64,000 bases of DNA, taken from assembly GCA_964560005.1 (NCBI GenBank), contig CAZLKB010000001.1, positions 77,079 to 141,078 on the forward strand, read 5' to 3'. A program made the position numbers and the translations under genes. This DNA is from an uncultured Gammaproteobacteria bacterium. GTDB lineage: Bacteria > Patescibacteriota > Patescibacteriia > Patescibacteriales > GWC2-42-12. Positions within the stretch are counted from its first letter, which is position 1, and each line of letters starts with the position of its first letter. Below are positions 1-64,000 of the stretch, in pieces. The notes under the pieces are model-generated. The model saw nothing but the letters and a program-made list of their open reading frames with translations, made no database searches and was not told the origin of the DNA.

Positions 1-489
1 TTTAATTTTCGCGTCCGCGTATTTATTCGGATCTTTATCGTAGACATAATCAATATTGGAAAGATTGATGATGGTCTTAACGCCGTATTCCTGCGCCATC
101 ATGGTGGCAACATAGTCGGTTGACCGGCCGGGTTTCCAGCCCGAAGCCACAATAATATTCTTTTCGCTATACAGCCTGAAAGTGGGATTTTTAATAATCT
201 CTAAATTGGCCTGATCCCGAAAAATCGTACGAAGCAACTGGGCATTTAGCCTGGTAGCGTGGATACCCAGCCAGTCTAAGTCGTCTTTTTCAATTTTTAC
301 CACCCGGGAAGCCGCCGCCACATAATTTCTGGCCGTAATGCCGCCGCCGGCAATTAGAAAAAACTTACACCCCTGTTTAATCTTATCTAAAATTAAAGCG
401 CGGAATTTCTGTAAAAAATGCCAATCCACGCCTTCTGGCGGTACAATCAGCGACCCGCCGATGGAAATGATGTAAGTTTTATTTTTCAT
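1..489 (-). CDS. pyrH: UMP kinase, archaeal-type (N-terminal 163 codons; 3' end beyond window edge)
   Basis: Absent from ORF track because edge-truncated. Reverse translation from ATG (rc of 487-489) reads MKNKTYIISIGGSLIVPPEG..FFLIAGGGITARNY..ASGWKPGRSTDYVATMMA, matching amino-acid-kinase/PyrH motifs. Confidence 0.8.
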   Translation of the reverse strand, partial: MKNKTYIISIGGSLIVPPEGVDWHFLQKFRALILDKIKQGCKFFLIAGGGITARNYVAAASRVVKIEKDDLDWLGIHATRLNAQLLRTIFRDQANLEIIKNPTFRLYSEKNIIVASGWKPGRSTDYVATMMAQEYGVKTIINLSNIDYVYDKDPNKYADAKIK

Positions 490-496
490 ATTTTCT

Positions 497-567
497 ATTG
501 TCATTCCCGCGGAGGCACCCCGTTTTCTTTTTCTGCGCCGAGGTCTGCACCGAGGAGCAATCCAGAA
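497..567 (-). repeat. GC-rich hairpin repeat, long form, ending in GGGAATGACAAT
   Basis: The rc reads ..TTCTGGATTGCTCC..CCGCGGGAATGACAAT. GACAAT lies exactly 7 nt upstream of the pyrH ATG. Related copies are listed below. Confidence 0.6.
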
Positions 568-698
568 ACATTTTTAAATCATCTTCTATCTCTATTTTAT
601 CATTTACTGATTATTTTGTAAAAACTTATTTTGCCCTCCTTCCAAAGCCCGCCCGCCGGCAGAGGCAGGGAGGGTTTGGGATGTTATATTAATTAGAA

Positions 699-734
699 TA
701 AAAAAAGCGGCCCTGTCTTTTGACTTAAGCCGCT
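699..734 (-). terminator. Rho-independent terminator after dapB
   Basis: The rc reads AGCGGCTTAAGTC..GACAGGGCCGCT followed by a T-run. It starts 10 nt after the dapB stop. Confidence 0.6.
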
Positions 735-744
735 TGAATGATTA

Positions 745-1521
745 TTATTCAAGCCTGAGCACATCCTCCATGGAATACAAGCCTGGGGCTTCTCCAACTA
801 CCCACTTGACAGCGAGCAAAGCGCCGTTGGCGAATGTCTCGCGGCTCGATGCTTTGTGGGTAAGCTCTACCCGTTCGCCGTCTCCGGCGAAAATAACCGT
901 GTGATCGCCCACCACATCGCCCCCACGGACAGAGTGTATTCCAATTTCATTGCAATCACGCATGGTCGTATTACCCTCGCGGCCGGGGGTGGTATGAACC
1001 TTCAATCCTCGCTGTCGAGGGTAAACAGTGCTTCCGGAAAATTGCTGATTGCGAATCATGGAGAGGATTTGGGCCAACCTATTCGCCGTCCCGCTGGGTG
1101 CGTCCTTCTTAAGTCGATGGTGCATCTCAATAATTTCCAGGTCAAAACCCGGGCCAAGTAACTTCGCTGCCTGTCGCACCAAATAGAACAGCGTATTGAC
1201 GCCGACGGAAAAGTTCGAAGCCAACACGATCGGTATAGATTTGGCGTAATTATGAAATTCTGTTCGATCCTGAAGCGGCGGATTATGGCCAGTGGTGCCG
1301 ATAACCATGGCCTTGCCGGCGCCAGCGCACCATTCGACCAAACCAAGCGTTGCCCTAGGGGAGCTGAAGTCCACCACCACATCGGCCTGTCCGAGAACTG
1401 CCTCGATACTGTCTCCAATGTCAACTTGGCCAACTACTGTAATGTTCGGGTGATTAGGAACGCAATTAAGCAGTGCTCGTCCCATTCGTCCTTTGTATCC
1501 GGTTATAATTATTTTTGTCAT
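745..1521 (-). CDS. dapB: 4-hydroxy-tetrahydrodipicolinate reductase
   Basis: 258 aa. N-terminal Rossmann GYKGRMG and the DapB signature EIIEMHHRLKKDAPSGTA. ATG start confirmed. Confidence 0.9.
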   Translation of the reverse strand: MTKIIITGYKGRMGRALLNCVPNHPNITVVGQVDIGDSIEAVLGQADVVVDFSSPRATLGLVEWCAGAGKAMVIGTTGHNPPLQDRTEFHNYAKSIPIVLASNFSVGVNTLFYLVRQAAKLLGPGFDLEIIEMHHRLKKDAPSGTANRLAQILSMIRNQQFSGSTVYPRQRGLKVHTTPGREGNTTMRDCNEIGIHSVRGGDVVGDHTVIFAGDGERVELTHKASSRETFANGALLAVKWVVGEAPGLYSMEDVLRLE

Positions 1522-1547
1522 GACTAAGCTTTCGTTTTTGTTTGTTG

Positions 1548-1629
1548 TTTAAAGGGCATTTGCCGAGCCACAAGGCCTGGCACCCTCTTTTACTAAGCCT
1601 AAATTACCTTAAATTAAGGAAAAAAGCAA
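1548..1629 (-). promoter_or_regulatory. Duplicated promoter plus structured leader cassette, copy 1 (upstream of dapB)
   Basis: About 80 nt, nearly identical to 3449-3531. On the minus strand: TTGCTT (rc 1624-1629), 17 nt, TAATTT (rc 1601-1606), then hairpin GCCAGGCC-UUGU-GGCUCGGC. Confidence 0.45.
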
Positions 1630-1630
1630 T

Positions 1631-1745
1631 ACCAACAAATTTAACAAATTTGCTACAAATATTAAGAATAAAATAACAACTTTTTAGAAAGATAAAAAAA
1701 TATAAATTATTTGTATTATTTGTAGTCGATTTGTTGATTTGTGGA
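1631..1745. repeat. Long low-complexity inverted repeat (ACAAAT/ATTTGT theme)
   Basis: Left arm CCAACAAATTTAACAAATTTGCTACAAAT pairs with right arm ATTTGTAGTCGATTTGTTGATTTGTGG. Same theme as 6571-6690 and 24930-25025. Confidence 0.6.
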
Positions 1746-1749
1746 TGTA

Positions 1750-1786
1750 TAAAAAAAGCGGCCTAAGTCCAAAGACTTTAGCCGCT
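1750..1786 (-). terminator. Rho-independent terminator after the PRTase-like gene
   Basis: The rc reads AGCGGCTAAAGTC-TTTG-GACTTAGGCCGCT plus a T-run. Flanks are near-identical to the 699-734 terminator. Confidence 0.6.
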
Positions 1787-1831
1787 TGAGTATTTATTAT
1801 TCAGCCCGCTTGCTGGCGAGCCAGAATCTCC

Positions 1832-2668
1832 TTATTGCCCGCGCTGGTGGGCTAATTGTTCCTGCCAGAGCTGGCGAAAGTTGGGCTTACCGCCGATAGC
1901 TTCTGAACCCGCCCGGCAGTAAGGGCAAGTTTCCGCACCCGGCGGGTAGCTCGGAACATCGAACTTAAATAAGGCGCGAATCGGCGTGCCGCCGCTTAGC
2001 GCCCCGCTCTGACACCGGTCAACCATGAAGACCGCGTATGGCAGAAATTCAACATACTCCTCGTTCATTTTCACCACCGTCTGCTTAGTCTCAAAGGCGC
2101 TGCCGTCCGGAGTGGTGATCAGTTCGTTGGCCAGCAAAACCCTTGAACTATTCGGAATTTGGAACCGCCAAGCGCTAAGCTTGCCATCTTCCCCCTTTTC
2201 GACGAATCCGGCTCGCGCCCGAAGCTGACGGGCGATTTCGCTCCCCAAGGGGATGCCGGCTAAGGCTGCGGTCACCACCCAGTCAACCTGGCTAACCCAA
2301 CCCCGGCCATCAATGCAGTAATTAATCATCTGCGCCGCCAAAATCTCGCAGATATTAGTCTCGGCGAGAATTAATGAGCAGTTGATATAGATACCGCTGT
2401 GCAAGCCTGACCGCAGCTTCATATGAGGTGCGGTAGCACGAGGCTCGCCCAAGTACTCCCAGTAGCCGCCGGTTAAACCGGCGATATGGGCGAACTCGTT
2501 GCGAGTCATCCGACGGTCAGTGAAATGCACTGGCCTTAACTGTCTGATCCCGTGTAGACCAAAACTTAGAACTTCCTGCTCCATCACCTGTTTTGGAATT
2601 TCCCTAATTATCGCCGGCCCGCCAGGTTCAATTATCGGCGGCAAATTTATTTTGACTGTTTCTTTCAT
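1832..2668 (-). CDS. Phosphoribosyltransferase-fold protein (divergent PyrE-like?)
   Basis: 278 aa. PRPP-loop-like VLLANELITTPDGSAF. Lies immediately downstream of pyrF on the same strand. Confidence 0.5.
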   Translation of the reverse strand: MKETVKINLPPIIEPGGPAIIREIPKQVMEQEVLSFGLHGIRQLRPVHFTDRRMTRNEFAHIAGLTGGYWEYLGEPRATAPHMKLRSGLHSGIYINCSLILAETNICEILAAQMINYCIDGRGWVSQVDWVVTAALAGIPLGSEIARQLRARAGFVEKGEDGKLSAWRFQIPNSSRVLLANELITTPDGSAFETKQTVVKMNEEYVEFLPYAVFMVDRCQSGALSGGTPIRALFKFDVPSYPPGAETCPYCRAGSEAIGGKPNFRQLWQEQLAHQRGQ

Positions 2669-2707
2669 TGTTTTTTTTCTTTTCTTTGTAATGTTTCCAA
2701 TACTCCT

Positions 2708-3412
2708 TTAGTTCAGCGACGCGAGAATCTTCTCGGCCGCGGCTCGAGGATCCGGGTCTTCAGTGATCGGTCGGCCGATGACCAGCCAATTGGCGCCGTC
2801 CTGAATCGCCTGTTTCGGCGTGCCCGTTCGCTTCTGGTCTTGCGCCTCCGCTCCGGGCATTCGGATGCCCGGCGTTACCAATTGAATTTGAGCAGGCACT
2901 ATCTTCCGAACTGCCGCCACCTCTCTTGGCGAGCAAATCAAGCCGTCCAGTCCGGCAATAATAGCCAGTTTAGCGAGCCGTTCCACCTGTCCAAGGGGGT
3001 TATTGAAACCGATCGACTCCACTGCTTTGTGATCGAGGCTGGTGAGCATAGTAACGCCCAACACTAGGGGTGGAGGCTTCTCCATCCCCAAGGCTGTGGA
3101 TTGCGCTGCCTGTTTGGCGGCACTCATCATTTCTAGCCCGCCGCTGGCGTGCACGTTGAGCATACCGACGAAGAGCCTGGTCGCGGCTGCTACCGCTTTG
3201 GCCACTGTGTTCGGAATGTCGTGGAACTTCAGGTCCAAAAACAATAGACCCGCACCACCGGTCGCAACGCGAACCACCAAATTCGGTCCAGCGCTGGTAA
3301 ACAGTTCGCTACCGATCTTAAAACCACCCACCACCCCCTTGAGTTTTTCCACTAAGCTCAAGGCCTGTTCTGCTGTAGGCACATCAAGCGCCACTATAAT
3401 TGGATTTTTCAT
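2708..3412 (-). CDS. pyrF: Orotidine 5'-phosphate decarboxylase
   Basis: Motifs MKNPIIVALDV, LDLKFHDIPNTV and LVIGRPI. Start moved to the ATG at 3412 (aa 22 of the track ORF). Confidence 0.9.
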   Translation of the reverse strand: MKNPIIVALDVPTAEQALSLVEKLKGVVGGFKIGSELFTSAGPNLVVRVATGGAGLLFLDLKFHDIPNTVAKAVAAATRLFVGMLNVHASGGLEMMSAAKQAAQSTALGMEKPPPLVLGVTMLTSLDHKAVESIGFNNPLGQVERLAKLAIIAGLDGLICSPREVAAVRKIVPAQIQLVTPGIRMPGAEAQDQKRTGTPKQAIQDGANWLVIGRPITEDPDPRAAAEKILASLN

Positions 3413-3448
3413 AATCTTGCCTTTTCTTTCTGTTTCTGTGTTTTTTGT

Positions 3449-3531
3449 TTTAAAAGGGCATTTGCCGAGCCACAAGGCCCGGCACCCTCTTTTACTAAGC
3501 CTAAGTTACCTTAAATTAAGGAAAAATGCAA
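3449..3531 (-). promoter_or_regulatory. Duplicated promoter plus structured leader cassette, copy 2 (upstream of pyrF)
   Basis: On the minus strand: TTGCAT (rc 3526-3531), 17 nt, TAACTT (rc 3503-3508). The leader hairpin carries an A-to-G change that repairs the A.C mismatch seen in copy 1. Confidence 0.45.
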
Positions 3532-3540
3532 GGCACTAAT

Positions 3541-3622
3541 CTCGCAACTCATAGCTTATAACTCGTAGCTCAAGATGCAGAATTAAAGAAGTTATGAGCT
3601 ATGAGTTGCGAGTTACGAGCTA
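3541..3622. repeat. Long low-complexity inverted repeat (GAGCTA/CGAGTT theme)
   Basis: CTCGCAACTCATAGCTTATAAC pairs with GTTATGAGCTATGAGTTGCGAG. A second short pair, TAGCTC/GAGCTA, is interleaved with it. Confidence 0.55.
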
Positions 3623-3702
3623 CCAGACCTTGGCTGGACAAAAATAAAATTACATGATATACAATAAGGTTGGTTTGCTCTTTCTATTTGTAAATAAATT
3701 AG

Positions 3703-3763
3703 CAATCATTGCGGTTTTTAGCCTGCCCGCCGAGGAGGCGGGGTCTGTAAACTGCAATGATTG
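3703..3763 (+). repeat. GC-rich hairpin repeat variant (..GCAATGATTG)
   Basis: CAATCATTGCGG..CCTGCCCGCC-GAGGA-GGCGGGG..CTGCAATGATTG. It lies 50 nt upstream of the 3813 ATG. Confidence 0.45.
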
Positions 3764-3812
3764 TTGCAGACATAAATAAACAAACAAAAACACAGAAACT
3801 GAAAGGATAATA

Positions 3813-5438
3813 ATGAAACTAAAGAAAAAACCAGTACAGTTGATCGCCTCCGGTGATCTTCGCTTATCAGCCAACCAGGTCTGCTGGCCGGCTCAAAAAG
3901 CCATGGAAACGGCGCTCTGCATCGCCGTCAGAGACGAGGGCTATCAGGTATTCCGCGCTCATTCCTACGACTCGAAAACCCAGCACGGCTTCATCGCCTC
4001 GCAAAAGCAGGGCATGGAGGTCTTTAAAACGATTGACCCGACCGCGCCGCTCATCGTGGCCGAGGCCGTCTGGCAGTATTCTCACCACGTTCTGGCCGGC
4101 TTGACTACGCACCGTGGCCCGGTCCTCTTGGTCGCCAATTGGTCCGGAATGTGGCCCGGACTAGTCGGTATACTAAATCTGGCCGGCTCGCTTACCAAGG
4201 CCGACGTGAAATATTCCATGCTCTGGAGCGAAGACTTCCAGGACGATTATTTCAAAACCAGGCTCCGGCGCTGGCTCCGGACCGGCCGATGCACGCACGA
4301 CACTAGCCATGTTAGAGAACTGGCTAAGGTCAAACTTTACGCGAAAGCGCAACGGCTTGGCCGCAAGCTCGCCACCGATCTACTGCGTGACAAAGCCATT
4401 ATGGGCGTGTTTGATGAAGGCTGTATGGGCATGTTTAATGCCATCATCCCTGACCATCTGCTCCATGCCGTCGGCGTCTTCAAGGAGCACCTGTCGCAAT
4501 CGGCACTCTACGCCGAGATGCTAACTGTGCACGAAACTGATGCTCAGCATGTCTATGACTGGCTGCTAGCTAAAGGCATGAAGTTCCACACCGGCAGCGA
4601 CCAAGCCACCGAACTGACTGATAGCCAAATCCGTGGTCAGTGCGCCATGTATATCGCCGCAGTCCGCCTTGCCGATGATTTCGGCTGCGCCTGCATCGGC
4701 ATCCAATACCAGCAAGGCCTAAAAGACCTCTGCCCTGCCAGCGACCTGGCCGAAGGCATGCTTAATAACAGCGACCGTCCGCCGGTTAAATCACGCGACG
4801 GCAGTCGGATCCTGTTTGACGGCCAGCCGGTCGTGCACTTTAACGAAGTTGACGAGTGCGCCGGCCTGGACGGTCTCCTGATACAACGCGTACACCTAGC
4901 ACTCGATCAGCCGGTGGAAAACACCCTGCACGATCTGCGCTGGGGTGATACCGACAGATCCGGTGTTACGGGAGGAGCGTACATCTGGGTTTTTGAAATC
5001 AGCGGTTCGGCTCCGCCCGCGCACTTCATCAACGGCTGGGCCGGCGCCGAAGGTTTTCGCCAGCCGCCCATGTATTTCCCTAAAGGCGGCAGCACCTTGC
5101 GCGGCATCTCTAAACCCGGTGCAATCATCTGGTCGCGAATCTTCATCAAAGACGATGCCCTGCAAATGGACATCGGCCGCGGCGAAGTCGCCGAATTACC
5201 GCCCGGAGAAACCGAGCGCCGATGGAATGCCACCACTAAGGAGTGGCCCATCATGCATGCCGTCCTATATGGCATTACCCGTGATCAAATGATGGCCAGA
5301 CACAAGGCCAACCATATCCAAGTGGTCTATGCCACTGACGAAAATAGCGCCGACCAGTGCCTGGCGGTTAAGGCGGCCATGGCGGCCAAGCTGGGAATCA
5401 AAGTTCACGTCTGCGGAACCTTTCCCACGGTCGCATAA
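3813..5438 (+). CDS. L-fucose isomerase family protein
   Basis: 541 aa. The C-terminal half resembles FucI by eye ([40 protein letters not shown]). SD AAAGGA upstream. Leucines are mostly CTG/CTC. Confidence 0.6.
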
Positions 5439-5463
5439 AGTCAAAAAGAAAAAATCACAACCA

Positions 5464-5508
5464 AACACCGGTCCGAGAAGTTAAATTCTCGCCCGGTGTT
5501 CTTTTTTT
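5464..5508 (+). terminator. Rho-independent terminator
   Basis: AACACCGG..CCGGTGTT followed by T7. Confidence 0.6.
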
Positions 5509-5610
5509 ACATAAAAATCCCGAAAATAATTCGGAACTTTTAAATTGACGGCGAAGAATTAAAATAATAAAATATTAATAACAACAAAACCTCAAAAAAC
5601 GGAGGACAAA

Positions 5611-5838
5611 ATGGACCGCTTATTTCAACCGCCGTTGCCTTCTGCCGGTAAGGCAGAAGAGGCTAAATTCGGATTAGCCATAGGTGATTGGGTGCTGATC
5701 CGGGGAGATGGCCCCTTTAAAGGAGGGCACGGGTTTGTGCGCGCCTTCGCCGGTATGGCTGTCGGCGTCGACATCTACGATCAAAATTCTAAAGCCTGTG
5801 GTCTTTTATTTGACTCGGGCGATGTGCAAAAGGCCTGA
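5611..5838 (+). CDS. Hypothetical small protein
   Basis: 75 aa. GGAGGA SD 6 nt upstream and its own terminator downstream. Confidence 0.5.
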   Translation: MDRLFQPPLPSAGKAEEAKFGLAIGDWVLIRGDGPFKGGHGFVRAFAGMAVGVDIYDQNSKACGLLFDSGDVQKA

Positions 5839-5851
5839 TCAAGGCCGCCTC

Positions 5852-5894
5852 AGACCGAACGCGTTTAACTCAATAACGCGGATCGGTCTTTTAT
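5852..5894 (+). terminator. Rho-independent terminator
   Basis: AGACCGAACGCG..CGCGGATCGGTCT followed by TTTTATT. Confidence 0.5.
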
Positions 5895-5917
5895 TAATGT
5901 CGGGAGCTCAATAAAAA

Positions 5918-5968
5918 CTGTGCAGACAGAGACCCCGCGATGAACGCGGAGCAAGGATTGCTCCACCA
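5918..5968 (-). pseudogene. tRNA-Leu 3'-half-like fragment
   Basis: The rc reads GTGGAGCAATCC..CCGCGTTCATCGCGG..TGTCTGCACA. It shares GTGGAGCAATCC and GTCTGCACA with the adjacent tRNA-Leu(TAG). Confidence 0.35.
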
Positions 5969-5986
5969 TGTCTTTACAAAATTTTG

Positions 5987-6068
5987 TGCAGACGGAGAGA
6001 TTTGAACTCTCATGGATTGCTCCACTAGCTCCTAAGGCTAGCGCGTATACCAGTTCCGCCACGTCTGC
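5987..6068 (-). tRNA. tRNA-Leu(TAG)
   Basis: Manual cloverleaf: acceptor GCAGACG/CGTCTGC, anticodon loop CTTAGGA, 13-nt variable arm, T-arm GAGAG-TTCAAAT-CTCTC. No encoded CCA. Confidence 0.85.
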
Positions 6069-6155
6069 GTATTTTTTATCTTCAATTATTCTCTGCTTTT
6101 TGTCAATCATCCCGTTATTCCCATTATACCAAAAATTATGCTATTATAATAACAT

Positions 6156-6239
6156 AATGCGAATACTACAAAAAATATCCAAATACTACAAAAAGTAATT
6201 TATTCGTAGTATTCGCATATCATTTGTAGTATTTGGATT
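6156..6239. repeat. Four-box TACTACAAA module
   Basis: Two direct boxes (GCGAATACTACAAA, TCCAAATACTACAAA) are followed by two inverted boxes in the same order. It ends 9 nt before the ATG at 6248. Confidence 0.6.
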
Positions 6240-6247
6240 ATAACTTT

Positions 6248-6568
6248 ATGACTGATGACAAAACAATCTCTCAAACAGGCGCCGATCCGGATATTGAGGA
6301 AAATAAAACCGTTGCCGCCTTATCCTACATCTGGATCCTGTTTTTACTCCCATTAATCCTAAAAAGGGACTCAAAATTCTGCCAATTTCACGCCAAACAG
6401 GGTTTAATTCTCTTTATTCTTAGTTTTATCGCCTGGTTTCCTGTAATCGGCTGGTTAATCGGTTTAGCGATCTTGGTCGTCTCGGTAATTGGCATTATTA
6501 AAGCCTTGTCCGGAGAGCGATGGGAAATCCCTTTTATTTACGATTTGAGCAAAAAAATTAATTTATAA
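6248..6568 (+). CDS. Small membrane protein (DUF4870-like)
   Basis: AALSYIWILFLLPLIL..FHAKQGLILF pattern. Start moved from TTG (6233) to the ATG at 6248. Confidence 0.55.
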   Translation: MTDDKTISQTGADPDIEENKTVAALSYIWILFLLPLILKRDSKFCQFHAKQGLILFILSFIAWFPVIGWLIGLAILVVSVIGIIKALSGERWEIPFIYDLSKKINL

Positions 6569-6570
6569 AC

Positions 6571-6690
6571 CCCACAAATCAACAAATCAGCTACAAATAT
6601 TACAAATTTAATTTGCAGCATTAGTGTTTATTTACCGTATTTGCGTTTTATTTATTTGTATTATTAGTAGCCAATTCGTAGATTTGTGGG
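6571..6690. repeat. Long low-complexity inverted repeat (ACAAAT theme)
   Basis: CCCACAAATCAACAAATCAGCTACAAATATTACAAAT pairs with ATTTGTATTATTAGTAGCCAATTCGTAGATTTGTGGG. Confidence 0.6.
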
Positions 6691-6709
6691 ATATTAATAT
6701 TTTAAACTT

Positions 6710-9085
6710 ATGAACGCAAATAATTACATAAAATTTTTTGAGGAAACCACGATTAAAGATGTACCTATAGTAGGCGGCAAAAATGCCTCCTTGGGGGAAA
6801 TGTACAAAAACATGACCGGCCAAGGCGTAAAGGTACCCAATGGCTTCGCCACCACGGCCGAAGCCTATAATTATTTATTAGAGCAAACCGACCTTAAACA
6901 AGGCATAAAAAATCTTTTAGCCGGCCTGAACACCCATAATGTCACCGACTTAGGCAAGCGCGGCGCGGCGGTTAGAAAATTAATCATCGCCACGCCTTTC
7001 CCAGAAGATTTAAGCCAGGCTATAGCCAAAAGCTACCGAGAACTATCCCAATTTTATAAAACCGAAAATTTGCATGTCGCGGTCCGCTCCAGCGCCACGG
7101 CCGAGGATCTACCCGACGCCAGCTTTGCCGGACAGCAGGAAACCTTTTTAAATATCTCGGGCGAAGCCGAACTTCTCTTGGCGGTAAAAAAATGCATCGC
7201 ATCCTTATTTACCAACCGCGCCATCTCTTACCGCGTAGATAAAGGCTTTGATCATTTTAAAATCGCCCTGTCCGTGGGCGTGCAGAAAATGGTTCGGTCC
7301 GACCTGGCGGCTTCGGGCGTAATCTTTACCATTGATACTGAATCGGGTTTTAATAATGTGGTCTTAGTCAGCTCAATTTACGGCTTGGGCGAAAATATCG
7401 TGCAGGGTAAAGTCGATCCGGATGAATTTTATGTCTTTAAACCAACCAAAACTATAATTTCCCATAGCATCAGCCGTAAAAATATCAAGATGGTTTACCA
7501 AAATAACCCTAAACGTCCGGTTAAAGACGTAAAAGTCCCGGCGACTGATCAAAAACGCCAATCCATCACCGACGCGCAGGTATTAAAACTGGCCGACTGG
7601 GCCATGAAAATTGAAAAACATTATGGCCGAGCCATGGATATAGAATGGGCATTGGACGGCAAAGAAAATGAATTATATATTATTCAGGCACGGCCGGAAA
7701 CCATCCATTCGGTGCGCGATTACAGCGTAATTGAAGAATATGTAATGCAAAAAAAAGGTAAAATTATCTCTACCGGCCGAAGCGTGGGCAACCGCATCGG
7801 CGCCGGAGTCGCCAATCGGATCATGGCCATTAAAGATATCGCTAAATTCAAGCCGGGCGAGGTCCTGGTTACCGATATGACTGATCCGGACTGGGAGCCG
7901 ATCATGAAAATTGCATCGGCTATCGTTACTGATAAGGGCGGGCGCACCTGCCACGCGGCCATAGTTTCCCGCGAACTCGGCATCCCTTGTATTGTGGGCA
8001 CTGAAAATATCTCTCGAAAAGTTAAAACTGGCCAGGCTATTACGGTAAGCTGCGCTGAAGGCGATATGGGCTTCGTTTATGAAGGAAAAATACCGTTTAA
8101 AATCAATAAAACCAGCATTAAGAATTTGGGCAAGCCAAAAACTAAAATCATGATGAACATCGGCTCGCCCGATATTGCCTTTTCTTCATCTTTTATCCCC
8201 AACGACGGCGTCGGTTTGGCGCGCGAAGAATTTATTATCAACGACCAGATTAAAATCCACCCCCTGGCGCTGATTAATTACGCCAAGTTAAAAGACAAAA
8301 AAGCTAAGAAAAAAATTGACGAGCTAACCGCCGGCTACAAAGACAAAAAACAATACTATATTGATAAGCTGGCCGAGGGTATGGCCATAATCGCGGCCGC
8401 CTTTTATCCTAAAGATGTGATTATCAGATTCTCCGACTTTAAAACCAATGAATACGCCAACCTGATCGGCGGCTCGGCTTTTGAACCGGTGGAATCCAAC
8501 CCCATGATCGGCTGGCGCGGAGCTTCGCGCTATTACGCGCCGGAATTCAAGCCGGCTTTTGAACTGGAATGTATCGCTATAAAAAAGGTTCGGGAGGATA
8601 TGAAGCTGACCAACCTAAAAGCCATGGTGCCTTTTTGCCGCACCATAAAAGAAGCCGAGCAGGTTATAAAAATCATCGCCGATAACGGCCTGAAGCAAGG
8701 CGAAAATGATTTTGAATTATATTGCATGGTGGAAATACCGTCTAATGTCATTTTAGCCGATGAATTCGCCGAGCTTTACGACGGTTTTTCCATCGGTTCC
8801 AACGACCTGACTCAGTTGACGCTCGGAGTTGACCGCGACAGCGCGCTGGTGAGTAAAGTCTATGATGAGAATAATTTGGCCGTAAAAAAATTAATCAAGC
8901 TGGCGATTAAAACCGCCAAAGCATCCGGCATAAAAATCGGTATCTGCGGCCAAGCGCCCTCCGATTTCCCCGAGTTTGCCCAATTTCTGGTTGAATGCGG
9001 CATTGACAGTATCTCCCTAAACCCGGATACGGTCATAAAAACCACTTTAGCCATTTTGGAAACGGAAAAGAAGCTGGGAAAGTAA
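6710..9085 (+). CDS. ppsA: Phosphoenolpyruvate synthase (pyruvate, water dikinase)
   Basis: 791 aa. VGGKNASLGEM, phosphohistidine region GGRTCHAAIVSRELGIPCIVG, and a C-terminal PEP-utilizing domain. Confidence 0.95.
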   Translation: MNANNYIKFFEETTIKDVPIVGGKNASLGEMYKNMTGQGVKVPNGFATTAEAYNYLLEQTDLKQGIKNLLAGLNTHNVTDLGKRGAAVRKLIIATPFPEDLSQAIAKSYRELSQFYKTENLHVAVRSSATAEDLPDASFAGQQETFLNISGEAELLLAVKKCIASLFTNRAISYRVDKGFDHFKIALSVGVQKMVRSDLAASGVIFTIDTESGFNNVVLVSSIYGLGENIVQGKVDPDEFYVFKPTKTIISHSISRKNIKMVYQNNPKRPVKDVKVPATDQKRQSITDAQVLKLADWAMKIEKHYGRAMDIEWALDGKENELYIIQARPETIHSVRDYSVIEEYVMQKKGKIISTGRSVGNRIGAGVANRIMAIKDIAKFKPGEVLVTDMTDPDWEPIMKIASAIVTDKGGRTCHAAIVSRELGIPCIVGTENISRKVKTGQAITVSCAEGDMGFVYEGKIPFKINKTSIKNLGKPKTKIMMNIGSPDIAFSSSFIPNDGVGLAREEFIINDQIKIHPLALINYAKLKDKKAKKKIDELTAGYKDKKQYYIDKLAEGMAIIAAAFYPKDVIIRFSDFKTNEYANLIGGSAFEPVESNPMIGWRGASRYYAPEFKPAFELECIAIKKVREDMKLTNLKAMVPFCRTIKEAEQVIKIIADNGLKQGENDFELYCMVEIPSNVILADEFAELYDGFSIGSNDLTQLTLGVDRDSALVSKVYDENNLAVKKLIKLAIKTAKASGIKIGICGQAPSDFPEFAQFLVECGIDSISLNPDTVIKTTLAILETEKKLGK

Positions 9086-9145
9086 AAAATAATCCTGCTT
9101 AATACAAAATTTTTCTTGGTTTATAAGTTTTTCTGTTCCCTCCTA

Positions 9146-9208
9146 GATTTCCGCTTTCGTCCGCCTCGGCTTCGTTTTAAGGCGAGACGAGCAGGAATGA
9201 CAAAAAAA
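9146..9208 (+). repeat. GC-rich hairpin repeat, long form (..GCAGGAATGACAAAAAAA)
   Basis: Same architecture as 31078-31132 and 497-567. Confidence 0.5.
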
Positions 9209-9307
9209 GTAGAAAGTTCTACCACGCAGAATTGTTTGGGAAATTGAAAATTTAATCATTGAAAATTGTTTAAAAATTAAAAATTATAAAATTAAAAATT
9301 TTTTGTA

Positions 9308-10201
9308 ATGTTTAACTTTCTCCATACTTTCCACCCCTCCCCAATCCTAGTTAGTCTCGGACCAATCCATGTTTATTGGTATGGTTTTTTTATTGTCCTA
9401 GGAGTCTTAGCCGCCTTAACTGTCGCCATATACCTGGCCAAGTTTTATCAAATCAAAACTGATACCATGATTGACTTAGCTCTTTGGCTAGTGATCGGCG
9501 GCATTTTAGGCGCGCGCCTCTACGACATTTTCTTAGAATGGCCATACTTTTCCTCTCATCCCTTGGATATTCTTAAAATCTGGCAAGGCGGACTGGCAAT
9601 CCACGGCGGTATTATCGGCGGCGCCATTTCTCTATGGTTATTTACCCTGTTAAATCCGACGAAGTCGGCACCAAGTGATTTAACTGGGTTTACTAAAAAA
9701 GATAATCACAATTTCTGGCGGCTAGCCACTATCGCGGTTACCGCCTTGCCTCTGGCCCAAGCTTTCGGCCGCTGGGGCAATTACTTTAACCAGGAGCTGT
9801 TCGGCCGGCCTACAAGTTTGCCTTGGGGCATACCAATTGATCAAATTCACCGTCCCTGGCAATATTTAAATTACGACTATTTCCATCCTGCTTTTCTCTA
9901 TGAATCCATGGGCAATCTGCTTATTTTCATAATTCTTATTTCATTGCAAGTCTGGTTCATAAAAAAACAAAAACTTCTTGATTCTAACTTCTTGATTCTA
10001 ACTTCTTACTTCTTACTCTATTCCCTGCTCCGTTTTTCCACGGAATTTCTCAGAATTGACGCTACTCCGACCGTCTTGGGCTGGCGCTGGCCGCAACTGG
10101 TCAGCTTGTTTATTATTATTTCATGCTTGGCATATTTGGCTGTAAAAATTGGACGGAAAATTAGCTCAAACTCCAGCTCAAACTCCACTCTTGATAAATA
10201 A
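9308..10201 (+). CDS. lgt: Prolipoprotein diacylglyceryl transferase
   Basis: 297 aa. Motifs YWYGFFIVLG, GARLY, WQGGLAIHGG and FGRWGNYFNQELFG. Confidence 0.9.
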   Translation: MFNFLHTFHPSPILVSLGPIHVYWYGFFIVLGVLAALTVAIYLAKFYQIKTDTMIDLALWLVIGGILGARLYDIFLEWPYFSSHPLDILKIWQGGLAIHGGIIGGAISLWLFTLLNPTKSAPSDLTGFTKKDNHNFWRLATIAVTALPLAQAFGRWGNYFNQELFGRPTSLPWGIPIDQIHRPWQYLNYDYFHPAFLYESMGNLLIFIILISLQVWFIKKQKLLDSNFLILTSYFLLYSLLRFSTEFLRIDATPTVLGWRWPQLVSLFIIISCLAYLAVKIGRKISSNSSSNSTLDK

Positions 10202-10272
10202 ACAAGTCTATGCTAATATAATTAAATCCTAATTAAATTTATTAAAAATTACAAAATTAAAAATTATATCCT

Positions 10273-10536
10273 ATGCCAAATGCCAGAGCAGCTAAAAAAG
10301 CGGTGCGTAAATCAACCAAACTCAGAGAACGCAACATAAAAGTTGAAAATCATTTGAAAGACTTGATAAAAAAAAGCTATCGACTGATTGAGTCTAAAGC
10401 GAAAGATGCTAAAGACTTGGTCGCTAAGACCTTAACCGCCCTGGATAAGGCGGCGAAACAAGGCGTGATTAAAAAGAATACGCGCGATCGAAAGAAATCA
10501 AGGTTGCAAAAAAAATATAATCAAGCCTTTAAATAA
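10273..10536 (+). CDS. rpsT: 30S ribosomal protein S20
   Basis: 87 aa, basic, starting MPNARAAKKAVRKS. Confidence 0.9.
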   Translation: MPNARAAKKAVRKSTKLRERNIKVENHLKDLIKKSYRLIESKAKDAKDLVAKTLTALDKAAKQGVIKKNTRDRKKSRLQKKYNQAFK

Positions 10537-10589
10537 ATACATTAAGATTTTGTTTGATATCGCTCTTTAGAACGAACTATAGTTTAAAC

Positions 10590-10632
10590 AAAAATCCAGC
10601 CTAAATTAAAAAATTGAAGCTGGATTTTTGTT
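10590..10632 (+). terminator. Rho-independent terminator
   Basis: AAATCCAGC..GCTGGATTT followed by TTTGTT. Confidence 0.6.
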
Positions 10633-10694
10633 ATAAAGAAGACATAATATGCATATGGCTGGCTGAAATTAAAAATTTCCTCTTTTAAAAAACT

Positions 10695-10841
10695 TACCGG
10701 TTAAGCTGCTAGTTTTAAGCGCATGCAAAATCGTAGCAATTTTTTTTCTTAAAATTATCATTAAATAATTAAAATGAGAAAATTTTAAGAAAAAAATGCC
10801 CAGATTTTGTCTAAGTGAAAAACTAGCATCTTAACCGGGTA
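10695..10841 (+). repeat. Structured element, type B, copy B1
   Basis: Unique arms TACCGGTTAAGCTGCTAG / CTAGCATCTTAACCGGGTA enclose the core TTTTAAGCGCATGCAAAATCG..CAGATTTTGTCTAAGTGAAAAA. Confidence 0.7.
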
Positions 10842-10851
10842 CCAACCCTAA

Positions 10852-11895
10852 TCACATCCTCGCCACCAGCAAATTCAGCCCGGTAAGATAATCGCCTCGG
10901 CCCGACTTAACCAGATAGTCAATCTTTACCAATTGGCTAAAAATATTTTTTAGAGTTGCCAAATTAAAATTATTAGCCTGCGCCAGGCCTTTTTGTAAAA
11001 CAAAAGGGTGTAACTTAAGCTGATTGGCAATCTGGCGCTGGCTTAAGCCTAAATCCACCGCCTGCCTGATAGAAAGTAGTATTCTAAATTGCCTGATAAA
11101 CATATTTAATAGATAATGGCCGTCTAAACCGGACTCAACCAACTCTTCTAACAATTTTATAGCCAAGGCTCTGTTTTTTACGCTGATCGCATCGGTTAAG
11201 GAAAAAATGTTGTCGCTGAAATTTCCCCGTACTAAATTTTTTATATCGGATATATCAATTTCCACCGGCGATTCGGTTAACTTAGCCGTTGCCTTAAAGC
11301 TAATTAATTTATCTAGCTCGTTGCTTATCTGCCAGCCGTCCGAGCCCACCAAGCCAACCAGTAATTCGGCCGCCTTAAGGCTGATTTTACCGCCGCGTGA
11401 AACCACTTCTTTCTTCACCCAACCGGCTAATTCAGTATTGCTTAATAAATTGAAACTGCGGTAAGAATATTTTTGTTCGGCCAAAAATTTTAATAACCCG
11501 GACTGAACTTTGTTCAGCGGCTTATCTCGTCCGTCGGCGTCTATTAAAAACGGCAAAAAAACATTTTTTACTTTCTTCTCCCTGATGTTTGATTCCCAAA
11601 AAATAATAATATTATCCCCGTCCTTCTGGTTTTTATTTTTTAAATAATCCGATAATCTTTCAAGAATTTTCGCGTCTTTGTTGGCGAAAATATCTTCAAT
11701 TATAATTAAGCGCTTTTTAGAAAGCAGCGAGGCCGGACTAATGGCTTCGGCGATCTGAGAGAAAGTCGACTTGGCGCCGGCTAAAACTTTTAGCCCGCTG
11801 CCTGATTTATCTATTTCCCTGAGGTATTTTTCCTTAAGCTCGTTTAATTTTAAGCGGCTTCTAAAATTATCCTCGCCGTAAAGCAATATAATCAT
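10852..11895 (-). CDS. holA: DNA polymerase III subunit delta
   Basis: 347 aa, HolA-like N-terminus MIILLYGEDNFRSRLKLNELKEKY. Confidence 0.7.
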   Translation of the reverse strand: MIILLYGEDNFRSRLKLNELKEKYLREIDKSGSGLKVLAGAKSTFSQIAEAISPASLLSKKRLIIIEDIFANKDAKILERLSDYLKNKNQKDGDNIIIFWESNIREKKVKNVFLPFLIDADGRDKPLNKVQSGLLKFLAEQKYSYRSFNLLSNTELAGWVKKEVVSRGGKISLKAAELLVGLVGSDGWQISNELDKLISFKATAKLTESPVEIDISDIKNLVRGNFSDNIFSLTDAISVKNRALAIKLLEELVESGLDGHYLLNMFIRQFRILLSIRQAVDLGLSQRQIANQLKLHPFVLQKGLAQANNFNLATLKNIFSQLVKIDYLVKSGRGDYLTGLNLLVARM

Positions 11896-11944
11896 AAATC
11901 TTGTTAAAATACTAAAATTTTGTTAAACTTAAATTAGTATAGGA

Positions 11945-12118
11945 GCCGGGTGAAGTAGTTCATTTTGAGAGGCTCCTCGGTGCTTCTCTCGATGCCGAAA
12001 CAGCTAAACTGGGGCGAAATTGTAGTAATTTTTTGGAATTATCCGATCTGTGTTTGTCGGATAATTCCAAAAAATACCCAAATTTCGTCTAAGCGAAAAA
12101 TAAACTACTTCACCCGGC
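11945..12118 (+). repeat. Structured element, type B, copy B2
   Basis: Arms GCCGGGTGAAGTAGTTCA / TAAACTACTTCACCCGGC. Core TTTTGAGAGGCTCC..internal hairpin GGAATTATCCGA..TCGGATAATTCC..AAATTTCGTCTAAGCGAAAAA. Confidence 0.7.
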
Positions 12119-12165
12119 GAAAATATCATCTGTAAATTAATCTAATAACTATCAAAGTTCCATCT

Positions 12166-12339
12166 ATGCAAACCACCCAATGCCCGATCTGCTCAAGCGA
12201 CATTATTATTGAAGAAGGATCGGCGGAAAAAGATCTGGTCACCTGCTTAAACTGCGGTGTGGAGTTGGAAATCGTCACCCTGCACCCCCTGCTCTTAGAA
12301 CCGCTGGAAGAATCAACTGACGAAAAAAATATTGAATAA
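12166..12339 (+). CDS. Small zinc-ribbon protein (LysW-like), 57 aa
   Basis: Below the track size cutoff. MQTTQCPICSSDIIIEEGSAEKDLVTCLNCGVELEIVTLHPLLLEPLEE.. has two CxxC pairs. A terminator follows. Confidence 0.5.
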   Translation: MQTTQCPICSSDIIIEEGSAEKDLVTCLNCGVELEIVTLHPLLLEPLEESTDEKNIE

Positions 12340-12372
12340 AACCTAAATTTATAACTTTTGACGGTAGCCCCT

Positions 12373-12404
12373 AACAAAGCCGTAATGGCTTTGTTTTATT
12401 TTTA
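12373..12404 (+). terminator. Rho-independent terminator
   Basis: AACAAAGCC-GTAAT-GGCTTTGTT followed by TTATTTTT. Confidence 0.55.
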
Positions 12405-12483
12405 CCCTGTTAAATACGATTTGAGCCTATTTTATTGATCTTAAAATATAAGTATAGTACATACAAGTTAAAAAAATTTAAAA

Positions 12484-13830
12484 TTATTTAACAGGGTGAA
12501 CCCTCCTAACTTCCCTTTTAAATAAATTGCCTCTTTCTTTATAATTCTTAAACATACCAAAGCTGGCGCAGGCTGTGGATAATAATACAATATCACCCCT
12601 ACTGGCATTTTCTTTAGCGGTCCTCACGGCATCAACGATATTATCCACTATCTTCATTCTGTCTTTCTTAAACCCAATTTTTAATAGATCTTTTTTTATC
12701 CTTGATGTTGAATCGCCAGCCAGCAAGACAACAAATTTAACTCTATTCACAACCTCTTTAGCCAATTCCTTAAAATCCGCCCCCTTATCGGCTCCGCCCA
12801 GGAATAAAACTATGGGTTGGGTAAACGATTTTAAAGCGATAATGGTTGACTCCGGCGTGGTGGCGAAGCTATCATCATAATATTCAACGCCGTTCAACTC
12901 GCGTACCAATTCCAAGCGATGAGGCAAACCTTTAAAATTAGCCACTGCCTTTTCTATAAACTCCTGTTTTACGCCGATAATTTTCGCCACCTCAATCGCC
13001 GCCGCGACATTTTCCTTATTATGCTCGCCTACCAATTTTGACGGTAATTCTGACTTTTTAAAATACACAATCTTGGCTTTTGTATTTAATTCGTAATCCC
13101 TAATTCCTAATTCATAATTCAAAACCGCCTTTTCTCCGCTCTTTTGGTATTTCACAATATTCATTTTCGCTCCTCGGTATTCTTTTAATGTCCTGTGGTA
13201 ATTCGGATTATTCGGATCGGCCGGCGCTAAATGTTCGGGGTACAAATTAGTGATCACCGCAATCCGCGGGCTCGCCGTCATATCCTCAAGCTGAAAAGAT
13301 GATAACTCTAAGACTACCCAGTCGCTTTTTTTAATTTTATCAATAAAGGCGAACGGCGCCACGCCAATATTACCACCCAGCCAAACTTTTTTGCCGGCTC
13401 GTTTCAATATTTCATAAATCAAACTCGCGGTCGTACCCTTGCCCTTGGTTCCGGTGACGCCGATAATATTTTTAGTCGGGCAAAGATCAAAAAACAATTT
13501 TATAGGACTGGATAATATTGTGCCAGCTTTGATGGTTTGTTTAACGCCCGGGCAATCCATCGGCCAACCCGGAGAACGAAACAAAATATCAAATTTTTCC
13601 AAGCCTTGGTTAAATTTTTTACCTAGCTGCCAAAGAATATATGTCTCTATCATTGCGGGCTCGACCCGCAATCCAGCATTTTCTGTTTTCATCTTCACGC
13701 CCGTTCGCGCGTCGCAAACCGTTATCTCGCATTTCACTTTGTGCTTTAATAAATATCTAACCAAGGCTTGATTCTCAATACCCAGCCCTAAAATTCCAAT
13801 TTTTTTATTATTTAAATTATATAAATTCAT
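12484..13830 (-). CDS. murD: UDP-N-acetylmuramoylalanine--D-glutamate ligase
   Basis: 448 aa. N-terminal Rossmann GILGLGIENQA and P-loop GVTGTKGKGTT, with Mur ligase middle and C-terminal domains. Confidence 0.9.
   Translation of the reverse strand: MNLYNLNNKKIGILGLGIENQALVRYLLKHKVKCEITVCDARTGVKMKTENAGLRVEPAMIETYILWQLGKKFNQGLEKFDILFRSPGWPMDCPGVKQTIKAGTILSSPIKLFFDLCPTKNIIGVTGTKGKGTTASLIYEILKRAGKKVWLGGNIGVAPFAFIDKIKKSDWVVLELSSFQLEDMTASPRIAVITNLYPEHLAPADPNNPNYHRTLKEYRGAKMNIVKYQKSGEKAVLNYELGIRDYELNTKAKIVYFKKSELPSKLVGEHNKENVAAAIEVAKIIGVKQEFIEKAVANFKGLPHRLELVRELNGVEYYDDSFATTPESTIIALKSFTQPIVLFLGGADKGADFKELAKEVVNRVKFVVLLAGDSTSRIKKDLLKIGFKKDRMKIVDNIVDAVRTAKENASRGDIVLLSTACASFGMFKNYKERGNLFKREVRRVHPVK
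13646..13676 (-). repeat. GC-rich hairpin repeat copy inside the murD ORF (in frame)
   Basis: Sense strand GGATTGCGGGTCGAGCCCGCAATGATAG encodes GLRVEPAMI. It is near-identical to the intergenic copy at 29804-29829. Confidence 0.65.
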
Positions 13831-13851
13831 AAATTAAAATTTAGCAGTTAG

Positions 13852-13999
13852 CTAAAACTAATTATTTTTGAAGTGAGGACTGTTCGAGCCACCGCCAGTT
13901 CATAATATTCACACCAAAACAAAGCGTAAAAAGGGATAAATAATCTTTAAATAGCTTTCTGAAAGCGAGTGCCGCAACGAGAAAATAATTAGTTTTAGT
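13852..13999 (+). repeat. Structured element, type A, copy A1
   Basis: Arms CTAAAACTAATTATT / AATAATTAGTTTTAG. Core TTTGAAGTGAGGACTGTTCGAGCCACCGCC..GCGAGTGCCGCAACGAGAAAA. The right arm covers the polA stop codon. Confidence 0.7.
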
Positions 14000-16817
14000 T
14001 AACTGCAATATTCTCCATCTCCCCCCAATTATCCCCCTGCTTGGCGTCAACCACAATCGGCACTTTTAATTTTATAACATCTTCCATAATCTTTTTAATC
14101 TTTTCTGATACTTCGACAACCAAACCATCTTTGACCTCAAACACTAACTCATCATGCACCTGCAGCAACATCCGCACTGGCGCAATTTCTGATCCGCGTT
14201 CCTTCGCGTATAATTCGCTTATCATTCGTGCTACCCTGATCATGGCTATCTTAATTATATCGGCCGCTGTTCCTTGAAGCGGCGTATTGATCGCCATTCG
14301 TTCGGCTGATTTGCGCGCCTGGATGGCCGAAGAGTCAATCTCGGGTAGAAATCTTCTCCGGCCGAACAGAGTTTCAGTATAGCCCTTGGTCCTGGCTAAC
14401 GCAATAGTTTCATCAACAAATTCTTTTACGCCGCTATAGGCGATAAAATATTTTTCTATAAAATCTTTAGCCCGAGCATAAGGAATCTCCGCGCCTTGCG
14501 ATAGCCCGTGCGGCCCTTGGCCGTATAAAATGCCGAAATTAACCGCTTTGGCTTCCCTCCTTAATTCCGGAGTCACTTCTTCTGGTTTGATTTGATTAAT
14601 CTCCGCGGCGGTGGCTGTGTGAATATCTTCGCCCTGCTTAAAAGCGGTAATCAGTTTCTTATCGCCCGACATATGAGCCGCTAACCGCAGCTCTATCTGG
14701 GAATAATCAAGCGATAATAATTTATAACCCTGATCGGCCACGAACGCCCGCCTGATCCTCTTGCCCAATTCAGTCCTAATCGGAATATTCTGTAAATTCG
14801 GTTCGGTTGATGACAACCGCCCGGTAGCGGTTACGGCCTGATTAAAACTGGTATGCAACCGACCGGTTTTTAGATTAACCAGCTTTGGTAGAGACTCTAT
14901 GTAGGTCGTTGATAGTTTTGTCAGCTCGCGGTAGTCCTGGATTAAATCAATAATCGGATGCTGGCCTTTAAGCTTGGCTAACTCATCGGCCCCGGTAGAT
15001 AAGCCGGTTTTACCCTTGCTAATGCCAAGAGCCGGAATAGCCAATTTTTCAAACAAAATTTCGCGGAGTTGCTGGGTGGAATTTATGTTAAAATCCGAGC
15101 CGGCTAAATCATGAATCTTTTTTTCCAGCAAATGTATTTTTTTATCAACTTCGCGGCCGATATCGGCTAAAAATTCTTTATCAATTTTTATGCCGTTTAT
15201 TTCCATGACGGTTAGCACTAAAACCAAAGGCATTTCAATTTCGTAAAATAATTTATCAATCTTTTGTTTTTTTAATTCCGGCACTAATTTTTTTATTAAA
15301 CGATTGGTGAAGTCCGCGTCCTCGCAGGAATAATTATATAGTTTTTCCACCGCTACCTGGCTAAAACTGATTTTATCTTTGCCTCTGCCCAGTAAATCCT
15401 CTTTGGTAATTTTTTGATGATTAAAATAATTAAAAGTTACGGCATCTAAATTATGCTGGCGGCTGCCCGGATTAAGGAGGTACGAAGCTACCATGGAATC
15501 GGCCGCTACGCCTCTTACTATAACGCCTTGGCTGGCCATCACCTCAAGATCATATTTAATATTGTGCCCATACTTTTTTATTTTCTCATTCTCCATTATC
15601 GGCTTCAGCCTCTCCAGCCAAGCGTTACCGGCTTTTTTCTTATTCTGATAATCAAACAAATTACTTCTTGCTTCTGACTTCTTACTTCTAACTTCCAAAT
15701 AATAGGCTTCACCCGCCTGCCAGGAAAAACTTATACCTAAGAGCTCGGTATTGATCGGATCAAAATTCGCCGTTTCAGTGTCAAAGGTAAATTCCTTTTG
15801 CTTAGCCAGGGCTTTGAAAAAACTATTGAATTTTTTTTCACTATCCACCAGCTGGTAAGCAAATGATTCTAGATTTCTTTTGAATTTATCCTCTGCTTCA
15901 TAGTCTGGTTTTTTCTCTAAAGACTTTTTGGCGTCTTGCGCTAGGCCTTGCAGCCTGGGCAGGAGAGACTTGAAGTCCAGTTCATTAAACAGTTTTCCTA
16001 ATTTTTCCTGATCAAATTGGCCGAAACGCGCGTTTTTCAAATCAAAGTCAATTTCAGCATCGCGTTTTATAGTCGCTAAATCCTTACTCATGTAAGCATT
16101 GTCTTTATATTGAATTAGCAGTTCACGAATGCGATCTCTAATCTTGCCGGATTTAATGTTCAGGTAGACATTATCCAAAGTCTTAAAAGCTTGCAGCAGT
16201 TCAATCGCCGTCTTTTCGCCGATGCCCTTAACTCCGGGAATATTATCCGAAGGGTCGCCGCGCAAGGCTTTAAAATCAATCATCTGCCCGGGCTCAAGCC
16301 CGTATCTTTGCTTGACCGCCTTTTCGTCGTATATCATGGAGTCGGTTAAGCCGCGCTTCATGGTATAGACCTTGGTATGACCGTTAATCAACTGCAGAGT
16401 GTCCATATCGCCGGTAACAATAATTTTTTCAACCGCGCCGTCAACCAGACTGGCTAAAGTGCCGATTAGATCATCGGCTTCAAATCCGGCCAATTCAAAA
16501 ATCGGAATATTAAAGCCTCTGGCGATTTCCTTAACGCGGGGAATTTGCGCATACAATTCATCCGGCGCCTTGACTCTGGTGGCTTTATAGCCGGCGAATT
16601 GCTTATGGCGAAATGTCTTTTCCTTTCTATCTAAAGTTAAAACCACATATTCCGGTTTAAACTCGCGCAAAGCCTTTATTAGAACCGAGGTAAAGCCATA
16701 AACCGCGTTTATAATTTCGCCGGTCTTAGTGGTTAAGGGCGGCAAAGCGTGAAAACTCCGATGGATCAGCGCATTGCCGTCAATAATCATTAATGTTTCT
16801 TTTTGTTGTTTACTCAT
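13995..16817 (-). CDS. polA: DNA polymerase I
   Basis: 940 aa with 5'-3' exonuclease, 3'-5' exonuclease-like and family A polymerase domains (RRxAKxxNFGxxYG, QVHDELVFE). Confidence 0.95.
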   Translation of the reverse strand: MSKQQKETLMIIDGNALIHRSFHALPPLTTKTGEIINAVYGFTSVLIKALREFKPEYVVLTLDRKEKTFRHKQFAGYKATRVKAPDELYAQIPRVKEIARGFNIPIFELAGFEADDLIGTLASLVDGAVEKIIVTGDMDTLQLINGHTKVYTMKRGLTDSMIYDEKAVKQRYGLEPGQMIDFKALRGDPSDNIPGVKGIGEKTAIELLQAFKTLDNVYLNIKSGKIRDRIRELLIQYKDNAYMSKDLATIKRDAEIDFDLKNARFGQFDQEKLGKLFNELDFKSLLPRLQGLAQDAKKSLEKKPDYEAEDKFKRNLESFAYQLVDSEKKFNSFFKALAKQKEFTFDTETANFDPINTELLGISFSWQAGEAYYLEVRSKKSEARSNLFDYQNKKKAGNAWLERLKPIMENEKIKKYGHNIKYDLEVMASQGVIVRGVAADSMVASYLLNPGSRQHNLDAVTFNYFNHQKITKEDLLGRGKDKISFSQVAVEKLYNYSCEDADFTNRLIKKLVPELKKQKIDKLFYEIEMPLVLVLTVMEINGIKIDKEFLADIGREVDKKIHLLEKKIHDLAGSDFNINSTQQLREILFEKLAIPALGISKGKTGLSTGADELAKLKGQHPIIDLIQDYRELTKLSTTYIESLPKLVNLKTGRLHTSFNQAVTATGRLSSTEPNLQNIPIRTELGKRIRRAFVADQGYKLLSLDYSQIELRLAAHMSGDKKLITAFKQGEDIHTATAAEINQIKPEEVTPELRREAKAVNFGILYGQGPHGLSQGAEIPYARAKDFIEKYFIAYSGVKEFVDETIALARTKGYTETLFGRRRFLPEIDSSAIQARKSAERMAINTPLQGTAADIIKIAMIRVARMISELYAKERGSEIAPVRMLLQVHDELVFEVKDGLVVEVSEKIKKIMEDVIKLKVPIVVDAKQGDNWGEMENIAVN

Positions 16818-16922
16818 ACTGATATTACATCACAACAAACCGGATAAATCAACTAAAAAAATCAGGCTCTTTGATAACTATTGCCTGATTTACAAAATGT
16901 AGAGTTTTGGTTAAATTTATCT

Positions 16923-17363
16923 CTAAATAACCAAAAATATAAAAAATAATACTACCGCTAAGACGATTTCTTGCTTAGAAAAATAATTAATCGGGCCGCG
17001 CAAATTTACTTTTTTATACGGATAAAACGGGAAGTAATCCTGATCGTCCAGCGAATCTAAAATTAAGTGGCTTAAATATGCCGAGCCGAATATCAGGCCG
17101 ATCTTAAAATCAATCATTAGCATAATGCCGGAAACAGCCAGGAAAAAAAATACATTATGAAAATAATTTCTCTGGTTATTAATTAAAGAATTTTGCTTGG
17201 TCGTGGCTAAAATTATTTTTTTAAATTTTAATAAAACATGGTTGCGGTAAAAGGCGAAAAAATGATCTAAATCAACCGCTGTGGCGCCGATAAAGGCGAC
17301 CGTATAATTACCCGTTAATTTACCGATGATTAAACCGGCGGCCAGATGAGTAGGTATGAGCAT
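16923..17363 (-). CDS. Membrane-bound metal-dependent hydrolase (YdjM/DUF457-like)
   Basis: 146 aa. His/Asp pattern THL..DLDHF..HN..SHLILDSLDD across TM segments. Confidence 0.5.
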   Translation of the reverse strand: MLIPTHLAAGLIIGKLTGNYTVAFIGATAVDLDHFFAFYRNHVLLKFKKIILATTKQNSLINNQRNYFHNVFFFLAVSGIMLMIDFKIGLIFGSAYLSHLILDSLDDQDYFPFYPYKKVNLRGPINYFSKQEIVLAVVLFFIFLVI

Positions 17364-17390
17364 AGGTTTAGGATTTGATTAATACTTTTG

Positions 17391-17461
17391 TGGACCTGAG
17401 GGGAATCGAACCCCTATCTCCCGGATGCAAACCGGGTGCTCTACCATTAAGCTACAGGCCC
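17391..17461 (-). tRNA. tRNA-Ala(TGC)
   Basis: Acceptor GGGCCTG/CAGGTCC with G3:U70, anticodon loop TTTGCAT, T-arm AGGGG-TTCGATT-CCCCT. Confidence 0.9.
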
Positions 17462-17580
17462 CAAAAATTAATTTAAAATATTAAATTTTAAATTTAAAAT
17501 GAATGACAAATTAATTAATTTTAAATTTAGTCAATCAAAATTGATTTAAAATTTGTAATTTAAAATTTAAAATTTTGCTA

Positions 17581-17829
17581 TTATTTATATACTCTTAGCA
17601 ACGGCGATAACACCCAGTTTAAAAAACCGTTAATCATGTTGGTCATAATTAAAAAGCCGATAAAAATCGTAGCTAAACCGATAATTTTGTAACCCAGCCT
17701 GGAGCCGCCTTCAGTGCCTAAATGCCGCTCAAAAAATTCAATTCTGCCGAAAGAATTTAACATGGCCTCTGATTTAATCACGATCGCCACGCCGATTGCC
17801 AGTATAATCAGACCGATAATAATATACAT
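17581..17829 (-). CDS. Hypothetical small membrane protein
   Basis: 82 aa with two hydrophobic helices. ATG start. Confidence 0.4.
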   Translation of the reverse strand: MYIIIGLIILAIGVAIVIKSEAMLNSFGRIEFFERHLGTEGGSRLGYKIIGLATIFIGFLIMTNMINGFLNWVLSPLLRVYK

Positions 17830-17906
17830 AAAATTAATTTTTAAATTATATTTAGATATTAAAAATTATAATATTATTTAAAAATTAAAAATTACAAAAT
17901 TTAAAA

Positions 17907-19241
17907 TTACTTTAAGTAATTTAACGGATTATATTTCACGCCGTTTACTATATACTCAAAATGCAGGTGCGGGCCGGTGGAGTTGCCGGTTGAACCCATG
18001 GCGCCGATAGCTTCGCCCTTATCAACCTGTTCGCCTTTTTTAACATAAAACTTGGATAAATGCCCATAACGCGACTTTCGTCCGCCGCCGTGATCTATCA
18101 CAATCTGATTACCATAGCCTGTGCCCCAGCCGGCCACTTCAATGACGCCGGCATCGCAAGCGTAAATCGGCGTACCTTTCTTGTTGGCGATATCAATGGC
18201 GTGGTGGCGCCAAGAGAAATACTGCGTTAGTCGAGCGCCGACGGTCGGCCAAGCTAATTTATTGCTGATAATTGATTTTAAGCTTTCCGGCTTAAATAAA
18301 TCCATAATTGAAGCCGCCGAAGCGCTTGGTGCAGCTTGGCTGGAGGCAACATAAACCTTCCTGCCGCCCGGTATAATCAGCTTTTGGCCTACGGCCAGCA
18401 TTTCCGCGCTGGCTATCTTGTTGGCTTCTAAAATAACATTAACCTCAATGCCATATTTAGAGGCGACAGCAGCTAAAGTATCCCCGCGCTTAACGCTATG
18501 CGTTACTCCGGTCATCGGTAAAATAGCTAATTTGTTGCCCGGCCTGATTAAACTATAGGCGCTAAGGTTGTTTTCCCATAAGATGGTATTAACGCTGATG
18601 CCGAATTGAGCCGCAATCGTGCTGACGGTATCGCCGCTCTGCACCACATAATCAATCGTGCTTTCTCTCGGCCTTTGACCCCGGCTGGTAGCCGCCAGAC
18701 CCGGCTTGACGATCGCGCCGCCGCCTTGAGTATTGCCTTGAGTGTCCTCGAATAAAGCGCCTTCTTCCGGCGCGGCCATCTCCGCCGTTGGCTGGATTCT
18801 AACCGCGGTTAAATTATCCAAATAAGTCTGCTGAACCGGAGTAATAGTCGCCTCTTCATCAAAGTATTCCTCAATCAACTGGTCGGTTTCGCCGAATTCA
18901 CCGGATATTATTTCCGATAGAAAAGTCCTGCCGGTCATTTCTTGGGGCGATACCGCCTGGGTTTTTTGGGTTAAATTAAAAACCATGAAAAATATCGTCG
19001 CCGCCGCTACGACAACATGTATTAATTTTTGATTGACGAACAGAGCAAAGGATTTATTTTTAATGCCGCCGCTCCAACCTAAGCGTTTTATTACGGTTAA
19101 ATACAGCCGATACAGCCTAACGATTAATTTATAAAACAGAAAACGAAGCACCGACTTACCCGGCTTATATAGTAAGCTTACAAAAAAAGCGGTTGACAAC
19201 CTCTTTATAAAAATTAAAGAATTTATGAAAAATATCAGCAA
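17907..19241 (-). CDS. LysM-domain M23 family metallopeptidase
   Basis: Two LysM repeats (YVVQSGDTVSTIA, HSVKRGDTLAAVA) and M23 motifs HHAIDI..GSTGNSTGPHLHFE. The track start is TTG, so the true start is uncertain. Confidence 0.85.
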   Translation of the reverse strand: MLIFFINSLIFIKRLSTAFFVSLLYKPGKSVLRFLFYKLIVRLYRLYLTVIKRLGWSGGIKNKSFALFVNQKLIHVVVAAATIFFMVFNLTQKTQAVSPQEMTGRTFLSEIISGEFGETDQLIEEYFDEEATITPVQQTYLDNLTAVRIQPTAEMAAPEEGALFEDTQGNTQGGGAIVKPGLAATSRGQRPRESTIDYVVQSGDTVSTIAAQFGISVNTILWENNLSAYSLIRPGNKLAILPMTGVTHSVKRGDTLAAVASKYGIEVNVILEANKIASAEMLAVGQKLIIPGGRKVYVASSQAAPSASAASIMDLFKPESLKSIISNKLAWPTVGARLTQYFSWRHHAIDIANKKGTPIYACDAGVIEVAGWGTGYGNQIVIDHGGGRKSRYGHLSKFYVKKGEQVDKGEAIGAMGSTGNSTGPHLHFEYIVNGVKYNPLNYLK

Positions 19242-19376
19242 GTTTACCGATATTTTCTTAATATTTCTACTAATATTTTTGTTGGTTAAATATTATAATT
19301 AACATCGTTATATTAACATTTTCACCTGGCTTAGTCAACCTCAATAACTTATATGGATTGTCAATGACAAATAACA

Positions 19377-19410
19377 TAAAACAGCCCGGCGATACCTAGG
19401 CTGTTTTATT
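19377..19410. terminator. Bidirectional hairpin terminator
   Basis: AAAACAGCC..GGCTGTTTTATT, just downstream of the rnj stop. Confidence 0.5.
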
Positions 19411-19430
19411 AATCCGCTTTAAATTCGCGG

Positions 19431-21230
19431 TTACACTTTGATCACGACCGGTAATACCATGGGCCGGCGCTTAGTCTGGCCGAAAAGAAATTGGCCGATG
19501 TCATTTCTGATTTTATTCTTGATGTAGTCATCATCCGCCGGGGTGCGAGGATTATGATCTTTAACGATTTTCTTCACTTTCATCCTGGTTTTTTGAATTA
19601 ACTCTTTGTTTTCTTTCATATAGACGAAGCCGCGAGAGATAATGTCCGGATTGCCGATAGTGTCGCCGGTCTTGGAATCAATCGTGGCGATAATGACGAT
19701 CATGCCGTCTTCAGCCATAACCCGGCGATCCCGCAAAACGATGTTGGAAACATCGCCAACGCCCAAACCATCAACCATAACATAATCGGTTAAAACTTTA
19801 TCTTTGGTCAATTTACCTGAAACTCTGCCGTCAAGTTTAGAAAATTCAACAATTTGCCCGTTGTCGGCCACAAAAATTTTATCCTTGGGAATACCCACTT
19901 GCTCGGCCAGTTCGGCATGAGCCTGCAACATATAGTGATTGGCTTCTATGGGCATAAAATACTCCGGCTTGATTAAGCGCATCATTAATTTTAAGTCTTC
20001 CTGTTTGGCGTGGCCGCCGGCATGCACATCCATCATTTCATAGTTGATTACTTTAGCGCCTTGCCTGACTATAATATCTCTTAAGGTTTGAATTGTCCTT
20101 TCATTGCCCGGAATGACAGAGGAAGAAAAAATTACCGTATCGCCAGCTTTTAAATTAATACTGCGATGTTCGCCGTTAACCACCCGCATCAAAAAGGCGT
20201 TAGACTCGCCTTGCGCGCCGGTGCCGATGATAATAATTTTATTATCCGGCAAGCGGTTTAATTCATGATCTTCAACCAAGATTCTGGGGTTGAATTTAAG
20301 GTAGCCGATCTGGTGGGCGATTTCCACATTATCATTCATGCTCCGTCCCTGCAAGTTTATCCGGCGTCCGAATTTTTCCCCCAAGTCAAAAAGTTTCTGG
20401 ATGCGGCTTAGCTGCGAAGCGAAAGTGCCGATGATAATCCTGCCGTCCAATTTATCAAAAATACGGCTCATTTCATCGCCGATGGAAGACTCGCTAACCT
20501 GATAACCCGGATGAGTGGCATCGGTAGAGTCCGCCATGAGTAAGAGAACACCCCGGCCGCCGATTTGAGCGATGCGATTTAAATCCGCCGGCCTATCGTT
20601 GACCGGAGAATAGTCTATCTTAAAATCGCCCGAATGAATAATCGTGCCCACCGGCGTATGGATAATAACGGCGAAACAATCGGGAATGGAATGGTTCACC
20701 CTTAAGGTTTCCACTCGAAAATTTCTGCCTAACTGCAATTTTGAATCTTCATTAATTTCGGCGATGTTTAATTTCGGGCATTTATTGAATTCTTCCGCTC
20801 TTTTTCGGACTATGCCGGCCGTCAATTTCCCCATAAACATCGGCGGATTGCCTAACTTGCCCATTAGATGAGGAATGCCGCCGATATGGTCGTAATGGCC
20901 GTGAGTGATAATTACGCCCTTGATCATGTCGGTTTTATCTTCCAAATAGTTTACATTAGGAATGATGTAATCAATGCCCGGCATGTCTTCTTCCGGAAAC
21001 TGTAACCCCATGTCCACGATGATGATTTCTTTATCATACTCAAAAACGGTCATATTACGGCCGACTTCTTCCAAGCCGCCTAAGACTATGACCTTTAACC
21101 TGCTTTCAGGGTGAATTGCTGCCGTCGTTTTCATCGAATTGGATTCAAAACGCCCGGGAGCGAATTCCCTGCCTGTTCTGGCCAGACCGCCAGATTGCTT
21201 TCTAGCTCTTGATTTGTACTTTGTAATCAT
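19431..21230 (-). CDS. rnj: Ribonuclease J
   Basis: 599 aa. Metallo-beta-lactamase motif ITHGHYDHIGG and a beta-CASP region. An alternative start at 21134 is possible. Confidence 0.9.
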   Translation of the reverse strand: MITKYKSRARKQSGGLARTGREFAPGRFESNSMKTTAAIHPESRLKVIVLGGLEEVGRNMTVFEYDKEIIIVDMGLQFPEEDMPGIDYIIPNVNYLEDKTDMIKGVIITHGHYDHIGGIPHLMGKLGNPPMFMGKLTAGIVRKRAEEFNKCPKLNIAEINEDSKLQLGRNFRVETLRVNHSIPDCFAVIIHTPVGTIIHSGDFKIDYSPVNDRPADLNRIAQIGGRGVLLLMADSTDATHPGYQVSESSIGDEMSRIFDKLDGRIIIGTFASQLSRIQKLFDLGEKFGRRINLQGRSMNDNVEIAHQIGYLKFNPRILVEDHELNRLPDNKIIIIGTGAQGESNAFLMRVVNGEHRSINLKAGDTVIFSSSVIPGNERTIQTLRDIIVRQGAKVINYEMMDVHAGGHAKQEDLKLMMRLIKPEYFMPIEANHYMLQAHAELAEQVGIPKDKIFVADNGQIVEFSKLDGRVSGKLTKDKVLTDYVMVDGLGVGDVSNIVLRDRRVMAEDGMIVIIATIDSKTGDTIGNPDIISRGFVYMKENKELIQKTRMKVKKIVKDHNPRTPADDDYIKNKIRNDIGQFLFGQTKRRPMVLPVVIKV

Positions 21231-21332
21231 ACTTTCATTGTTTTTCCTCTGCGGCAGTAGCCGCAGTACGAATTGTTTATTAATTATTGAGAATTCGAAA
21301 ATCTAAAATCGACTTTCGAAAATTTTTTTATG

Positions 21333-21416
21333 TGCCGGAAAGAGGATTTGAACCTCCATGGGATTGCTCCCACAGCGCTCTGAACGCTGCGTGTATACCA
21401 ATTTCACCATTCCGGC
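21333..21416 (-). tRNA. tRNA-Leu(CAG)
   Basis: Acceptor GCCGGAA/TTCCGGC, anticodon loop TTCAGAG, 15-nt variable arm, T-arm GGAGG-TTCAAAT-CCTCT. Confidence 0.85.
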
Positions 21417-21433
21417 AATACAATTAATTATCT

Positions 21434-21823
21434 TTACCACTTTTTAATCTCGGGGTGAAAGTCAACTTGATAGGCTGGTATGCCTAAAAAAATCCCATAC
21501 TGTTTTACCTCGTCATATTGTTTTTTACTTTGCCTGTCGATAAAAAATACTTTTTGACGAAAAATAATATAATGATGAGAATTATTTTTAAAATCAGCGT
21601 ACCAGGAGTGGCGTGGATCAAGTGATTTGCTTAATTCTTCCGCTATTGGAGCGGCTTGATTTTCTAAAATTTCAACTGTATGTAAAGTCCAATGTTCAAC
21701 CCAAGGGGTTTTATGCCTTGCGGTAACTTTTTCAATTTTCGTCCTAATAATTTTTACTTTTTTCAAAACCTCTTTTTTCTCAAGACTCTCTTCAATTATG
21801 ACCCCAATGAAATTATTAGTCAT
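21434..21823 (-). CDS. Hypothetical protein
   Basis: Start moved to the ATG at 21823 (MTNNFIGVIIEE..), which removes the overlap with the upstream gene. Confidence 0.45.
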   Translation of the reverse strand: MTNNFIGVIIEESLEKKEVLKKVKIIRTKIEKVTARHKTPWVEHWTLHTVEILENQAAPIAEELSKSLDPRHSWYADFKNNSHHYIIFRQKVFFIDRQSKKQYDEVKQYGIFLGIPAYQVDFHPEIKKW

Positions 21824-21897
21824 ATTTGATCGTGCAAATGAACAAAAATTAATCCCAGCCCCGACTTTCCACATTATGCGATACGCATTATGCGCTT

Positions 21898-23820
21898 TTA
21901 CCAGACAATTTTTCTGCCTGTTTTCATATACCATTGATTAACATCGGCAAAACGATCGCTGGGTAAAATAATGCTTTTTACATTAAAGCCTTTAATATTT
22001 TTAGATTGAAGGTAGGTATAGTTGGGGCTATAAAGAAATATGGCCGGTTCATCCTCGGCAAGAATCTCCTGAAATTTTTTATATTTTTCCTGACGCACTT
22101 TTAGATCATTGGTCAGCCGGCCGTCTTCCAGCAATTTATCAACTTCCTTATTGCTGTAATCGGCGATATTTAAACCTCCCGGTCCGATTTGCGAAGAGTG
22201 CCAAAAAGGATAAGGGTCGGGATCGGCGCCGGTGATTTCACCGTAAAACAGCGCGGAAAAATTTCTATCCTTAATAATATCGGTTTGAATTTGATTGGCC
22301 GGCACCAGATTGATTATTGTTTTAATATTGACTGCCTGCCAAAATCCGGCGATTAACTCCGCCGTCCGGCTATATTCAGGGTTATCAACCGTAGTCAGCC
22401 TAATGGTTAAGTAATTATTATTTTTAATAAGCCACCGCCCGATTCCCATGTTTACTATGGCTTCGGCCTGTTTTTTAACCGCTTCATCTTCAGAAGTTGA
22501 ATCAGTCTTGGCTTTTTCAACATCCTCGCTCTTAATTTCCGCTATTTTCCAGCCGGCTTCAGTCAGCAATCGGCTGGAAGTGGCGACATCGTAATTATAT
22601 TTTTTGGTGTTATTATTATAGGCAAAACTATCCGGCAACACCGGCGAGTCAATCGCCCGGGCGTTACCGGCCATCACTTCGCTGATAATTTTATTCTTAT
22701 CAATCGCGTAAGCCAGGGCTTGACGCACTTTTTTATCCGCTAAATCCACATTTGATTTAGAATTGAAAAATACGGCTGATAATTTCGGCAAATTAAGATT
22801 GTAAAAACTCAAAGAATCTTGCGCTACCACTTCGCTTTTTGCCTGCTCGGGCAAATAGCTGATGCCGTTTATCAAACTGCTATTTAAAGCGGAAATTGAT
22901 TCGGTTAGATTGCCAAAAATCTTAAAGCTGAAATTAGTGATATGCGCCGGCCCGCCATAATATTCTTCATTGCTGATCAAATTATATGTTTTAATGTTGC
23001 CAGATTTATCCTTGATTAAAGATTTAAATTTATATCCGCCGGAACCGATCGGTTTTAGATTCAATTCCGCCAAACTCGCCGAGGCTGGCTCGATTTGCTG
23101 CCAAAGCTCCTCCGGCAGGATGCCGAAAGTTAAAAGGTCTAAAAATGCCGCGTAAGGTTCGGCTAAATTAAATTTAACCGTCTGTTCGTCTATTTTTTCA
23201 ATTTCCACGCCGGTAAAGCTGGTCCGTAAAGGAGATTTATATTGCGAGTTCTTAATCGCTTCAAAAGTAAAGACCACATCGTCGGCGGTTACCTTGCCGC
23301 CGTTGTGCCAAACGGCGTCGTTTCTGATTTTTAAAGTATAACTCTTGCTGTCTTCGCTTATTTTATAGCTTTCCGCCAGATCATTGGCCAACTGAGCGTT
23401 ATCTCCCCGTTTAAATAACGACGAGTAGACCAGGCTGGCGATATCGCTATCAACATCTGATACTATTGAATATAGAGGATTAATATATTTTATTGAACCG
23501 ACCACTCCTTCAGTGTACTCGCCGCCGTTCACCGGTATAATCTCTAAATGAGTTTTATAAAATCTGCCAGCTAAAAATAAAGAACTTAAAAGAATAACCA
23601 GCAAACAACTGCCGATGGTTAACCGTTCGGCTTGATTTAAATATTTTTTAACATATTTAAGCTGCTTGAAGCTGGGCCATCTTGATTTGGACAAAGAAAA
23701 AACCAATTTTTTATCTAACTCGGTTTGTGCCTGACCGCCCCTAAAAACAGGTTTTATCTTTTTGACAAACCGATTTAGGCTAAAGAAAAATTTTTTCAGC
23801 TTATAAAAAAATTGAGTCAT
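21898..23820 (-). CDS. ABC transporter substrate-binding protein, family 5 (peptide/nickel type), membrane-anchored
   Basis: 640 aa. N-terminal TM segment followed by a typical SBP_bac_5 pattern (AESYKISEDSKSYTLKIRNDAVWHNG). Confidence 0.8.
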   Translation of the reverse strand: MTQFFYKLKKFFFSLNRFVKKIKPVFRGGQAQTELDKKLVFSLSKSRWPSFKQLKYVKKYLNQAERLTIGSCLLVILLSSLFLAGRFYKTHLEIIPVNGGEYTEGVVGSIKYINPLYSIVSDVDSDIASLVYSSLFKRGDNAQLANDLAESYKISEDSKSYTLKIRNDAVWHNGGKVTADDVVFTFEAIKNSQYKSPLRTSFTGVEIEKIDEQTVKFNLAEPYAAFLDLLTFGILPEELWQQIEPASASLAELNLKPIGSGGYKFKSLIKDKSGNIKTYNLISNEEYYGGPAHITNFSFKIFGNLTESISALNSSLINGISYLPEQAKSEVVAQDSLSFYNLNLPKLSAVFFNSKSNVDLADKKVRQALAYAIDKNKIISEVMAGNARAIDSPVLPDSFAYNNNTKKYNYDVATSSRLLTEAGWKIAEIKSEDVEKAKTDSTSEDEAVKKQAEAIVNMGIGRWLIKNNNYLTIRLTTVDNPEYSRTAELIAGFWQAVNIKTIINLVPANQIQTDIIKDRNFSALFYGEITGADPDPYPFWHSSQIGPGGLNIADYSNKEVDKLLEDGRLTNDLKVRQEKYKKFQEILAEDEPAIFLYSPNYTYLQSKNIKGFNVKSIILPSDRFADVNQWYMKTGRKIVW

Positions 23821-23892
23821 TTAATAAAAACTTAAGCCGTCCTCCTAAAACTAGCCCTTGTCCGGTTAAATTACCGCCTACTCCGCTGATAT

Positions 23893-24117
23893 TTAACGGG
23901 CAGAGTATAACAAAACAACGGCTAACGAGATCGCGAAAAACAAAACGCCTAAAATTATAGTCAGAAAAAATAATTTTTTTTCAATACCCCGCTTTGTCCG
24001 ATAAATATTGCCGCCGCCGCCGAAAACGCCGGATAAGCCGACGCCGCGACTCTGCAAAAGAATCGCCAGCATAAGTAAAATAGCAATAACAATCTGAGCT
24101 ATTTGTATACTTTTCAT
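23893..24117 (-). CDS. secG: Preprotein translocase subunit SecG
   Basis: 74 aa, two TM segments with a glycine-rich loop LSGVFGGGGN. Confidence 0.75.
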   Translation of the reverse strand: MKSIQIAQIVIAILLMLAILLQSRGVGLSGVFGGGGNIYRTKRGIEKKLFFLTIILGVLFFAISLAVVLLYSAR

Positions 24118-24214
24118 AATAATGAGAATTTATCGGTATTATTAAGATTATGAGGATTAAAGACAGATTTATTTAACGGGATTCACCCTGTTAAATCCCT
24201 ACGGGAGGCAAAGC

Positions 24215-24568
24215 CTATTTAACGGTGTTAACCTGTTCTAAAATTTTAAGCAGAACGGTCTTATTATTAACCGCTAAATCGGCTAAAATTTTTCTGTCCA
24301 GTTCAATTTTATTTACTTTTAAGAGATGGATAAACTTGGAATAAGACAAGCCTTGCTCTTTGGCGAAAGCGCTGATTTTAATCTGCCACAAAGCTCGGTT
24401 ATCGCGCTTTTTTATCCTGCGGTCAAAATAGGCGTTAACTCCGGCCTTAATCACCGCCTCGCTGGCTCGGCGAATTAAATTCTTCCTGCCCCATTTATAG
24501 CCTTTAGCTCTTTTTAGCAAGTTTCTTCTCTTTTTAAGATGACTCTTGGCTCTCTTGACTCTTGGCAT
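24215..24568 (-). CDS. rplT: 50S ribosomal protein L20
   Basis: MPRVKRAKSHLKKRRNLLKRAKGY.. Confidence 0.95.
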   Translation of the reverse strand: MPRVKRAKSHLKKRRNLLKRAKGYKWGRKNLIRRASEAVIKAGVNAYFDRRIKKRDNRALWQIKISAFAKEQGLSYSKFIHLLKVNKIELDRKILADLAVNNKTVLLKILEQVNTVK

Positions 24569-24699
24569 AATAAATAATGAAAAATGTAAAAATCAAAGTT
24601 CAAAGTGACAATTTAAAAATGTAAAATGCTTTAATTTAAAATTTTTTAATTTTTAATTTTGCATTGTCATTTTCCATTTTGATTTTTTAATTTTTAACT
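24569..24699. repeat. AT-rich low-complexity inverted-repeat spacer (AAAATGTAAAAT / TGTCATTTT theme)
   Basis: Fills the whole rpmI-rplT gap. The right half TTTGCATTGTCATTTTCCATTTTGAT is shared with 33340-33444 and 63815-63955. Confidence 0.55.
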
Positions 24700-24897
24700 T
24701 TAGTTATATGGCATCAACTGCCTAATCACCCGATGTTCAGTGCTAGCTATACTAATATCACGGCGCTTACTGCGTGTAGTAACGCCGGATTCACGCGAAT
24801 TAAAATGGTCTTGTCCGCACTTTCTTTTTAAAATCTTGCCGGTTCTGGTTATTTTAAAACGTTTGACTGTGGCTTTATGAGTTTTTATTTTAGGCAT
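24700..24897 (-). CDS. rpmI: 50S ribosomal protein L35
   Basis: MPKIKTHKATVKRFKITRTGK... Start moved from GTG (24903) to the ATG at 24897. Confidence 0.9.
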   Translation of the reverse strand: MPKIKTHKATVKRFKITRTGKILKRKCGQDHFNSRESGVTTRSKRRDISIASTEHRVIRQLMPYN

Positions 24898-24929
24898 ACG
24901 CACATAAAATTAAATTGTCTTATAAATTT

Positions 24930-25025
24930 CCCACAAATATACAAATCGGATACAAATACAACGAATTCTTATTTAATAATCTTTACTAATTTGTATTATT
25001 CGTAGCTAATTCGTTGATTTGTGGG
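24930..25025. repeat. Long low-complexity inverted repeat (ACAAAT theme)
   Basis: CCCACAAATATACAAATCGGATACAAATAC pairs with ATTTGTATTATTCGTAGCTAATTCGTTGATTTGTGGG. It lies between infC and rpmI. Confidence 0.6.
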
Positions 25026-25093
25026 TTTTTTAATAAAAAACAGGTTAAAATACCTGATTTTCGCCTGCCTGTCCGGTAGGCAGGTATTTCCGA

Positions 25094-25651
25094 TTATTGT
25101 TTATTTATCAATATTATATTAAACCTTCCGCCTTGTTTTGTCAAGCCCTGCTCAATTTCCATGTTAAAGCCGGGGGTTTCTTTGAGTAAATAATAGAATT
25201 TTTTCATCATCTCTTCAGCCTTTTCCGGATGCTGGCGTTCCCTGCCTTTTAATATCAGTTCCAACTTTAATTTATCGCCTCGAGCTAGAAATTTCCTGGC
25301 TTGTTCAACCCTAAGGTCAAAATCATGCTGGCCGATTCTAACCGACAGCCTTAAGCCTTTAATTTCTATCTTTTTTTGCTTAACTTTTTGCTTTTGAGCC
25401 TCTTTTTCCTTTTCATATTTAAACTGCCCGTAATCTATGATTTTAACCACCGGCGGCTGAACTTTCGGGTTAACTTCCACTACATCCAAACCGGCTTCAA
25501 AAGCCAGCGCCAAGGCTTTGGCCGTAGGCATGACGCCGAGGCTCTGCCCGTTTTCATCAATCAAAAAAACTTCGGGTACGCGGATCTGCTGATTGACTCT
25601 GAATCTTTTTTTCTCTGACTCCGGCTTGGGCCGGTGATAAACTCGCCTCAT
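25094..25651 (-). CDS. infC: Translation initiation factor IF-3
   Basis: 185 aa. QIRVPEVFLIDENGQSLGV..VVKIIDYGQFKYE. Confidence 0.9.
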   Translation of the reverse strand: MRRVYHRPKPESEKKRFRVNQQIRVPEVFLIDENGQSLGVMPTAKALALAFEAGLDVVEVNPKVQPPVVKIIDYGQFKYEKEKEAQKQKVKQKKIEIKGLRLSVRIGQHDFDLRVEQARKFLARGDKLKLELILKGRERQHPEKAEEMMKKFYYLLKETPGFNMEIEQGLTKQGGRFNIILINKQ

Positions 25652-25895
25652 TGGTTGAATTATTAAATATTATATGTTATTTATACCTCAGAAACGGTTA
25701 AAAGTCAATTAAACTTTGACATAATATTTAAATAATGATAAGACGATGAAGGAAACCGAGATTGCCTTAGGTTTCTAGGTAATGAAGCGGACTAACAGCC
25801 CAGAAAGCGGGTTAGATCGTATCTCGTCTTGCCAGAAGTGAGACGGATGGAACAGACTCCCATTGCCAATTCCGGCAAACGAAAGATAAGTTAAC

Positions 25896-26513
25896 ATGTT
25901 CATTAAAGCAAAAATTAGGGGCATTCCCCTTTACACGCTCGCCCAGTCCGAGCTATTCCCGCAAATTAAAACCCTCGCCAGCTTGTGGAAAAACCTCAAC
26001 GGGGATAATCCAATAGGCCAGGCTAAACCCATGTATCCAACCATGCTTCTTGCGTGGCTAATGACTACTCTCGCCTTGCTCATATTTTTCGTTAAACCCC
26101 TGGAAAGCACCATCGGCGCAGGGATCTTAATACTTATCATAGGATTCTTCTTTTTCTCGTTAGCTATCCTAGCGCAACCTTGGAAATTCGTCAAAGCCGT
26201 CCGCCGGCTGGACCAATGCCTGGAGCAATTGCAAGACAACGGCATTGCCAGACTTCCTCACACCGGCGAGGAAATAGCGGCTTTTTTAAGGGAACGAATG
26301 ACTGGCATAGCGTATCTGGTCCTACTCTATGAACGAGAAGAAGGCCGTGGATCCGATAGCGCGGAAAAATGGCGCCAGTGTATGAAGAATCTGGGCTATG
26401 TCGCCGTAGAATTTGGCCTTAATTTCGGCCGGCACGATCCATACTACGAGGAAGCTGCGGCCCGGCTGGCCCGGGAAAAAATTTCTGCCGGTCCCGTACC
26501 GGTAAGCGCCTAA
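25896..26513 (+). CDS. Hypothetical membrane protein
   Basis: 205 aa with two central TM helices. Leucines mostly CTC/CTG. Hairpin terminators follow. Confidence 0.5.
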   Translation: MFIKAKIRGIPLYTLAQSELFPQIKTLASLWKNLNGDNPIGQAKPMYPTMLLAWLMTTLALLIFFVKPLESTIGAGILILIIGFFFFSLAILAQPWKFVKAVRRLDQCLEQLQDNGIARLPHTGEEIAAFLRERMTGIAYLVLLYEREEGRGSDSAEKWRQCMKNLGYVAVEFGLNFGRHDPYYEEAAARLAREKISAGPVPVSA

Positions 26514-26606
26514 TCGGCGCAAACAACACCACGCGGCGCGTTCACCATCTGAATCCGCCGCTTTTTTATTAAAAAAACAGCTCTTTTAAAGCTGTTTTTT
26601 TTAGAG

Positions 26607-26681
26607 TGGAGCGGGTAACGGGAATCGAACCCGTATATTCAGATTGGCAACCTGACGTACTAACCATTGTACTATACCCGC
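26607..26681 (-). tRNA. tRNA-Gly(GCC)
   Basis: Acceptor GCGGGTA/TACCCGC, loop TTGCCAA, discriminator U, CCA encoded. Confidence 0.9.
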
Positions 26682-26747
26682 CTACGCTTAAGCTTCGGCG
26701 GGCAAGCCCGCAAAAGTTAGCTGGCAATTTACATATTTGATCTTTAC

Positions 26748-26833
26748 TGGTGGCTCAGGTGGGAGTCGAACCCACATGCCCATAGGACGCAACATTTTAA
26801 GTGTTGTGCGTATACCAGTTCCGCCACTGAGCC
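26748..26833 (-). tRNA. tRNA-Leu(TAA)
   Basis: Acceptor GGCTCAG/CTGAGCC, loop CTTAAAA, long variable arm, CCA encoded. Confidence 0.9.
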
Positions 26834-26836
26834 ATT

Positions 26837-27307
26837 CTATTTTTTACGATTTCTGCCGCGATGCGTTGGTTTTAAACTATGGCAATTGGGACAAAGGATT
26901 CTTAAATTTTCTATTCTATTGTCGCGACTATCGCCATTTATATGATCGAGCTCTAACGGCAAACGCCCATCTGGTGAAACCCTTGCCCAACCACATTCTT
27001 CGCATCTAGGCAATTTTAATTTCTCTTTATATAATCTTTTCTTTAACTTATAGCTTTGAAAATTACTACCTTTGACCAATATTTTATCTAATGCAATTCT
27101 CGGGCTGCTAAAACCTGTTAATCCTTTGTTCCAGCCACGCCCTTTAAGATGGCTCGTATTTATTTTGAAAATAACCAAATATTTTTTTATTTGATTGTAA
27201 TTTCCACCAGCTAGTTTAAGCCCAAGTAATTTTAATACTTGTCTAACGCTGGTTGATTTTTTAACCGCTTCTTTTAACTGCCGTTCGGTCCAACTTTTTG
27301 TTCTCAT
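26837..27307 (-). CDS. HNH endonuclease
   Basis: C-terminal LELDHINGDSRDNRIENLRILCPNCH. Start moved from TTG to the ATG at 27307. The stop lies 3 nt before the tRNA-Leu(TAA) 5' end. Confidence 0.8.
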   Translation of the reverse strand: MRTKSWTERQLKEAVKKSTSVRQVLKLLGLKLAGGNYNQIKKYLVIFKINTSHLKGRGWNKGLTGFSSPRIALDKILVKGSNFQSYKLKKRLYKEKLKLPRCEECGWARVSPDGRLPLELDHINGDSRDNRIENLRILCPNCHSLKPTHRGRNRKK

Positions 27308-27390
27308 ATATAATATTATATCATAATGGTAATGATATAACAATATACATACTAATACGTATACCTGTTCTATCTTTTCAATAAGTCGAG

Positions 27391-27770
27391 TGGAGATGAG
27401 GGGAATTGAACCCCTGTCTAATAAACTTCTTAAAGCATATTTACAGATTAGATCGATTTGTTTTCTCGCTACCGCCGTAAAAACCGAACAAAATCGGCCG
27501 TAGCAGAGCTTATTTTTTAAGATAACCGATAAAGCGATCGATTATTCGAGCCTATGATTTTACACTCGTATCCGGCGTATAGGCGTCAGCCGGGCGAATG
27601 GTTGCGGCTATTAAGCGGCAACAGGGGCAAAGGCCGGCATTTTCCAAGAAAATGTCGCTTTGCTCAATAAGTTTTTGACACTTATTATTTTCGAGCGCGA
27701 TTAAAGTGACGGCTCGAGACGCACTCCTGAATGCTTTAAAAAAATTTTATTATCGATGCCTAGCATCCCC
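27391..27770 (-). ncRNA. ssrA: tmRNA (SsrA)
   Basis: The 5' GGGGATG pairs with the 3' CATCTCC (G3:U70). T-arm AGGGG-TTCAATT-CCCCT. The internal tag frame ends ..PAFAPVAA then TAA TAG (27608-27658). smpB is adjacent. Confidence 0.85.
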
Positions 27771-27774
27771 GGAA

Positions 27775-27916
27775 TAAAATTTTTAATTTTCAATTTTTAA
27801 TTTTTATACAATTTCCAACGATTTAATGATTAAATTTTCAAAATAAGTCGCTATCTGTTTATGTAATTGAAAATTAATCCATTGTTTGAAAATTGAAAAT
27901 TAGAAATTGAAAATTC
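27775..27916. repeat. AT-rich 7-nt-periodic inverted-repeat spacer (GAAAATT theme)
   Basis: TTAATTTTCAATTTTTAATTTTT on the left versus GAAAATTGAAAATTAGAAATTGAAAATT on the right. Confidence 0.55.
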
Positions 27917-28378
27917 TTACCGTTTTGTTAAGGTTCTTATTTGGCGGTCTAACTCTCTCTTTTTAATAACCCCTCTCTTGTCGTATTTCTTCCGCCCTTT
28001 GCCTATGCCGAATTCCAGCTTAATAAAACTATGCTTAGTATATATTTTTATGGGAACTAATGTCAAGCCTTGTTCGTCTTTTTTCCCCATCAGATAACCG
28101 ATTTCTTTCTTTTTTAAAAGCAATTTTCTGGAACGCAATGGGTCGTAGCCGGGGCGGTCGCCGGCAAACTTGTACAGAGGTATATGCGCATTAATCAAAT
28201 AAGCTTCGGGCAAGTTTTTTCCTCTCATCTTTTTGAAAGTCACATAACTGCCCTTTAGGCTTACATGCCCGGTTTTAATTGACTTTACTTCATAACCCAA
28301 TAGTACCAAGCCGGCTTCATAAGTTTCTTGGATGTCATAATCAAAATTCGCGCGTTTATTATAGGCCAGAGTGGGCAT
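27917..28378 (-). CDS. smpB: SsrA-binding protein
   Basis: 153 aa. NKRANFDYDIQETYEAGLVLLGYEVKSIK. Confidence 0.95.
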   Translation of the reverse strand: MPTLAYNKRANFDYDIQETYEAGLVLLGYEVKSIKTGHVSLKGSYVTFKKMRGKNLPEAYLINAHIPLYKFAGDRPGYDPLRSRKLLLKKKEIGYLMGKKDEQGLTLVPIKIYTKHSFIKLEFGIGKGRKKYDKRGVIKKRELDRQIRTLTKR

Positions 28379-28380
28379 AT

Positions 28381-28507
28381 GTAAAATTTTTAATTTTCAA
28401 TTTCTAATTTCTAAACAATCAACAAATGAATTAATTTCCAATTTATTTTGACATTGAAAATTGTATGATTAGAAATTGTTTGAAAATTGAGAATTGAAAA
28501 TTGAAAA
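28381..28507. repeat. AT-rich 7-nt-periodic inverted-repeat spacer (GAAAATT theme)
   Basis: TTAATTTTCAATTTCTAATTTCTAAAC on the left versus GTTTGAAAATTGAGAATTGAAAATTGAAAATT on the right. Confidence 0.55.
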
Positions 28508-29794
28508 TTACTTAACCACATTCCACTCCCTTAATTTCTCCATAACCTTTTTACCGGTTAAGTTATTAGCCACATAATCGCGGTATGACCGGCTCTTTAT
28601 CCTGTCGGCAATTTTTTGATCGCCCTGATATTGCTTTAAAACCTCTTCAATCGCTTTGTCTATATCATGTTCATGGGCTTGGATTTTTTCTAAATTCGCC
28701 ACTTCTCTGACGATTAAAGAAACCTTCACTCGCTTAACCGCGTCCGGCGTCATCTCCAGCATCATCTGCTCGCGGGTCTTTTTTAAGTGCAGTAAATAAT
28801 CTTCAAACTTACCGCCCTGTTTTTTCACGCCATACTCTAGTTCCGACATCATCACCTCGCCCTCATGCTTGATTAAAATCTCCGGTATCTCGCCGAATTT
28901 CGCGCCGGCGATTATTTTATCCAACATGGCGACTTCACTGGCTCGCTCTATTTCCTGCTTTTTTTCCGCCATCAGGCTTTTTTTAATATTACTCTTTAAT
29001 TCTTCCGCCGACTTTAAGCCGAACCCTTTAGCGAATTCTTCATTAACTTCCGGCAAGATCCGCTTATATATTTCTTTGACTTTAACCCTGAATTCGGCCA
29101 TTTTTCCGGCTAGGTTTTTATCATGGTGCTCGGCCGGATAGGGCAGGCTGAATTCTCGGACATCGTTTTTCTTCGCGTTAATAATCTGCTTATCAAAACC
29201 TGGAATAACATAATTTTTTCCGATAATCACGCTGGCGCCCTTGCCTTGGCCGCCTTCAACCGGAACTTTGTCTAAAAAAATCTCTATATCTAAAATTACC
29301 CGATTGCCGGCTTCGGCCGGAGCTTCGGAAATCGTTTCGCTGGCGCGCATTTCTCTTAATTCAGCTATTAATTTCTCCACTTCCTGGTCTTTAACTTCCG
29401 CCTCCGCCTCCTTTATTTTTAAATCTTTATATTTCCCCAGTTTGGTTTCGGGTAGCATGGTTAAAACTACTTTATACTCCATCGGATTATCGGGCGCGAG
29501 CTTAGTGATATTGATTTGCGGCTGGCCGACTATTTGTTCTTTCACATTATCTCTAATCGCCTTATCAGCGGTTTTATCAATGGCGATGCGCGCGGCTTCT
29601 TCTAATATCGTCATCTCGCCGATTTTAGCTTTTAAAATTTCGTACGGCGCCTTGCCCGGACGGAAGCCTTCAATTTTCACTTCCATAGAAACTTTTTCCG
29701 CTCCGCGCGAAACATACGGCTTAAACTCATCCGCCGTCAATTCCACGGTTAATTCAATTTGCGACTTACCTAGATCTTTTTTGGTTATGTTCAT
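28508..29794 (-). CDS. tig: Trigger factor
   Basis: 428 aa. N-terminal ribosome-binding motif GFRPGKAP and trigger factor domain order. Confidence 0.9.
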   Translation of the reverse strand: MNITKKDLGKSQIELTVELTADEFKPYVSRGAEKVSMEVKIEGFRPGKAPYEILKAKIGEMTILEEAARIAIDKTADKAIRDNVKEQIVGQPQINITKLAPDNPMEYKVVLTMLPETKLGKYKDLKIKEAEAEVKDQEVEKLIAELREMRASETISEAPAEAGNRVILDIEIFLDKVPVEGGQGKGASVIIGKNYVIPGFDKQIINAKKNDVREFSLPYPAEHHDKNLAGKMAEFRVKVKEIYKRILPEVNEEFAKGFGLKSAEELKSNIKKSLMAEKKQEIERASEVAMLDKIIAGAKFGEIPEILIKHEGEVMMSELEYGVKKQGGKFEDYLLHLKKTREQMMLEMTPDAVKRVKVSLIVREVANLEKIQAHEHDIDKAIEEVLKQYQGDQKIADRIKSRSYRDYVANNLTGKKVMEKLREWNVVK

Positions 29795-29803
29795 ATGTTA
29801 TAT

Positions 29804-29829
29804 TGTCATTGCGGGCTTAACCCGCAATC
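29804..29829 (-). repeat. GC-rich hairpin repeat, short form (GATTGCGGGTTAAGCCCGCAATGACAAT)
   Basis: GACAAT lies exactly 7 nt upstream of the tig ATG. Confidence 0.6.
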
Positions 29830-29832
29830 TAT

Positions 29833-30150
29833 TTATTTTTTTATCCAATATTTAGTTACCCATTTTTTAATAAACTCCTCTTCTAAATCAATCTTCTGAA
29901 TTTCGGCAATACCCGCCACTATTCCTAATACATCCGATAATTCCTTGGCCATTTCTTTTTTTGATATCTTTGTTGGTAAATATTTTGCCGGCCGGCATCT
30001 TCTATAGTGCAATAAATAAGACTGAACAAATTCTCCGACCTCTTCGGTTAATTTCAATAGTAAATAATCATTTGACAGCTTAATACCGTCTCTTTTTGAA
30101 TTACGCCGAATCACTTTGATCGCCTGTCTTTGCAATTGTTTAATATCCAT
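29833..30150 (-). CDS. MazG-like nucleotide pyrophosphohydrolase
   Basis: 105 aa with the LTEEVGEF and ELSDVLG helices typical of the all-alpha NTP-PPase fold. Confidence 0.55.
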   Translation of the reverse strand: MDIKQLQRQAIKVIRRNSKRDGIKLSNDYLLLKLTEEVGEFVQSYLLHYRRCRPAKYLPTKISKKEMAKELSDVLGIVAGIAEIQKIDLEEEFIKKWVTKYWIKK

Positions 30151-30170
30151 ATATTATTATTTCTATTTTA

Positions 30171-30197
30171 TTGTCATTCCCGCGTAGGCGGGAATCC
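30171..30197 (-). repeat. GC-rich hairpin repeat, short form (GGATTCCCGCCTACGCGGGAATGACAA)
   Basis: Perfect 7-bp stem TTCCCGC/GCGGGAA. It lies 19 nt upstream of the ATG at 30150. Confidence 0.6.
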
Positions 30198-30230
30198 AAG
30201 AGCGTGCCACAGGAATCATTTCATTGTCTT

Positions 30231-30959
30231 CTATCTTTTTCTAAAGACATACTCCCAATGTTTTGCTAATACATCGGCCGTAACGCTGGGCCTGCTATGT
30301 AAATCCTTATAAACTACTTCAAATCTGCTAAATAAATTTTCTACTTCTTGATCAGTAAAAAAGTGATGCGGGAGAAAACCGTCTTTCTGCTTAATATTTA
30401 TTTTTGTACCCGGCTCAAGCTCATCACCTGTTTGATACCTTGGATCATCAACGGAAGGCACGGAAAAAGCTAATAAACTTCCTTTTCTCAAAACTCTTCT
30501 TATGTCCTCAATCCATTTTCTAATTTGCTTCATGCGCCCATGCTCTACCACTAATGTTGATACAATTCCATCAAAATATTCATCTTGATAAGGCAACCCT
30601 TTATCTAAATCATTTATGAAAGTACGCATGGAAACATTACAATTTTTTAATATCCCTGTTTTTTTTATTACTTCATTTACTATCTCTATGGCTTCTTGTG
30701 AAATATCGAAAGACTCAATATGAATGCTCCGCTGACTTAATAAATTTTCTGCCATAAATATTGTGTGTCTACCGGTTCCACATCCAGCATCGAGCAATAC
30801 TAGAGTTTTTTTCTTCTCATGAAGCAGAAGATCTATGAACCTTTTCACGCATGGCATTATTTCGCGCTGAACAATACCAAGCTCCTTATAAATATTTTCC
30901 CATCCTTTATTATCAGTATATTTATCCGCCTGATTTAAATCTTGTTTAATATGTGTCAT
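30231..30959 (-). CDS. Class I SAM-dependent methyltransferase
   Basis: Motif I VLLDAGCGTGRH. Start moved from TTG to the ATG at 30959. Confidence 0.8.
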   Translation of the reverse strand: MTHIKQDLNQADKYTDNKGWENIYKELGIVQREIMPCVKRFIDLLLHEKKKTLVLLDAGCGTGRHTIFMAENLLSQRSIHIESFDISQEAIEIVNEVIKKTGILKNCNVSMRTFINDLDKGLPYQDEYFDGIVSTLVVEHGRMKQIRKWIEDIRRVLRKGSLLAFSVPSVDDPRYQTGDELEPGTKINIKQKDGFLPHHFFTDQEVENLFSRFEVVYKDLHSRPSVTADVLAKHWEYVFRKR

Positions 30960-31021
30960 AAAACAAGTTTTCAAATTTATCCGCTACTATCATTTATAAC
31001 ATATACCTACCATTAACTCAT

Positions 31022-31074
31022 GGATTGCGGGTCCCATACCTACCGGCAGGCAGGAAGCCCGCAATGACAAAAAA
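31022..31074 (+). repeat. GC-rich hairpin repeat (GGATTGCGGG..CCCGCAATGACAAAAAA)
   Basis: Plus-strand orientation, in tandem with the next copy. Confidence 0.55.
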
Positions 31075-31077
31075 TTC

Positions 31078-31132
31078 TGGATTCCCGCCTTCCCTCGGCA
31101 GGCTCGGGACAGGTCGCGGGAATGACAAAAAA
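31078..31132 (+). repeat. GC-rich hairpin repeat, long form (GGATTCCCGCC..GCGGGAATGACAAAAAA)
   Basis: Ends 10 nt before the 5' arm of element A2. Confidence 0.55.
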
Positions 31133-31142
31133 GTACAGTAAG

Positions 31143-31304
31143 CAGTGGGGTGAAATATGTTATTTTTTGAAACGAGGATTGTTTGAGCCACCACCAATTA
31201 ATGCAATTCACACCTAATAGTCTTTATAGCCACTGACAGTTTTATTTAAGCTAACATCTGGCGAGTGCCGCAGTGAAAAAAATTACATATTTCACCCCAC
31301 TGCC
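31143..31304 (+). repeat. Structured element, type A, copy A2
   Basis: Arms GCAGTGGGGTGAAATATGTTA / ATTACATATTTCACCCCACTGC. Core TTTTTTGAAACGAGGATTGTTTGAGCCACCACC..GGCGAGTGCCGCAGTGAAAAAA. Confidence 0.7.
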
Positions 31305-31315
31305 TTTTATATTTA

Positions 31316-33307
31316 CTAAATCAACAATCCAACAATAAGTAGAGCAACAATATTCAAAATCTTTATCATGGGATTTATCGCCGGACCGGCCGTATCTTTA
31401 TAAGGATCGCCGACCGTATCGCCGGTCACAGCCGCCTTATGAGCGTCCGAACCTTTACCGCCGAAATTCCCGTCTTCAATATATTTCTTGGCATTGTCCC
31501 AAGCCCCGCCGCCGGATGTCATGGAAATGGCCACAAAAATTCCCGTAATTATAGAACCCACCAATAATCCGCCTAAAGCTTCAACGCCTAAAATGAAGCC
31601 AACTAAAATTGGCGCGGCCACCGGTATCATGGCCGGAATTATCATTTCGCCGATAGCGGCCTTAGTAACGATATCAACGGTCTTGCCATAGTCCGGCTTG
31701 TCCGTGCCTTGCATAATACCCGGCTTGGCTTTAAATTGCGCGCGCACTTCTTCCACTACGGCTCCGGCCGCCCGGCCCACTGCTTTCATGGCTAAGGCGC
31801 CGAAATAATATGGCAATAGCCCGCCGATAAATAGGCCGGCTAGGACTCTGGGGTCATTAATTAAAAATTGATAAGTTTCAGGAAGACTATGAGTATAATC
31901 CGCGAACAAGACTAGGGCGGCTAAAGCGGCCGAACCGATGGCATAGCCCTTGGTCACGGCCTTAGTGGTATTGCCGACCGCGTCCAAAGGATCGGTTATA
32001 GCGCGAACTTCGTCGCCCATTTGAGCCATCTCGGCGATGCCGCCGGCATTGTCCGTAATCGGGCCGTAAGAATCAATCGTTACGATTATGCCGGCCATGG
32101 ATAGCATAGCCATGGCCGCGATAGCCACGCCGTAAATTCCGGCGAAACTGAAGGCGCCTAAAATCGCGGCCACAATCACCACCACCGGCCAAGCCGTTGA
32201 TTTCATAGACACGGCCAGCCCGGCAATGATATTGGTGCCATGGCCGGTTCGCGACGCTTCGGCAATATCTTTAACCGGCTGATAATCTTTTGAAGTATAG
32301 TATTCGGTTATCACTACCATGGCCGCGGTAACCGCTAAGCCGATGAGCGAGGCTAAATATAAATTCATCACGCTATAAGTTCCGTTATCCGCCATTAGCC
32401 ACTTGGTTATGGGGTAAAAGGTAATGGCGGCTAAAACGCCGCTAACGATTAATGCTTTATACAAGGCACCCATGATATTATTTTTTGCTCCCAGTTTTAC
32501 GAAGAAACTGCCGATGATTGAGGCAATGATTGAGGCCGCTCCTATCACTAAAGGATAGAGTACCGCGTTGCCGAAACCGGCGAACAGCAATGAACCGAGG
32601 ATCATGGTGGCGATGCAAGTAACCACATAAGTTTCAAACAGGTCGGCCGCCATGCCGGCGCAATCGCCCACATTATCGCCCACATTATCGGCGATCACGG
32701 CAGGGTTTCTCGGGTCGTCTTCCGGTATGCCGGCTTCAACCTTGCCGACTAAGTCCGCGCCCACATCAGCCGCCTTAGTAAAAATACCGCCGCCTAGGCG
32801 GGCAAAAATTGAAATTAAAGAACCGCCGAAGCCCAAGCCGATTAAAGCGTGGGTGTCTTTGGTAATGAAATAAAATCCGGCAGTGCCCAGAAGCGCCAGG
32901 CCAACCACCAGCATACCGGTAATATTGCCTCCCTGAACCGCTACCTTCAGCGCCTTAGCTAGCCCGCCCTTGGCCGCTTCAGCCGTTCTGACATTAGCGC
33001 GCACGGAAATATTCATGCCGATATAGCCGGTTAAGGCGGATAAAAACGCGCCGATTAAAAAAGCCAGCGCCATGGTCCAGCCTAATTTAGGTATAAAGCC
33101 CATGATTAAAAAAAGCACAGCCGCCACGACCGCGATAGTTTTATACTGGCGGTTTAAATAAGCTTTGGCGCCATCCTGAATCGCCTTAGCGATGGCTTGC
33201 ATTTTTTCGTTTCCGGCAGGCAAGCGCAAAATAATTCTGATTAGAATCGCGCCATAAATTATGGCGAGCGCCGCGGCGCCGAAAATCAACAGAGTGATTG
33301 AGGTCAT
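31316..33307 (-). CDS. hppA: Membrane-integral (V-type) inorganic pyrophosphatase
   Basis: 663 aa, polytopic. Motifs [18 protein letters not shown] and DNAGGIAEM. Confidence 0.95.
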
Positions 33308-33339
33308 AAATTTAAAGTTAATTTTAGCTTTTAAATCTT

Positions 33340-33444
33340 ATATAATGTAAAATTTAAAAATCAAAATGCAAAATGACAGTTTAAAATGTAAAATTAATAA
33401 TTTTTAATTTTGCATTGTCATTTTACATTTTGAGATTTACATTT
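33340..33444. repeat. AT-rich low-complexity inverted-repeat spacer (AAAATGTAAAAT theme)
   Basis: AATCAAAATGCAAAATGACAG versus TTTGCATTGTCATTTTACATTTTGAG. It fills the hppA-nusA gap. Confidence 0.55.
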
Positions 33445-34887
33445 TTAACTTTTCTTCTTGCTCTTTTTTTTCTTACCCTCAACCGCCAGTTCAGTCTTAG
33501 CTTCCGCCGGACTAACCGCGGTTTCTGCCTTCACTTCTTTTTCAACTTCCGCTTCCGGTTTTATCTCAGCCGCCTTTTCGGCCTCGACTACGGGTTCTTC
33601 TGTCTTCACTTCCGCCTTAGGCGCTTCTTCCGCTTTCACTACCGTACCCTTTTCTCCGACAATATCCAATTTCCAGCCGGTTAAGCGCGCCGCCAGCCTG
33701 ACATTCTGCCCTTCTCGGCCGATGGCTAAAGATAGCTGGTCTTCCACCACTTTTACCATTGCCCTCTTCTCTTCATTATTGAGCTCAACGCCAATAACTT
33801 TAGCCGGCGCTAAGGCCTGAGCGATAAATTTGGCGATATCTTCATTATATTCAATAATATCGATTTTTTCCCCGCCCAGCTCGCTGATGATGGTCTGAAT
33901 TCTCGCCCCTCTCTGCCCTACGCAGGAACCGATCGGGTCGACATTTTCCCCGACCGCGAAAACCGCTACTTTGGAACGATTACCTGCCTCGCGCGCCACG
34001 GCCTTTATTTCCACCAGCCCGTTGGAGATTTCCGGAATTTCCAGATAAAATACTTTTTTTAATATTTCATCCGAAGTTCTGGATAAAATAATTTCCGGGC
34101 CGCGGGAGGTCGTGCCGACATATTTTACGTAAACTTTTATCCGATCGCCCGGGCGGTATCTTTCATTCATAATTTGCTCTTCGGCCGGTAAAACGCCGAC
34201 CGCCTTGCCCAAATCAACTAAAACTATCCGGCCTTCGCGTCGCTGAACCACGCCGGCCACTACTTCATTCTCCTTATCTTTAAATTCGCTAAAAATCATC
34301 TCCCTCTCGGCTTCTCTTAATTTCTGAATGATAACCTGCTTGGCGGTTTGCGCGGCCATGCGGCCGTATTCCGCCGGCGGACTTAACTTGGTTTTTATCA
34401 CATCGCCGACCTTGGCCGTCTTTTTAATTAAAACAGCATCTTTAATTTGCAACTCGGTCTTAGGGTTGAATTTCCTCGCCTCTTCCACTGGCACTTCGCC
34501 CGATCCAATTTCAGCCACGGCCGCAACTTTAGCTCCGTTCTCGGGCATTACCTTAGTTTCTAATTTTTCTTCCTTAATTTTTAATTTTGAATTTTTAATT
34601 TTTAATTTTTCTTCGCCATCATCTCCAGTTATCGGCTTTAGACTACCCTCAGTTTTCACCTCTTCCGTCTCTTCTATTTCTGGCATATCCTCTACCACGG
34701 TTTTAACGTCAAAAACTTTGGATTTAGCCGTTTCCGGATCAAATTCTACCTTAATGTTCTGGTTTTTTTCGCCGAAATCTTTTCGGTAAGCCGCGGCCAA
34801 AGCCGACTCAATGGTTTCTAAAACCGCCTGATAGCTTAAATTTTTCTCTTCACAAATTTGCTTAATAGCATTAGTTATATCAGACAT
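33445..34887 (-). CDS. nusA: Transcription termination/antitermination factor NusA with acidic/lysine-rich C-terminal tail
   Basis: S1 plus two KH domains (GVVQRREGRIVLVDLG, GSCVGQRGARIQ, AIGREGQNVRLAARLTGW). Start moved from TTG to the ATG at 34887. Confidence 0.9.
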   Translation of the reverse strand: MSDITNAIKQICEEKNLSYQAVLETIESALAAAYRKDFGEKNQNIKVEFDPETAKSKVFDVKTVVEDMPEIEETEEVKTEGSLKPITGDDGEEKLKIKNSKLKIKEEKLETKVMPENGAKVAAVAEIGSGEVPVEEARKFNPKTELQIKDAVLIKKTAKVGDVIKTKLSPPAEYGRMAAQTAKQVIIQKLREAEREMIFSEFKDKENEVVAGVVQRREGRIVLVDLGKAVGVLPAEEQIMNERYRPGDRIKVYVKYVGTTSRGPEIILSRTSDEILKKVFYLEIPEISNGLVEIKAVAREAGNRSKVAVFAVGENVDPIGSCVGQRGARIQTIISELGGEKIDIIEYNEDIAKFIAQALAPAKVIGVELNNEEKRAMVKVVEDQLSLAIGREGQNVRLAARLTGWKLDIVGEKGTVVKAEEAPKAEVKTEEPVVEAEKAAEIKPEAEVEKEVKAETAVSPAEAKTELAVEGKKKKSKKKS

Positions 34888-34930
34888 ATTGTTTTGATAA
34901 TTTATTAATTTATTACTCAACTTATTATAT

Positions 34931-35008
34931 AATCCAAATACTACAAAAATTATCCGAATATTACAAATACTTTTTGTAGTATTTGAATAATTTTTGTAGT
35001 ATTCGCAT
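34931..35008. repeat. Four-box TACTACAAA module
   Basis: TCCAAATACTAC, CCGAATATTAC, GTAGTATTTGA, GTAGTATTCGC. It lies 44 nt upstream of the nusA ATG. Confidence 0.6.
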
Positions 35009-35165
35009 TATACTAAAGAAAAAGGCTAGTTTGAATTTAATCAACTAGCCTTAGTATCTATATACTAGCATTATATAATATAGAAGTCAACAATTTTTTT
35101 CCCCCTTAATAAAAGGGAATGAAGGGAGATTTATGCCTTCTAATTCAAGTTAAAATAAAATATAT

Positions 35166-35630
35166 TCATTTCCTAAACATTCTAGGTAAGAACATGGGCA
35201 CTTTCTTTTTATATTCAACATAATCATTACCGAATTTCTCCAGCAGCACCTTTTCTTCTAACCGCATCCAATAAAACATTACTAAGGTCAGCCAGATCAC
35301 GCTAGTTAAGACGGCGAGGGTGGGCCAAAATAAAAAGATGCCCCAGGCTAAGACGATATCGGAAGCGTAGATCGGGTGCCTGACTACGCTGTAAACTCCA
35401 AGCTGTATTAATTTTTCTGTTTTTTCGGCACTTAAATAGGCTTGGCGGTTAAGATAAATGGACAAAGAGAAAAAGTACATCCAGTAGAGCACGGCGGAGA
35501 TAACTAAAATATAAGTCAAAACATTTTGTGCCATCACCGCTTCGGCCGGAACCAGCCAAAGTATCAGCGCTACGCCAGAAATAATTATCAGCCACATCAG
35601 CGCCGGACTGACGAATTTTTTGTTAATCAT
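35166..35630 (-). CDS. Isoprenylcysteine carboxyl / phospholipid methyltransferase family membrane protein
   Basis: 154 aa with VRHPIYASDIV and EEKVLLEKFG motifs. Confidence 0.65.
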   Translation of the reverse strand: MINKKFVSPALMWLIIISGVALILWLVPAEAVMAQNVLTYILVISAVLYWMYFFSLSIYLNRQAYLSAEKTEKLIQLGVYSVVRHPIYASDIVLAWGIFLFWPTLAVLTSVIWLTLVMFYWMRLEEKVLLEKFGNDYVEYKKKVPMFLPRMFRK

Positions 35631-35705
35631 ATAATTACTCCCCCTTGATACCCGCCTGACTGAACAGTCATTCGGGCGGGAAGGGGGCTAGGGGGATTTT
35701 CCCTG

Positions 35706-35975
35706 TTATTTATTTTTCCAAAATTTATCCGCCTCATTCTCCATTTTCGTCAATCTGGTGTAATAATCGCCGAATTCATTTAAATGCGCCCAGGCGATTT
35801 TACCGGTCATGGCCAAATCATCGTCGGTGACATTGGTTCGACCGTCTACCAGGCCATGCTCTAGTTCCACATGAAGCCCTTGCGCGAATTCCTCAATCTT
35901 AGTTTCGGCCCAATTTATGCCGATCTGATCGCCGATTTTCTTCGCTTCTTCATTTGTAAAAAATTTTTTTGTCAT
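35706..35975 (-). CDS. Hypothetical protein
   Basis: 89 aa, ATG start, acidic, no recognised motif. Confidence 0.45.
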   Translation of the reverse strand: MTKKFFTNEEAKKIGDQIGINWAETKIEEFAQGLHVELEHGLVDGRTNVTDDDLAMTGKIAWAHLNEFGDYYTRLTKMENEADKFWKNK

Positions 35976-36005
35976 AGAAAGTTATTTATAAATTATCTCG
36001 CTAAT

Positions 36006-36148
36006 GGCAATCGGGGGAAAATTTGTTTTGAGCGCATACAAAATTGTATTATTTTTTCTTAAAATTATCCAGACCAATTTAATAAAATTTTAAGAAAAAA
36101 TACACAAATTTTGTCGTAAGCGAAAAACAATTTTTTCCACCGATTGTC
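36006..36148 (+). repeat. Structured element, type B, copy B3
   Basis: Arms GGCAATCGGGGGAAAATTTG / CAATTTTTTCCACCGATTGTC. Core TTTTGAGCGCATACAAAATTGTA..ACAAATTTTGTCGTAAGCGAAAAA. Confidence 0.7.
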
Positions 36149-36154
36149 GTCTTA

Positions 36155-37180
36155 TTATGGAATAATCCGTAGATTTGTGGGGCCGACTGCCAACTGCCCG
36201 CAAGCCGCCTTGATATCTTGACCGAACCTATATCTTTCGGTCACATCAATCTTTTGATCCCTTAAAGTTTTCTTAAAATCGAAAATTCTCTTGGCCGGCG
36301 ACGGTTGAAATTCAGCTGTTGGATTATAGGCGATTAAATTTACGAAGAATAACGGCGGGTCTATCTTCTTGAGCAACATCGCTAATTCTAAGGCTTGTTC
36401 CTCGGAATCGTTAAAGCCGTCAATCATTAAATATTCAATCATCGCGCGGCGGCCGGTTTGTTCTAAATAATTATTCAATTCCGCCATTACTTCATCCAGC
36501 GGATATTTTTTATTTGCCGGAATTATTTGGGCGCGCAATTCGTCCGACGGCGCGTGCAGGGATAAAGCCAAATTGATTTGCATTTTTTCCTTGGCCATTT
36601 TTTTTATACCGCTGGTCACGCCAATGGTTGAAATGGAAATATGGCGCGCGCCGATATTTAAACCGTCTTTGTCATTAAGCATCCTAATAGCCGCCAGGAC
36701 ATTTTCGTAGTTTAAAAACGGCTCGCCCATGCCCATAAAAACGATATTGGTAACACGACTGTCTTTCTTTTTCAAAGCTCGGGCAAAAAACAAAACCTGC
36801 TCAACGATCTCGGCTACTGTCAAATTTCTCTTAAAACCCATCTTGCCGGTGGCGCAGAATAAACAGCCCAGCGGACAACCAACCTGCGAAGAAACGCAAA
36901 CCGTATTGCGGCCATCCGCATGATTTAACAAAACCGTTTCAATTTTTAAACCGTCGGCTAAATATATTAAAGCCTTAACCGAATCAGCTTCTTTACTCTT
37001 AACAATTTCGGCTTCAATCGCTAAAGAAGATTTTTGATTTAATTGCTCTCTTAGCGCCAAAGGCATAATAGTCGCTTGATTCCAGTCATCTATCAAATCA
37101 ATAAAAATCGCGCGCTTAGCCTGTTTCAGCCTAAACTTGGGTTCATCTTTCAACAGGTATTCTAATTTTTCTAAATTCAT
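36155..37180 (-). CDS. rlmN: 23S rRNA/tRNA (adenine-C2)-methyltransferase, radical SAM
   Basis: CVSSQVGCPLGCLFCATG and GMGEPFLNY. Start moved from TTG (37228, inside element B4) to the ATG at 37180. Confidence 0.9.
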   Translation of the reverse strand: MNLEKLEYLLKDEPKFRLKQAKRAIFIDLIDDWNQATIMPLALREQLNQKSSLAIEAEIVKSKEADSVKALIYLADGLKIETVLLNHADGRNTVCVSSQVGCPLGCLFCATGKMGFKRNLTVAEIVEQVLFFARALKKKDSRVTNIVFMGMGEPFLNYENVLAAIRMLNDKDGLNIGARHISISTIGVTSGIKKMAKEKMQINLALSLHAPSDELRAQIIPANKKYPLDEVMAELNNYLEQTGRRAMIEYLMIDGFNDSEEQALELAMLLKKIDPPLFFVNLIAYNPTAEFQPSPAKRIFDFKKTLRDQKIDVTERYRFGQDIKAACGQLAVGPTNLRIIP

Positions 37181-37193
37181 ATTTTTACTAGTT

Positions 37194-37339
37194 GGCATGG
37201 GGAGGGCGGGCATTTTAAGTGAATACAAAATTGTATTATTTTTTTATTAAAATTGCTCATAATATAAATATATAGACAATTTTAATAAAAAAATACTCAA
37301 ATTTTGTCCTGAACGAAAAATGCCCGCCCTTCCCATGCC
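37194..37339 (+). repeat. Structured element, type B, copy B4
   Basis: Arms GGCATGGGGAGGGCGGGCA / TGCCCGCCCTTCCCATGCC. Core TTTTAAGTGAATACAAAATTGTA..CAAATTTTGTCCTGAACGAAAAA. An orphan 3' core follows at 37340-37364. Confidence 0.7.
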
Positions 37340-37385
37340 AAATTTCGTCTTAAGCGAGAAAAAGACCTATTTGTCCCGCAACGGT

Positions 37386-38273
37386 TTACGGCTGTAAAAT
37401 ATCTTCGGTTCTGCCGTTTACCGATATTATAACGCTTTCCACCGTGGAAAATTGTTTTAAAGTCTGAATTATTTGCGCTCGTATCGCCGAAACGCGGCAC
37501 GACCCGCCCATGCCCTCTTCCATAGTCTGGTCAAAATCAACTTTTGCCACTCCGTTTTCTATGGTCAGTTTCTGAATTTTCACGCCCGGATTAATACTGG
37601 TTGAATAACTATCGGTTTTTTCTTGATCCGACGGCCCTTTTAACAGCTCTTCTAAGGCCGCCCGCGCCACGGCTGTGGTTTTGGCAACCTGGCGATCAAC
37701 CGGGAAAACTTTATTGCATGAAATCTCCGGATCTAAATTATTATTGTTAAAAAACGCCTTTACGGTTATAGTCTGGCTCGGATTAATTACTACCGGCATT
37801 TCTATCCTTTTGTCATATTCGGGCAAACCGGAGGGATTGTCATTTTTCAATATCAGCTTGCCGGTAGTGGTGGCCGTTGCTTGGTAATTTATTTCTCCTT
37901 TAAACGGCACAAATTTTTCTGTCATCCAATCGCTTTGCGCCTGAACATAGCTTTGGCCTAAAATATTTCCCTGATCATCAATCAGTTCAACCGGAAAACT
38001 TGCTTCAAAAAACCAATTGCCTCTGGCCTGCCCTTCTACGGTTAAGGGGCTATTAACCGCCTGGTTTACTTTTGGATTTGTCACCAGTACTTCGTCCGGC
38101 TGTTTCTGATCGCCGCAAACCGTGGTTGGCTGCGGCGCGCTGGGCTGGCCATGTTTAACCCACTGGCCGTCTTGGCAGATCCAAGTATCTTCCGGCCCGC
38201 TTAAGAACCGAACGCCAAGCACCGCAATTATTAACACTACGACCACTAAACCAATAATTTTTAATGTTTTCAT
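37386..38273 (-). CDS. Membrane-anchored GerMN-domain protein
   Basis: 295 aa with an N-terminal TM segment. C-terminal GerMN-like AVARAALEELLKGPS..GVAKVDF.. Confidence 0.6.
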   Translation of the reverse strand: MKTLKIIGLVVVVLIIAVLGVRFLSGPEDTWICQDGQWVKHGQPSAPQPTTVCGDQKQPDEVLVTNPKVNQAVNSPLTVEGQARGNWFFEASFPVELIDDQGNILGQSYVQAQSDWMTEKFVPFKGEINYQATATTTGKLILKNDNPSGLPEYDKRIEMPVVINPSQTITVKAFFNNNNLDPEISCNKVFPVDRQVAKTTAVARAALEELLKGPSDQEKTDSYSTSINPGVKIQKLTIENGVAKVDFDQTMEEGMGGSCRVSAIRAQIIQTLKQFSTVESVIISVNGRTEDILQP

Positions 38274-38309
38274 ATTTTTATTATTTAATTATTTTCAATA
38301 TCCTTTATG

Positions 38310-38789
38310 TTAAATTCTTAATTTTTTTAACTGTTCAATAAATATATTCATTTTTTCGACGAACGAGCCATCGGCGACTTCTTTGGAAAATAACACTGTT
38401 GAGGCCGCGGCCGATGAGCCCAGTAATTCCTCAATACCCTCTATGGCTTTGCTGACACCTCTGCCGCCTTGAGTTAAAAATATCGCGAACTTTTTAATTC
38501 CGCTTTTTTCTTTGGATAAATATGCTCTGATCGGCGACGACATATGGCCGGCCCAATTCGGGGTGCCAATAACCACCAAATCATAATTACTCGGATTATA
38601 TTTAGTCGCCATGATCTCCGGCAACATCTTTTTCATTGCCTCTTTGCCCGACCTTAAATAACCTAAGACGCCGGCGCGGCTTTTAATATCGCCGACTTTT
38701 TCCCTGTCGCAGGCTAAAACTTTAGAAATTTCCAGAGCCGCTTTTTCGGTCAGCCCGGTTCTTGAATAATAGACTAATAATATTGTCAT
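38310..38789 (-). CDS. Flavodoxin-family protein
   Basis: MTILLVYYSRTGLTEKAA and VVIGTPNW motifs. Confidence 0.7.
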   Translation of the reverse strand: MTILLVYYSRTGLTEKAALEISKVLACDREKVGDIKSRAGVLGYLRSGKEAMKKMLPEIMATKYNPSNYDLVVIGTPNWAGHMSSPIRAYLSKEKSGIKKFAIFLTQGGRGVSKAIEGIEELLGSSAAASTVLFSKEVADGSFVEKMNIFIEQLKKLRI

Positions 38790-38850
38790 ATGATTTATTT
38801 TATGCTAGTCTATATTATAATGAAAATATAATAATTACAAGACTAAAATT

Positions 38851-39372
38851 ATGTTTTATTTTATTGCTTTTGCCTTTCTGCTTTTAATGCCTCTAGCGGC
38901 GGCTAAGGCGATGGTGCCGATCTGCATCGTCTGCACGGCGGCCGTAAGCGCCGGAGTAGGCCTTTCCCGCTGGCTGGGAGTTGACGACACGATTACCGGT
39001 TTATGGATCGGCGGCCTGACGCTATCGGTCGCCTTATGGACGATAAATTGGCTGACTAAAAAAAATATAAAATTTTTTGGCCGCCAACCCCTGATTGTTG
39101 CCTCCTATTACGCTTTATTACTCTGGCCACTATATCATTATAACATGATTGGCCACCCCTTGAACAAATTATGCGGAACCGATAAACTCTTGATGGGTAT
39201 AACGGTCGGTTCTATCGGTTTTATTGGCGCCATTCTGCTTAATGAATACCTTAAGAAAAAAAATAATGGCAAGGTTTATTTCCCTTTCCAAAAAGTTGTT
39301 ATACCGGTTGGCCTGCTAGCCGTTCTAAGTTTGGCCTTCTACCTAATCTGCGCGCTTAATATATTAAATTAA
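38851..39372 (+). CDS. Hypothetical membrane protein
   Basis: 173 aa with about five hydrophobic segments. Confidence 0.5.
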   Translation: MFYFIAFAFLLLMPLAAAKAMVPICIVCTAAVSAGVGLSRWLGVDDTITGLWIGGLTLSVALWTINWLTKKNIKFFGRQPLIVASYYALLLWPLYHYNMIGHPLNKLCGTDKLLMGITVGSIGFIGAILLNEYLKKKNNGKVYFPFQKVVIPVGLLAVLSLAFYLICALNILN

Positions 39373-39377
39373 ATCAT

Positions 39378-39974
39378 ATGGCAATAAATAATTATCAGGA
39401 ATTAGTCAATAAAATAGACAATTTAAAAAAACAGGATAAAATGGACCTGTCTAGCGATCAGGATCTGTCAATCGCTATCATGAACTTAATCAGTATTGAA
39501 GAGCATTTCTTCTTTACCGGCATAAAAACCGGAAAGAATAGCTACTTTGATTTGCTGAACCAGGTGCGTTCCATGCGCAAAGAACTTTTGAAAAAAATTA
39601 TTAAAGACTATGAAGGCGAAGTCTGGTGCATTTCCAAGCATCTTCTGGCCGCCAGCATGCGCTTAATGGAAGTCGGCACTAAAGCGCTGGGGCAAGGGAA
39701 AAAAGAAGAGGCCGAAGATCTATTTAAAAAAGCCTTTGATTTATACTCGCTTTTCTGGGCGGTCAATATGGGCATGATTAACACCGACGGCATCAAAAAA
39801 ATTGACGATAACATGCTGAGCGCTTCGGCGAGCTCCCCTCGGCCTGAGCTCGGGACGAAGGCAACACCAGGTAAAAAAGATGAAAGTAAAACCGGCCCAG
39901 TCACCGGACAAGCAGGCCTAATGGGAAAATTTTCCGCTATTGTTAAAAAGGTGATTGACTGCTGTATTGAATAA
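39378..39974 (+). CDS. Hypothetical protein
   Basis: 198 aa. Tightly coupled to the preceding ORF (5-nt gap). Confidence 0.5.
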   Translation: MAINNYQELVNKIDNLKKQDKMDLSSDQDLSIAIMNLISIEEHFFFTGIKTGKNSYFDLLNQVRSMRKELLKKIIKDYEGEVWCISKHLLAASMRLMEVGTKALGQGKKEEAEDLFKKAFDLYSLFWAVNMGMINTDGIKKIDDNMLSASASSPRPELGTKATPGKKDESKTGPVTGQAGLMGKFSAIVKKVIDCCIE

Positions 39975-39984
39975 TTTTAAAACA

Positions 39985-40167
39985 AAGGGAGTCTAAAATA
40001 TTTAATTTTTGAAGTGAGGACTGTTTGAGCCCCCACCATTTTTTCTCCTTATGGCCCAAACTATTAGAAATTTCAATTTTTTATATTTATTTTACTTTTA
40101 CATGAGTACTTAAAAAATGGTGTGGGCGAGTTCCGCAACGAAAAAATTAATTATTTTAGACTCCCTT
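39985..40167 (+). repeat. Structured element, type A, copy A3
   Basis: Arms AAGGGAGTCTAAAATATTTAA / TTAATTATTTTAGACTCCCTT. Core TTTTTGAAGTGAGGACTGTTTGAGCCCCCACC..GGTGTGGGCGAGTTCCGCAACGAAAAAA. Confidence 0.7.
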
Positions 40168-40207
40168 AAGAACATAAGTTTACCAAGTTTAAAAAACAAC
40201 CCCTAAT

Positions 40208-41500
40208 TTATTCGGGGTTATTTTTTTTAAATAATTTTAACCAATTGGGATGGTCTTTGACTAATTGTATAATAACTCTAAAAACCAAAATTAAAAATGT
40301 CAGCCAAAATAACCCCAGCGCGTAACCGGCGATACAATCGCTAAACCAATGCGCTTTTAAATAAATTCTTGAAAAACCGACGAGCAAGATAAAAAACATA
40401 CTGCCTGAAACGGCCAGATATTTTAACCATTTATTATTAATCTTTTCCAAGAAGAAAAACAAGGCCAAAGAAAAAAAGATTATAGCCATTAACGAGTGCT
40501 GGCTGGGGAAGCTCAGGCCGGTTTCTAAAACCAGGCCGCCGGCCGGCCTGGGGCGATTAACCAGCAATTTGGTGATTGCCCCAAGAATCAAGCCGCCGGC
40601 CGTGCTTAATAAAATCAGGCTGGACCAATACCACTGCCGTTTAATGAAAAAATAGACCGCAGCTATCAAGGTAATGGCAAACAATACTTCCGGGCTGAAA
40701 ATGTTGGAAATAAAAATCATCAATTTGTCGAGCGCGGGCCGCCAAGCTTGCTGGATATTGGCGGTTAACCAAAGATCAAATCTATAGGTTGATTCTCGGT
40801 CGAAATAATCTTCAACCATCTTGGAAAAAACATAAATGGATAAGCCGTTTAAAATCAAATAATAAAGGTGGTATTTGGCGAAAATATGTTTTGTCTTATT
40901 AAGAAAACTATAGCCTAGAATAATTAAAATTATAGTAATGACGGCGGCTAAAATAAATCTGCCGAAATATTTAGAAGCAGTCTCAAAACTTTGCCCGAAA
41001 ATATAACCGACCAATACTGATGAACCGGCCCAGGCCGCTCCGCCGATGACGGCGAAGAAGGCAAATCTGGAGAATTTAATCCGGGAAATTCCGGCGGTGA
41101 AGGCTGACACCGCTCGGACAAACGGGCTAAAGCGGCCGATGATTAGAGCCTTGCCGGCGTGTTCCCGCACCAAGTTTTTTGTTTTTTCATACCTGGCCGG
41201 ATTAAGAAAAAAATATTTGCCATAACGGATAATAAAATCATTGCCGAACTGCCGGCCGATAGCATAAGCCAAAAAATCTCCGGATACGGCGCCCAAAAAG
41301 GCGACGAATATGGCCGCGTCCAATCTGAAGATGCCGAGATAGACCATAAAACCGCTTAAAAAAACTACCGCGTGACCCGGGAAAAAACCGCCGATGATCG
41401 GCAGGCTTTCAACCATGGCCGAGAGGAATAAAACCAAATAACCCCAATGATCAATCAGGGGAAGAGGCAAATTTAAAATAAAATCATTAATGGTTGACAT
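40208..41500 (-). CDS. DedA-family / PAP2 phosphatase fusion membrane protein
   Basis: N-terminal DedA pattern (WGYLVLFLSAMVESLPIIG). The C-terminal part has all three PAP2 motifs: KLLVNRPRP, PSQHS and SRIYLKAHWFSD. Confidence 0.75.
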   Translation of the reverse strand: MSTINDFILNLPLPLIDHWGYLVLFLSAMVESLPIIGGFFPGHAVVFLSGFMVYLGIFRLDAAIFVAFLGAVSGDFLAYAIGRQFGNDFIIRYGKYFFLNPARYEKTKNLVREHAGKALIIGRFSPFVRAVSAFTAGISRIKFSRFAFFAVIGGAAWAGSSVLVGYIFGQSFETASKYFGRFILAAVITIILIILGYSFLNKTKHIFAKYHLYYLILNGLSIYVFSKMVEDYFDRESTYRFDLWLTANIQQAWRPALDKLMIFISNIFSPEVLFAITLIAAVYFFIKRQWYWSSLILLSTAGGLILGAITKLLVNRPRPAGGLVLETGLSFPSQHSLMAIIFFSLALFFFLEKINNKWLKYLAVSGSMFFILLVGFSRIYLKAHWFSDCIAGYALGLFWLTFLILVFRVIIQLVKDHPNWLKLFKKNNPE

Positions 41501-41518
41501 TGAGGTTTATGATAACTT

Positions 41519-42025
41519 TTATATAAACCTGCTGAATCTTTCTTTAGTCGCGCCGCAAATCGGACAAACATCCGGCGCCCCGTCGCGGGCGCAGATATAG
41601 CCGCAAACTTCGCAGCGCCAAACCGGGTGGCTTAAATTATCTAATTTTTTATTCTCGTTGTTCATATTTTTAATTCTTTGTTCTTTTGACGGCCTTCGCT
41701 CCGGAATCGACTTTATCTTTTCTTTATTTTCATAGACCTTTTTTGAAACATACAAACCGCAGACGCAAGCGCCGAATTCGGCCACATCGGCATCGCGATA
41801 ATAACAAGGGCAAATAATATCCAAATCCTCAAGTTTGACTCCCGAGGCCAAGCGGCAAGGGCAAGATTGATAGCCGTATCTTTTTTCGTTAAACAGCAAG
41901 CCCTTAAGTATGCCTTTAGCGTATTTTTCGTCGTGATTAAAATAGTAACCGCGCTTCCGGTTGCTTAAAACCAGCTGATTATAATAATTATCTACTTCAT
42001 TTTTTGCGTTCTGGTTATTGTCCAT
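41519..42025 (-). CDS. Ferredoxin-thioredoxin-reductase catalytic-subunit-like protein fused to a rubredoxin-type zinc ribbon
   Basis: CPCR..CPCYY..CVCGLY cysteine pattern plus C-terminal WRCEVCGY..CPICGATKERF. Confidence 0.65.
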   Translation of the reverse strand: MDNNQNAKNEVDNYYNQLVLSNRKRGYYFNHDEKYAKGILKGLLFNEKRYGYQSCPCRLASGVKLEDLDIICPCYYRDADVAEFGACVCGLYVSKKVYENKEKIKSIPERRPSKEQRIKNMNNENKKLDNLSHPVWRCEVCGYICARDGAPDVCPICGATKERFSRFI

Positions 42026-42311
42026 TTATTTTTCTTAATTTTTCTTCGTCAAAACCGATAATAATATCCTCGCTGTTATTAATTATTACTGTAGGGAAAG
42101 AGGTGCTCTGGTGATATCGCCACATGGCTTCATGAGCTTCTTCCCGATCTCGGCCAAATAACAAATCAACATCAAGATAACTATATTCTAACCCGAGTTC
42201 GCTTAATAAGGCTTTGGTTTTTTTACACCAAAGGCAAGTGCTTAAAGTAAAAAGCATAATTTCTTTTACTTTTTTCCCGGATACTTTTTTTATATTTGAT
42301 TGATAAGACAT
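42015..42311 (-). CDS. Glutaredoxin-like protein
   Basis: 98 aa. CLWC active site in a thioredoxin-fold context. Overlaps the downstream FTR-like gene by 11 nt. Confidence 0.7.
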   Translation of the reverse strand: MSYQSNIKKVSGKKVKEIMLFTLSTCLWCKKTKALLSELGLEYSYLDVDLLFGRDREEAHEAMWRYHQSTSFPTVIINNSEDIIIGFDEEKLRKINGQ

Positions 42312-42386
42312 AAGCTGATGATTGATGGCCGATAAATCTCTTTGACTTTAGTATAAATCAGATTAACATATAATTCAATCGGCCTT

Positions 42387-43328
42387 CTATTTAATCTTGC
42401 ATGCTTTTTTAAGCTCCGCTAAATCGTCTGCGGTAATCTGATTGTTCCCGCTTTCATTTAATCTATACATAATCGCCTCGGGGTTGTTTAAATGTTCCAG
42501 GCCTAAGGCATGACCCAGCTCGTGCGCCAAGACTCTGACTAACTGCTCCTTAGTATCAAATTGATAGATATTGATCCTTTGGCCGGATTGATCGCTCACA
42601 TATTCCCCCTCTTGGAATTCACCGGTAGTTTTCTCGCCGATATTATTATAATTACTGACATTTAAATTAAGCTCGTAGATTAAGCGATTTATGACGCTGG
42701 CTGCCGCGTTAATATTTTCTACGGTTTTATTGATTATCTCCTGTTTCTGTTTAATTTTTTCCACTAAGTTATTTAAATTTTTTCTCTCCTCGTCCAGTAT
42801 GGCGAATTCATCTGGTGTGGCTCCGCCGCGCCGGTTGGCCGCCTTGACCTCGTCTTCATAATCAGCCTTCTGCTCCTCGAAATATTTTATTAAACTGTCA
42901 ATCTCGGTTTTTTGCGCTTGGTAGGTTTTATTAAAGGCGTTGTATTTACTTTTTAAAGTTTCATAAGTAGCCTGATCGCTATGTATCTCTATGCCTAATT
43001 TTTTTAATTTATCCGTGGCTTCCTGCCGCGAATCGTAAATTAGATTTATACTTAAGGCGCCGCTTTCAGTAAAAGCGAATAATTTCTTATTAAGCGGCTT
43101 CTCCCAGATCTCAGCCGCCCGGCTTATGGCTTTTAATAAATCATCTCGGCTGACGCCAAATTCTTCATCGAGATTATGGACGGTATACTTGATTGATTCG
43201 CCGCAGGGGCTGACTATTTTATTTAAATTGCTGATCGCCAGCTTAATATCGGCTTCAAAATATAAAACCAAACCGGTAACTAGCGCCAGGATTAATAGAT
43301 ATTGGGCTATTTTATAAAAAACTTTCAT
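42387..43328 (-). CDS. Membrane-anchored metzincin (matrixin-like) zinc protease
   Basis: HELGHALGLEH followed by the Met-turn AIMY. N-terminal TM segment and a coiled-coil-like middle. Confidence 0.7.
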   Translation of the reverse strand: MKVFYKIAQYLLILALVTGLVLYFEADIKLAISNLNKIVSPCGESIKYTVHNLDEEFGVSRDDLLKAISRAAEIWEKPLNKKLFAFTESGALSINLIYDSRQEATDKLKKLGIEIHSDQATYETLKSKYNAFNKTYQAQKTEIDSLIKYFEEQKADYEDEVKAANRRGGATPDEFAILDEERKNLNNLVEKIKQKQEIINKTVENINAAASVINRLIYELNLNVSNYNNIGEKTTGEFQEGEYVSDQSGQRINIYQFDTKEQLVRVLAHELGHALGLEHLNNPEAIMYRLNESGNNQITADDLAELKKACKIK

Positions 43329-43570
43329 ATATTAATCTAGACAGTTGGCTTAGTATCTAAAAACTATCATAAAACCGTTTATTTTTCAATGAATAAGACG
43401 ACGGCTTGTTCTAAGACTGAATTTTAATCGGATAATCCAAAGGTTTTATTTGAATTTGCACTTTCTAAATAATAAGGTAGAATAGAAATATAGGAGAAAA
43501 AGACACTTGCCTGGAAAACGCTCAATGTGATGAATAATGTCACGGCGTAAAAGCAATATTTAAATTGATT

Positions 43571-44620
43571 ATGAGAAAAATTATTTTTCTTTTCATAGTT
43601 GCTGTTATAGTTTATTCGCCGCAGGCCGCCAGCGGCGCGCATTACGCCGGGGCAGCCGTCGGTTATATACTTTTACAGGTTGAAGCCAACGGCGAGGCTT
43701 GGTATGTTTATCCGACTAACGGCAAAGCCTACTACTTGGGCCGTCCAGCTGACGCTTTTAAGATTATGAAGACGCTGGCCCTCGGCGCCAAGCATGATTT
43801 TGTGGCGAACACGGAGATTTTTCCCGAAAGGCTGTCCGGCCTGATCCTCTTAGATGTGGAAAATAACGGCGAAGCCTATTATATTTACCCGGGCGACAGA
43901 AAAAAATATTACTTGGGCCGGCCGGCTGACGCTTTTCGCATTATGCGCGAACTTGGCCGCGGCATAACCAATGCTGATTTAGCCAATATTCCCGTGGGCG
44001 TAATCGGAGAACCGATTGCCGATTTTGCTGTCCACGAAAAAATCCTTATAAACAATGTGCCTTTTACCTCGCAGGCGCCTTTCGGCGACTGGGCGGATCA
44101 ACGCCAGCAGGACGGCTGTGAAGAAGCCTCGGCTCTAATGGCGGTCAAATGGGCGCGCGGCCAGAGCTTAACTAAGGATGAAGCCTTGAAAGAAATAACC
44201 GGCATGTCTGATTGGCTCTTAAAAAATTACGGCGAATACCGCGACATCTCTACGCAAAACATGATTGATTGGATTTTTAAAGACTATTTTAATTATAATA
44301 AAGCAGTCTTAGTCCACGAAATAACCGTAAATGATATTATCCAGGAGTTGGCCAAGGGCAATCTGGTGCTTACTCCGATGAACGGCCAAATAATGCATAA
44401 CCCTAACTATAAACATCCGGGACCGCCGAGGCACATGATAGTTATCCGCGGCTACGATCCGGCGGCAAAAAAATTTATCACCAACGACCCGGGGACCAGA
44501 AACGGTGAACTTTACCGCTACGACGCTACCGTGCTTTATGAGGCTATCCGCGACTATCCCACCGGCTACCACGAAATCATTGCCGAAATAAAAAAAACCA
44601 TGATCATTGTTAGCAAATAA
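43571..44620 (+). CDS. Secreted C39-like peptidase-domain protein
   Basis: Signal peptide, two GEAWYVYP..YYLGRPADAF repeats, then VPFTSQAPFGDW..DGCEEAS. Start moved from TTG to the ATG at 43571. Confidence 0.6.
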   Translation: MRKIIFLFIVAVIVYSPQAASGAHYAGAAVGYILLQVEANGEAWYVYPTNGKAYYLGRPADAFKIMKTLALGAKHDFVANTEIFPERLSGLILLDVENNGEAYYIYPGDRKKYYLGRPADAFRIMRELGRGITNADLANIPVGVIGEPIADFAVHEKILINNVPFTSQAPFGDWADQRQQDGCEEASALMAVKWARGQSLTKDEALKEITGMSDWLLKNYGEYRDISTQNMIDWIFKDYFNYNKAVLVHEITVNDIIQELAKGNLVLTPMNGQIMHNPNYKHPGPPRHMIVIRGYDPAAKKFITNDPGTRNGELYRYDATVLYEAIRDYPTGYHEIIAEIKKTMIIVSK

Positions 44621-44654
44621 ACTGAATTTTTTCCTTTGTATTTTAAATTAACAC

Positions 44655-44684
44655 AAAACCGCCAATCTACGGCGGTTTTGTTAT
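44655..44684. terminator. Bidirectional hairpin terminator
   Basis: AAAACCGCC-AATCTAC-GGCGGTTTT between convergent genes. Confidence 0.6.
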
Positions 44685-44763
44685 TTATCAGTTGAAACAA
44701 ATATTTGGATCCCTTATAAATTTATCCACTAAGCAGACAAATGGCCAAACAAAATTCGCGAAA

Positions 44764-46215
44764 TTAGACTTTACCCAAATCCAAGTAATCATCAAATTTT
44801 ATTTCTTTAACGAAGTCCGGCATATGGCTAACCATAATCATAGCGCCTTCATACTGATTAATCGCCTTGGCGATTACGGGCAAATGGCGAAAATTAATAT
44901 GATTGGTCGGCTCGTCTAAAATTAAGAGCCCGGGCTGCATCAGCTTTAAACGAGCGAAAGATAATAATCCCTTTTGCCCTTCAGACAGCTCGTTGACTTT
45001 ACGACCCATTAAGTCTCCGCCGATTAAAAATCCGGCGGCGATTGATCTCATGGTTTGCGAGTCGGTGCCTTGCGCCAGGACGCTTGAAAGCGAATCAAAA
45101 ACCGTTTGGCTAAAGTCCAAATTGGCAAAATCCTGGCTATAATAGCCCACGCGCGCCTGATCCAAAATTTTCGCCTGTTCATTTTTATTGGCGACCAGCG
45201 AGCGTAAAAATGTGCTCTTGCCTACGCCGTTCGGGCCGGTAACTAAGAGATGCGTCCCCTGGCGGATGACCTTATCCACTGCTTTTATTATCGGCTCATG
45301 ATTATGGATAACTTTGACGGCGTTAATTCTAACAATATCGCCGACAATTTCTTGTTTAATAATTTTAAACTCTCTAATGGTTTTATCTTCTTGCCTGACA
45401 TCTACCATCTCCTCTTCAAGCTCGGCGGTTTCATCTTTAAGCTTTTTAGCCAGCTTGCGCATTTTGCCGCCCTTATAGGCGAAAAAATTCACCTTCTCTT
45501 TGCGATCTATAATCTGCTTTTTGAGCTGGGCGTTTTTCCGCTGCTCGCGCAAAACCCTTTCGGCGATTTCTTCCACCACCGAGTAATAATCGCCGACATA
45601 GGTCTCGATTTTACGAGTAAAAATATCCAGATATATTACGCCCTCGGTAAAACAATTTAAAAAATCCGCGTCGTGAGAAATTACTATCACGGTTTTATCA
45701 TACATAACTAAAAATTCAACTAGATGGTCTATCCCCGGGCGATCAAGATTGTTGGTCGGTTCATCTAATAGAAGAATGTCCGGATCTTGGATTAGGGCGA
45801 AAGCTAATAATAGCCTGGCTTGCTGTCCGCCGGAAAGATCGCCTACCCGTTTGTCCATCGCCACCTCTAAGTTCACGGCTGATAAAACTTTGGCAATCCT
45901 GCTGGCTATATTAGCCGGCGCCACGGCGAAAGCTTTAATAAAATATTCTTTTATGGATAGGCTGAAATTTTCCCGCGCCATTACCTGGCGAGCGGTAGCG
46001 ATAGTGGCTCCGCCGGTAATGCCTATCCTGCCGGAGGCTGGTTTTAACTCTCCCATGATTAAAGCAAAAATCGAGCTCTTACCCGCTCCATTCTGGCCCA
46101 TTAAAGTAATTTTGGAATTTTTTCGTACGCTAAAACTAGCCTGGTCCAAAATAGGCTTATTGTGCTCGTATTCAAAGCTGACTTCGTCAAACCGTAAAAT
46201 TACTTCCTCGGCCAT
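44764..46215 (-). CDS. ABC-F family ATPase
   Basis: Two ABC cassettes (GQNGAGKSS, GPNGVGKST), a linker, and no TM domain. Confidence 0.85.
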   Translation of the reverse strand: MAEEVILRFDEVSFEYEHNKPILDQASFSVRKNSKITLMGQNGAGKSSIFALIMGELKPASGRIGITGGATIATARQVMARENFSLSIKEYFIKAFAVAPANIASRIAKVLSAVNLEVAMDKRVGDLSGGQQARLLLAFALIQDPDILLLDEPTNNLDRPGIDHLVEFLVMYDKTVIVISHDADFLNCFTEGVIYLDIFTRKIETYVGDYYSVVEEIAERVLREQRKNAQLKKQIIDRKEKVNFFAYKGGKMRKLAKKLKDETAELEEEMVDVRQEDKTIREFKIIKQEIVGDIVRINAVKVIHNHEPIIKAVDKVIRQGTHLLVTGPNGVGKSTFLRSLVANKNEQAKILDQARVGYYSQDFANLDFSQTVFDSLSSVLAQGTDSQTMRSIAAGFLIGGDLMGRKVNELSEGQKGLLSFARLKLMQPGLLILDEPTNHINFRHLPVIAKAINQYEGAMIMVSHMPDFVKEIKFDDYLDLGKV

Positions 46216-46310
46216 ATAAAATAAAAAAGGCGCCGATTACGCCGTTAGTTTCAGCATAGCATGTTATTTTAAAAAGTCCAGGTCAAAGACCATCCTCTGA
46301 TTTTTCTTGG

Positions 46311-46339
46311 TTGCAAAAATATTCAAATTTTTTTATACT
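46311..46339 (+). promoter_or_regulatory. Candidate sigma70-type promoter giving a leaderless greA mRNA
   Basis: TTGCAA (46311-46316), 17 nt, TATACT (46334-46339), then 6 nt to the ATG at 46346. Confidence 0.4.
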
Positions 46340-46345
46340 TAACCA

Positions 46346-46843
46346 ATGAGAATACCAATCAGAAAACCCGGCAAATATACCCACCTCAAACCCGACCAGT
46401 ATATTACCGAAGAAAAATATAATGAGCTGAAAAATAAGCTGGATCGTCTTAAATTTAACCGTCCGCGCCTGGCTAGCGAGGTTAAACGGCTGGCTGAATT
46501 CGGGGACTTTTCGGAAAACGCGGAGTATCAAATCGCCAAAGGCAGCCTTAGGGGCATGAATCAAAAAATTTTAGAGATAGAAGACCATCTAAGGCGCGCC
46601 GTGATAATCAAGCCGGTTAATAATTCAGGCAAAATACGGTTAGGCTGCAGCGCCACCGTGGAAATTGATGGCCGGGAAAGGACCTACTTGATCCTGGGCT
46701 CTGCGGAGACCAATCCCGGGCGAGGCGTAATTTCCCATAACTCGCCCATCGGTGCGAGCTTGATGGGCAAAAAAATCGGCGATAAAATAAAAATTAAATT
46801 AGCTGATAAAATGGTCGAATGTAAAATTATCAAGATTGAATAA
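46346..46843 (+). CDS. greA: Transcription elongation factor GreA
   Basis: 165 aa. EFGDFSENAEYQIAKG coiled-coil tip and a C-terminal FKBP-like domain. Confidence 0.85.
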   Translation: MRIPIRKPGKYTHLKPDQYITEEKYNELKNKLDRLKFNRPRLASEVKRLAEFGDFSENAEYQIAKGSLRGMNQKILEIEDHLRRAVIIKPVNNSGKIRLGCSATVEIDGRERTYLILGSAETNPGRGVISHNSPIGASLMGKKIGDKIKIKLADKMVECKIIKIE

Positions 46844-46887
46844 TAAATAATTAGTCATCAGTAATATTTTATTATTAAAATGTAATT

Positions 46888-47181
46888 ATGGAAAAAGAAA
46901 TGAAATCAAACCAAAGTGAAAGCGAATTTTTATCAACATTTTCTGAAGCAGTCAATAATCCGCCATCCTCAGAAAACTTAAAAAATTTAATCGAGATGGA
47001 GAACGGTCCGCGAAGAGATGCTCTGCTCTTGGCTTATTGCGTTGGTCATGGAAAAAATGAAATGAAATTTGGCACCTTTCCCAAACAAGAGGTCGTTAAC
47101 TCTGAACTAAAGGCTTTCGAATCTCTAGTTGAGCGTCAAGCTAGTCCCTTGGAGCGGCAGCTACTCGAAAACAAAATTTAA
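46888..47181 (+). CDS. Hypothetical protein
   Basis: 97 aa, ATG start, no recognised motif. Confidence 0.4.
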   Translation: MEKEMKSNQSESEFLSTFSEAVNNPPSSENLKNLIEMENGPRRDALLLAYCVGHGKNEMKFGTFPKQEVVNSELKAFESLVERQASPLERQLLENKI

Positions 47182-47247
47182 AACAAATTAATAATCATAA
47201 AATCTGCCTATATCGAAAATTTTTATCATTTAATAAACCACTAAGCC

Positions 47248-47276
47248 CAGTATAAATTATCTTATAATTTATACTG
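47248..47276. terminator. Perfect 13-bp palindrome between convergent genes
   Basis: CAGTATAAATTAT-CTT-ATAATTTATACTG. Confidence 0.45.
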
Positions 47277-47279
47277 TTT

Positions 47280-47765
47280 CTAAATATCCTTGGACTTCAT
47301 TTGTTCATAATTTCTCTTTTTTCCTAAAGGCTCCCGATCATGGCCAGTTTGCTTTTTATATTCCTCGCTGGCTTCTTTAGTAATCATATAAACGCGGCTG
47401 GCTTCGCCCTTTTTGACTACCACGCCCTTGGTGCCGCCCGGTATTTCAAACCAAGTTTTCTTTTCGTAGCCTCGTTCAATCGGGATCTTAACCGTTTCGG
47501 GATGCAAATAGTCCCACTTGCCTTGCTTTAAAGATTCTTCTCTGGCCCAGCCGGTTTTTGGCAATTTTACATTTTCGTCGTTATTGCCCCAAAGAATTAA
47601 TTGCTCGCCGTCTTTTCCGGCAACCGGCAGGACCGCTTCTTTTTGCCAAAAAAATGATTCAATCTTTCCGGTTGTTTTAAATCTCTTAATTAATTCCGGC
47701 GAATAATACTTCTTCAATTCCCGCTCCGGAATATTTTTTATTCTAAAACCCACTCCGCCGCACAT
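47280..47765 (-). CDS. SRAP (SOS-response-associated peptidase)-like protein, short and divergent
   Basis: Starts MCGG (Cys2). WGNN..GWAREES, IPIERGYEK and GHDREP align by eye with the YedK motifs WG..NARVET, ADGWFEW and IHDRRP. Confidence 0.55.
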   Translation of the reverse strand: MCGGVGFRIKNIPERELKKYYSPELIKRFKTTGKIESFFWQKEAVLPVAGKDGEQLILWGNNDENVKLPKTGWAREESLKQGKWDYLHPETVKIPIERGYEKKTWFEIPGGTKGVVVKKGEASRVYMITKEASEEYKKQTGHDREPLGKKRNYEQMKSKDI

Positions 47766-47820
47766 AGGTTGAAAAGTTAATTTACATTTATTATAAATTG
47801 TGCTAATTGCAGAGGTAAAG

Positions 47821-47916
47821 TTTTGGCTAAATTTATTTATTTTTGAAGCGAGGACTGACCGGCCGGCACATAATGAATTTGATCCGCAGCGAAAAAATAA
47901 ATGAATTTAGCCAAAA
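47821..47916 (+). repeat. Structured element, type A, minimal copy A4
   Basis: Arms TTTTGGCTAAATTTATTTAT / ATAAATGAATTTAGCCAAAA. Core TTTTGAAGCGAGGACTGACCGGCCGGCAC..GATCCGCAGCGAAAAAA. Confidence 0.7.
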
Positions 47917-47961
47917 CTATAATCATCAGCTAACACAATCCATATTTATATTATACCATTA

Positions 47962-49170
47962 TTACCCCACTTTCCTAAAGCCGATTCTATCTTTGGCCAG
48001 ACTCTCCATGCCGAACATCCGACCGCGCACCACCGTATATTCGCCGTACTTGTCATTAATCTTATCCAAGGCGCGGCTTAAATCTTTCTTAGCCAGATTA
48101 TCCTCAAAGAGCGACATCTGGCCGGTGACTGACGACAGAGAGCCTACCGAAACCGCCAGCATCCGCACCGGCAGAATGAGCTCGGCTTTTTCTAAAATTT
48201 GATTGGCGTGTTTAAATATTTCTTCGGTCCTAAACATCCTTTCTTTGGTTTTAAAACTCTTAAAATAGCCACCCTCTCTTAAATACGACCAGCCGACCTG
48301 CAGACTTTCCGCCTCCATCTCGCTGTCTCGCAGGCGCCTGCCGGTTTTTTCGCATAATTTATAGAGCACGCCGCCTAAATATTTTTTGTCGGTCGTGCGC
48401 TTAGGCAGGCAATAGGAATGGCCGATTGACTTGGGCGCGGGCGCGCCTTGGTTCACTCGGCTAATCTCTAGTCCGTTAACATTGGCCCAGAGATAATAGC
48501 CGTAGCGCCCTAAGCTCCGCCTTATTTTATCCTGGCTGTAATTTCTTAGATCAAGTAAATTTTTAATTCCCAGTAAATTCAGCCGCGCCTCCAGCCGCGT
48601 ATTTATTCCCCAAGCATCGCACAAGGGCCTGTCGCGCAGCAATCCCGCCAGTTTATTTTGATCTTCTATGACTAAGATACTTTTCTTCGGCGCCACATCG
48701 CCGGCGAATTTAGCTAAAAATTTCGTCCAGGAAATTCCGATTGAGCAGCTTAACCATTCTCCGGCCTCTGCTTTTATCCTCGCTTGTATTTTTTCCGCCA
48801 AACGAACGGCTTGATTAAAATCTTTTACCCAGCCGCTTAAATCAAGAAAGGCTTCGTCAATGCTATACGGTTCAACCGTACCGCTATAGCTTCCCAAAAT
48901 ATCAAAAATCTTTTCCGTGGTGGAGCGGTACTTGGCCGGTTCATTTTCTACCAGGATTACTCTGGGATCCAATTTTTTTGCTTCGTTCACTCGGCAGCCG
49001 GTTCTGATGCCGCGCGCCTTAGCTTCTACGGATGAAGCAATAATACAGCCGCCGGGAGAAAGATAAGAACAAACGCCAACCGCTCGACCTCTTAAAAATG
49101 GATTGGCCTGCTGCTCCACCGACGCGAAATAGCTATTCATATCAATATGCAATATAATTTTATTTTTCAT
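47962..49170 (-). CDS. dinB: DNA polymerase IV (Y-family)
   Basis: 402 aa. ILHIDMNSYFASVEQ and SIDEAFLD motifs. Confidence 0.9.
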   Translation of the reverse strand: MKNKIILHIDMNSYFASVEQQANPFLRGRAVGVCSYLSPGGCIIASSVEAKARGIRTGCRVNEAKKLDPRVILVENEPAKYRSTTEKIFDILGSYSGTVEPYSIDEAFLDLSGWVKDFNQAVRLAEKIQARIKAEAGEWLSCSIGISWTKFLAKFAGDVAPKKSILVIEDQNKLAGLLRDRPLCDAWGINTRLEARLNLLGIKNLLDLRNYSQDKIRRSLGRYGYYLWANVNGLEISRVNQGAPAPKSIGHSYCLPKRTTDKKYLGGVLYKLCEKTGRRLRDSEMEAESLQVGWSYLREGGYFKSFKTKERMFRTEEIFKHANQILEKAELILPVRMLAVSVGSLSSVTGQMSLFEDNLAKKDLSRALDKINDKYGEYTVVRGRMFGMESLAKDRIGFRKVG

Positions 49171-49205
49171 ATACTATCCAAACTATCAAGGCTTGGCTAA
49201 AAAAA

Positions 49206-49454
49206 TCAACCGTCAAAAAATAATTCCTGGAGGCGCCAGCTTAAATCGCGGGTAAAAAAGGCCAAGCGAAAATAATTTACTTTATCCGAAACGCTGAAAT
49301 AATAAATTTTATCATTGCCGCTCTTTTCCTTGTGCACTAAATTCAATTTTTCTATACGATAAGTTTTGCCGCGCCATTTAAAAAAGGTGGGCATGACTTT
49401 ATGTTGAGCAAAATTAACTGAAACCTCAATTGGTTCATTTACTTTTTCCAGCAT
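49206..49454 (-). CDS. Hypothetical small protein, first gene of the dinB transcription unit
   Basis: 82 aa. ATG start 30 nt downstream of a canonical promoter. Confidence 0.45.
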   Translation of the reverse strand: MLEKVNEPIEVSVNFAQHKVMPTFFKWRGKTYRIEKLNLVHKEKSGNDKIYYFSVSDKVNYFRLAFFTRDLSWRLQELFFDG

Positions 49455-49481
49455 AATTTTAGGGTAAGTTATTACTTCTAT

Positions 49482-49509
49482 ATTATAGCGAACAAAAAGC
49501 GAAAGTCAA
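49482..49509 (-). promoter_or_regulatory. Canonical sigma70-type promoter
   Basis: On the minus strand: TTGACT (rc 49504-49509), 16 nt, TATAAT (rc 49482-49487). Confidence 0.5.
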
Positions 49510-49516
49510 GCCTACC

Positions 49517-49546
49517 AAAAAACCGCTGATTTATAGCGGTTTTTTG
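49517..49546. terminator. Bidirectional hairpin terminator
   Basis: AAAAAACCGCT-GATTTAT-AGCGGTTTTTT. Confidence 0.6.
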
Positions 49547-49615
49547 TTTGCTTATTAGAAAATGTTGCTCCTTTATGGACCTATCTTACAAATTGAAAAT
49601 TATTGTTCCCGATTA

Positions 49616-50986
49616 TTAATCTCGAGCCACACTGTACCAATCAATCTTACGCGACACCGTCATAACCAGCGCTAAGATGGCTAACAGCCCGAGCGAACCG
49701 ACCAGCAAAGAATAATCCTCCAACTGTAATATCACGAAAATAAAGCCATAGACAAAAGTAAGAATCAGCGCCTCCAGTAAGGCCGGCCGCCAGGCTTTAA
49801 AGATTGACTTTGAATACAAGGTAATTAAACCGATAATCGTCAGAGCCGATAAAAGATAGGCGGTTTTAAAGCCGAGATATTCGGAAATAGATAAGAGTAA
49901 GAGATAGAATAAAGCCAGGGCTAAGCCGATTAAAATATATTGAAGCGGATGCACGCGCGAGCCGCGCATCGCTTCGTAAAAAAATAGCACCAGAAAAGTC
50001 AGAGATAAAAGCATAATCGCATATTTAAGGGCTCGAACGATTTCCTGATATTCATCAGCCGGAACCAATAATCTTACGCCGAAATTACCCTGATTGATGA
50101 CGCCGGCCTGGGAAATCGCCGGCATCTTTTCACTAAAGCTCGTCTGCATCATCGGTTCTACCGCTCCTAATTGGCCTAAAAACTTTTGCGGATAACTGCG
50201 ATTGAGTTCTAAGACTTTCCACTTAGCCGTAAAACCGGCCTGATTGATCGTATGGCTTTCCGGTAAGAAAGCGCCCTGGAAACTGGGGTCGGCCCAAGCC
50301 GAACTTACTTCTACTTGGGTAGCGCGCCCTAAGGGAGCGAAATAAAGATCTCGGCTGCCATTAAGCGATAGGGTTATTTTAAAATTCTCGCCGCTGTTAT
50401 TACTCTGGCTTAAATCTATGTCGGCATTGATTCCTATCGCCACCACATCACCGGTTTTAACCCCCGGATTAAACGGCTGCTTTTTATTTCCCCATTCCAA
50501 ATCAAGATTCTCTTTAATGCCGCGCGTATCCGGAATGCCCAAAGTCACAAAGGCTTGCTTATATAGAATATCGTCTTTGGCAATATCCCACTTGGAAAAA
50601 TCCGGGGCCAAAAATCGGCCGCTGATTTCCAGGTTGGCATTATACACCACCACCTCATAAATCCCGCGCTGGCGCTTTTCCGGATCAACCATGCCTTTAA
50701 TATTTAATTCTTCGGGCAAAAAATGGGCATAACGAATCGTCTCGTCAATCACCGTGCCTTCAGAGGTAATTCGTTCAACCTTATCTTTATACGGTATGGA
50801 TAAGATCGGACCGGTTATGGTCTGCTCATTGCCCCACTTGCCGCTGACTTCTCGGAAAGCTTCGTCCTGGCGGCTTTCCCTCTCATTGGTTAAAAACGCG
50901 ATCAGGCCGATCGGGATCATTAGGATCGCGATCAAAAAACCGATCACGAATAATTTTAAAGACAAAGATGTTCTGATGTTTAGCAT
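49616..50986 (-). CDS. creD: Cell envelope integrity protein CreD
   Basis: CreD-like N-terminus (ERESRQDEAFREVSGKWGNEQ) and a C-terminal multi-TM block. Start moved from GTG to the ATG at 50986. Confidence 0.75.
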   Translation of the reverse strand: MLNIRTSLSLKLFVIGFLIAILMIPIGLIAFLTNERESRQDEAFREVSGKWGNEQTITGPILSIPYKDKVERITSEGTVIDETIRYAHFLPEELNIKGMVDPEKRQRGIYEVVVYNANLEISGRFLAPDFSKWDIAKDDILYKQAFVTLGIPDTRGIKENLDLEWGNKKQPFNPGVKTGDVVAIGINADIDLSQSNNSGENFKITLSLNGSRDLYFAPLGRATQVEVSSAWADPSFQGAFLPESHTINQAGFTAKWKVLELNRSYPQKFLGQLGAVEPMMQTSFSEKMPAISQAGVINQGNFGVRLLVPADEYQEIVRALKYAIMLLSLTFLVLFFYEAMRGSRVHPLQYILIGLALALFYLLLLSISEYLGFKTAYLLSALTIIGLITLYSKSIFKAWRPALLEALILTFVYGFIFVILQLEDYSLLVGSLGLLAILALVMTVSRKIDWYSVARD

Positions 50987-51047
50987 ATATTTTCTCTTTA
51001 GTATTATTGCTTTCACCTTAGCACCTTAATCTTGGCTTAGCAATGGT

Positions 51048-51242
51048 TTAGTTATCAAAATTAAAAGCTCCGTAAGCGCAATTTTTCACGCAAAGGCCGC
51101 AAGTTATACATTTTTCTTGGTCAATTTCCGGAGCGTTAAAACCACGCTGGCTAATAGCGCCGACCGGGCAAACGCCAATAAGCGGACAAGGGTGGTCCTG
51201 AGGGCATTTTTCTTTATTAGCTATAATTTTTTTTCCTTCCAT
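51048..51242 (-). CDS. Small 4Fe-4S ferredoxin-like protein
   Basis: 64 aa from the ATG at 51242. CPLIGVCPVGA and CITCGLCVKNC. Confidence 0.55.
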   Translation of the reverse strand: MEGKKIIANKEKCPQDHPCPLIGVCPVGAISQRGFNAPEIDQEKCITCGLCVKNCAYGAFNFDN

Positions 51243-51433
51243 AAATTTATTTTTTATCTCTTTTAAAATAATAAGCCGCGTGCCAGAGGGTATGAAAAAT
51301 TGATACCAGTAAAAATGCCCAGCCGAAAACAAAGTGCCAATAGCTAATAATTAACCTCTAAGCCTGGACACCAGCGAATCCTTCCAATTATAGAAATAAG
51401 ATCCCTTGTAGAGCTATTTTAAATCAAAATTCC

Positions 51434-51934
51434 TTATTGAGCTTCCGTATTTCCCGCGTTCGGATTCGGGTCGTTAGGATCCGGACATTCGCCGTCAAAA
51501 TTGGACTCCATATTGCAATAAGTGCCATCGCTTCGTTTGCACATCGGGACCGGCGTGTCTAAGCCTTCAACTTGTCCGCCGGTAATGGCGCAATAAACCT
51601 CGGCGTCATTTACATAGCCGGTAATTTTTACTCCGCCAACCGGACATTGGCCGCGTAAGAGCGCCCACTCTTCGCATTGCCGGTTGTCTTCAAAAAGGCA
51701 GACGCCGTATTCGCCTTTTTTATTTTTTCTAATTTCAATCTTACCGCCTTTTTCCGCGCAATTAACGGATGCCGGATTGGCTAAATTAGCGCTTGGCTCA
51801 CCGGCGGTTTTATTAGCTTCAACTTCCGGAGCGCTTTTCCCGGCGGTGTCCAGCGGTTGGCTGGTAACGGAATTTTGGCAACCGGTTAAAATTAAAATTA
51901 AACCGGAGCCGAGAATTAAGAATCCTTTCATCAT
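51434..51934 (-). CDS. Lipoprotein with DUF333-like domain
   Basis: Lipobox LTGC. NPASVNCAEKGG..YGVCLFEDNRQCEEWALLRGQCP. Confidence 0.65.
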   Translation of the reverse strand: MMKGFLILGSGLILILTGCQNSVTSQPLDTAGKSAPEVEANKTAGEPSANLANPASVNCAEKGGKIEIRKNKKGEYGVCLFEDNRQCEEWALLRGQCPVGGVKITGYVNDAEVYCAITGGQVEGLDTPVPMCKRSDGTYCNMESNFDGECPDPNDPNPNAGNTEAQ

Positions 51935-51990
51935 AATATTGGTAAAAAATTATTAGCTGTTTTAGACTTTCTCCATTAATCACTCTTACT

Positions 51991-52953
51991 TTAATATACC
52001 AGACTAAAAATATTAAATAAATAGCCGATCATGATAATTCCCAGCGCCACAATGCCGAAAAAAATGGCCAATAATTTCATGGTCATAACCTTTTTGAGCA
52101 TAATCGCTTCCGGTAATGACAGCCCGGCTATGGCCATCATAAAAGCCAGCGCCGTGCCTAGAGGAATGCCTTGGGCGGCCAGGGCGAAAACGATCGGCAC
52201 TAGCGTGGAGCAGCCGGCATAAATCGGAATGCCGATTAAAGTGGCGATCGGCACGGCCAAAACCGAATTGATGCTAAGATATCGGCTAAAAAAATCCGCC
52301 GGAACATAGCCGTGAATGGCGGCGCCTACGGCAACGCCGATAGCAATGACCAGCCAAAGTTTTTTAAAGGTTTTAAAACTCTCATTAAGCGAATATTGAA
52401 TTTTCCCTTCAAGGCTCTTGGGCAGATATTCGGGTGATAAGCTTTCGCCGGCAATTTGGTCAAATTTTATAATTATTTCTTTTTCCAGTTTCATTCTTCC
52501 CAATATCAGCCCGGCGGTTATTCCTAAAATAATTCCGGCCAAAGCGTAAAGCGCGGCGATTTTCCAGCCGAAGGTTCCGCCCATCAGCACGAAGACGACT
52601 TCATTAACCAAGGGGGAGGTGATAATAAAAGAAAAAGCGATGCCCAGCGGTACTTCCGCCTTTAAAAATCCGATGAAAATGGGAATTGACGAGCAGGAGC
52701 AAAATGGCGTAACCGCCCCGAGAATTGAAGCGGAGAGATTGCCCGCGCCGAATCTCTGCTTGGCGAACAGCTCTTTAAGCCGGTGCGGCGCCAAAAAAGT
52801 GCGGATAAAAGCGATGACCGCGATAATAATCAAAACCAGCAGGTATATTTTAACCGTATCGTACACAAAAAAATTAATACTGCCGCCCAGTTTCGAGGCT
52901 GAATCAAAATTGAAAATGGAATACACCAGCCACTCGGAAAATCGCTGAATCAT
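51991..52953 (-). CDS. Permease (COG0701/ArsP-like)
   Basis: 320 aa, polytopic, with the FCSCSSIP motif. Confidence 0.7.
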   Translation of the reverse strand: MIQRFSEWLVYSIFNFDSASKLGGSINFFVYDTVKIYLLVLIIIAVIAFIRTFLAPHRLKELFAKQRFGAGNLSASILGAVTPFCSCSSIPIFIGFLKAEVPLGIAFSFIITSPLVNEVVFVLMGGTFGWKIAALYALAGIILGITAGLILGRMKLEKEIIIKFDQIAGESLSPEYLPKSLEGKIQYSLNESFKTFKKLWLVIAIGVAVGAAIHGYVPADFFSRYLSINSVLAVPIATLIGIPIYAGCSTLVPIVFALAAQGIPLGTALAFMMAIAGLSLPEAIMLKKVMTMKLLAIFFGIVALGIIMIGYLFNIFSLVY

Positions 52954-52991
52954 AATTTAAGATTAAAATAAATTTAGTTTTTAATTAAATT

Positions 52992-53288
52992 CTAACAACA
53001 GCTCCCGCTTTTGCCGCCGCAACAGCCGCCGGCGCTTTCCTCGTCGTTAGAATCGCACTCCCCTCCGCCTGCCTGCGCAGGCAGGCCGCAGCCGCAGCCG
53101 CCGGCCTTATTATCGGTTTTAAAAACATTCTTCATAAAATTGACTGCGGAAAATTCTTGCTTGATATTCCTTGACTGGCATTTCGGGCAAGAAAATTTTT
53201 CACTCTTAGCCTCTTCTTTTTCCTTAATGGTCGCTTTGATGTCAAACGAATTGCCGCAAGCCGAACATTTGTAAGCGTAGGTCGCCAT
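52992..53288 (-). CDS. FmdB-type zinc-ribbon protein with Cys/Gly-rich tail
   Basis: MATYAYKCSACGNSF..CPKCQS. The tail is GGCGCG..GGCCGGKSGSCC. Confidence 0.6.
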   Translation of the reverse strand: MATYAYKCSACGNSFDIKATIKEKEEAKSEKFSCPKCQSRNIKQEFSAVNFMKNVFKTDNKAGGCGCGLPAQAGGGECDSNDEESAGGCCGGKSGSCC

Positions 53289-53316
53289 AAATTTTTTAAT
53301 TAATGAATTAAGTTAT

Positions 53317-53589
53317 TTATTTATCTAAAATATCCTCTAATAATTTTTTCGCGCTTAATAACCCTTTTTTGTTTAGAGAATAATATACCCACTTGCCCTC
53401 TTTACGGTCCGCGATCAAACCATTTTCTCGCAAAATACTTAAGTGATGAGAAGCCAAGTTTTGAGGCAAGTCCAGTCTTTTAAAAATATTGCAAACGCAT
53501 TTTTCTCCCGAGGCTAAATAGTCAACAATTCTAAAACGAATATCGTTTCCTAAAACGCAGAACAAGTCGGATGATTTATTGGTTAACAT
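53317..53589 (-). CDS. ArsR/SmtB family transcriptional regulator
   Basis: 90 aa. CVCNIFKRLDLPQNLASHHLSILRENGLI. Confidence 0.85.
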   Translation of the reverse strand: MLTNKSSDLFCVLGNDIRFRIVDYLASGEKCVCNIFKRLDLPQNLASHHLSILRENGLIADRKEGKWVYYSLNKKGLLSAKKLLEDILDK

Positions 53590-53752
53590 AATAACATATC
53601 AAATTATATTGATATGTTATCCTATCTTTATCTTTTAGTCAAACTCATCATATTTTATATCCCTATTATTAAAAAAATACCCTAATTCCAGAGTATTTTT
53701 TATCGCCGATTAAGTAGAAGCTTAGATGGCTGATCGTGCCGGTGCTGAAAAA

Positions 53753-53947
53753 TTATTTATCAAAAATAAACAGCTCGTCAAGGCCGATTTTTAAAACCTG
53801 GGCGATGTTATGAGCCAGCTTTAAAGAAGGATTATATTTTCCCTGTTCAAGAAAAACGATGGTTTCGCGCCTAACCCCGGCTTGGCGCGCCAGTTCTTCC
53901 TGGGTTAAATCATAACGGGCTCTCAATTCTTTTATTTTATTCTTCAT
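53753..53947 (-). CDS. XRE-family helix-turn-helix regulator
   Basis: 64 aa. [23 protein letters not shown]. Confidence 0.85.
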
Positions 53948-53956
53948 GGCTTAAAA

Positions 53957-54337
53957 TTATTTTCCCAGCTTCTGAAAATATTTGAAAATTAGGCTATAAA
54001 AAATTAACAAGGCGCAAATCGCGTAAGCCAGAGTTGAACCGATGGCTTCATAAAGCGGATTTTGGCCGCGCCGGGCGAATAAAACAATAATAACAACCGC
54101 GGCCATCGCGCTGAAAACCGATAGGGCGTATCTGGCGGCTTTACCGGCGATTTCATAATCCCTCTCGTCTTCCAGCACTTCTTTAACCTGCTTTTTCAGC
54201 GCGCGCAGAACCAGGATGAAAGTTAAAATTGCCGCCACGGGCAAAATGTAATTGCCTAAAGTTATGGAGAGCGAGACGATCGCGCCGATCAGCGCGGCGG
54301 CGATCAGTCGGTAAACTAAAAATCTTTTGGCTGTCAT
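53957..54337 (-). CDS. Membrane protein (DUF2178-like), partner of the XRE regulator
   Basis: 126 aa with four TM helices, directly upstream of the small XRE gene. Confidence 0.5.
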   Translation of the reverse strand: MTAKRFLVYRLIAAALIGAIVSLSITLGNYILPVAAILTFILVLRALKKQVKEVLEDERDYEIAGKAARYALSVFSAMAAVVIIVLFARRGQNPLYEAIGSTLAYAICALLIFYSLIFKYFQKLGK

Positions 54338-54541
54338 AAGTTTGATTTAATTATTAATATCTTAATGTTATATAATTCTAACATTATTGTCAAGCCCATT
54401 TGACGGCGCGGCAAAACCTAGCCATCTTTGTTGACATAAATTAATACTGGTGATATAAAATAATGTTAGTTTCGCTCCTTAAATTCAGTCAACATTTTTG
54501 GAATCACAATAGTTAATAAACAACCAAACGAAAGGAAGCTT

Positions 54542-55006
54542 ATGTTTACCGAAATTATCAGAGTTGGGCGACTTCAGAACAAAGAAGTCAATAAAAAGGT
54601 GTTGGAGGATATAAACCGACTGCTCAAGAAACAGCGGCAAGACGCGAAATCAATAACCGAAGAGCATCTTCTTGAGTGCATGGGAAAAATGGGGGTCGTC
54701 GTCGCCTGGGATGACAACGAACATGTAGTCGGCCTGGGGGTGCTTACGCAATCAGGAGGTCTCAACTTCTCTTGTGCTGAAATCCGTCATCTAATAATTA
54801 GCGACGGACAGGACATCTTGGCGGTCGGCGTGCGCATTGTGACCGCCCTCCGCGACATTTACCTACACGGAATTGAATACATTGACGCTGGAGTGTGGGT
54901 GCAGGACGAGGAAATAAAGAATGTCTTTACCGCGCTCGGCTTTAAGGAAAAACCGGGAAGCCGATTCCGCCTACGGACAAATCATCAGCGTAGATTGCAA
55001 TCATAG
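54542..55006 (+). CDS. Hypothetical protein (possible GNAT-like fold)
   Basis: 154 aa. SD AGGAAG upstream, C-terminal ..FTALGFKEK, and a strong terminator downstream. Confidence 0.45.
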   Translation: MFTEIIRVGRLQNKEVNKKVLEDINRLLKKQRQDAKSITEEHLLECMGKMGVVVAWDDNEHVVGLGVLTQSGGLNFSCAEIRHLIISDGQDILAVGVRIVTALRDIYLHGIEYIDAGVWVQDEEIKNVFTALGFKEKPGSRFRLRTNHQRRLQS

Positions 55007-55037
55007 CCCCGCGACAACATTTGCGGGGCTTTTTTTA
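55005..55037 (+). terminator. Rho-independent terminator
   Basis: AGCCCCGC..GCGGGGCT followed by T7. Confidence 0.65.
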
Positions 55038-55154
55038 TACACAAAAACAGGCTTAAAGCCTGTTTTCAACTTTTAGGGTCCCTTATGGAGCTATCTTATA
55101 ACTAATAAATTTTTTAATAATAATTAATTTTATAGAATTATTTTTTAAGATAAA

Positions 55155-55577
55155 TTACAGTAAGTCTCTTTCGATAGCCAGGGCAATACATTTTTTTATA
55201 GCTTTCTCGTTGGTAGCGTTGGCCCGCCAGTCACAATAATCTTCGACAATAATATGATTTGTTGTTTTGTCTACTCTTGTATAGCCAGCACATAATTTAC
55301 TCGAAGATATTCCTGCTTGAACCTGCATATCTAAATGGTGAGATCCTATGTAAATATTAAAATTTTCCATATTGACAGAAATAGCAAGAGGAGAACCTTT
55401 TTTAAGAATCTTAATTATTTCCATTTTATTACCATGCTGGCCAGGCAAACAAACAGTTTTATAAACAGAGGGGTCTGTTTCTAGAGATGCGTCCAATTTA
55501 TGATCAATATTATCTTCTAAGTTTCGGCTTCTTAGATTAGGATCTTCGTCTGGATTATTAAAATTTTTCTCAATCAT
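55155..55577 (-). CDS. Hypothetical protein
   Basis: Start moved from TTG to the ATG at 55577. No recognised motif. Confidence 0.4.
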   Translation of the reverse strand: MIEKNFNNPDEDPNLRSRNLEDNIDHKLDASLETDPSVYKTVCLPGQHGNKMEIIKILKKGSPLAISVNMENFNIYIGSHHLDMQVQAGISSSKLCAGYTRVDKTTNHIIVEDYCDWRANATNEKAIKKCIALAIERDLL

Positions 55578-55827
55578 AATATTTGTCTTCCTTAACAAAA
55601 ATTAAATAAAATATGAATATACCTGAATAAAAATTTTTATACTTTCATTTTACCACTTTCCCCAAATTAGTTCTAACCTCCCATTCCCCTATAGAAAAAC
55701 TGCCCTTACGTGAGGGCAGTTTTTTATTGGGTCGCGTAGTGGAGGATATCGGAACTATTTTAAAGAATACCACTATTAATATCGACATTCCAGATTTAAT
55801 TAAAATAAAATAAATTTAACCATAACA

Positions 55828-56775
55828 AACAGTTAGGTGATATAAAGGATATGGAACAAATTTAGTATAATTAAATTGTGAAGCAATTTAATTATAACTA
55901 TAATTTGCATCCATATGCTCAAATTAAAATTAGATTTTAACGACCGGCAGCTGCAAACTAAATTACGAAAGATTGTTTTTAAAAATGGCCGGTTAAAATG
56001 CCCCCGTTGCGGTTCGTTCATAATTAGGAAGGTTAAATCGGAGAAAAGATATTACTGCAAACGCTGCCGTAAAAAGTTTTCTGCTTTGTCATCCAGCTGG
56101 CTGAAAAATATCAAAATACCTTTGTCTCAATTTACTGTTTTATTACAGCTCTGGTTGAAAGGTTACGGTGTGGCTGAAGCCAATGAACTGACTAAGGTAT
56201 CAGTGCCAACTATTAGGAAATATTACAGTTTGTTTAGGTTAAATATCGTAAAATCCATTGATTTTAAAGCAGAAAACAACGTTCAGGTCGACGAAGCCTA
56301 TTTCGGCAGGTTTCGCAAAGACGGAAACATCTATCATAGCTGGAGGACTTATCATTCACCACCCAAGACCTGCGTCGCCGGCATCGGTTGCCCGGTTAAC
56401 GGGCAATTAGCTACCAGGGTGATAGAAGGAACCAAGGGAGAAAAGATCAGGCGGTTTATTCGTGAACAGGTTCCAACCAACATCCATGTTTATTCTGACG
56501 GCAGTTATATCTATACCAATCTGCGCCAGGACTATCATCACACTTCGCAAACCCATGATCTGGGATTTGAAAACGCCTATTACATCGAATCTTGCTGGTC
56601 CTGGATGAAAAGAAAACTGTTTAAACAATACCACCATTTCCACAAAAAGAATGCCGTAGATTATGTGTCAGAATTGACCTGGCGATTTAACACAAGAAAA
56701 ATGCAGAAAAATGCCTTAGATTATTTACAAAAATCACTTTGACTGTTCCACATCCTTTACATGACCCAAACAGTT
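55828..56775 (+). mobile_element. IS1595-family insertion sequence
   Basis: Imperfect terminal inverted repeats: AACAGTTAGGTGATATAAAGGATATGGAACA (55828-55858) versus the rc of 56744-56775, AACTGTTTGGGTCATGTAAAGGATGTGGAACA. One transposase ORF lies between them. Confidence 0.65.
55915..56742 (+). CDS. IS1595-family transposase
   Basis: N-terminal zinc ribbon CPRCGS..CKRCRKKF and DDE region VQVDEAYFG..VYSDGSYIY..ESCWSWMKR. Confidence 0.8.
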   Translation: MLKLKLDFNDRQLQTKLRKIVFKNGRLKCPRCGSFIIRKVKSEKRYYCKRCRKKFSALSSSWLKNIKIPLSQFTVLLQLWLKGYGVAEANELTKVSVPTIRKYYSLFRLNIVKSIDFKAENNVQVDEAYFGRFRKDGNIYHSWRTYHSPPKTCVAGIGCPVNGQLATRVIEGTKGEKIRRFIREQVPTNIHVYSDGSYIYTNLRQDYHHTSQTHDLGFENAYYIESCWSWMKRKLFKQYHHFHKKNAVDYVSELTWRFNTRKMQKNALDYLQKSL

Positions 56776-56843
56776 GACAAAATAATTTTATTATGTTATT
56801 ATATTCTGTTCAAATACAAAAACAAACAAAAACGGAGGTTACT

Positions 56844-57053
56844 ATGAATAATTGGAAAGCGACCTGTCTGAGCTGTGGGCGACAGTATGAGGTTGAAGCT
56901 CTTTCAGAATCTGCAGCCATTGAAGCTGCTAAAGCGAAGCATGAACGCGAGATGCAACATATCACAGTGTTGCGCTGTGACCAGGGACCTGTGATAAATC
57001 ATGCTTTCAATTTAACTCATCCGGCGCACCCGTGCGCACCGAAAAAATGGTAG
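56844..57053 (+). CDS. Hypothetical small protein
   Basis: 69 aa from the ATG at 56844. GGAGG SD 6 nt upstream and a strong terminator downstream. Confidence 0.5.
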   Translation: MNNWKATCLSCGRQYEVEALSESAAIEAAKAKHEREMQHITVLRCDQGPVINHAFNLTHPAHPCAPKKW

Positions 57054-57078
57054 GAGAATTTCTCCGCAGAAGTCACAA

Positions 57079-57118
57079 TGGCCGGCCTCATGTTGAAATA
57101 TGAGGCCGGCCACTTTTT
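57079..57118 (+). terminator. Rho-independent terminator
   Basis: TGGCCGGCCTCAT..ATGAGGCCGGCCA followed by CTTTTT. Confidence 0.65.
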
Positions 57119-57172
57119 AAAAAAACCGCTTATTTATAGCTGTTTTGTGTTCACTAAATTAACAAGTCGCTG

Positions 57173-57245
57173 GGTGAGATATGGGAATTGAACCCATGAT
57201 GCGAGTACCACAAACTCGCGTGATAACCACTTCACTAATCTCACC
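57173..57245 (-). tRNA. tRNA-His(GTG) with encoded G-1
   Basis: G-1 plus acceptor GTGAGAT/ATCTCAC, discriminator C, loop TTGTGGT, T-arm ATGGG-TTCAATT-CCCAT. Confidence 0.85.
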
Positions 57246-57252
57246 ATAATAT

Positions 57253-57723
57253 TTAAAAATCTTCGTTATGGTCATGCACTAACCAGTGGCAATTTCTGCA
57301 CAACCAAACTAGATTATTTAAATTCGTATTCTTTCTATTTTTATCAATGTGATGTGCTATGATTACTCTTTTATCCGTCAACCCGCATTTTTCACAAATT
57401 ATTTTTCTCCCGGACTTAATCAACTTATTTCTATAAACATGCTCACCGCCTTGCCAAAGATAATGATTTTCTCCCGAGTACACACCGTTCCGCCACTTAG
57501 TCTGGCAGGATTTACTACAGAAAAATTTACCACTCCTAGATCCTTCTATGTCCTTAGGCATCTTCCAAGTCTTTTTACCGCAAATATCACAATTTACATA
57601 CTTACCCTTCCTTCTTGATATGTCGGCACATTTACGAGAACAGTTCTTACCCCATCCCAACTTCAGATGATTGGGTTTCACATAAAATTCCTTATTGCAA
57701 ATTTTACATTTTATCTGAGGCAT
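57253..57723 (-). CDS. HNH endonuclease with N-terminal multi-CxxC zinc fingers
   Basis: IIAHHIDKNRKNTNLNNLVWLCRNCHWLVH. The stop lies 7 nt before the tRNA-His 5' end. Confidence 0.8.
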   Translation of the reverse strand: MPQIKCKICNKEFYVKPNHLKLGWGKNCSRKCADISRRKGKYVNCDICGKKTWKMPKDIEGSRSGKFFCSKSCQTKWRNGVYSGENHYLWQGGEHVYRNKLIKSGRKIICEKCGLTDKRVIIAHHIDKNRKNTNLNNLVWLCRNCHWLVHDHNEDF

Positions 57724-57875
57724 CCCTTAACTATACCACCCAAACCCCAAAATGTAAAACAATAGAGTTGTGGTATCATCTAATGCACTACCCTCATACT
57801 TTCTTTTTTCTTTAAACAAAAGTTGCCTCATCGGCAACTTTTATAATATAACAGAATTTGCTAAAAAGTCAACCT

Positions 57876-58406
57876 CTATCGTACTGTCGCCGCTACCTTT
57901 TTCTCTCTATATAATAACGCCAGACTGGCCTCGTAAGCTCCCACCAAGACTCCGGTATAGAACAAATCCCCTAATAGGCTGTTCCTAAAAAATGGTATGG
58001 CCATAATATATGATTGCATCAGACCGGCAAAATTATGCGCATAGAGCGAACCGAATGCCCAAACCGCTCCGTTGGTTGCCAGATAAAAGATAACACTGCC
58101 TAAAATCGTGCCGCCTAAAATCGTGCCGACTTTCTTGTTCCGCCTCACCCATAAGCCGATTAATGCCGTAAGCGCCAAACCGGCATAAACCGAAAGCATG
58201 ATGGGCAGGCTGTAAAAACCGATAAAAATATCACTAAACAGCATGGCCGCTAACGGCAAGACAATCGCCCATTTTTTCGGCAGATACAGCCCGGAAAAAA
58301 TCGCGATGGCGCCGATGGGCGCGAAGTTGGCCGGATGCGGCAGAAATCTGGCCGCGATGCCCAAAGTAATTAAAATAAAAGCGGGTAATAACTTTTTCAT
58401 GTTCAT
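57876..58406 (-). CDS. Small polytopic membrane protein, candidate vitamin-transporter substrate component
   Basis: 176 aa with about six TM segments. Last gene behind the cobalamin-riboswitch-like leader. Confidence 0.45.
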   Translation of the reverse strand: MNMKKLLPAFILITLGIAARFLPHPANFAPIGAIAIFSGLYLPKKWAIVLPLAAMLFSDIFIGFYSLPIMLSVYAGLALTALIGLWVRRNKKVGTILGGTILGSVIFYLATNGAVWAFGSLYAHNFAGLMQSYIMAIPFFRNSLLGDLFYTGVLVGAYEASLALLYREKKVAATVR

Positions 58407-58488
58407 ATAATTTTATTTAATTCGTAATAATTCGCGTCTAATTCGTTATTTCCATTATACCAGAAAATTCGATAATTTCAATACAAAA

Positions 58489-60156
58489 TTATAAACTAAC
58501 TCCACTATATGCAATAGCCCGAACAGTGTCCCAATCTAAAGCCGATTTCGGCAGATACTTATATACTTTTACGAACACACCAATACCTGCCTGCTCCAGA
58601 CTAAAATCGCGGCTGGCCGGCCGTAAGCCATAAGCCATTAGATCAATCGCTTCTTTATCATTAGTATTTTCCATATCCGCCTCTCGGCCATAGACTTTTT
58701 TAAACTCCGCTTTAGCTCTTGCTTCTGCCGCCGAATTGACCGTTGAAGGTAGCTGATTATTGCTGATTTTTATAATATTTTCCCAGTCAGTTTGAGTTTC
58801 CGGCGTATAACCAAAGGTTGACTTAAAAGAATTGAGCACACCGGCGCGCTCGCCCGCGCCTAACCTGGCGGTGCCAGGAGTTCCCTGCGCTATGAAATCA
58901 GGCGTCTGGCCGCTGATAATGCCGGCGGCTTCCGCGGCAGCACTGTCTAATAATTGCTCGGCCGAAGAGCTGGCGATTTTTACGCCCAATACTTCAGCCT
59001 CTAAATCAGCTTGATCGCCGACATCGGAAACCGGTTTAATACTTTCAACGGTTTCCGCCTCCGGCGCGACGCAAGCTCTCTTTCTCTCCGCATCTTGCTC
59101 GGCCGTTAAAGTGCAATTTACCGGAAAAATTGTTAGAACATTTCTATATTGCCAATTGTCAACGCAAGTATTTTGCCAAATGTCATATTCTACGCTCCGG
59201 CAGTCAACTGGAATAAAAATTCCGCCGCCGCCGGAAGACGGAGCCGGGTCCGGAGCGGGAATTTGATCCGGAATCGGCTGAGGAATATCATAATAGCCGA
59301 TGGGAAAACTCTTGCCGGCCAGAGCGATAACCGCGTATGGCGTCATAGCCTTATTATTAAACTCCGGATTGCCGCTAGGATCCATCCACCAAAAACCGCC
59401 GTCCGCGCCATCTTGCAATAATTGTAAATGAGTTAACGGACTATTGCCATTTTTTATCCAAGCGGCTGGCTGCTCGCCGATTCTATAAATAGCGGAGATT
59501 ACCCAGGCGTCAGAGCCGGAATCGCTGGCCGTGCCCCAGACCGGATCGTTCATAAACCCGCCATCGTCGTTTTGCCGAGTATGGAGAAAGGCAACGGCGT
59601 TAGTGATAACCGCGCTACCCGCATCCAGCCCCATTTCTAAAAGCGCCATTACAGCCGCGGCCGTGTCATTACTGCCGCTTGAGCCGCCGACCGCGTAGCC
59701 CCAGCCGCCATCGGCATTTTGATTGGCCAATAAAAAATCCTTGGCCGCGATCGCTTCAGCCGAGCCTGTCTTTTTGATTGAGGCCAAAGCTAAAATAGAC
59801 CAGATATCGTCGTTTAATAAAGTGGCGTCGCCCATTTGGGTGCCGTCATAGTAGGATTGTAATTTGGCGACATAATCAATACTGCCAAAAGTGGTTGGGT
59901 TTTCCCCGGCCGCGGCCAAAGCTAAAATAGTTTTGGCATAATCATTGGTCGGATTAAAGCCTCCTTCAGCTACGCTTTTCAGATGATCAATCGGCACGCC
60001 GGTTTCGCCGGCCGCGACTAGAGCCTGGGTAATCCAGGCGTCCGGAGTTTGGTTTTTTAAATAATCCACGGCTTCCGGTAGGCCCGCCGAGGCGGCGTTA
60101 GGCAGATAGATTGCTACAAGCGCAAAAAATAAAATTAAAAAAATTTTTGTTTTCAT
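58489..60156 (-). CDS. Secreted protein with prenyltransferase/terpene-cyclase-like alpha/alpha-toroid repeats
   Basis: Signal peptide MKTKIFLILFFALVAIYLPNAASA. Repeats QNADGGWGY, RQNDDGGF and QDGADGGFWW. The track ORF extends to 60195. Confidence 0.55.
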   Translation of the reverse strand: MKTKIFLILFFALVAIYLPNAASAGLPEAVDYLKNQTPDAWITQALVAAGETGVPIDHLKSVAEGGFNPTNDYAKTILALAAAGENPTTFGSIDYVAKLQSYYDGTQMGDATLLNDDIWSILALASIKKTGSAEAIAAKDFLLANQNADGGWGYAVGGSSGSNDTAAAVMALLEMGLDAGSAVITNAVAFLHTRQNDDGGFMNDPVWGTASDSGSDAWVISAIYRIGEQPAAWIKNGNSPLTHLQLLQDGADGGFWWMDPSGNPEFNNKAMTPYAVIALAGKSFPIGYYDIPQPIPDQIPAPDPAPSSGGGGIFIPVDCRSVEYDIWQNTCVDNWQYRNVLTIFPVNCTLTAEQDAERKRACVAPEAETVESIKPVSDVGDQADLEAEVLGVKIASSSAEQLLDSAAAEAAGIISGQTPDFIAQGTPGTARLGAGERAGVLNSFKSTFGYTPETQTDWENIIKISNNQLPSTVNSAAEARAKAEFKKVYGREADMENTNDKEAIDLMAYGLRPASRDFSLEQAGIGVFVKVYKYLPKSALDWDTVRAIAYSGVSL

Positions 60157-60202
60157 AAAATTAATTATTTTATTATTAAAATTATTTATTTTCATATTTT
60201 AT

Positions 60203-60244
60203 TGTTGTCATTGCGAGGAGCCCGTACTCGGGCGACGCGGCAAT
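60203..60244 (-). repeat. GC-rich hairpin repeat variant (..CTCGCAATGACAACAA)
   Basis: The rc reads ATTGCCGCGTCGCCCGAGTACGGGCTCCTCGCAATGACAACAA. Confidence 0.5.
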
Positions 60245-60266
60245 TTCATTAACGGGGTAGAATAAA

Positions 60267-60818
60267 TTAAAAACTTTTTTTCTCATACTTCCATTCTATA
60301 ACATCATTATTTTTTAATTTATAATATGACACGCCGACTTGAGCCGGTTGGCCGTTAACATAATATAGCCAATTTTTACCGGCCGGGTCATTCTTAACGC
60401 CATTAATTTCTTCAATGAAAAACCCCAGTCTGGAATAATCACGACTCTTAAAATCAATTTTATTCTGCTCTTTTAACAACCGCATTAAATCATAGACCGT
60501 GCTATCCGGGGAAACTTGCGCTTCATATTTAACTCCGCTGATTGCTAGATTGGCTAAAATTTTCTTGTTCGGCTCGGACGCCGGAGCTTTGGCTTGGTCC
60601 TGATTTAGCGCTCGTTCATTTTCTTGAGCCGCCTGCTCAGCCGATTTAGTAATGATTTTAGCCTGATTAAGCGCATTTGCTAAACCGCCGGGCGCGTCAT
60701 TACCGGCCAAGGACATTAAACCTACTTCACTGTTTGTCAAATGCTTCACGGTTGAAACGCCAACCCAGGCTAATAGCAGAAAAACTAAAAAAAATATGGC
60801 TAAATTTTTTACTTTCAT
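60267..60818 (-). CDS. Membrane-anchored DUF4430-domain protein (transcobalamin beta-domain-like)
   Basis: C-terminal TVYDLMRLL..GFFIEEINGVKNDPAGKNWLYYVNGQPAQVGVSYYKLKNNDVIEWKY. Start taken at the ATG at 60818. The upstream ATG at 60836 lies inside a repeat. Confidence 0.7.
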   Translation of the reverse strand: MKVKNLAIFFLVFLLLAWVGVSTVKHLTNSEVGLMSLAGNDAPGGLANALNQAKIITKSAEQAAQENERALNQDQAKAPASEPNKKILANLAISGVKYEAQVSPDSTVYDLMRLLKEQNKIDFKSRDYSRLGFFIEEINGVKNDPAGKNWLYYVNGQPAQVGVSYYKLKNNDVIEWKYEKKSF

Positions 60819-60831
60819 ATAATCTATCGCC

Positions 60832-60856
60832 GTCATCCCCGCGAAAGCGGGGATCC
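60832..60856 (-). repeat. GC-rich hairpin repeat, short form (GGATCCCCGCTTTCGCGGGGATGAC)
   Basis: 7-bp stem TCCCCGC/GCGGGGA. Overlaps the longer track ORF start. Confidence 0.55.
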
Positions 60857-60960
60857 AGAAATGCTTAATTACGAAAAACCCGCCCTGCTTCGAGCGGATC
60901 CGATAAATTTAACATTATTAAATTTATTTTCTTTGCTCGAAGAATAACTATATAAGTTAG

Positions 60961-61052
60961 TTATCAGCGTTCTGGCTTGTTCCCCCACCATCTTGGTGAA
61001 GGACATTACAGTTGCGGCACAGCGCCGGGTTTACACCGGACTTTCCTGATAA
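60961..61052 (-). promoter_or_regulatory. Cobalamin riboswitch-like aptamer (compact form)
   Basis: Minus strand: P1 TTATCAG/CTGATAA. Core GGAAAGTCCGGTGTAAACCCGGCGCTGTGCCGCAACTGTAA and B12-box-like AAGCCAGAACGCTG. Confidence 0.7.
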
Positions 61053-61068
61053 CTATTGTTGTTTCTAT

Positions 61069-61096
61069 ATTATATAACTTTTGTAGAAAGAGTCAA
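61069..61096 (-). promoter_or_regulatory. Canonical sigma70-type promoter for the riboswitch operon
   Basis: On the minus strand: TTGACT (rc 61091-61096), 16 nt, TATAAT (rc 61069-61074). The predicted start is about 10 nt before P1. Confidence 0.5.
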
Positions 61097-61100
61097 TCAG

Positions 61101-61172
61101 TACGCCCAGGGGGAATCGAACCCTCATATCCAGCTTAGAAGGCTGGTGTTCTATCCATTGAACTATGGGCGC
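61101..61172 (-). tRNA. tRNA-Arg(TCT)
   Basis: Acceptor GCGCCCA/TGGGCGT (G1.U72), loop CTTCTAA, T-arm GAGGG-TTCGATT-CCCCC with one mismatch. Confidence 0.8.
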
Positions 61173-61211
61173 AAATTTAAATATGGTTTTAGATTCACTT
61201 CACTTTAGAAA

Positions 61212-61276
61212 GAGCTGGTGTTCCCCGCCCGAACGTACCGTTCGGTACGGGCGGGTATCCATTGAACTATGGGCGC
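61212..61276 (-). pseudogene. tRNA-Arg 5'-half copy interrupted by a 32-nt GC palindrome
   Basis: GCGCCCATAGTTCAATGGATA, then the insert at 61224-61255, then GAACACCAGC. Identity to the intact gene ends in the anticodon loop and there is no T-arm. Confidence 0.5.
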
Positions 61277-61412
61277 AAATAAAATAAAATTGCCTAAGAT
61301 AGGCAATAACCCAATCTTAACGGCTAAAACTTAATTTGTCAAAAGAAAATGAAATGAATTGAAAATTAAAACACTGAAAATTCATTGAAAATTGATACTT
61401 GAAAATTAAAAA

Positions 61413-62336
61413 TTATTTCTTCCTCCTCCCATGAAACGCCTTATGCACGTCCCTTAGTTGCTGATCGGTGATATGAGTATAAACTTGGGTGGTAGTGATG
61501 GAGGAGTGCCCGAGCATGGCCTGCACGCTCCTTATGTCCGCGCCGTTCATCAGTAAATCGGTGGCATAGCTATGGCGCATGGTGTGAGGGGTAACCTGCT
61601 TGGTGATGCCGGCTACCTTGGCATATTTTTGCACTAACCGTTGCACGCTTCTCGGTGTAAGCCCCTCTTCTTTTTCGCGTCCGCCTGAAGCTTTGTCATG
61701 GCTGATAAATAAATAGGGATTAATATCATGCCTGACTTTTAAATAATCTTCAATTGAATGCCTGGCCTCGTCGGATAAAAACACTACGCGCAGTTTAGAA
61801 CCTTTTCCTCGCACCGTGAATTCATCTTTTTTTAAATTAATGTTTTCAATTTTTAATTTACATAATTCGGAAACGCGAAGCCCGGTGGAAAAAAACAATT
61901 CTAAAATCGCTTTATCTCGTTTTCTGATAATTTCCGGCAGTTCAATCTTAAACGGCGCCTCCAATATCCGCTCCAAGTCAGAGCCTTCTAAAAAATCTAC
62001 CTGCCTTTGCTGCTGCTTAGCCAATTCCACTTTTTCCGGCTCTAAAGATTTTATGTCGGTCTTCACCAGATATTTTAAAAACCCGCGCAGAGCGATTAAA
62101 TGATAATTTTGCGTATTTTTTTTCAAACCCTTATTTTCATCGCTTCCCAGTCTATTTAAAAATAAGCGGTATTTATGCACTAATTCTTTGCTAATTTTAG
62201 CCGGTGTGCTTACCCCCGCCTCTTTGGCGAAGGCGGCAAATCTATTTAAATAAAAATCATAATTATCAGTAGTATTGCGCGACAAACCCTTTTCCACCTC
62301 CATATATTCAATAAATTGTTTTATATATTTTTCCAT
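61413..62336 (-). CDS. Tyrosine recombinase, XerC/XerD family
   Basis: RHSYATDLL..LGHSSITTTQVYTH catalytic region. Start moved from TTG (62357) to the ATG at 62336. Confidence 0.85.
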   Translation of the reverse strand: MEKYIKQFIEYMEVEKGLSRNTTDNYDFYLNRFAAFAKEAGVSTPAKISKELVHKYRLFLNRLGSDENKGLKKNTQNYHLIALRGFLKYLVKTDIKSLEPEKVELAKQQQRQVDFLEGSDLERILEAPFKIELPEIIRKRDKAILELFFSTGLRVSELCKLKIENINLKKDEFTVRGKGSKLRVVFLSDEARHSIEDYLKVRHDINPYLFISHDKASGGREKEEGLTPRSVQRLVQKYAKVAGITKQVTPHTMRHSYATDLLMNGADIRSVQAMLGHSSITTTQVYTHITDQQLRDVHKAFHGRRKK

Positions 62337-62348
62337 AGGATCTATATG

Positions 62349-62488
62349 GCCGGACAAAGGTTTTAGTTTTGAGCGGCTCCTCTGTGCTTTCCTCGGAGCT
62401 AAAAAGGGGACGAGGGAGAAATTGTTGCATTTTTTAATTAAAAATGCCCAAATTTCGTCTAAGCGAAAAACTAAAACCTTTGTCCGGC
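62349..62488 (+). repeat. Structured element, type B, copy B5
   Basis: Arms GCCGGACAAAGGTTTTAG / CTAAAACCTTTGTCCGGC. Core TTTTGAGCGGCTCC..AAATTTCGTCTAAGCGAAAAA. Confidence 0.7.
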
Positions 62489-62639
62489 GTATTTAACTCA
62501 TTGTTTCTACTCTCATTTTACGACACCTTGCATTATTTGGCAATTAATGTTATCATTGCGTAGTAAGTTTAATTACTAATTAATAACCCTATCTTGGTTA
62601 GAGACTTGTCGCCTCTTACTCGGTTAGGGACACGAAACC

Positions 62640-63050
62640 ATGTTAGATAGAAAAGCCAAGCAAAAAATCATTAATCGGTTCAAGGTTCATGAAACCGATA
62701 CCGGCTCATCGCAAGTGCAGATCGCCATTTTAACCGAAGAAATCAAGCAGTTAAGCAATCATTTAAAGAACCACAAAAACGACCATTCTTCCAGGCGCGG
62801 ACTGTTAAAAAAAGTCAGCGAAAGAAGGCGCTTATTAAAATATTTGCAAAAAGAAGACGGCAAGGCCTTTGACGAACTGGCAAAGAATTTAAAATTGAAA
62901 ATTGCCAAAAAAATGATTGAAGATGAAGAAGCTAGGCAAAAAATTGAAGATGAAATTATCGCCAAACAGGAATTAAAAGCCGAAGCGGCCGAAGCGGCCG
63001 AAGAAGAGAGAGTAAAGGCTGACCATAAAAACAAAGAGGATGAAGAATAA
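62640..63050 (+). CDS. rpsO: 30S ribosomal protein S15 with a 45-aa Glu/Lys/Ala-rich C-terminal extension
   Basis: HETDTGSSQVQIAILTEEIKQLSNHLKNHKNDHSSRRGLLK. Confidence 0.9.
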   Translation: MLDRKAKQKIINRFKVHETDTGSSQVQIAILTEEIKQLSNHLKNHKNDHSSRRGLLKKVSERRRLLKYLQKEDGKAFDELAKNLKLKIAKKMIEDEEARQKIEDEIIAKQELKAEAAEAAEEERVKADHKNKEDEE

Positions 63051-63056
63051 CAATAT

Positions 63057-63143
63057 AATCCAAATACTACAAAAAGTACGCGAATACTACAAATGTTTTA
63101 GAATTATTTCGTAGTATTTGGATATAATTTGTAGTATTCGCAT
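63057..63143. repeat. Four-box TACTACAAA module
   Basis: ATCCAAATACTACA, GCGAATACTACAAAT, CGTAGTATTTGGAT, ATTTGTAGTATTCGC. It ends 9 nt before the ATG at 63152. Confidence 0.6.
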
Positions 63144-63151
63144 TATAATAT

Positions 63152-63649
63152 ATGATAAAACACAAAGAACAGAGAGTCGGCATTTTGGTAGATGTCTCCA
63201 ATATGTACCACAGCGCCAAGAATCTTTATAAAAGAAGAGTTAATTTTAAAGAAGTATTAAAAACGGCCGTGGCCGGCAGAAAATTAATCCGGGCGACCGC
63301 TTATGTTATTAAAACCGAGAATGAAGAAGGCAACGCTTTTTTCGAAGCTTTAAGCCAGCAGGGCTTTGAAGTTAAAATGAAAGATCTGCAAATTTTTCCC
63401 GGCGGCGCTAAAAAAGCCGATTGGGATGTAGGCATCGCGGTTGACGCCATTAAACTGGCGGAAAAACTGGATGTAGTGGTTTTAATAACCGGTGATGGCG
63501 ACTATATACCTTTAGTAAATTATTTACAGAATACCAAGGGCTGCTTGGTGGAAGTCATGGCTTTCCGCCAGACTACTTCTTCAAAACTCATAGAAGAAGC
63601 GGACGACTTCACCAACTTAAGCGAAGATAAAAAGTATTTATTAAAATAA
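63152..63649 (+). CDS. NYN-domain (LabA-like) protein
   Basis: 165 aa. RVGILVDVSNMY..ADWDVGIAVDA..VVLITGDGDYIPLV. Confidence 0.8.
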   Translation: MIKHKEQRVGILVDVSNMYHSAKNLYKRRVNFKEVLKTAVAGRKLIRATAYVIKTENEEGNAFFEALSQQGFEVKMKDLQIFPGGAKKADWDVGIAVDAIKLAEKLDVVVLITGDGDYIPLVNYLQNTKGCLVEVMAFRQTTSSKLIEEADDFTNLSEDKKYLLK

Positions 63650-63650
63650 A

Positions 63651-63745
63651 AACAACGAATTAAAACACGAATTTAAAACGAATCAAACGAATAAACTCAA
63701 AATAATTCGTGTTAATTCGTAAAAATTCGCGATAAATTCGCATTT
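63651..63745. repeat. Low-complexity inverted repeat (ACGAAT/ATTCGT theme)
   Basis: AACACGAATTTAAAACGAATCAAACGAAT versus ATTCGTGTTAATTCGTAAAAATTCGCG. Confidence 0.5.
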
Positions 63746-63814
63746 AATTAACGCTTGACCGATAGATACATAGTGCTGTGAGCCATAACTCATAGTCCTA
63801 CAACCTGTTGGCCA

Positions 63815-63955
63815 AGCAGAAAAATGTAAAGTTAAAATCTCAAAATTAAAAATGACAATGAAAAGTTTAAAATGGTTAAATTTAAAATTATTTAATTTTA
63901 CATTTTAAACTGTCATTTTCCATTTTGATTTTTACATTTTACATTACTTGAGAAA
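63815..63955. repeat. AT-rich low-complexity inverted-repeat spacer (AAAATGTAAA theme)
   Basis: AAAAATGACAATGAAAAGTTTAAAATG versus CATTTTAAACTGTCATTTTCCATTTTGAT. Confidence 0.5.
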
Positions 63956-63958
63956 CAT

Positions 63959-64000
63959 ATGAATAAAGAACAAATGTTTAGTACCGAGTGGCTTGGCCGC
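63959..64000 (+). CDS. Start of an ORF, possibly polynucleotide phosphorylase (14 codons only)
   Basis: MNKEQMFSTEWLGR. The call rests only on rpsO-pnp synteny. Confidence 0.25.
   Translation, partial: MNKEQMFSTEWLGR

Follow-up and report, generated by a model that had tools for sequence, protein, structure and literature searches.

Dispersed GC-rich hairpins in a Patescibacteria genome are probably Ssn-related motifs of the Neisseria NTS type

Hairpin copies in the window

The window, a 64-kb stretch of DNA from a source contig of ~299 kb, contains a GC-rich hairpin repeat with conserved unpaired flanks. Nine copies were found (~497, 9146, 13648, 29804, 30171, 31022, 31079, 60205 and 60832), eight of them intergenic, together with one two-headed palindromic variant at 3703-3762; the first-pass annotation had counted at least 11 copies, a number that was not reached. 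Its description of a dispersed, REP-like hairpin repeat was borne out. Five perfect hairpins with GTCAT and an 8-bp GC-rich stem are present in the window, far above the shuffled expectation: 300 sequences with shuffled dinucleotides held 0.01 on average.

In Ssn-related motifs (SRMs), a dRS3-like palindrome (ATT-SCSGS / SCSGS-AAT) carries (T)TGTC, unpaired, on its 5' side and C-CAG on its 3' side, and these flanks set the orientation. The copies and their surroundings are as follows:

497..567, + strand (NTS-forward): degenerate or chimeric long copy; 5' half TTGTCATTCCCGCGG of the ATTCCCGC type, 3' end GAGCAATCCAG of the GCAAT type
3703..3762, no strand assigned: palindromic, two-headed variant, ATCATTGCGG...CTGCAATGAT, whose loop holds a nested GC hairpin
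9146..9203, - strand: long form whose stem is imperfect, in the spacer bounded by the PEP synthase stop (9085) and the lgt start (9308)
13646..13677, + strand: short copy with ATC for GTC, in frame within murD, encoding AGLRVEPAM
29802..29833, + strand: short copy TTGTCATTGCGGGCTTAACCCGCAATCTA; the tig start is 10 nt from its GTC end and the MazG-like stop 2 nt from the opposite end
29833..30974, - strand: enclosed cargo, a MazG-like gene (29833-30150) and a SAM methyltransferase (30231-30974)
30170..30200, + strand: short copy TTGTCATTCCCGCGTAGGCGGGAATCCAAG with an exact dRS3, between the methyltransferase and MazG-like genes
31022..31071, - strand: long-loop copy with a ATTGCGGG stem and a 26-nt loop; CCAG end toward the methyltransferase cassette
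31079..31129, - strand: long-loop copy with a ATTCCCGC stem and a 27-nt loop; left outer boundary of the cassette insertion
60204..60250, + strand: long copy GTCATTGCGAGGAGC...GACGCGGCAAT, stem imperfect; GTC end 11 nt from the start of a 568-aa gene
60829..60859, + strand: short copy CGTCATCCCCGCGAAAGCGGGGATCCAG fitting the SRM pattern, between the riboswitch terminator and the DUF4430 ATG (60818)
60878..61096, - strand: context of the preceding copy, with a promoter-like site, an AdoCbl riboswitch and a terminator-like hairpin, all upstream of it

The copy at 497-567, singled out in the first-pass annotation, does belong to the family; however, it is the weakest and most degenerate copy, its arms are unpaired and its fold (z = -0.77) is no better than that of shuffles. 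A gap of 10 nt separates its GTC end from the start codon of pyrH (488, minus strand), and the copy sits at the edge of a 5.7-kb insertion of 48% GC that the relative L148 does not carry. The variant at 3703-3762 lacks the GTC/CCAG asymmetry and precedes a FucI-like gene by 50 nt; its DNA fold of -20.2 kcal/mol corresponds to z = -6.2. At 9146-9203, 104 nt separate the GTC end from the lgt ATG. The copy at 29802-29833 forms the right outer boundary of the pyrophosphatase-tig cassette insertion, and the GTC end of its left-hand counterpart at 31079-31129 points toward a structured repeat ('A2') and the pyrophosphatase stop.

Folding and covariation of the stem

For the short forms, DNA folding gives 8-bp hairpins whose z-scores range from -3.5 to -5.5. 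Among 20 short copies from eight CPR assemblies there were eight stem variants, all fully paired; these copies had been selected for pairing, so that the figure of 100% is true by construction. The substitutions themselves show covariation of the hairpin, with changes on both sides at four of the eight stem positions and a one-sided change at none. The density of copies among the relatives ranged from 0 to 5 per 10 kb, L006-L008 being free of the repeat.

Sequence identity of the family

Read on the opposite strand, the "GGAATGACAA tail" of the first-pass annotation is the 5' end of TTGTCATTCCCGC-loop-GCGGGAATCCAG, and this identifies the repeat, by its sequence, as the NTS/SRM repeat of Chenal et al. 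2025, the dRS3 core included. The Ssn/NTS system was first described in that year (Chenal et al., Nat Commun, PMC11893778), and the published NTS is CGTCATTCCCGCGMAVGCGGGAATCYRG, with dRS3 lying within it. The copy at 30170-30200 agrees with the NTS consensus of Neisseria in 25 of its 28 positions and contains an exact dRS3, ATTCCC-N8-GGGAAT, at 30176-30195. In the relatives L004 and L005, TGTCATTCCCGCGCAGGCGGGAATCCAG matches the consensus at 27 of 28 positions. GCGGGAATGACAA is exact at 498, 30171 and 31116, and has one mismatch at 9191.

The published SRM pattern recovered one of the nine window copies (60829-60859, against 0.08 matches in shuffles), and for this reason an anchored-stem search was used; apart from the copy at 30170-30200, the remaining ones are ATTGCGGG or long-loop variants, which the strict pattern passes over. 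In the studied system, cleavage by SsnA requires the GTC and binding requires the C after the palindrome, while the loop is tolerant of change (PMC11893778). These determinants are preserved in the 20 short clade copies, in which the T and C of GTC are invariant, the G is present in 18 and the C after the stem in all 20. The exceptions in the flanks are the murD copy, with ATC, and the symmetric variant at 3703. Rfam searches in the gathering and E-value modes returned no family for the hairpin.

By these sequence features the hairpins are members of the NTS/dRS3-type family. The repeat family is already known, and here its copies lie in a Patescibacteria (Parcubacteria/Falkowbacteria-like) host. 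The window copies share with the published motifs the GTC-ATTCCCGC-loop-GCGGGAAT-C-CAG sequence with its orienting flanks, the hairpin structure, the multiple copies and the mostly intergenic sites (PMC11893778). They differ in their host, as Patescibacteria/CPR do not appear in the main text of that report, whose SRM survey, as described there, drew on RefSeq reference genomes, and in their loops, as many clade copies have loops of 26-60 nt, outside the published search pattern. One window copy is intragenic, compared with ~2% of the NTS copies in N. meningitidis (PMC11893778). We consider it probable that the window hairpins are SRMs of the Neisseria NTS type, and that they are selfish or domesticated elements acting at the level of DNA, not expression signals.

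Cassette junctions and the murD site

The pyrophosphatase-tig and tig-smpB sites were compared across 10 genomes. Copies of the hairpin are polymorphic in presence and absence between these genomes, and they occupy cassette boundaries. In L006 the pyrophosphatase-tig gap measures 17 nt, and in the other relatives without a copy there 241-2062 nt; with copies it spans 909-4596 nt. The genes in the additional DNA are those for a methyltransferase with a MazG-like protein, an EcoRI-type methylase, a GmrSD/HNH nuclease and an AAA-DUF4143 ATPase, and in L005 an NYN-domain gene adjoins a pair of copies in the tig-smpB gap. The methyltransferase and MazG-like genes of the window were found at that position in none of the relatives. 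In all eight oppositely oriented pairs of copies, whether sharing a spacer or enclosing a cassette, the CCAG ends face each other, and the spacers on the CCAG side are partly alike between copies.

This arrangement, with copies bracketing alternative cassettes at syntenic sites between conserved genes, is the architecture of the NIMEs and minimal mobile elements of Neisseria. The dRS3-spacer-dRS3 units of the NIMEs (Bentley et al. 2007, PMC1797815), their GC-rich repeat amid AT-richer spacers, and the alternative cassettes of the minimal mobile elements at syntenic sites, restriction-modification genes included (PMC1797815), all have their likeness here. The Neisseria NIME arrays are long, however, whereas only one to four copies per site occur here, and the host belongs to a different phylum, with a very compact genome of ~40% GC. 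To our knowledge, there is no known DUS system in that phylum.

The copy at 13648 does not precede a start codon; it forms an in-frame part of the murD ORF. Many orthologues have no hairpin at this site; in others it holds in-frame hairpins of the ATTCCCGC, ATTGCGGG or ATTGCTTCG type, long-loop forms included, so that three subtypes occur in frame at this one position across the clade. The murD gene is thus an intragenic hot spot for the repeat. Rickettsia palindromic elements, selfish sequences of 100-150 bp reportedly described by Ogata et al. in 2000, are likewise said to lie in frame in protein-coding genes; palindromic inserts retained as additional peptide segments are common to both, but those seen here are ~30-60 bp long. 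Rickettsia is itself among the SRM-rich genera (PMC11893778).

The copies lie where inserted accessory cassettes meet the conserved backbone genes, with GTC ends pointing outward to the neighbouring start or stop codon and CCAG ends inward. On this reading, the "tail at the start codon" would be the right-hand end of a cassette architecture pressed against the next gene in a compact genome. From the comparison of different metagenome-assembled genomes (MAGs), we infer that cleavage or recombination at the copies moves the cassettes. A more specific proposal, put forward tentatively and in our judgement improbable as it stands, is that the NTS(forward)-cargo-NTS(reverse) arrangement, with GTC outermost where SsnA nicks, constitutes a GIY-YIG-driven system for the mobilisation of cassettes through single-stranded DNA.

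The partner nuclease

In the studied systems, the hairpin arises in single-stranded DNA, where SsnA binds it and nicks a few nucleotides 5' of the GTC; the repeats spread in the manner of REPs or MITEs and serve as recombination points. SsnA is a 94-aa single-domain GIY-YIG nuclease of the cd10448 type that does not bind RNA, and it is encoded by 81% of the genomes with more than 200 SRMs (PMC11893778). In unrelated contigs, the same hairpins flank genes for GIY-YIG proteins of ~95 aa (PF01541). Exact NTS copies lie on both sides of such a gene in the Nitrospinae contigs L017-L020, and the NTS-ssn-NTS unit of L017 has the same geometry as the CCAG-facing inverted pairs of the clade. In L092 and L129, GTCATTGCGGGCTTGACCCGCAATC, a subtype identical to one found here (window counterpart GTCATTGCGGGCTTAACCCGCAATC), stands on both sides of the ssn gene. 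The near-identical GTCATTGCGGGCTCCGACCCGCAATC, together with a second subtype, is present in L136 on one side of the ssn gene only.

The search for ssn covered the 64-kb window and ~10-21 kb per relative. With an Ssn-like consensus as the tblastn query, no Ssn/GIY-YIG gene was detected in the window or in the 359 kb of clade sequence, and a profile HMM of 240 Ssn homologues returned nothing below E = 0.5 against ORFs of at least 40 aa from the 359 kb of CPR loci. The copies of the clade enclose cargo other than ssn, in contrast to the published systems. A metagenome scan for the ATTGCGGG subtype recovered 120 contigs of mixed taxa (32-71% GC), none near this organism, and three of them had ssn genes. 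When the low-GC ssn of L129 served as the query, homology searching led to Bacteroidales and not to CPR. The cognate nuclease of the host is still putative, as ssn is absent from the window and from the 359 kb of clade sequence. The identity of the motifs nevertheless suggests that an Ssn-type nuclease of the host recognises the copies; the long-loop and imperfect copies (497, 9146 and 60205) may no longer be substrates.

The same absence of ssn from the 359 kb would be expected if the copies were orphan recombination or integration sites, used by an IS110/Piv-type or tyrosine recombinase or by plain homologous recombination as DNA is taken up, in a lineage without Ssn. dRS3 is the target of a phage recombinase (Nf phage) and a proposed recombination substrate, and the restriction-modification-type cassettes between copies recall the minimal mobile elements of Neisseria (PMC1797815). 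We regard this explanation as rather unlikely. The GTC and C-CAG flanks are near-identical to those of the Neisseria and Nitrospinae copies, and such identity across phyla would be difficult to account for if the protein that reads the motif were not the same. The frequency with which SRM-rich genomes encode SsnA also speaks against it, and no IS110/Piv-like gene was noticed beside any copy in an unsystematic look.

Relation to transcripts and start codons

REP and Correia elements can act at the RNA level by stabilising or processing transcripts or by modulating translation. A corresponding role for the 8-bp GC hairpin, as an mRNA stabiliser, processing site or attenuator between cistrons, or as a modulator of translation initiation from a position 10 nt before the ATG, would agree with its stable stems, with its position in short spacers of co-oriented and probably co-transcribed genes (methyltransferase, MazG-like, tig and smpB) and with the stem covariation, which fits an RNA structure equally well. 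We nonetheless judge it unlikely. The unpaired GTC and C-CAG and the orientation of the copies match the single-stranded DNA determinants of SsnA, which is no RNA binder (PMC11893778); both orientations relative to transcription are seen; and the copies are polymorphic between close relatives. Most stems lack a T-run, and the single terminator-like hairpin, at 29808-29828, is on the non-transcribed strand. Intrinsic termination was considered separately and rejected, since the transcribed strand has no run of T residues after the stem.

The first-pass annotation proposed that the hairpin carries a -10-like GACAAT that would start transcription at or near the A of the ATG, so giving leaderless mRNAs of pyrH, tig and other genes. 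The distance on which this was built is correct, GACAAT lying exactly 7 nt before the ATG of both pyrH (488, minus strand) and tig (29794, minus strand). Among the eight intergenic copies of the window, six face a start codon and two do not, and a copy in the same orientation adjoins tig in three of 10 genomes and lgt in three of five (window included). A mild excess of TANNNT is seen at 6-8 nt before the ATG (13 of 47 window genes), and most genes have no Shine-Dalgarno site. The absence of such a site at pyrH and tig, stated in the first-pass annotation, is the genome norm, with a site at only five of 59 genes, and is therefore not a trait linked to the hairpin.

The lean toward start codons holds for the window and disappears beyond it: the relatives alone gave 10 starts to 14 stops faced, and all 32 intergenic copies, window included, split 16:16. 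If they were promoters, the stop-facing copies would give antisense transcription, and one further copy is inside murD. The supposed box is itself variable. Only GAC (the reverse complement of GTC) is invariant; the bases after it may be AAT, AAA, ATT, ATA, AAC, GGC or AAG, and the distance from the hexamer (GACAAT, GATAAT or GACATT) to the ATG is 7-11 nt in close copies and about 40-230 nt elsewhere. GACAAT agrees with TATAAT at three of six positions, has no TG, and would place the -35 position inside the stem. A consensus promoter scan gave no site that uses the hairpin, with no -35 and no extended -10. For pyrH, a better promoter-like site with TG (TTTACA-17-TAAAAT, 622->594) lies upstream of the hairpin. 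The DUF4430 copy lies downstream of a promoter-like TTGACT-16-TATAAT (61096->61069), an AdoCbl riboswitch (61072->60919) and a terminator-like hairpin with a T-run (60895->60878), and transcripts beginning at the ATG would leave the riboswitch out.

The regions upstream of orthologous tig, lgt and pyrH genes often have no hairpin, or one that differs in distance, orientation or subtype. No hairpin was present upstream of tig in L003 and L005-L009, close relatives with Tig 74-77% identical, or upstream of pyrH in L148, and no copy adjoins lgt in L146 or L147. The lgt-PEP synthase spacer of L146 has copies in the opposite orientation, beside the PEP synthase stop, while the lgt spacers of L145 and L148 have other hairpin subtypes at 12-17 nt. 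Orthologues without a hairpin retain the same AAnnT-ATG start context. Neither of the features of a sigma-70 promoter, hexamers at a fixed distance and conservation between orthologues, was thus found for the hairpin, and we consider a carried -10 box with leaderless mRNAs highly improbable. Widespread leaderless initiation was also tried as an explanation and rejected, as the TANNNT profile over 47 ATGs shows no more than a slight rise at 6-8 nt. The start context A(-5)A(-4)..T(-1) is stronger, and hairpin-linked genes keep it too. Several copies do lie 9-12 nt from an ATG; the compact genome accounts for such short distances, although the copies may have a secondary effect on expression.

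In REP, BIME and REPIN sequences, which are linked to RAYTs, a short palindrome outside genes bears a conserved unpaired head, and inverted doublets are frequent (Nunvar 2010; Bertels & Rainey 2011; Ton-Hoang 2012). The dispersed GC-rich extragenic palindromes described here, with their conserved unpaired 5' flank and frequent REPIN-like inverted pairs, resemble them and probably share the handling of single-stranded DNA hairpins by a single cognate enzyme, but it is extremely unlikely that they are classical REP/BIME elements moved by a RAYT (Y1 HUH transposase), since the head is (T)TGTC-ATT and not of the GTAG type, the gene associated with the NTS/SRM family encodes a nuclease of the GIY-YIG and not the HUH/Y1 superfamily, and none of the Pfam labels in the gene tables for the MurD-region loci of the clade stood out as transposase-like.

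Significance and annotation

As SRMs, the near-identical motifs of this ultra-small, DNA-scavenging CPR bacterium would extend the range of the Ssn/NTS system to a very distant lineage. The copies at the cassette junctions, with their restriction-modification cargo, and those in murD provide concrete loci at which to ask whether Ssn hairpins drive gene exchange. If the mobilisation proposal were true, the system would be transposon- or integron-like, shuttling defence and accessory genes among Patescibacteria, which rely on DNA uptake, and seeding in-frame peptides within murD and other essential genes. The Ssn family would then have a mobile-element function beyond that of limiting transformation in Neisseria.

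The translated hairpin accounts for spurious ORFs, as the first-pass annotation had recognised, including 'LSFPRR...' at 498-692 and 'VIPA*AGIQ' at 30068-30283. Recognition of the motif clears such ORFs (peptides ...IPAKAGIQ and WIPAFAGMT) as well as false start codons. For pyrH and the DUF4430 gene, the ATG within GGAATGAC had been taken as such a start.

The repeat also accounts for assembly breaks such as the end of the Logan contig L141. That contig ends ~220 bp past dapB, at about window position 520, short of the repeat at 497-567. Exact-protein matching beyond the window edges gave short Logan contigs only; a second of these, L143, ends ~270 bp past the last gene, inside the window.

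Hairpin copies in the window

The 13-mer GCGGGAATGACAA was present exactly at 498 (minus strand), 30171 (minus strand) and 31116 (plus strand), and with one mismatch at 9191. Five perfect sites, each GTCAT with an 8-bp GC-rich stem anchored at its AT, were found in the window, versus a mean of 0.01 in 300 dinucleotide-preserving shuffles. Looser and half-site searches gave nine copies, or about 10 with a two-headed variant. The first-pass annotation was thus right that the repeat is real, and its count of at least 11 was too high.

Hairpin copies in the window
13648 (within murD), 29804, 30171, 60832: short forms
497, 9146, 31022, 31079, 60205: long-loop or imperfect forms
3703-3762: symmetric two-headed variant

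As DNA, the short forms fold into hairpins of 8 bp (z = -3.5 to -5.5). The poorest copy, 497-567, has a 5' half of the ATTCCCGC type and a 3' end, GAGCAATCCAG, of the GCAAT type; its arms are unpaired and it folds no better than shuffled sequence (z = -0.77).

Relation to the NTS/SRM family

On the opposite strand, the element reads (T)TGTC-ATTCCCGC-loop-GCGGGAAT-CCAG, so that what had been described as a conserved tail is its head. The family is already known, as dRS3 since 2000 and as NTS/SRM-Ssn since 2025. The Neisseria Transformation Sequence (NTS), CGTCATTCCCGCGMAVGCGGGAATCYRG, includes the older dRS3 repeat ATTCCC-N8-GGGAAT, and the Ssn-related motif (SRM) is a wider class found across many phyla (Chenal et al. 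2025, PMC11893778). SsnA, a single-domain GIY-YIG nuclease of 94 aa, binds the hairpin in single-stranded DNA alone and in a single orientation, and its cut falls a few nucleotides to the 5' side of GTC. Cleavage needs the GTC triplet and binding needs the C after the palindrome, while the loop tolerates alteration, even splitting; the motif usually lies on the flanks of ssn genes (PMC11893778).

Copy 30170-30200 (TTGTCATTCCCGCGTAGGCGGGAATCCAAG), an exact dRS3, shares 25 of the 28 positions of the NTS consensus, copy 60829-60859 satisfies the published SRM pattern, and the copies of close relatives (TGTCATTCCCGCGCAGGCGGGAATCCAG) reach 27 of 28 positions against the NTS consensus. Among 20 short copies from the clade, which were picked for pairing, all eight stem variants are fully complementary. 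The variation is compensatory: four of the eight stem positions vary on both sides and none on one side only. In these copies GTC never varies at its T and C, nor does the C that follows the stem. By sequence, the repeat therefore belongs to the NTS/SRM family, and its flanks are those that experiments have defined as SsnA determinants. The nearest Tig orthologues (60-77% identity) are from 'Patescibacteria group', 'Parcubacteria group GW2011_GWC2_42_12' and Falkowbacteria MAGs, which places the window in Patescibacteria, and the MurD orthologues concur. Patescibacteria as a host lineage and the long-loop forms are new.

Exact NTS copies lie on both sides of genes for PF01541 proteins of ~95 aa in Nitrospinae contigs (L017-L020). 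In a metagenome scan, a second subtype from the window, GTCATTGCGGG...CCCGCAATC, adjoined an ssn-like gene in three contigs, on both sides in two (L092, L129) and on one side in the third (L136). No ssn gene was found in the 64-kb window (source contig ~299 kb), a stretch too short for its absence to mean much, or in 359 kb of clade sequence; it is the DNA motif that suggests membership in a functional Ssn system.

Copies at cassette junctions

The backbone order of a 491-aa gene, a membrane pyrophosphatase gene, tig and smpB is kept in the relatives, and the pyrophosphatase-tig gap shows insertion polymorphism.

Pyrophosphatase-tig gap in the window and in loci of relatives
L006: no copies, 17 nt
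L007, L008, L003, L009, L011: no copies, 241-2062 nt
L002, L005, window, L004: copies present, 909-4596 nt

The extra DNA at the copy-bearing site encodes a SAM methyltransferase and a MazG-like protein in the window, and an EcoRI-type adenine methylase, a GmrSD-N/HNH nuclease and an AAA-DUF4143 ATPase in L004 (5559-9655). In L005, the tig-smpB gap contains a gene for an NYN-domain protein beside two paired copies (11444-11956). These accessory cassettes lie between hairpin copies in the relatives, and the two sites thus act as a small defence/accessory hot spot in the clade.

In the outermost copies, GTC points to the backbone genes and CCAG to the inside. In every opposite-orientation pair that lies within one spacer or on either side of a cassette, the CCAG ends are turned toward one another (8/8), and no divergent pair was seen among these eight in the window and relatives.

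Convergent pairs
Window: 31022 / 30173
L002: 743 / 1571; 2897 / 2965
L003: 5140 / 5237
L004: 3238 / 3348; 5450 / 8280
L005: 11291 / 11426
L145: 8288 / 9805

The same CCAG-inward geometry is found in the NTS-ssn-NTS arrangement of L017 and in the dRS3-RS-dRS3 units of Neisseria (PMC1797815), and the 'empty' pairs, with 70-100 nt between copies, resemble MITE- or REPIN-like doublets. Flank similarity of at least 60% identity was found for eight pairs on the CCAG side and one on the GTC side; CCAG-side sequence is somewhat conserved between copies and GTC-side sequence is not. A clear cassette-junction pattern with defence-type cargo is new outside Neisseria.

Copy 497-567 lies at the pyrH edge of a 5.7-kb block of 48% GC that carries dapB, an OMP decarboxylase gene, a FucI-like gene and tRNA-Leu, between pyrH and a MamF-like gene; the first 8 kb of the window have 48% GC versus ~40% elsewhere. 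In L148, pyrH and the MamF-like gene are 390 nt apart, with a spacer instead of the block, so the block is probably an acquired island.

Position relative to start codons

As the copies sit at junctions with their GTC ends outward, an inserted unit abuts the following backbone gene with its right-hand end, and this is what had been taken for a tail that points to a start codon. At its left-hand end, the unit abuts a stop codon in the same manner (3-5 nt in L002, L003 and L005). Copies 10 nt upstream of start codons may have a secondary effect at the RNA level. The first-pass annotation had proposed more, namely that the hairpin carries a -10-like GACAAT and yields leaderless mRNAs, and it correctly placed GACAAT 7 nt from the ATG of pyrH and tig. 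This promoter reading is rejected on the present evidence from orthologues, orientation, the promoter scan and the copy within murD.

Among close relatives (Tig 74-77% identical), L002 has the hairpin ahead of tig at a spacing of 9 nt, and L003 and L005-L009 have none there; in L004 it is ~50 nt off, with another hairpin in between. The distance from lgt to a copy is 104 nt (window), 12 nt (L145) or 17 nt (L148), the subtypes all differing, and no copy adjoins lgt in L147. L146 has opposite-orientation copies beside the PEP synthase stop, and pyrH in L148 has no copy. Tails do favour starts in the window alone (6:2), but of 32 intergenic copies from the window and from loci of eight relatives, 16 have the GTC end toward a start and 16 toward a stop. 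As far as these loci can stand in for a whole genome, the orientation bias on which the proposal depended is missing.

No promoter-like site in the scan makes use of the hairpin. That of pyrH (TTTACA-17-TAAAAT with an upstream TG, 622->594) places the hairpin in the leader. Upstream of the DUF4430 gene the order is TTGACT-16-TATAAT, AdoCbl riboswitch, terminator, hairpin and ATG, and a transcript starting at the ATG would bypass the riboswitch, which counts against leaderless transcription.

60878-61096, minus strand: AdoCbl riboswitch region (Rfam RF01482, 52.4 bits); a strong promoter-like site precedes the riboswitch, and its expression platform resembles a terminator

The arrangement suggests B12-controlled expression of a DUF4430 gene in a CPR bacterium. 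A Shine-Dalgarno motif precedes only 5/59 window genes. Genes typically start in the context A(-5)A(-4)..T(-1)ATG, with T at -1 in 32/47 genes, and hairpin-linked genes retain it; together these features point to initiation independent of a Shine-Dalgarno site in the lineage.

A recurrent in-frame insert in murD

In an alignment of 59 clade MurD proteins, a single hypervariable point separates ...CEITVCDAR from WQLGK. The short form xEIKNxLPV stands there in many orthologues; in others, the peptides are in-frame translations of different hairpin subtypes, namely AGLRV(K/E)PAM, WIPA(F/C/Y)AGMT, QRLLRRFASRNDI and long forms such as WIPACLPDRQAFAGMT.

DNA at the murD site
L145: canonical CTGGATTCCCGCTTTCGCGGGAATGAC
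L146: long-loop version
L147: ATTGCTTCG...CGCAAT type
L148: empty

All inserts have one orientation. Either the site was hit repeatedly, or conversion among copies has remade an old insert. Its behaviour brings to mind the Rickettsia palindromic elements, and a recurrent in-frame murD insert is new for this family.

Possible mechanism

The organism or its gene pool would possess an Ssn-type nuclease for the single-stranded hairpin, which would nick just outside the GTC end, i.e. exactly at the unit boundary. Such nicking, or copy-copy recombination on incoming single-stranded DNA, could spread the hairpins and swap cassettes. CPR bacteria are thought to depend on DNA uptake, which would expose such DNA.

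Additional observations

The hairpins systematically distort ORF calls. The ATG in GGAATGAC / GGGGATGAC provides false upstream start codons for pyrH (504) and the DUF4430 gene (60836), and the ssn ORF of L129 (356-712) runs on into the flanking hairpin, giving 118 aa instead of ~95 aa.

At 61100-61282, a partial duplicate of the 5' half of tRNA-Arg(tct) (61100-61172, minus strand) lies ahead of that gene, interrupted by a 32-nt GC hairpin (CCCGCCCGAACGTACCGTTCGGTACGGGCGGG, 61224-61255), and a tyrosine recombinase gene adjoins (61413-62357). The locus may be an integration remnant or a hairpin insertion into a pseudo-tRNA.

Three further repeats were noted in the window.

13852-13995, 31140-31310, 39993-40041, 47827-47875: A2, a structured intergenic repeat of ~150 nt
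6146-6243, 34929-35015, 63055-63150: palindromic arrays of ~20-nt units, CGAATACTACAAA / TTTGTAGTATTCG
10780-10841, 12070-12119, 36085-36145, 37278-37320, 62429-62489: conserved ~45-nt motif, AAAAATGCCCAAATTTCGTCTAAGCGAAAAA

A2 has a long AT-rich closing stem (CTAAAACTAATTATTTT...AAAATAATTAGTTTTAG) and a conserved core (GGTGGCTCGAACAGTCCTCACTTC), and had no match in Rfam. The palindromic arrays are intergenic, just upstream of genes, and related TTCGCAT-rich arrays precede tig in L010 and L015; they may be operator/promoter arrays or another small repeat family. The ~45-nt motif lies directly 3' of minus-strand genes in four of its five copies.

Follow-up and report, generated by a model that had tools for sequence, protein, structure and literature searches.

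Intergenic hairpin repeats of one strand polarity, probably mobile, in a Patescibacteria genome

In the 64-kb stretch of Patescibacteria (Falkowbacteria-like) DNA analysed here (the window), nine full hairpin elements and one fragment lie in the intergenic spacers between housekeeping genes (as identified by Pfam and NCBIfam scans), and all ten read in the same direction on the + strand in a search of both strands with two covariance models. We assign them to one lineage-restricted group of non-autonomous hairpin repeats, MITE/REPIN-like and probably mobile, in which types A and B are distinct but related. Across 30 full copies from six or seven partial genomes (two sets of loci being without a genome assignment), 25 place this reading on the C-rich strand (p = 0.0003). 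The best explanation, to which we give about an even chance, is that these are MITE/REPIN-like mobile hairpin repeats whose polarity comes from orientation-dependent insertion or survival at replication forks.

An earlier note on this DNA had placed nine such elements in the window, all of one polarity, and at each of the nine positions we find a long hairpin with asymmetric ends (Table 1). With R1, the model for type A, the five A copies reach 70-104 bits on the + strand against 23-56 bits on the - strand; with R2, the model for type B, the four B copies reach 104-157 against 40-47 bits. Neither model detects a further copy on either strand of the window, the sole addition being the 3' fragment in the table. 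A single orientation in nine of nine copies has p = 0.004 (two-sided binomial). The density in the window is about one copy per 7 kb. The reading common to all nine is 5'-TTTT(G/A)A...GAAAA-3'; the ends TTTTGAG and CARCGAAAAAA given in the note capture a real asymmetry but not its full range, since the A copies at 10697 and 37192 start with TTTTAAG and the 3' ends AAGTGAAAAA, GAACGAAAAA, CAACGAGAAAA and CAGTGAAAAAAA are found as well. The note's figure of about 80% of flanking genes on the - strand agrees with 53 of the 73 ORFs in the window (77% of coding length) and with about 84% of ORFs between 10.7 and 62.5 kb in our own count from the ORF list. Its description of the elements as opposite to most genes is true of the window, but spacers of every kind are occupied: five tandem (-,-), two convergent and two divergent.

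Table 1. Hairpin elements of the window, with covariance-model scores in bits on each strand
Type	Position	Strand	Setting	Model	Bits on +	Bits on -	Features
A, long form	10697..10838	+	convergent spacer, rpsT (+) / holA stop (-)	R1	95.6	46.5	hairpin MFE -55 kcal/mol
A, subtype A2	11945..12118	+	divergent spacer, holA (-) / Zn-ribbon gene (+)	R1	76.5	23	additional 5' module of ~40 nt; arms 22 nt, 95% complementary
B	13844..14006	+	murD/polA spacer	R2	156.9	40.4	3' arm contains polA stop codon and last 3 polA codons
B	31142..31303	+	directly downstream of H+/Na+-pyrophosphatase stop codon	R2	147.5	46.5	
A, long form	36008..36146	+	downstream of rlmN stop codon	R1	101.4	41	GA/GA loop present in MFE structure
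A	37192..37341	+	upstream of rlmN	R1	104	56	arms 25 nt, 96% complementary
A, 3'-end fragment (AAATTTCGTCTTAAGCGAGAAAAAG)	37340..37364	+	abuts element 37192..37341				pattern matches; partner arm not found
B, long form	39985..40167	+	convergent spacer, + gene / dedA-family gene (-)	R2	143.4	39.7	arms 26 nt, 96% complementary
B, short form, subtype B2	47819..47918	+	downstream of dinB stop codon	R2	104.1	46.6	arms 29 nt, 93% complementary
A, subtype A2	62349..62488	+	divergent spacer, xerC/D-like gene (-) / rpsO (+)	R1	70.5	23.6	arms 22 nt, 100% complementary

Each element is an imperfect palindrome of 85-190 bp composed of terminal arms of 20-27 bp, a collar in which a T-run faces an A-run (T4-7/A5-7) and a conserved asymmetric core, the arm ends being approximately GGCCGGAC... 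in type A and GCAGTT... in type B. An element has a direction because the internal loops of its core are not palindromic (GA/GA, GCAU/CUUAA and GUA/CCC in type A), and nucleotides that are unpaired in the core are conserved. The tandem G.A/A.G loop to which the earlier note drew attention, UUUU-GA-GC / GC-GA-AAAA, is real in three of the five type A copies of the window but present in only 12 of 21 type A copies overall; the other nine carry Watson-Crick pairs or other bases in its place, and in L006, L025 and L040-8201 the GA/GA loop has been converted to Watson-Crick pairs.

The earlier note proposed a comparison of polarity with GC skew, and the two prove to be related: the reading lies on the C-rich strand in all nine B copies and in 16 of 21 A copies, and outside the window in 16 of 21 copies (p = 0.027), with five of the 30 copies (17%) inverted. 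In the window the replication component of the skew, with the coding effect separated out, is about -0.06 to -0.10 on the + strand. The C-rich side is the side of lagging-strand sequence, and about 83% of copies have the same strand there. Replication direction is read here from GC skew, a weak proxy over loci of 6-8 kb, and no origin or terminus was located.

Transcription offers the chief rival to this account, and one that we regard as possible but rather unlikely. The repeat would be the same mobile hairpin, but its polarity would be set by selection against sense copies in operons, for example if the + reading is deleterious in mRNA, or by guidance of insertion by the transcribed strand, and the link to skew would be a by-product of gene-strand bias. 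Of the 20 copies in tandem-gene spacers, 15 are antisense to both neighbours (p = 0.04), which favours this reading, but the other five are sense, so that a sense orientation is evidently tolerated. It is likewise favoured by the position of seven of the nine window copies, which adjoin stop codons of - strand genes, five at a distance of no more than about 10 nt and two at about 40 nt. In convergent and divergent spacers, however, where a transcription rule predicts no preference, all six copies follow the skew (p = 0.03). The cases in which gene direction and skew conflict stand at 2:2, since L004 6789 and L011 1018, though on the G-rich strand, run antisense to the genes beside them, whereas L040 16809 and 20537 follow the skew though sense to their lagging-strand neighbour genes. 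It also counts against transcription that neither reading has a terminator-like T-run or a conserved promoter. A role of the elements as intrinsic terminators or promoters was rejected, no T-run following the hairpin in either reading. A consensus scan of 30.9-48.1 kb found no shared promoter or terminator and only one promoter-like match inside an element (on the - strand of the A copy at 36008), and one -10-like TACAAT, confined to type A and to its - reading, has a spacing that is not conserved. The two causes are not cleanly separable on these data, which slightly favour replication.

On the replication account, it is the single strand in its folded state that would be recognised and moved, with a trans-acting protein reading the asymmetric loops. 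Because replication forks expose single-stranded DNA asymmetrically, insertion, or survival after insertion, would depend on orientation, as it does for IS200/IS605 and REP/RAYT, and polarity would result; the orientation against genes would be incidental, since most genes are co-oriented with replication. Arm-to-arm template switching during replication may keep the arms complementary, as may selection for foldable copies, alone or in combination. Template switching is described as homogenising the arms of inverted repeats and inverting their spacers (PMC8604942, PMC8794818).

Transposition of the elements is a candidate process, suggested by their sequences and distribution. The note's idea of elements dependent on single-stranded DNA, like those of REP/RAYT or IS200/IS605, with a replication bias, fits such mobile-like and skew-following copies better than its alternative of an RNA, but the mobilising gene that it recommended looking for did not appear, nor did a target motif. 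Pfam and NCBIfam scans of the window revealed no Y1/HUH transposase, nor did tblastn over about 0.6 Mb of the DNA analysed, and no RAYT gene appeared in these 64 kb of the genome's 299-kb contig or in the other loci analysed (tblastn). The flanks of the 30 copies contain no target-site duplication, flanking direct repeat or conserved motif. The only IS in the window, of the IS1595 family (55834-56769), has an 8-bp target duplication and unrelated terminal repeats; it was rejected as parent, and a DDE-transposase MITE with it, since a hand alignment of its repeats with the arms gives only about 10-11 matches in 19 positions and the elements lack the duplication. The xerC/D-like gene beside the copy at 62349, also considered as a candidate, resembles an ordinary housekeeping recombinase. 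It seems improbable that the elements form an unrecognised class of replication-strand-polar CPR hairpins, either mobilised by an enzyme that acts on single-stranded DNA and has no relation to known Y1/HUH transposases, or co-opted by the host as orientation-dependent chromosome or replication signals; on either version the conserved asymmetric loops, with the single-stranded DNA folded, would be recognised by a protein.

In alignments the centre of the elements is conserved and the arms are variable, yet the arm sequences are not random: they have diverged from a shared consensus, and the two arms drift together with their complementarity kept. Among the 19 type A copies that reach the alignment cut-off, 95% of cells are paired and 22 of 35 pairs have changed on both sides; none of 500 shuffles scores as high, and slid controls give 41-57% paired. 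The eight type B copies are 97% paired, and two-sided changes affect 20 of their 30 pairs. Arm-to-arm conversion is suggested by a partial copy (L038, 87-207) that is missing the outer 5' part and whose remaining 5' half is perfectly complementary to the 3' sequence opposite it, and by the change of the GA/GA loop to Watson-Crick pairs in L006, L025 and L040-8201. Two-sided changes in type A amount to 124 cells and one-sided G.U intermediates to 13, an excess that is the pattern of a DNA palindrome.

Covariation of this strength, the conserved unpaired nucleotides of the core and a + strand RNA fold that is slightly more stable in eight of the nine window copies could also be accommodated by structured small RNAs, independently transcribed from the + strand, whose G.A and other internal loops would be recognition motifs for protein. 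We consider such RNAs very unlikely, given the rarity of G.U intermediates beside two-sided changes, the loss of the tandem G.A loop from so many type A copies and the existence of five copies in the other orientation. Over 27 copies the mean energy difference between strands is -1.2 kcal/mol (Wilcoxon p = 0.14), and G.U pairs number 63 on the + strand and 69 on the - strand (a comparison equivalent to G.U versus A.C). Rfam yields no family at gathering or E-value thresholds, its only matches being generic long hairpins (miRNA precursors) far below threshold, and the patchy presence among close relatives also argues against an RNA. Thus nothing in Rfam, in promoters or terminators or in strand asymmetry favours the independently transcribed antisense or intergenic RNA of the earlier note. 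A K-turn was rejected because the GA/GA loop lacks a 3-nt bulge, and the absence of Rfam matches extends to K-turn and box C/D RNAs.

The distribution of the elements is narrow. The 3'-core pattern of type A occurs in only four assemblies, all Patescibacteria, among 185,579 species genomes, one of them being GW2011_GWC2_42_12, a close relative at 78-89% amino-acid identity, and related copies are confined to a few close relatives (Falkowbacteria-like CPR genomes). BLAST against phage and plasmid collections gave no match to the elements, a pattern scan of IMG/VR gave none for type A and nine for a type B 16-mer, none of them with the element architecture, and a generic search for arm-TTTT-GA...GA-AAAA-arm revealed no additional types. 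In the searchable literature we found no description of CPR hairpin repeats or MITEs, or of CPR repeat content. Cores are near-identical and more conserved than neighbouring genes, the genomes compared having 76-82% DNA identity in their genes, and the arms of the copy at 62349 are nearly identical to those of a copy in another genome (L004).

Among these relatives the occupancy of orthologous spacers varies. The polA-murD spacer, which holds a B element in the window, measures 7 nt in L040 and 1 nt in L042, both without an element, and among relatives whose PolA is about 78-79% identical only the L040/L059 genome carries copies. Seven of eight syntenic relatives (about 15-23 kb each) have no full element while keeping the same genes and spacers; one, L053, has only a remnant, which adjoins the same tRNA and is, like the fragment at 37340, a degraded copy. 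The same spacers have been hit independently by different types or orientations: the H+/Na+-pyrophosphatase spacer holds type B in the window and type A in L059, and the spacer upstream of rlmN holds type A in both, in opposite orientations. Other relatives have a different palindromic family in the same spacers. Structural sites that serve the host, kept and not selfish, with a functionally required orientation (candidates are mRNA 3'-end stabilisers, insulators, binding sites for nucleoid or replication proteins, and lagging-strand priming or fork signals) would suit the conservation of the core above adjoining coding DNA, the high density for a small genome (nine in 64 kb) and a polarity that tracks strand composition as chromosome-organising motifs do. 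We nevertheless give them little probability, in view of the relatives that lack full elements, the other palindromic family in the same spacers, element positions that are not conserved and the inverted copies.

For the small and tightly packed genomes of the CPR/Patescibacteria, this is a dense and lineage-restricted element family, which would be usable as a marker for strain and genome evolution in uncultured hosts. It would also give rise to errors of annotation, since the stop codon of polA is provided by one of the copies. How pairing is maintained in long hairpins could naturally be tested on its co-evolving arms. The strand bias points to a candidate single-strand DNA mobilisation system and, if linked to replication, would allow replication direction to be inferred in fragmentary metagenome-assembled genomes.

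In classical bacterial MITEs, such as Correia, ERIC, RUP and Nezha elements, the terminal repeats are conserved and correspond to those of a parent IS, target-site duplications are present and strand polarity is generally absent. The present elements resemble them in being small, non-coding, intergenic and multicopy, with terminal inverted repeats, short and long forms and presence/absence polymorphism, but differ in their polarity and in lacking both parent-IS-matching repeats and target-site duplications. Integron attC sites are imperfect hairpin recombination substrates in single-stranded DNA whose unpaired bases select the strand and whose orientation relative to replication matters (PMC5371416, PMC3458562). 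The likeness lies in a folded imperfect hairpin with structure conserved more than sequence; the ends, in our own reading, do not fit RYYYAAC...GTTRRRY boxes, R''/L''-L'/R' boxes are lacking, and copies are dispersed among housekeeping genes with no cassette array or adjacent intI. TIGR-Tas systems, suggested by the CPR host and the G.A motif, consist of tandemly arrayed edge and loop repeats, with spacers of 8-12 nt, beside a Nop-domain tas gene (PMC12045711), and were rejected, the copies here being dispersed singletons and the window containing no Nop-domain gene.

Closer comparisons are with the IS200/IS605 family and with REPINs, which are hairpin-forming doublets of REP sequences mobilised by the Y1/HUH transposase RAYT. 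Copies of the IS200/IS605 family show a genomic orientation bias tied to the replication fork (PMC5027513), and the elements share with them the lack of a detected target-site duplication, folded single-strand structures and an orientation bias (25 of 30 copies, with replication direction from GC skew only). They differ in having one element-long palindrome instead of two distinct subterminal hairpins (left and right), in lacking, across 30 flanks, the fixed tetra- or pentanucleotide 3' of which that family inserts, and in that no TnpA gene was seen in the DNA analysed. In REPINs the 16-mers and REP palindromes at the ends are conserved, as two inverted units around a variable spacer, whereas our alignments show the reverse arrangement, and the elements have no terminal GTAG-type REP unit. 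The hosts differ too: most REPINs of PMC3116915 come from Pseudomonas and E. coli and some from a cyanobacterium (Nostoc punctiforme), and the present host belongs to the Patescibacteria (CPR). REP tandem arrays at two chromosomal positions, one on each side of the origin and about 2 Mbp from it, differ in being oppositely oriented, and in REPIN hairpins a change on one side is matched by a change on the other (PMC3116915). With REPINs the elements share a length of about 100 nt, an extragenic, multicopy and lineage-restricted distribution and a single long hairpin, in single-stranded DNA or RNA, with compensated changes.

Each of the nine elements in the window is a long imperfect palindrome, and their orientation was scored on both strands with two covariance models, R1 for type A (built from 16 copies in the window and its relatives) and R2 for type B (built from 8 copies). 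R1 gives the five type A window copies 70-104 bits on the + strand as against 23-56 bits on the - strand, and R2 gives the four type B copies 104-157 bits as against 40-47 bits. The single polarity described in an earlier note on this DNA is thus confirmed, with all nine copies in the same orientation (p = 0.004); the models find no additional copy on either strand of the window, the sole extra being a 3' fragment on the + strand. It also holds that most genes run opposite to the elements, 53 of 73 ORFs and 77% of the coding length being on the - strand in a greedy ORF map. The asymmetric ends from which the orientation was originally read are less uniform than reported, since two type A copies begin TTTTAAG, not TTTTGAG, and the 3' ends vary more among copies than the earlier description allows.

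The minimal type A element is ~90 nt long. Its 5' half runs arm (about 16-20 nt)-UUUU-GA-GC-GCAU-ACRAAAUU-GUA, its centre is a helix/loop/helix between GUA and CCC, and its 3' half runs CCC-AAUUUYGU-CUUAA-GC-GA-AAAA-arm; long forms add an apical hairpin, and the window copies at 11945 and 62349 make up a subtype, A2, with an extra module of ~40 nt on the 5' side. Type B, which has both short and long forms, runs arm (23-27 nt)-U5-GAA-NN-GA-GGACU... in its 5' half and ...AGUKCC-GCA-NN-GA-A5-arm in its 3' half, and its NN/NN pairs covary (GU/AC, AC/GU, GC/GC). Pairing is present in 95% of cells in type A, where both sides have changed at 22 of 35 pairs and doubly changed cells number 124, compared to 37 in shuffles, while slid controls are only 41-57% paired; in type B pairing reaches 97%, with both sides changed at 20 of 30 pairs. 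The arms are not unrelated sequences but diverged versions of a consensus, about GGCCGGACAAAGRTTTTRG in type A and about GCAGTTRGCTNRAAYTAKTWA in type B, with both arms changing together, and near-consensus type A arms occur in three genomes (the window copy at 62349, L004 and L040-20537, the latter two in fetched loci of other genomes).

To interpret the polarity, GC skew in the window was split into a coding and a replication effect. The + strand has lagging-strand composition, because its replication component is negative (-0.06 overall, -0.10 at third codon positions, -0.05 in intergenic sequence), in keeping with most genes lying on the - strand. Among 30 full copies from the window and the partial genomes of five or six other organisms, with replication direction taken from GC skew alone, the + reading (5'-TTTT(G/A)A...GAAAA-3') lies on the C-rich strand in 25 (p = 0.0003). 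Beyond the window the rule holds for 16/21 copies (p = 0.027), and by type for 9/9 type B and 16/21 type A copies. The polarity could instead be set by neighbouring genes, the elements lying antisense to them, and as transcription of most genes runs with replication, the two rules are hard to tell apart and few copies are informative between them. Gene maps, approximated for the fetched loci by the longest ORFs, place 15 of 20 copies in tandem-gene spacers antisense to the adjacent genes, L004 and L011-1018 among them in spite of the GC skew. All six copies between convergent or divergent genes agree with the skew, as do two L040 copies even though they read in the sense of lagging-strand genes. 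Neither rule holds for three copies (L011-3212, L022-1443 and L059-1216). We read the orientation bias as real though not absolute, and slightly favour replication over transcription as its cause.

The suggestion that the elements are independently transcribed + strand RNAs fares less well, as nothing in the analysis shows + RNA to be the functional form. A + strand RNA under selection should tolerate G.U pairs on that strand and avoid the mirror-image A.C. Across 27 copies, G.U pairs in the minimum-energy folds number 63 on the + strand and 69 on the - strand, and the more stable fold is the + one in 17 (average energy difference -1.2 kcal/mol, Wilcoxon p = 0.14). The great majority of changes lead from one Watson-Crick pair to another, one-sided cells numbering 13 against the two-sided 124. 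The tandem G.A loop, highlighted earlier as existing only in the plus-strand reading, does occur in 12/21 type A copies and is not universal: in L006, L025 and L040-8201 Watson-Crick pairs take its place, and in other copies of the genome that holds L040 and L059 different bases do. A consensus scan of 30.9-48.1 kb found no promoter or terminator common to the elements, and the flanks of all copies contain no conserved motif. Given no strand difference in G.U pairs or energy, a G.A loop that is not universal and no shared signals, the polarity resides in the non-palindromic internal loops.

The distribution is patchy. A scan for the type A 3'-core pattern over 185,579 species, one genome each, found true elements in only four assemblies, all Patescibacteria: GW2011_GWC2_42_12, with 8 loci and type B as well, JAUSEG01, JAQVNC01 and JBAXOH01. 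The other 27 matching loci are without the element architecture, and one Patescibacteria match, L008, is possibly a leftover 3' end. The closely related GW2011_GWC2_42_12 has a locus, L038, in synteny with window 19.4-25.7 kb, where amino-acid identity is 78-89%. In eight relatives compared across the syntenic polA region (PolA about 78-79% identical), copies are found in one, the ERZ27315056 contig (L040 and L059, five type A), and the other seven have none save one remnant. Individual sites are polymorphic: the polA-murD spacer holds a type B element in the window and is 7 nt and 1 nt long in two relatives, 3' of the pyrophosphatase gene there is a type B copy in the window but a type A copy in L059, and the spacer before rlmN holds type A in both, with unrelated arms and opposite orientation. 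The polA stop and last three codons (window 13995-14006) lie within the 3' arm of a type B element, and the window PolA exceeds that of three relatives by two residues, so that the 3' end of polA was apparently rewritten by the insertion. Type A copies or a remnant adjoin tRNA genes in three genomes, and L040 and L053 have a common tRNA-side site and downstream flank. The core is nearly identical across genomes whose genes are 76-82% identical in DNA. With gain, loss and decay at specific sites and a conserved core, types A and B behave as a non-autonomous mobile repeat with its core under selection, and unlike a conserved housekeeping RNA.

Several copies bear on how the arms stay paired. The partial L038 copy is without its outer 5' part, and because the remaining 5' half exactly complements the matching 3' part, its GUA/CCC loop is now GGG/CCC; in three further copies GA/GA has become Watson-Crick pairs. 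These conversions look like footprints of arm-to-arm template switching, a process reported to homogenise inverted-repeat arms, to keep hairpins intact and to be capable of inverting the spacer (PMC8604942, PMC8794818). Such inversion would yield the occasional flipped copies. Asymmetric loops persist in most copies despite template switching, and selection on the loops is therefore implied, the simplest basis for which would be a trans-acting protein that recognises them. We give an even chance to the hypothesis of a MITE/REPIN-like hairpin whose folded single strand is the form that is recognised and mobilised, with a polarity that would arise from single-stranded DNA exposed asymmetrically at the replication fork. 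Structure, covariation, patchiness, site polymorphism, core conservation and strand bias are direct results; the single-strand intermediate, the link to replication and the part played by the loops are inferred. There are precedents: the lagging-strand template is where IS200/IS605 elements insert (PMC5027513), and REPINs have compensated hairpins, with REP arrays oppositely oriented at two positions flanking the origin (PMC3116915). If the IS608 rule applied, the active strand would be the - reading, on the G-rich lagging-strand template. For the earlier idea of a single-strand-dependent element with a replication-strand bias, no mobilising gene came to light: Pfam and NCBIfam searches of all window ORFs returned housekeeping genes and one IS1595-family transposase, with no candidate mobiliser, and tblastn searches using approximate query sequences for IS608 TnpA and E. 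coli RAYT gave no match to a RAYT/TnpA(Y1)-type gene in the window or fetched loci. At the copies, neither a target duplication nor a target motif was observed. The IS1595-family element was rejected as mobiliser: its terminal inverted repeats are 26 nt long (85% complementary) and unlike the type A and B arms, and each of its ends carries an 8-bp direct repeat, AAACAGTT, which the elements lack.

The window encodes housekeeping genes (polA, holA, murD, rlmN, nusA, pyrophosphatase, dinB, tig, smpB, ribosomal proteins), tmRNA and 7 tRNAs, and its PolA has relatives (~64-79% identical) annotated as Candidatus Falkowbacteria or Patescibacteria; the window thus comes from the chromosome of a CPR bacterium. 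Positions 1-6100, with GC of 0.49-0.52 as against about 0.40 elsewhere, encode dapB, pyrF and a fucose-isomerase-like protein and end at a tRNA-Leu; this segment may have arisen as a genomic island beside a tRNA gene or through chimeric assembly. A 168-aa ORF without a Pfam match is flanked by another tRNA-Leu and the tmRNA, and an AdoCbl riboswitch precedes DUF4430, prenyltransferase-like and DUF6580 genes. Other repeats accompany types A and B: a second palindromic family has weak generic miRNA-precursor matches in Rfam, AT-rich inverted repeats such as AAATGTAAAAATCAAA...GACA and AATTTTTAATTTTCAATTT occupy window spacers, and in relatives without types A and B a different palindrome lies in the same intergenic spacers as those two types. 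A long L038 hairpin may be a third element type of the GW2011_GWC2_42_12 genome, and a hairpin near the window start may be another repeat common to both genomes.

Features in the window and in fetched loci of related genomes
Feature	Location	Strand	Description
Type A 3' fragment	window 37340-37364	+	
IS1595-family IS	window 55826-56777	+ (transposase)	transposase 55915-56742; DDE_Tnp_IS1595 and Zn-ribbon domains
tRNA-Leu	window 5986-6068		end of segment 1-6100
168-aa ORF	window 26837-27343	-	HNH-like C-terminal motif DHINGD...NLRILCPNCH, recognised by eye
tRNA-Leu; tmRNA	window 26748-26833; 27388-27770		flank the 168-aa ORF
AdoCbl riboswitch	window 60919-61072	-	52.4 bits, barely over gathering score
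Second palindromic family	window 6154-6241, 34928-35012, 63054-63147		ATAATCCAAATACTACAAAA...TTTGTAGTATTTGGATTAT
AT-rich inverted-repeat families	window 24580-24695, 33344-33437, 63842-63933, 27778-27908, 28385-28509		intergenic
Hairpin	window 3541-3612		23-nt arms, 96% complementary; 79% identical to L038 2274-2337
Long hairpin	L038 6041-6197		19-nt perfect arms AGAGACTGTGGTCGAATGC..., different core; R1 only 31 bits (weak)
Different palindromic repeat	L041 21198-21350; L042 17075-17315, 21038-21163; L053 21396-21558		GTCATTGCGAG...GAAGCAATCTC...GAGATTGCTTC...CTCGCAATGAC
Type A copies/remnant at tRNA genes	L040 8185-8330; L053 9238-9330; L003 600-780		
Partial copy	L038 87-207		GUA/CCC to GGG/CCC
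GA/GA to Watson-Crick pairs	L006 5977-6108; L025 5336-5470; L040 8201-8325		

The elements match no Rfam family, and no description of them was found in Rfam, phage and plasmid collections or the searchable literature; DDE-type MITEs, attC sites, TIGR arrays and K-turn RNAs were each considered and do not accommodate them. In how it works the family comes closest to REPINs and to single-strand elements of the IS200/IS605 type, yet it does not qualify as a member of either. In place of conserved ends it has a conserved centre and variable arms, and the window and fetched loci yielded no cognate gene; IS200/IS605 elements carry distinct left-end and right-end hairpins in place of one element-long palindrome, and the GTAG-type REP unit of REPINs is absent. 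We place the elements with the small palindromic mobile repeats; their layout is unusual and their strand bias is clear.

Follow-up and report, generated by a model that had tools for sequence, protein, structure and literature searches.

The window is the whole 64,000-nucleotide stretch of DNA that was analysed. It contains 13 kb of intergenic DNA, a noticeable share of which is taken up by large hairpin elements that belong to two or more families, among them those here termed type A and type B. A covariance model built from the type B family and run over the window returns exactly the five copies, all on the + strand, that an initial annotation of this DNA had located, with scores of 77–102 bits and E-values of 1e-17 to 1e-24. 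Each of them folds as a single long hairpin (z between −7.5 and −13), and none of the shuffled sequences folds as well. The copies are found only between genes, at a density of approximately one per 13 kb of the window. In the following list, P1 is the closing stem, P2 a conserved inner stem and P3 a variable distal stem.

10695–10841, + strand: B1, full type B element (−56.9 kcal/mol, z −9.7; 99.5 bits), flanked by rpsT (S20) and holA, which are convergent
10697–10716 and 10819–10838, + strand: P1 arms of B1, which has a long AT-rich P3
11945–12118, + strand: B2, full type B element, GC-module variant (−85.8 kcal/mol, z −10.85; 77.5 bits), between the divergent holA and a LysW-like zinc-ribbon gene
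11945–11966, + strand: P1 5′ arm of B2, GCCGGGTGAAGTAGTTCA followed by TTTT, which pairs with 12097–12118 with one mismatch
11967–12013, + strand: 5′ loop region of B2, GAG followed by a GC-rich module of about 44 nt (AGGCTCCTCGGTGCTTCTCTCGATGCC...)
12014–12088, + strand: P2 of B2, in which GCGAAATT (12014–12021) pairs with AAATTTCG(T) (12080–12088), with the P3 hairpin inside
12087–12118, + strand: 3′ end of B2, in which the 3′ core GTCTAAGCGAAAAA runs into the P1 3′ arm TAAACTACTTCACCCGGC
36006–36148, + strand: B3, full type B element (z −9.9; 91.7 bits), between rlmN and a DUF5661 gene and antisense to both
37192–37341, + strand: B4, full type B element with a GC-rich P1 of 25 bp (z −13.0; 101.7 bits), antisense to both of its flanking genes, a Gmad2/Germane gene and rlmN
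37340–37379, + strand: solo 3′ half of a further type B copy, abutting B4 and consisting of AAATTTCGTCTTAAGCGAGAAAAA and the arm GACCTATTTGTCCCGC
62349–62488, + strand: B5, full type B element, GC-module variant (z −7.45; 80.4 bits), flanked by a XerC/D-like recombinase gene and by rpsO (S15)

The solo half next to B4 is absent from the initial annotation. The recombinase next to B5 combines phage-integrase-family and SAM-like domains in a XerC/D-like architecture. A TTG-extended rlmN ORF (36155–37228) is an apparent long reading frame that runs into the arm of an element.

Type B elements are rod-shaped hairpins of approximately 89–180 nt, and the unit is the entire hairpin, arms included. 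The closing stem P1 comprises 20–28 bp and ends at variable positions; pairing is probably all that is required of it. Inside P1 follows a strongly conserved zone of non-Watson–Crick character, which is made up of UUUU/AAAA, tandem G·A/A·G mismatches, a G–Y pair, a C–G pair and a 4×4/5 internal loop with GCAU against CU(U)AA. P2 is a conserved stem of 7–8 bp (ACRAAAUU/AAUUUYGU). The AT-rich P3 is variable and dispensable, and a minimal copy (L110) retains P1 without P3. Extra hairpin modules can be held both in P3 and in the internal loops. The core strings are as initially described, with TTTT(G/A)AG(C/T)G on the 5′ side and AAATTTYGTC.TAAGYGAAAAA on the 3′ side, and the U4/A4 pairs, the tandem R·A/A·G mismatches and the G–Y and C–G pairs that had been read from the five copies are all present. 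Replacement of the C–G pair (positions 68–184) by U–A is confined to B4 (C–G in 59 copies, U–A in one).

The description of the interior also holds, with an AT-rich inner hairpin present and a GC-rich insert carried by B2 and B5. In the alignment, the GC-rich module of B2 stands in the 5′ internal loop in place of the usual CGCATAC. This variant is common to B2, B5 and a copy at L084:1753–1901, and a related module occurs in inverted orientation in L051 near position 7019.

Covariation was counted on 62 distinct copies. Standard pairs occupy 96.9% of the pair cells, compared with 40–59% in slid controls, and 30 of the 37 pairs have changed on both sides. Such two-sided changes are seen in 414 pair cells, and none of 500 shuffles reaches the observed values. 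RNAalifold finds 39 pairs, of which 30 are compensated. P2 covaries across the family, while in the outer stem, the least conserved part, 20 of the 21 pairs have changed on both sides. The proposal that these are structured elements of one family, in which the core is conserved and the closing helix varies with compensation, is borne out by homologues outside this genome and by overwhelming covariation. The initial annotation had named two results that would speak against it, namely a lack of outside homologues and of supported covariation, or relatives with the same arms as a simple hairpin lacking the core. Neither applies, since homologues are found elsewhere together with covariation and no hairpins with empty arms were seen at the B1 and B2 sites of relatives. 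Homologues in several genomes combined with supported covariation are also what defines a generic structured non-coding RNA family, and both are found here.

The changes are not symmetric between the strands. On the given strand G·U pairs outnumber A·C mismatches by about 3:1 regardless of the direction of the neighbouring genes (33 against 10 among antisense copies, 10 against 4 among sense ones), and pair 67–185 is G–C in 35 copies and G·U in 24. This excess holds although replication bias on the C-rich strand should favour A·C. The aligned copies show the type B fold to be under purifying selection as the fold of one strand, which is the + strand in the window.

The outer arms had been taken as unrelated between copies. 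This is an overstatement: across the 62 copies they descend from a family-wide consensus, GCCGGACAAAGATnTTnG/CnAAnATCTTTGTCCGGC, which is matched almost exactly by B5 and partially by B2 and B1, with B3 and B4 the most diverged. Two copies (in L084 and L115) occupy one S15–NYN spacer and are linked by six compensated pairs; their P1 arms are 68% identical and their cores about 92%, compared with 64% for the third codon positions of NYN. A second orthologous pair is found in L098 and L120. The arms diverge at about the synonymous rate, with compensation, and the core is approximately as slow as first codon positions. By this comparison the arms are the fast-evolving, compensated part of the element and not foreign sequence. 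Distal P3 modules are 94–100% identical between copies with P1 arms that are only 65–82% identical. The idea drawn from these values, that P1 evolves faster than neutral, was dropped, as P1 tracks the synonymous rate in the first orthologous pair. Orthologous copies may also carry different versions of the long P3 module, so that it is the distal module that is young and not P1 that is hypervariable. At up to three mismatches the P1 arms have no other match in the 64 kb window, which rules out a guide-like element.

About 75 copies are present in the 74 sequence sources searched (the window and 73 further loci), which include Falkowbacteria, Parcubacteria GW2011_GWC2_42_12, other Patescibacteria MAGs and JGI metagenomes. 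A scan of the entire window against Rfam 15 at the gathering thresholds gives no match on any B or A element, and an E-value scan of 10600–14100 gives only generic miRNA-hairpin matches of 21–24 bits, compared with gathering scores of 91–195. Exact-pattern scans of IMG/VR and blastn searches of phage and plasmid collections yield no type B match. In the literature on repeats or structured RNAs of CPR/Patescibacteria we found no earlier description, and two 2026 preprints on mining of intergenic regions do not mention the clade. On these searches, type B is an uncatalogued family of Parcubacteria-group bacteria.

Occupancy differs between syntenic genomes. Three relatives (HolA identity 71–81%) lack both the core and the arms at the sites orthologous to B1 and B2, and none has the same arms there as a core-less hairpin. 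At the B1 site L133 carries a plain terminator hairpin with a stem unrelated to the B1 arms, and other hairpin elements or plain terminators fill the same spacers in relatives. A type B element is present at the site orthologous to B4 in L111, L130 and L128, such that the Gmad2–RlmN spacer is filled in four genomes, each time with a different P1. The P3 of B4 is nearest to that of L100, and the orthologous copy in L111 is a short form. Half copies and nested hairpin modules occur in the family, and L134 contains a solo half like that beside B4, located after a type A element. In the genomes compared, type B elements behave as dispersed repeats, with sites gained and lost and some copies persisting at orthologous positions. 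We infer mobility from these presence/absence patterns and from the remnants. The persistence at orthologous sites and the constraint on the core could equally reflect a host function unrelated to mobility.

Conserved terminal inverted repeats, as in MITE, ERIC and Correia elements, are lacking, the outer stem being the least conserved part. The flanks of 60 copies resemble a shuffled-partner control for target-site duplication, save for a weak excess of 3-mers (19 compared with 10 expected). The only transposase in the window belongs to the IS1595 family (55915–56742); its terminal repeats (TTAGGTGATATAAAGGATATGGAACA) are unrelated to type B, which rules it out as the parent element. A Pfam scan of 55 window ORFs detects neither a Y1/RAYT or other matching transposase nor a Nop-domain protein. 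The REPIN layout of two inverted conserved REP ends around a variable spacer is not seen, and the type B pattern is the reverse. The initial view that this is not a MITE therefore stands as far as the classical hallmarks are concerned; mobile-repeat behaviour as such cannot be dismissed, because of the repeat-like turnover, the half copies and the nested modules.

The −10/−35 matches upstream of the copies equal those in the mirrored flank, and a dedicated promoter is accordingly not found. On the downstream side, none of a set of 58 flanks shows a T-run, and a consensus terminator scanner calls no terminator at B1–B4. Ordinary terminators do occur in these genomes, for example in L133 and at 55695–55724 of the window. 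Classical intrinsic termination is unlikely because no U-tract follows the hairpin, and on this ground a Rho-independent terminator was rejected as the identity of the element. A candidate outward promoter on the reverse strand, with TACAAT derived from the conserved ATTGTA and with TTGAAT or TGGRYA 17–18 nt upstream, is flagged in B3. It was discarded as a general explanation: type A, which has the same orientation bias, contains no box of this kind, and shuffled sequences yield promoter-like sites at least as often. An integron attC site was also rejected, with conservation reversed (conserved interior, variable ends) and with flanking housekeeping genes in conserved synteny (holA, rlmN). 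The conserved strings, inspected by eye, do not fit hammerhead, twister or other self-cleaving ribozyme cores, and Rfam is silent. No kink-turn, box C/D or TIGR guide could be recognized, as bulge, box pairs, spacers and array are all missing.

The orientation of the elements is biased. Among the copies located between co-directional genes, 34 of 47 (72%) are antisense to those genes. In the window, the five B elements and four A elements without exception run opposite to the gene majority (44 of 58) and lie on lagging-strand sequence, and the orientations of type A and type B agree within most loci. For most copies the folded strand would therefore arise solely from antisense transcription, a point against the reading as RNA. 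A reading as ssDNA fits poorly too, given that the folded strand in the window is lagging-strand sequence and hence not the strand exposed as the lagging-strand template. The scarcity of sense-oriented copies in gene arrays is best explained by a putative RNA motif of the sense strand that is active and is hence selected against within operons.

We lean towards a model in which type B is a REP/ERIC-like structured repeat that acts in single-stranded form, probably as RNA, and whose conserved internal loops serve as a protein-binding site. The active form would be a single-stranded nucleic acid, with RNA more likely than ssDNA. The conserved irregular helix would be a probable docking site for a putative trans-acting protein, and P1 would probably serve as a generic long duplex. 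The origin would be mobile or formerly mobile, and cis effects on transcripts may arise through processing, stability or insulation.

Several other explanations have to be weighed against this model. The elements might be a host-domesticated RNA punctuation, in which the + strand hairpin terminates or pauses transcripts running counter to the main direction of genes and replication, or marks them for nuclease, such that antisense and head-on transcription is suppressed in compact AT-rich genomes and sense-oriented copies mark operon ends. The wobble signature that ignores the direction of the host genes would agree with this, as would the antisense majority, the uniform orientation of the nine A and B elements in the window, the agreement of A and B within loci, the strong core constraint at orthologous loci and the other hairpins or terminators found in the same spacers of relatives. 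On the other hand, classical intrinsic termination lacks its U-tract, the reverse-complement hairpin is nearly as stable in sense mRNAs, and neither half copies nor nested modules are predicted. Moreover, only weak selection is expected to act via spurious antisense transcripts, whereas the constraint on the core equals that on first codon positions. We regard such a role as unlikely, if still worth serious consideration. Rather improbable, too, is a purely selfish, non-autonomous ssDNA element with internal loops that are recognized by a trans-acting enzyme in the manner of REPIN/RAYT or IS200/IS605. Covariation would then reflect selection for transposition competence and not for host function, and compensatory change is documented in REPIN hairpins (PMC3116915). 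High copy number, restriction to intergenic DNA, site turnover between relatives, truncated copies beside full hairpins, the coexistence of several hairpin families and subfamilies that do not track locus orthology (the B4 P3 near L100, the short form in L111) all suit a selfish element. It is opposed by ends that are least conserved, by the lack of a target-site duplication, by the lack of a Y1/RAYT or other matching transposase in the 64 kb and of copies in viral, phage and plasmid collections, and by compensated divergence at resident orthologous loci. For IS608-type ssDNA elements the strand rule is opposite to a folded strand of lagging-strand sequence, which is what the window shows. Distinctly doubtful is the broader idea that types A and B form a new strand-specific structured class, sharing a design of a long freely varying stem, a U-run, tandem G·A and a conserved irregular core. 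Such a class could be a genome-wide, orientation-dependent punctuation, for instance stopping or destroying transcripts that are head-on to replication and antisense to genes, or else hairpins that spread by an undescribed mechanism needing neither terminal repeats nor target duplication.

The remaining candidates fare worse. A family of many small RNA genes, each transcribed on its own and acting in trans, would account for the conserved core with its variable closing stem, for G·U being tolerated on one strand only and for an orientation independent of the neighbouring genes. Such a gene family is very unlikely, however, in view of promoter matches no more frequent than in the mirrored flank, the lack of a terminator after the element, flanks that are not conserved, common half copies and some 80 paralogues per Mb (extrapolated from the window), which is unusual for an sRNA. 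The alternative offered by the initial annotation was an element inserting into the loops of hairpins that were already in place. The core would then be mobile, and the arms would be host sequence from hairpins specific to each locus, for instance terminators. The strong differences between the arms of the five window copies, the plain terminator hairpin at the B1 site of L133 and the extra modules that do sit inside type B loops could be read in this way. This proposal does not survive the comparison and is highly improbable: the arms are homologous between copies and have a family-wide consensus, relatives lack core and arms alike at the B1 and B2 sites, where none has the window arms as an empty hairpin, the L133 stem is unrelated to the B1 arms, and even the minimal copy L110, devoid of P3, keeps P1. 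Hardly any weight can be given to a snoRNA-like box C/D guide related to TIGR-Tas arrays, with the tandem G·A next to the variable terminal stem acting as a kink-turn. Tandem G·A/A·G mismatches of sheared type do directly adjoin a variable palindromic closing stem, and TIGR arrays, which share such stems and contain box C/D motifs, have loci in CPR genomes (PMC12045711). A kink-turn would, however, need a 3 nt bulge, which is excluded because U4 pairs with A4 in register. The RUGAUGA/CUGA box pairs are absent, the conserved interior leaves no variable spacers, the copies are dispersed singly and not in tandem arrays, and no Nop-domain protein is found among the 55 window ORFs.

The genomes of Patescibacteria (CPR) are tiny and tightly packed. 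The covariation signal of type B is among the clearest possible, and no description is found in Rfam 15 or in the literature searched. If the element acts as RNA, it would constitute a new and abundant RNA–protein recognition module in an uncultured radiation in which transcript processing is scarcely known. If it is mobile DNA, it would break the usual rule of conserved ends and a free middle. The covariance model lets annotators mask or label about 1% of these genomes, and type B explains apparent long ORFs that run into its arms.

Several known systems resemble type B in part. Riboswitch aptamers closed by a P1 stem and the rod-like 4.5S and 6S RNAs share conserved loops or junctions, covarying helices, tolerance of G·U on one strand and optional helix extensions. 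Type B differs from them in its dozens of copies per genome (extrapolated from five in 64 kb), its perfect closing stem of 20–28 bp and its frequent half copies. It is also not tied to any gene class, its flanks lack expression signals, and it has no Rfam match. Among the organelle hairpin elements and GC clusters, several nested families of palindromic modules colonise the AT-rich spacers of compact genomes. Type B shares the nested palindromic modules in AT-rich spacers; it differs in its bacterial host, its strongly conserved asymmetric core and its strand-specific wobble signature. Repetitive hairpin-forming elements of organelle genomes are treated in PMC2800124.

ERIC/IRU and Correia (NEMIS/CREE) elements are likewise intergenic imperfect palindromes of 100–170 bp, in which internal insertions at fixed points generate size variants and whose presence differs between related genomes. 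Their effects go through transcripts or promoters (reviewed in PMC3184786). Well-defined inverted repeats at the termini and TA duplications of the target characterise these elements, whereas type B has neither and its outer stem is the fastest-evolving part. REPIN/REP sequences, hairpin-forming doublets of REP that RAYT transposases mobilise, resemble type B in being high-copy, strictly extragenic and able, as ssDNA or RNA, to fold into long hairpins, in the compensatory changes that keep the hairpin, in singlets or half copies as remnants and in long persistence in a lineage. The differences are that conservation in REPINs lies at the ends and variation in between, opposite to the conserved middle and variable ends of type B, and that type B carries no GTAG/CGTC-type tag, is far larger than a REP, contains conserved non-Watson–Crick loops and has no RAYT gene in the window. 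In role and behaviour, type B would appear to be closest to these structured intergenic repeats of the REP/REPIN, ERIC and Correia type.

The initial annotation had described five type B hairpin stretches in the window, and all five are present:

10695–10841, + strand: type B copy B1
11945–12118, + strand: type B copy B2
36006–36148, + strand: type B copy B3
37192–37341, + strand: type B copy B4
62349–62488, + strand: type B copy B5

Each forms a single long hairpin that is far more stable than its dinucleotide shuffles. B2 folds at −85.8 kcal/mol with a z-score of −10.9, and the z-scores of B1, B3, B4 and B5 are −9.7, −9.9, −13.0 and −7.5, respectively. A covariance model built from the wider type B family and run over the entire window with filters off returns exactly B1–B5, all on the + strand, at 77–102 bits, and a loose pattern for the 3′ core gives five matches in the window versus 0.7 expected. 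The details proposed for the core also hold in these copies: the U4/A4 pairs, the tandem R·A/A·G mismatches, the G–Y pair and the C–G pair, which is U–A in B4 only, as well as the GC-rich insert of B2 and B5.

The window derives from a Parcubacteria-group bacterium, according to a Logan assembly of SRR12133404 and to protein neighbours labelled as Patescibacteria, Parcubacteria or Falkowbacteria. The family extends beyond the window. With one genome per species, a scan for the 3′ core gave 68 matches, about the chance number, of which 12 are true type B copies that cluster in five Patescibacteria MAGs (E14_maxbin.173, E14_metabat.bin.105, Falkowbacteria RIFCSPLOWO2_12_FULL_45_13, STF1_148 and Parcubacteria GW2011_GWC2_42_12). 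Scanning metagenomes for the 5′ core added 58 loci, and the covariance model identifies about 75 distinct copies in the 560 kb of collected loci (L-numbers below). Rfam and the IMG/VR, phage and plasmid collections hold no match to type B, and no description was found in the searchable literature. At the site orthologous to B4 in genome JAUSEG01, a strongly diverged B-like hairpin (L128, 3808–3978, − strand; GCGCGAGCATAGAAAAATTTAGG ... CCTAAATTTTTCGTGGCGAGCGA) scores 29.8 bits, so the family may extend past the reach of the present model.

Consensus and pair counts were obtained from an alignment of 62 distinct copies. The consensus reads GCCGGACAAAGATnTTnG-TTTT-GAGCGCATACGAAATTGTAGnATTTTTT...AAAAAATACCCAAATTTCGTCTAAGCGAAAAA-CnAAnATCTTTGTCCGGC and comprises an outer closing stem (P1) formed by the arms, a conserved inner stem (P2) and a distal AT-rich hairpin (P3). 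The arms had been taken to be unrelated between copies; this does not hold, as a consensus is common to them across the 62 copies, with the arms of B5 nearly identical to it and those of B3 and B4 furthest drifted. For this alignment RNAalifold predicts 39 pairs, and in 30 of these both sides have changed. In a 37-pair structure, standard pairs make up 96.9% of the 2,293 pair cells, compared with 40–59% when the partners are slid by 1–3 columns, and both-side changes occur in 414 pair cells, a number reached by none of 500 shuffles. Covariation is seen for 20 of the 21 pairs of P1 and at three positions of P2 (G–C/A–U at 43:19, C–G/U–A and U–A/C–G), and the 2 bp helix that follows the tandem G·A is supported by A–U in L016 and U–A in B4. 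P1 is 20–28 bp long (median 23) and lacks any mismatch in 44 of 62 copies. P3 is optional, being absent from a minimal 89-nt copy (L110, 997–1085), and additional modules are found in long forms. GC-rich hairpin modules can likewise sit in the internal loops, namely in the 5′ loop in B2, B5 and L084 (1753–1901) and in either loop in L005; a related module is found in reverse orientation in L051. Type B is a real and widespread family with strong structure, the arms being part of its unit, and homologues and covariation support the initial structured-family reading.

Base pairing in the given strand is asymmetric. G·U/U·G pairs outnumber A·C/C·A mismatches by about 3:1, and pair 67–185 is G–C in 35 copies and G·U in 24. 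The ratio of G·U to A·C is 33:10 in copies antisense to the neighbouring genes and 10:4 in sense copies. At third codon positions, replication skew was separated from the skew due to codon usage; this identified the + strand of the window as lagging-strand sequence (replication term about −0.11), for which mutation bias is expected to favour A·C. The G·U excess runs against this bias and is therefore due to selection: type B acts in single-stranded form with a defined polarity, and the fold of one strand is under selection. The active form is more likely to be RNA than single-stranded DNA. One pair is G·U in 39% of copies, the tandem R·A pairs are of the sheared type and some P3 modules have C(UUCG)G-like loops, all of which favour RNA. 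Single-stranded DNA also fits poorly in the window, where the strand that folds is opposite to the one exposed as template in lagging-strand synthesis. If a protein docks on type B, the conserved irregular helix would be its natural candidate site.

Type B copies are exclusively intergenic and nearly fill their spacers. They adjoin housekeeping genes of unrelated kinds (rpsT, holA, a LysW-like gene, murD, rlmN, DUF5661, a Gmad2/Germane gene, a XerC/D-like recombinase gene, rpsO and an NYN-domain gene), and their flanks show no conservation. The rlmN ORF as mechanically called (36155–37228) has its TTG start within the 5′ arm of B4, versus a start at MNLEKLEY (37180) for RlmN homologues; annotation pipelines may over-extend genes into type B hairpins. 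In 49 of 63 cases the element strand has a negative GC skew. Most ORFs of the window (44 of 58) lie on the − strand, opposite to its five type B and four type A elements (a second family described below), every one of which is on the + strand. Between co-directional genes 34 of 47 copies are antisense and 13 are sense. The low number of sense copies within gene arrays underlies two readings: it suggests either that the RNA motif is active in the sense orientation and hence selected against within operons, or that antisense or head-on transcripts are what the elements target. Type B may have a domesticated cis-acting role, or it may be a selfish element that requires the fold in order to propagate.

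Upstream of type B, −10/−35 matches equal those of the mirrored flank, no U-tract follows the hairpin, and a consensus scanner found nothing special. Read on the other strand, the ATTGTA conserved in the 5′ core becomes TACAAT (for example in B3, 36043–36071, − strand). A −35-like hexamer, TGGATA or, in long-P3 copies, TTGAAT, lies 17–18 nt upstream of it, and the two face outwards through the element's 5′ end, in the direction of the following gene's start. They may form an outward promoter or have arisen by chance.

The window contains further features:

13838–14012, 31131–31314, 39985–40167 and 47816–47921, + strand: type A copies
33349–33445, 63823–63945 and 24580–24695: AT-rich imperfect palindromes on AAAATGTAAAAATCAAAATGCAAAATGACA
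34928–35012, 6154–6241 and 63054–63147: palindromes on TATAATCCAAATACTACAAAA
6560–6701, 24923–25032 and 1638–1740: third palindrome family, on CCCACAAATCAACAAATC...ACAAAT
60919–61072, − strand: AdoCbl riboswitch (Rfam, 52.4 bits versus a gathering score of 50)
26837–27343, − strand: small HNH endonuclease ORF, between tRNA-Leu (26748–26833) and the tmRNA gene (27390–27770)
27917–28378: smpB, after the tmRNA gene

Type A follows the same design as type B, with a copy-specific closing stem of 22–28 bp, a U-run and a core (GAAGYGAGGACUGUUUGAGCC...GGCGAGUKCCGCARCGAAAAA), and has no match in Rfam. The window and the fetched loci together hold 18 distinct copies, counting three of the four in the window. 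Type A arms form homologous subgroups, and the copy in the PolA–MurD spacer has arms in common with L135 (1286–1386). Orientations of A and B are concordant in most loci. The riboswitch lies upstream of a DUF4430 gene (60267–60836) and adjoins tRNA-Arg.

Orthologous sites reveal both persistence and turnover. Synteny around holA is kept in L133, L134 and L135 (81, 72 and 71% identity), and the B1 and B2 sites of these loci contain neither a B element nor the arms of the window; the B1 site holds a plain terminator in L133 and other palindromes in L134 and L135. This refutes the earlier suggestion that the core inserts into pre-existing hairpins, and the whole unit is gained or lost. In L134 a long GC-rich inverted repeat (4075–4245, − strand; ATTGTCATTGCGAGGAGGAGCGCAAGCGACGACGCGGCAATCTCT ...) fills the HolA–S20 spacer, which is the B1 spacer of the window, and a similar GC-rich palindrome precedes the half copy of L010. 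Four genomes have a B-family element in the Gmad2–RlmN spacer (B4 of the window, L111, L130 with the 5′ half only and the strongly diverged L128), each time in the same antisense orientation and with mutually unlike P1 arms. The S15–NYN spacer has type B in L084 and L115 and a different palindrome, the TATAATCCAAATACTACAAAA copy at 63054–63147, in the window; the B5 site of the window is empty in L084.

L084 and L115 are 64% identical at third codon positions of the NYN gene. Identity is 68% for the P1 arm and about 92% for the core, and the two copies differ in P1 by six transition pairs, each compensated. In a second orthologous pair, L098 and L120, differences are likewise compensated, and one copy has a short and the other a long P3. 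P1 therefore drifts about neutrally under a pairing constraint, and constraint on the core is close to that on first codon positions. Between copies with P1 arms only 65–82% identical, identity of the distal P3 modules is 94–100%, and the modules look like young additions spread via nested insertion or gene conversion. Half copies also occur:

37340–37379: solo 3′ half, directly abutting complete copy B4
L134, about 1165–1120, − strand: solo 3′ half, directly after a full type A hairpin
L010: solo half
L130: solo 5′ half

These are the dynamics of a dispersed repeat. No target-site duplication was found at type B copies. The sole transposase of the window (DDE ORF 55915–56742) belongs to an IS1595-family insertion sequence (55833–56769) with 26-bp terminal inverted repeats (TTAGGTGATATAAAGGATATGGAACA / TGTTCCACATCCTTTACATGACCCAA); its ends are unrelated to those of type B, and it was rejected as the parent element.

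Kink-turn or box C/D RNAs, TIGR stem-loop arrays and attC sites were also rejected as identities for type B, as were terminators, given the absent U-tract downstream. Homologues and covariation fit a structured RNA family in the generic sense, with RNA as the probable form. In behaviour type B is closest to the REP/REPIN, ERIC and Correia repeats, but of their defining features it has neither conserved ends nor target duplications, and no matching transposase occurs in the window. We therefore class type B as a dispersed structured repeat of unusual make-up, with a conserved interior, a freely covarying closing stem and a strand-specific signature.
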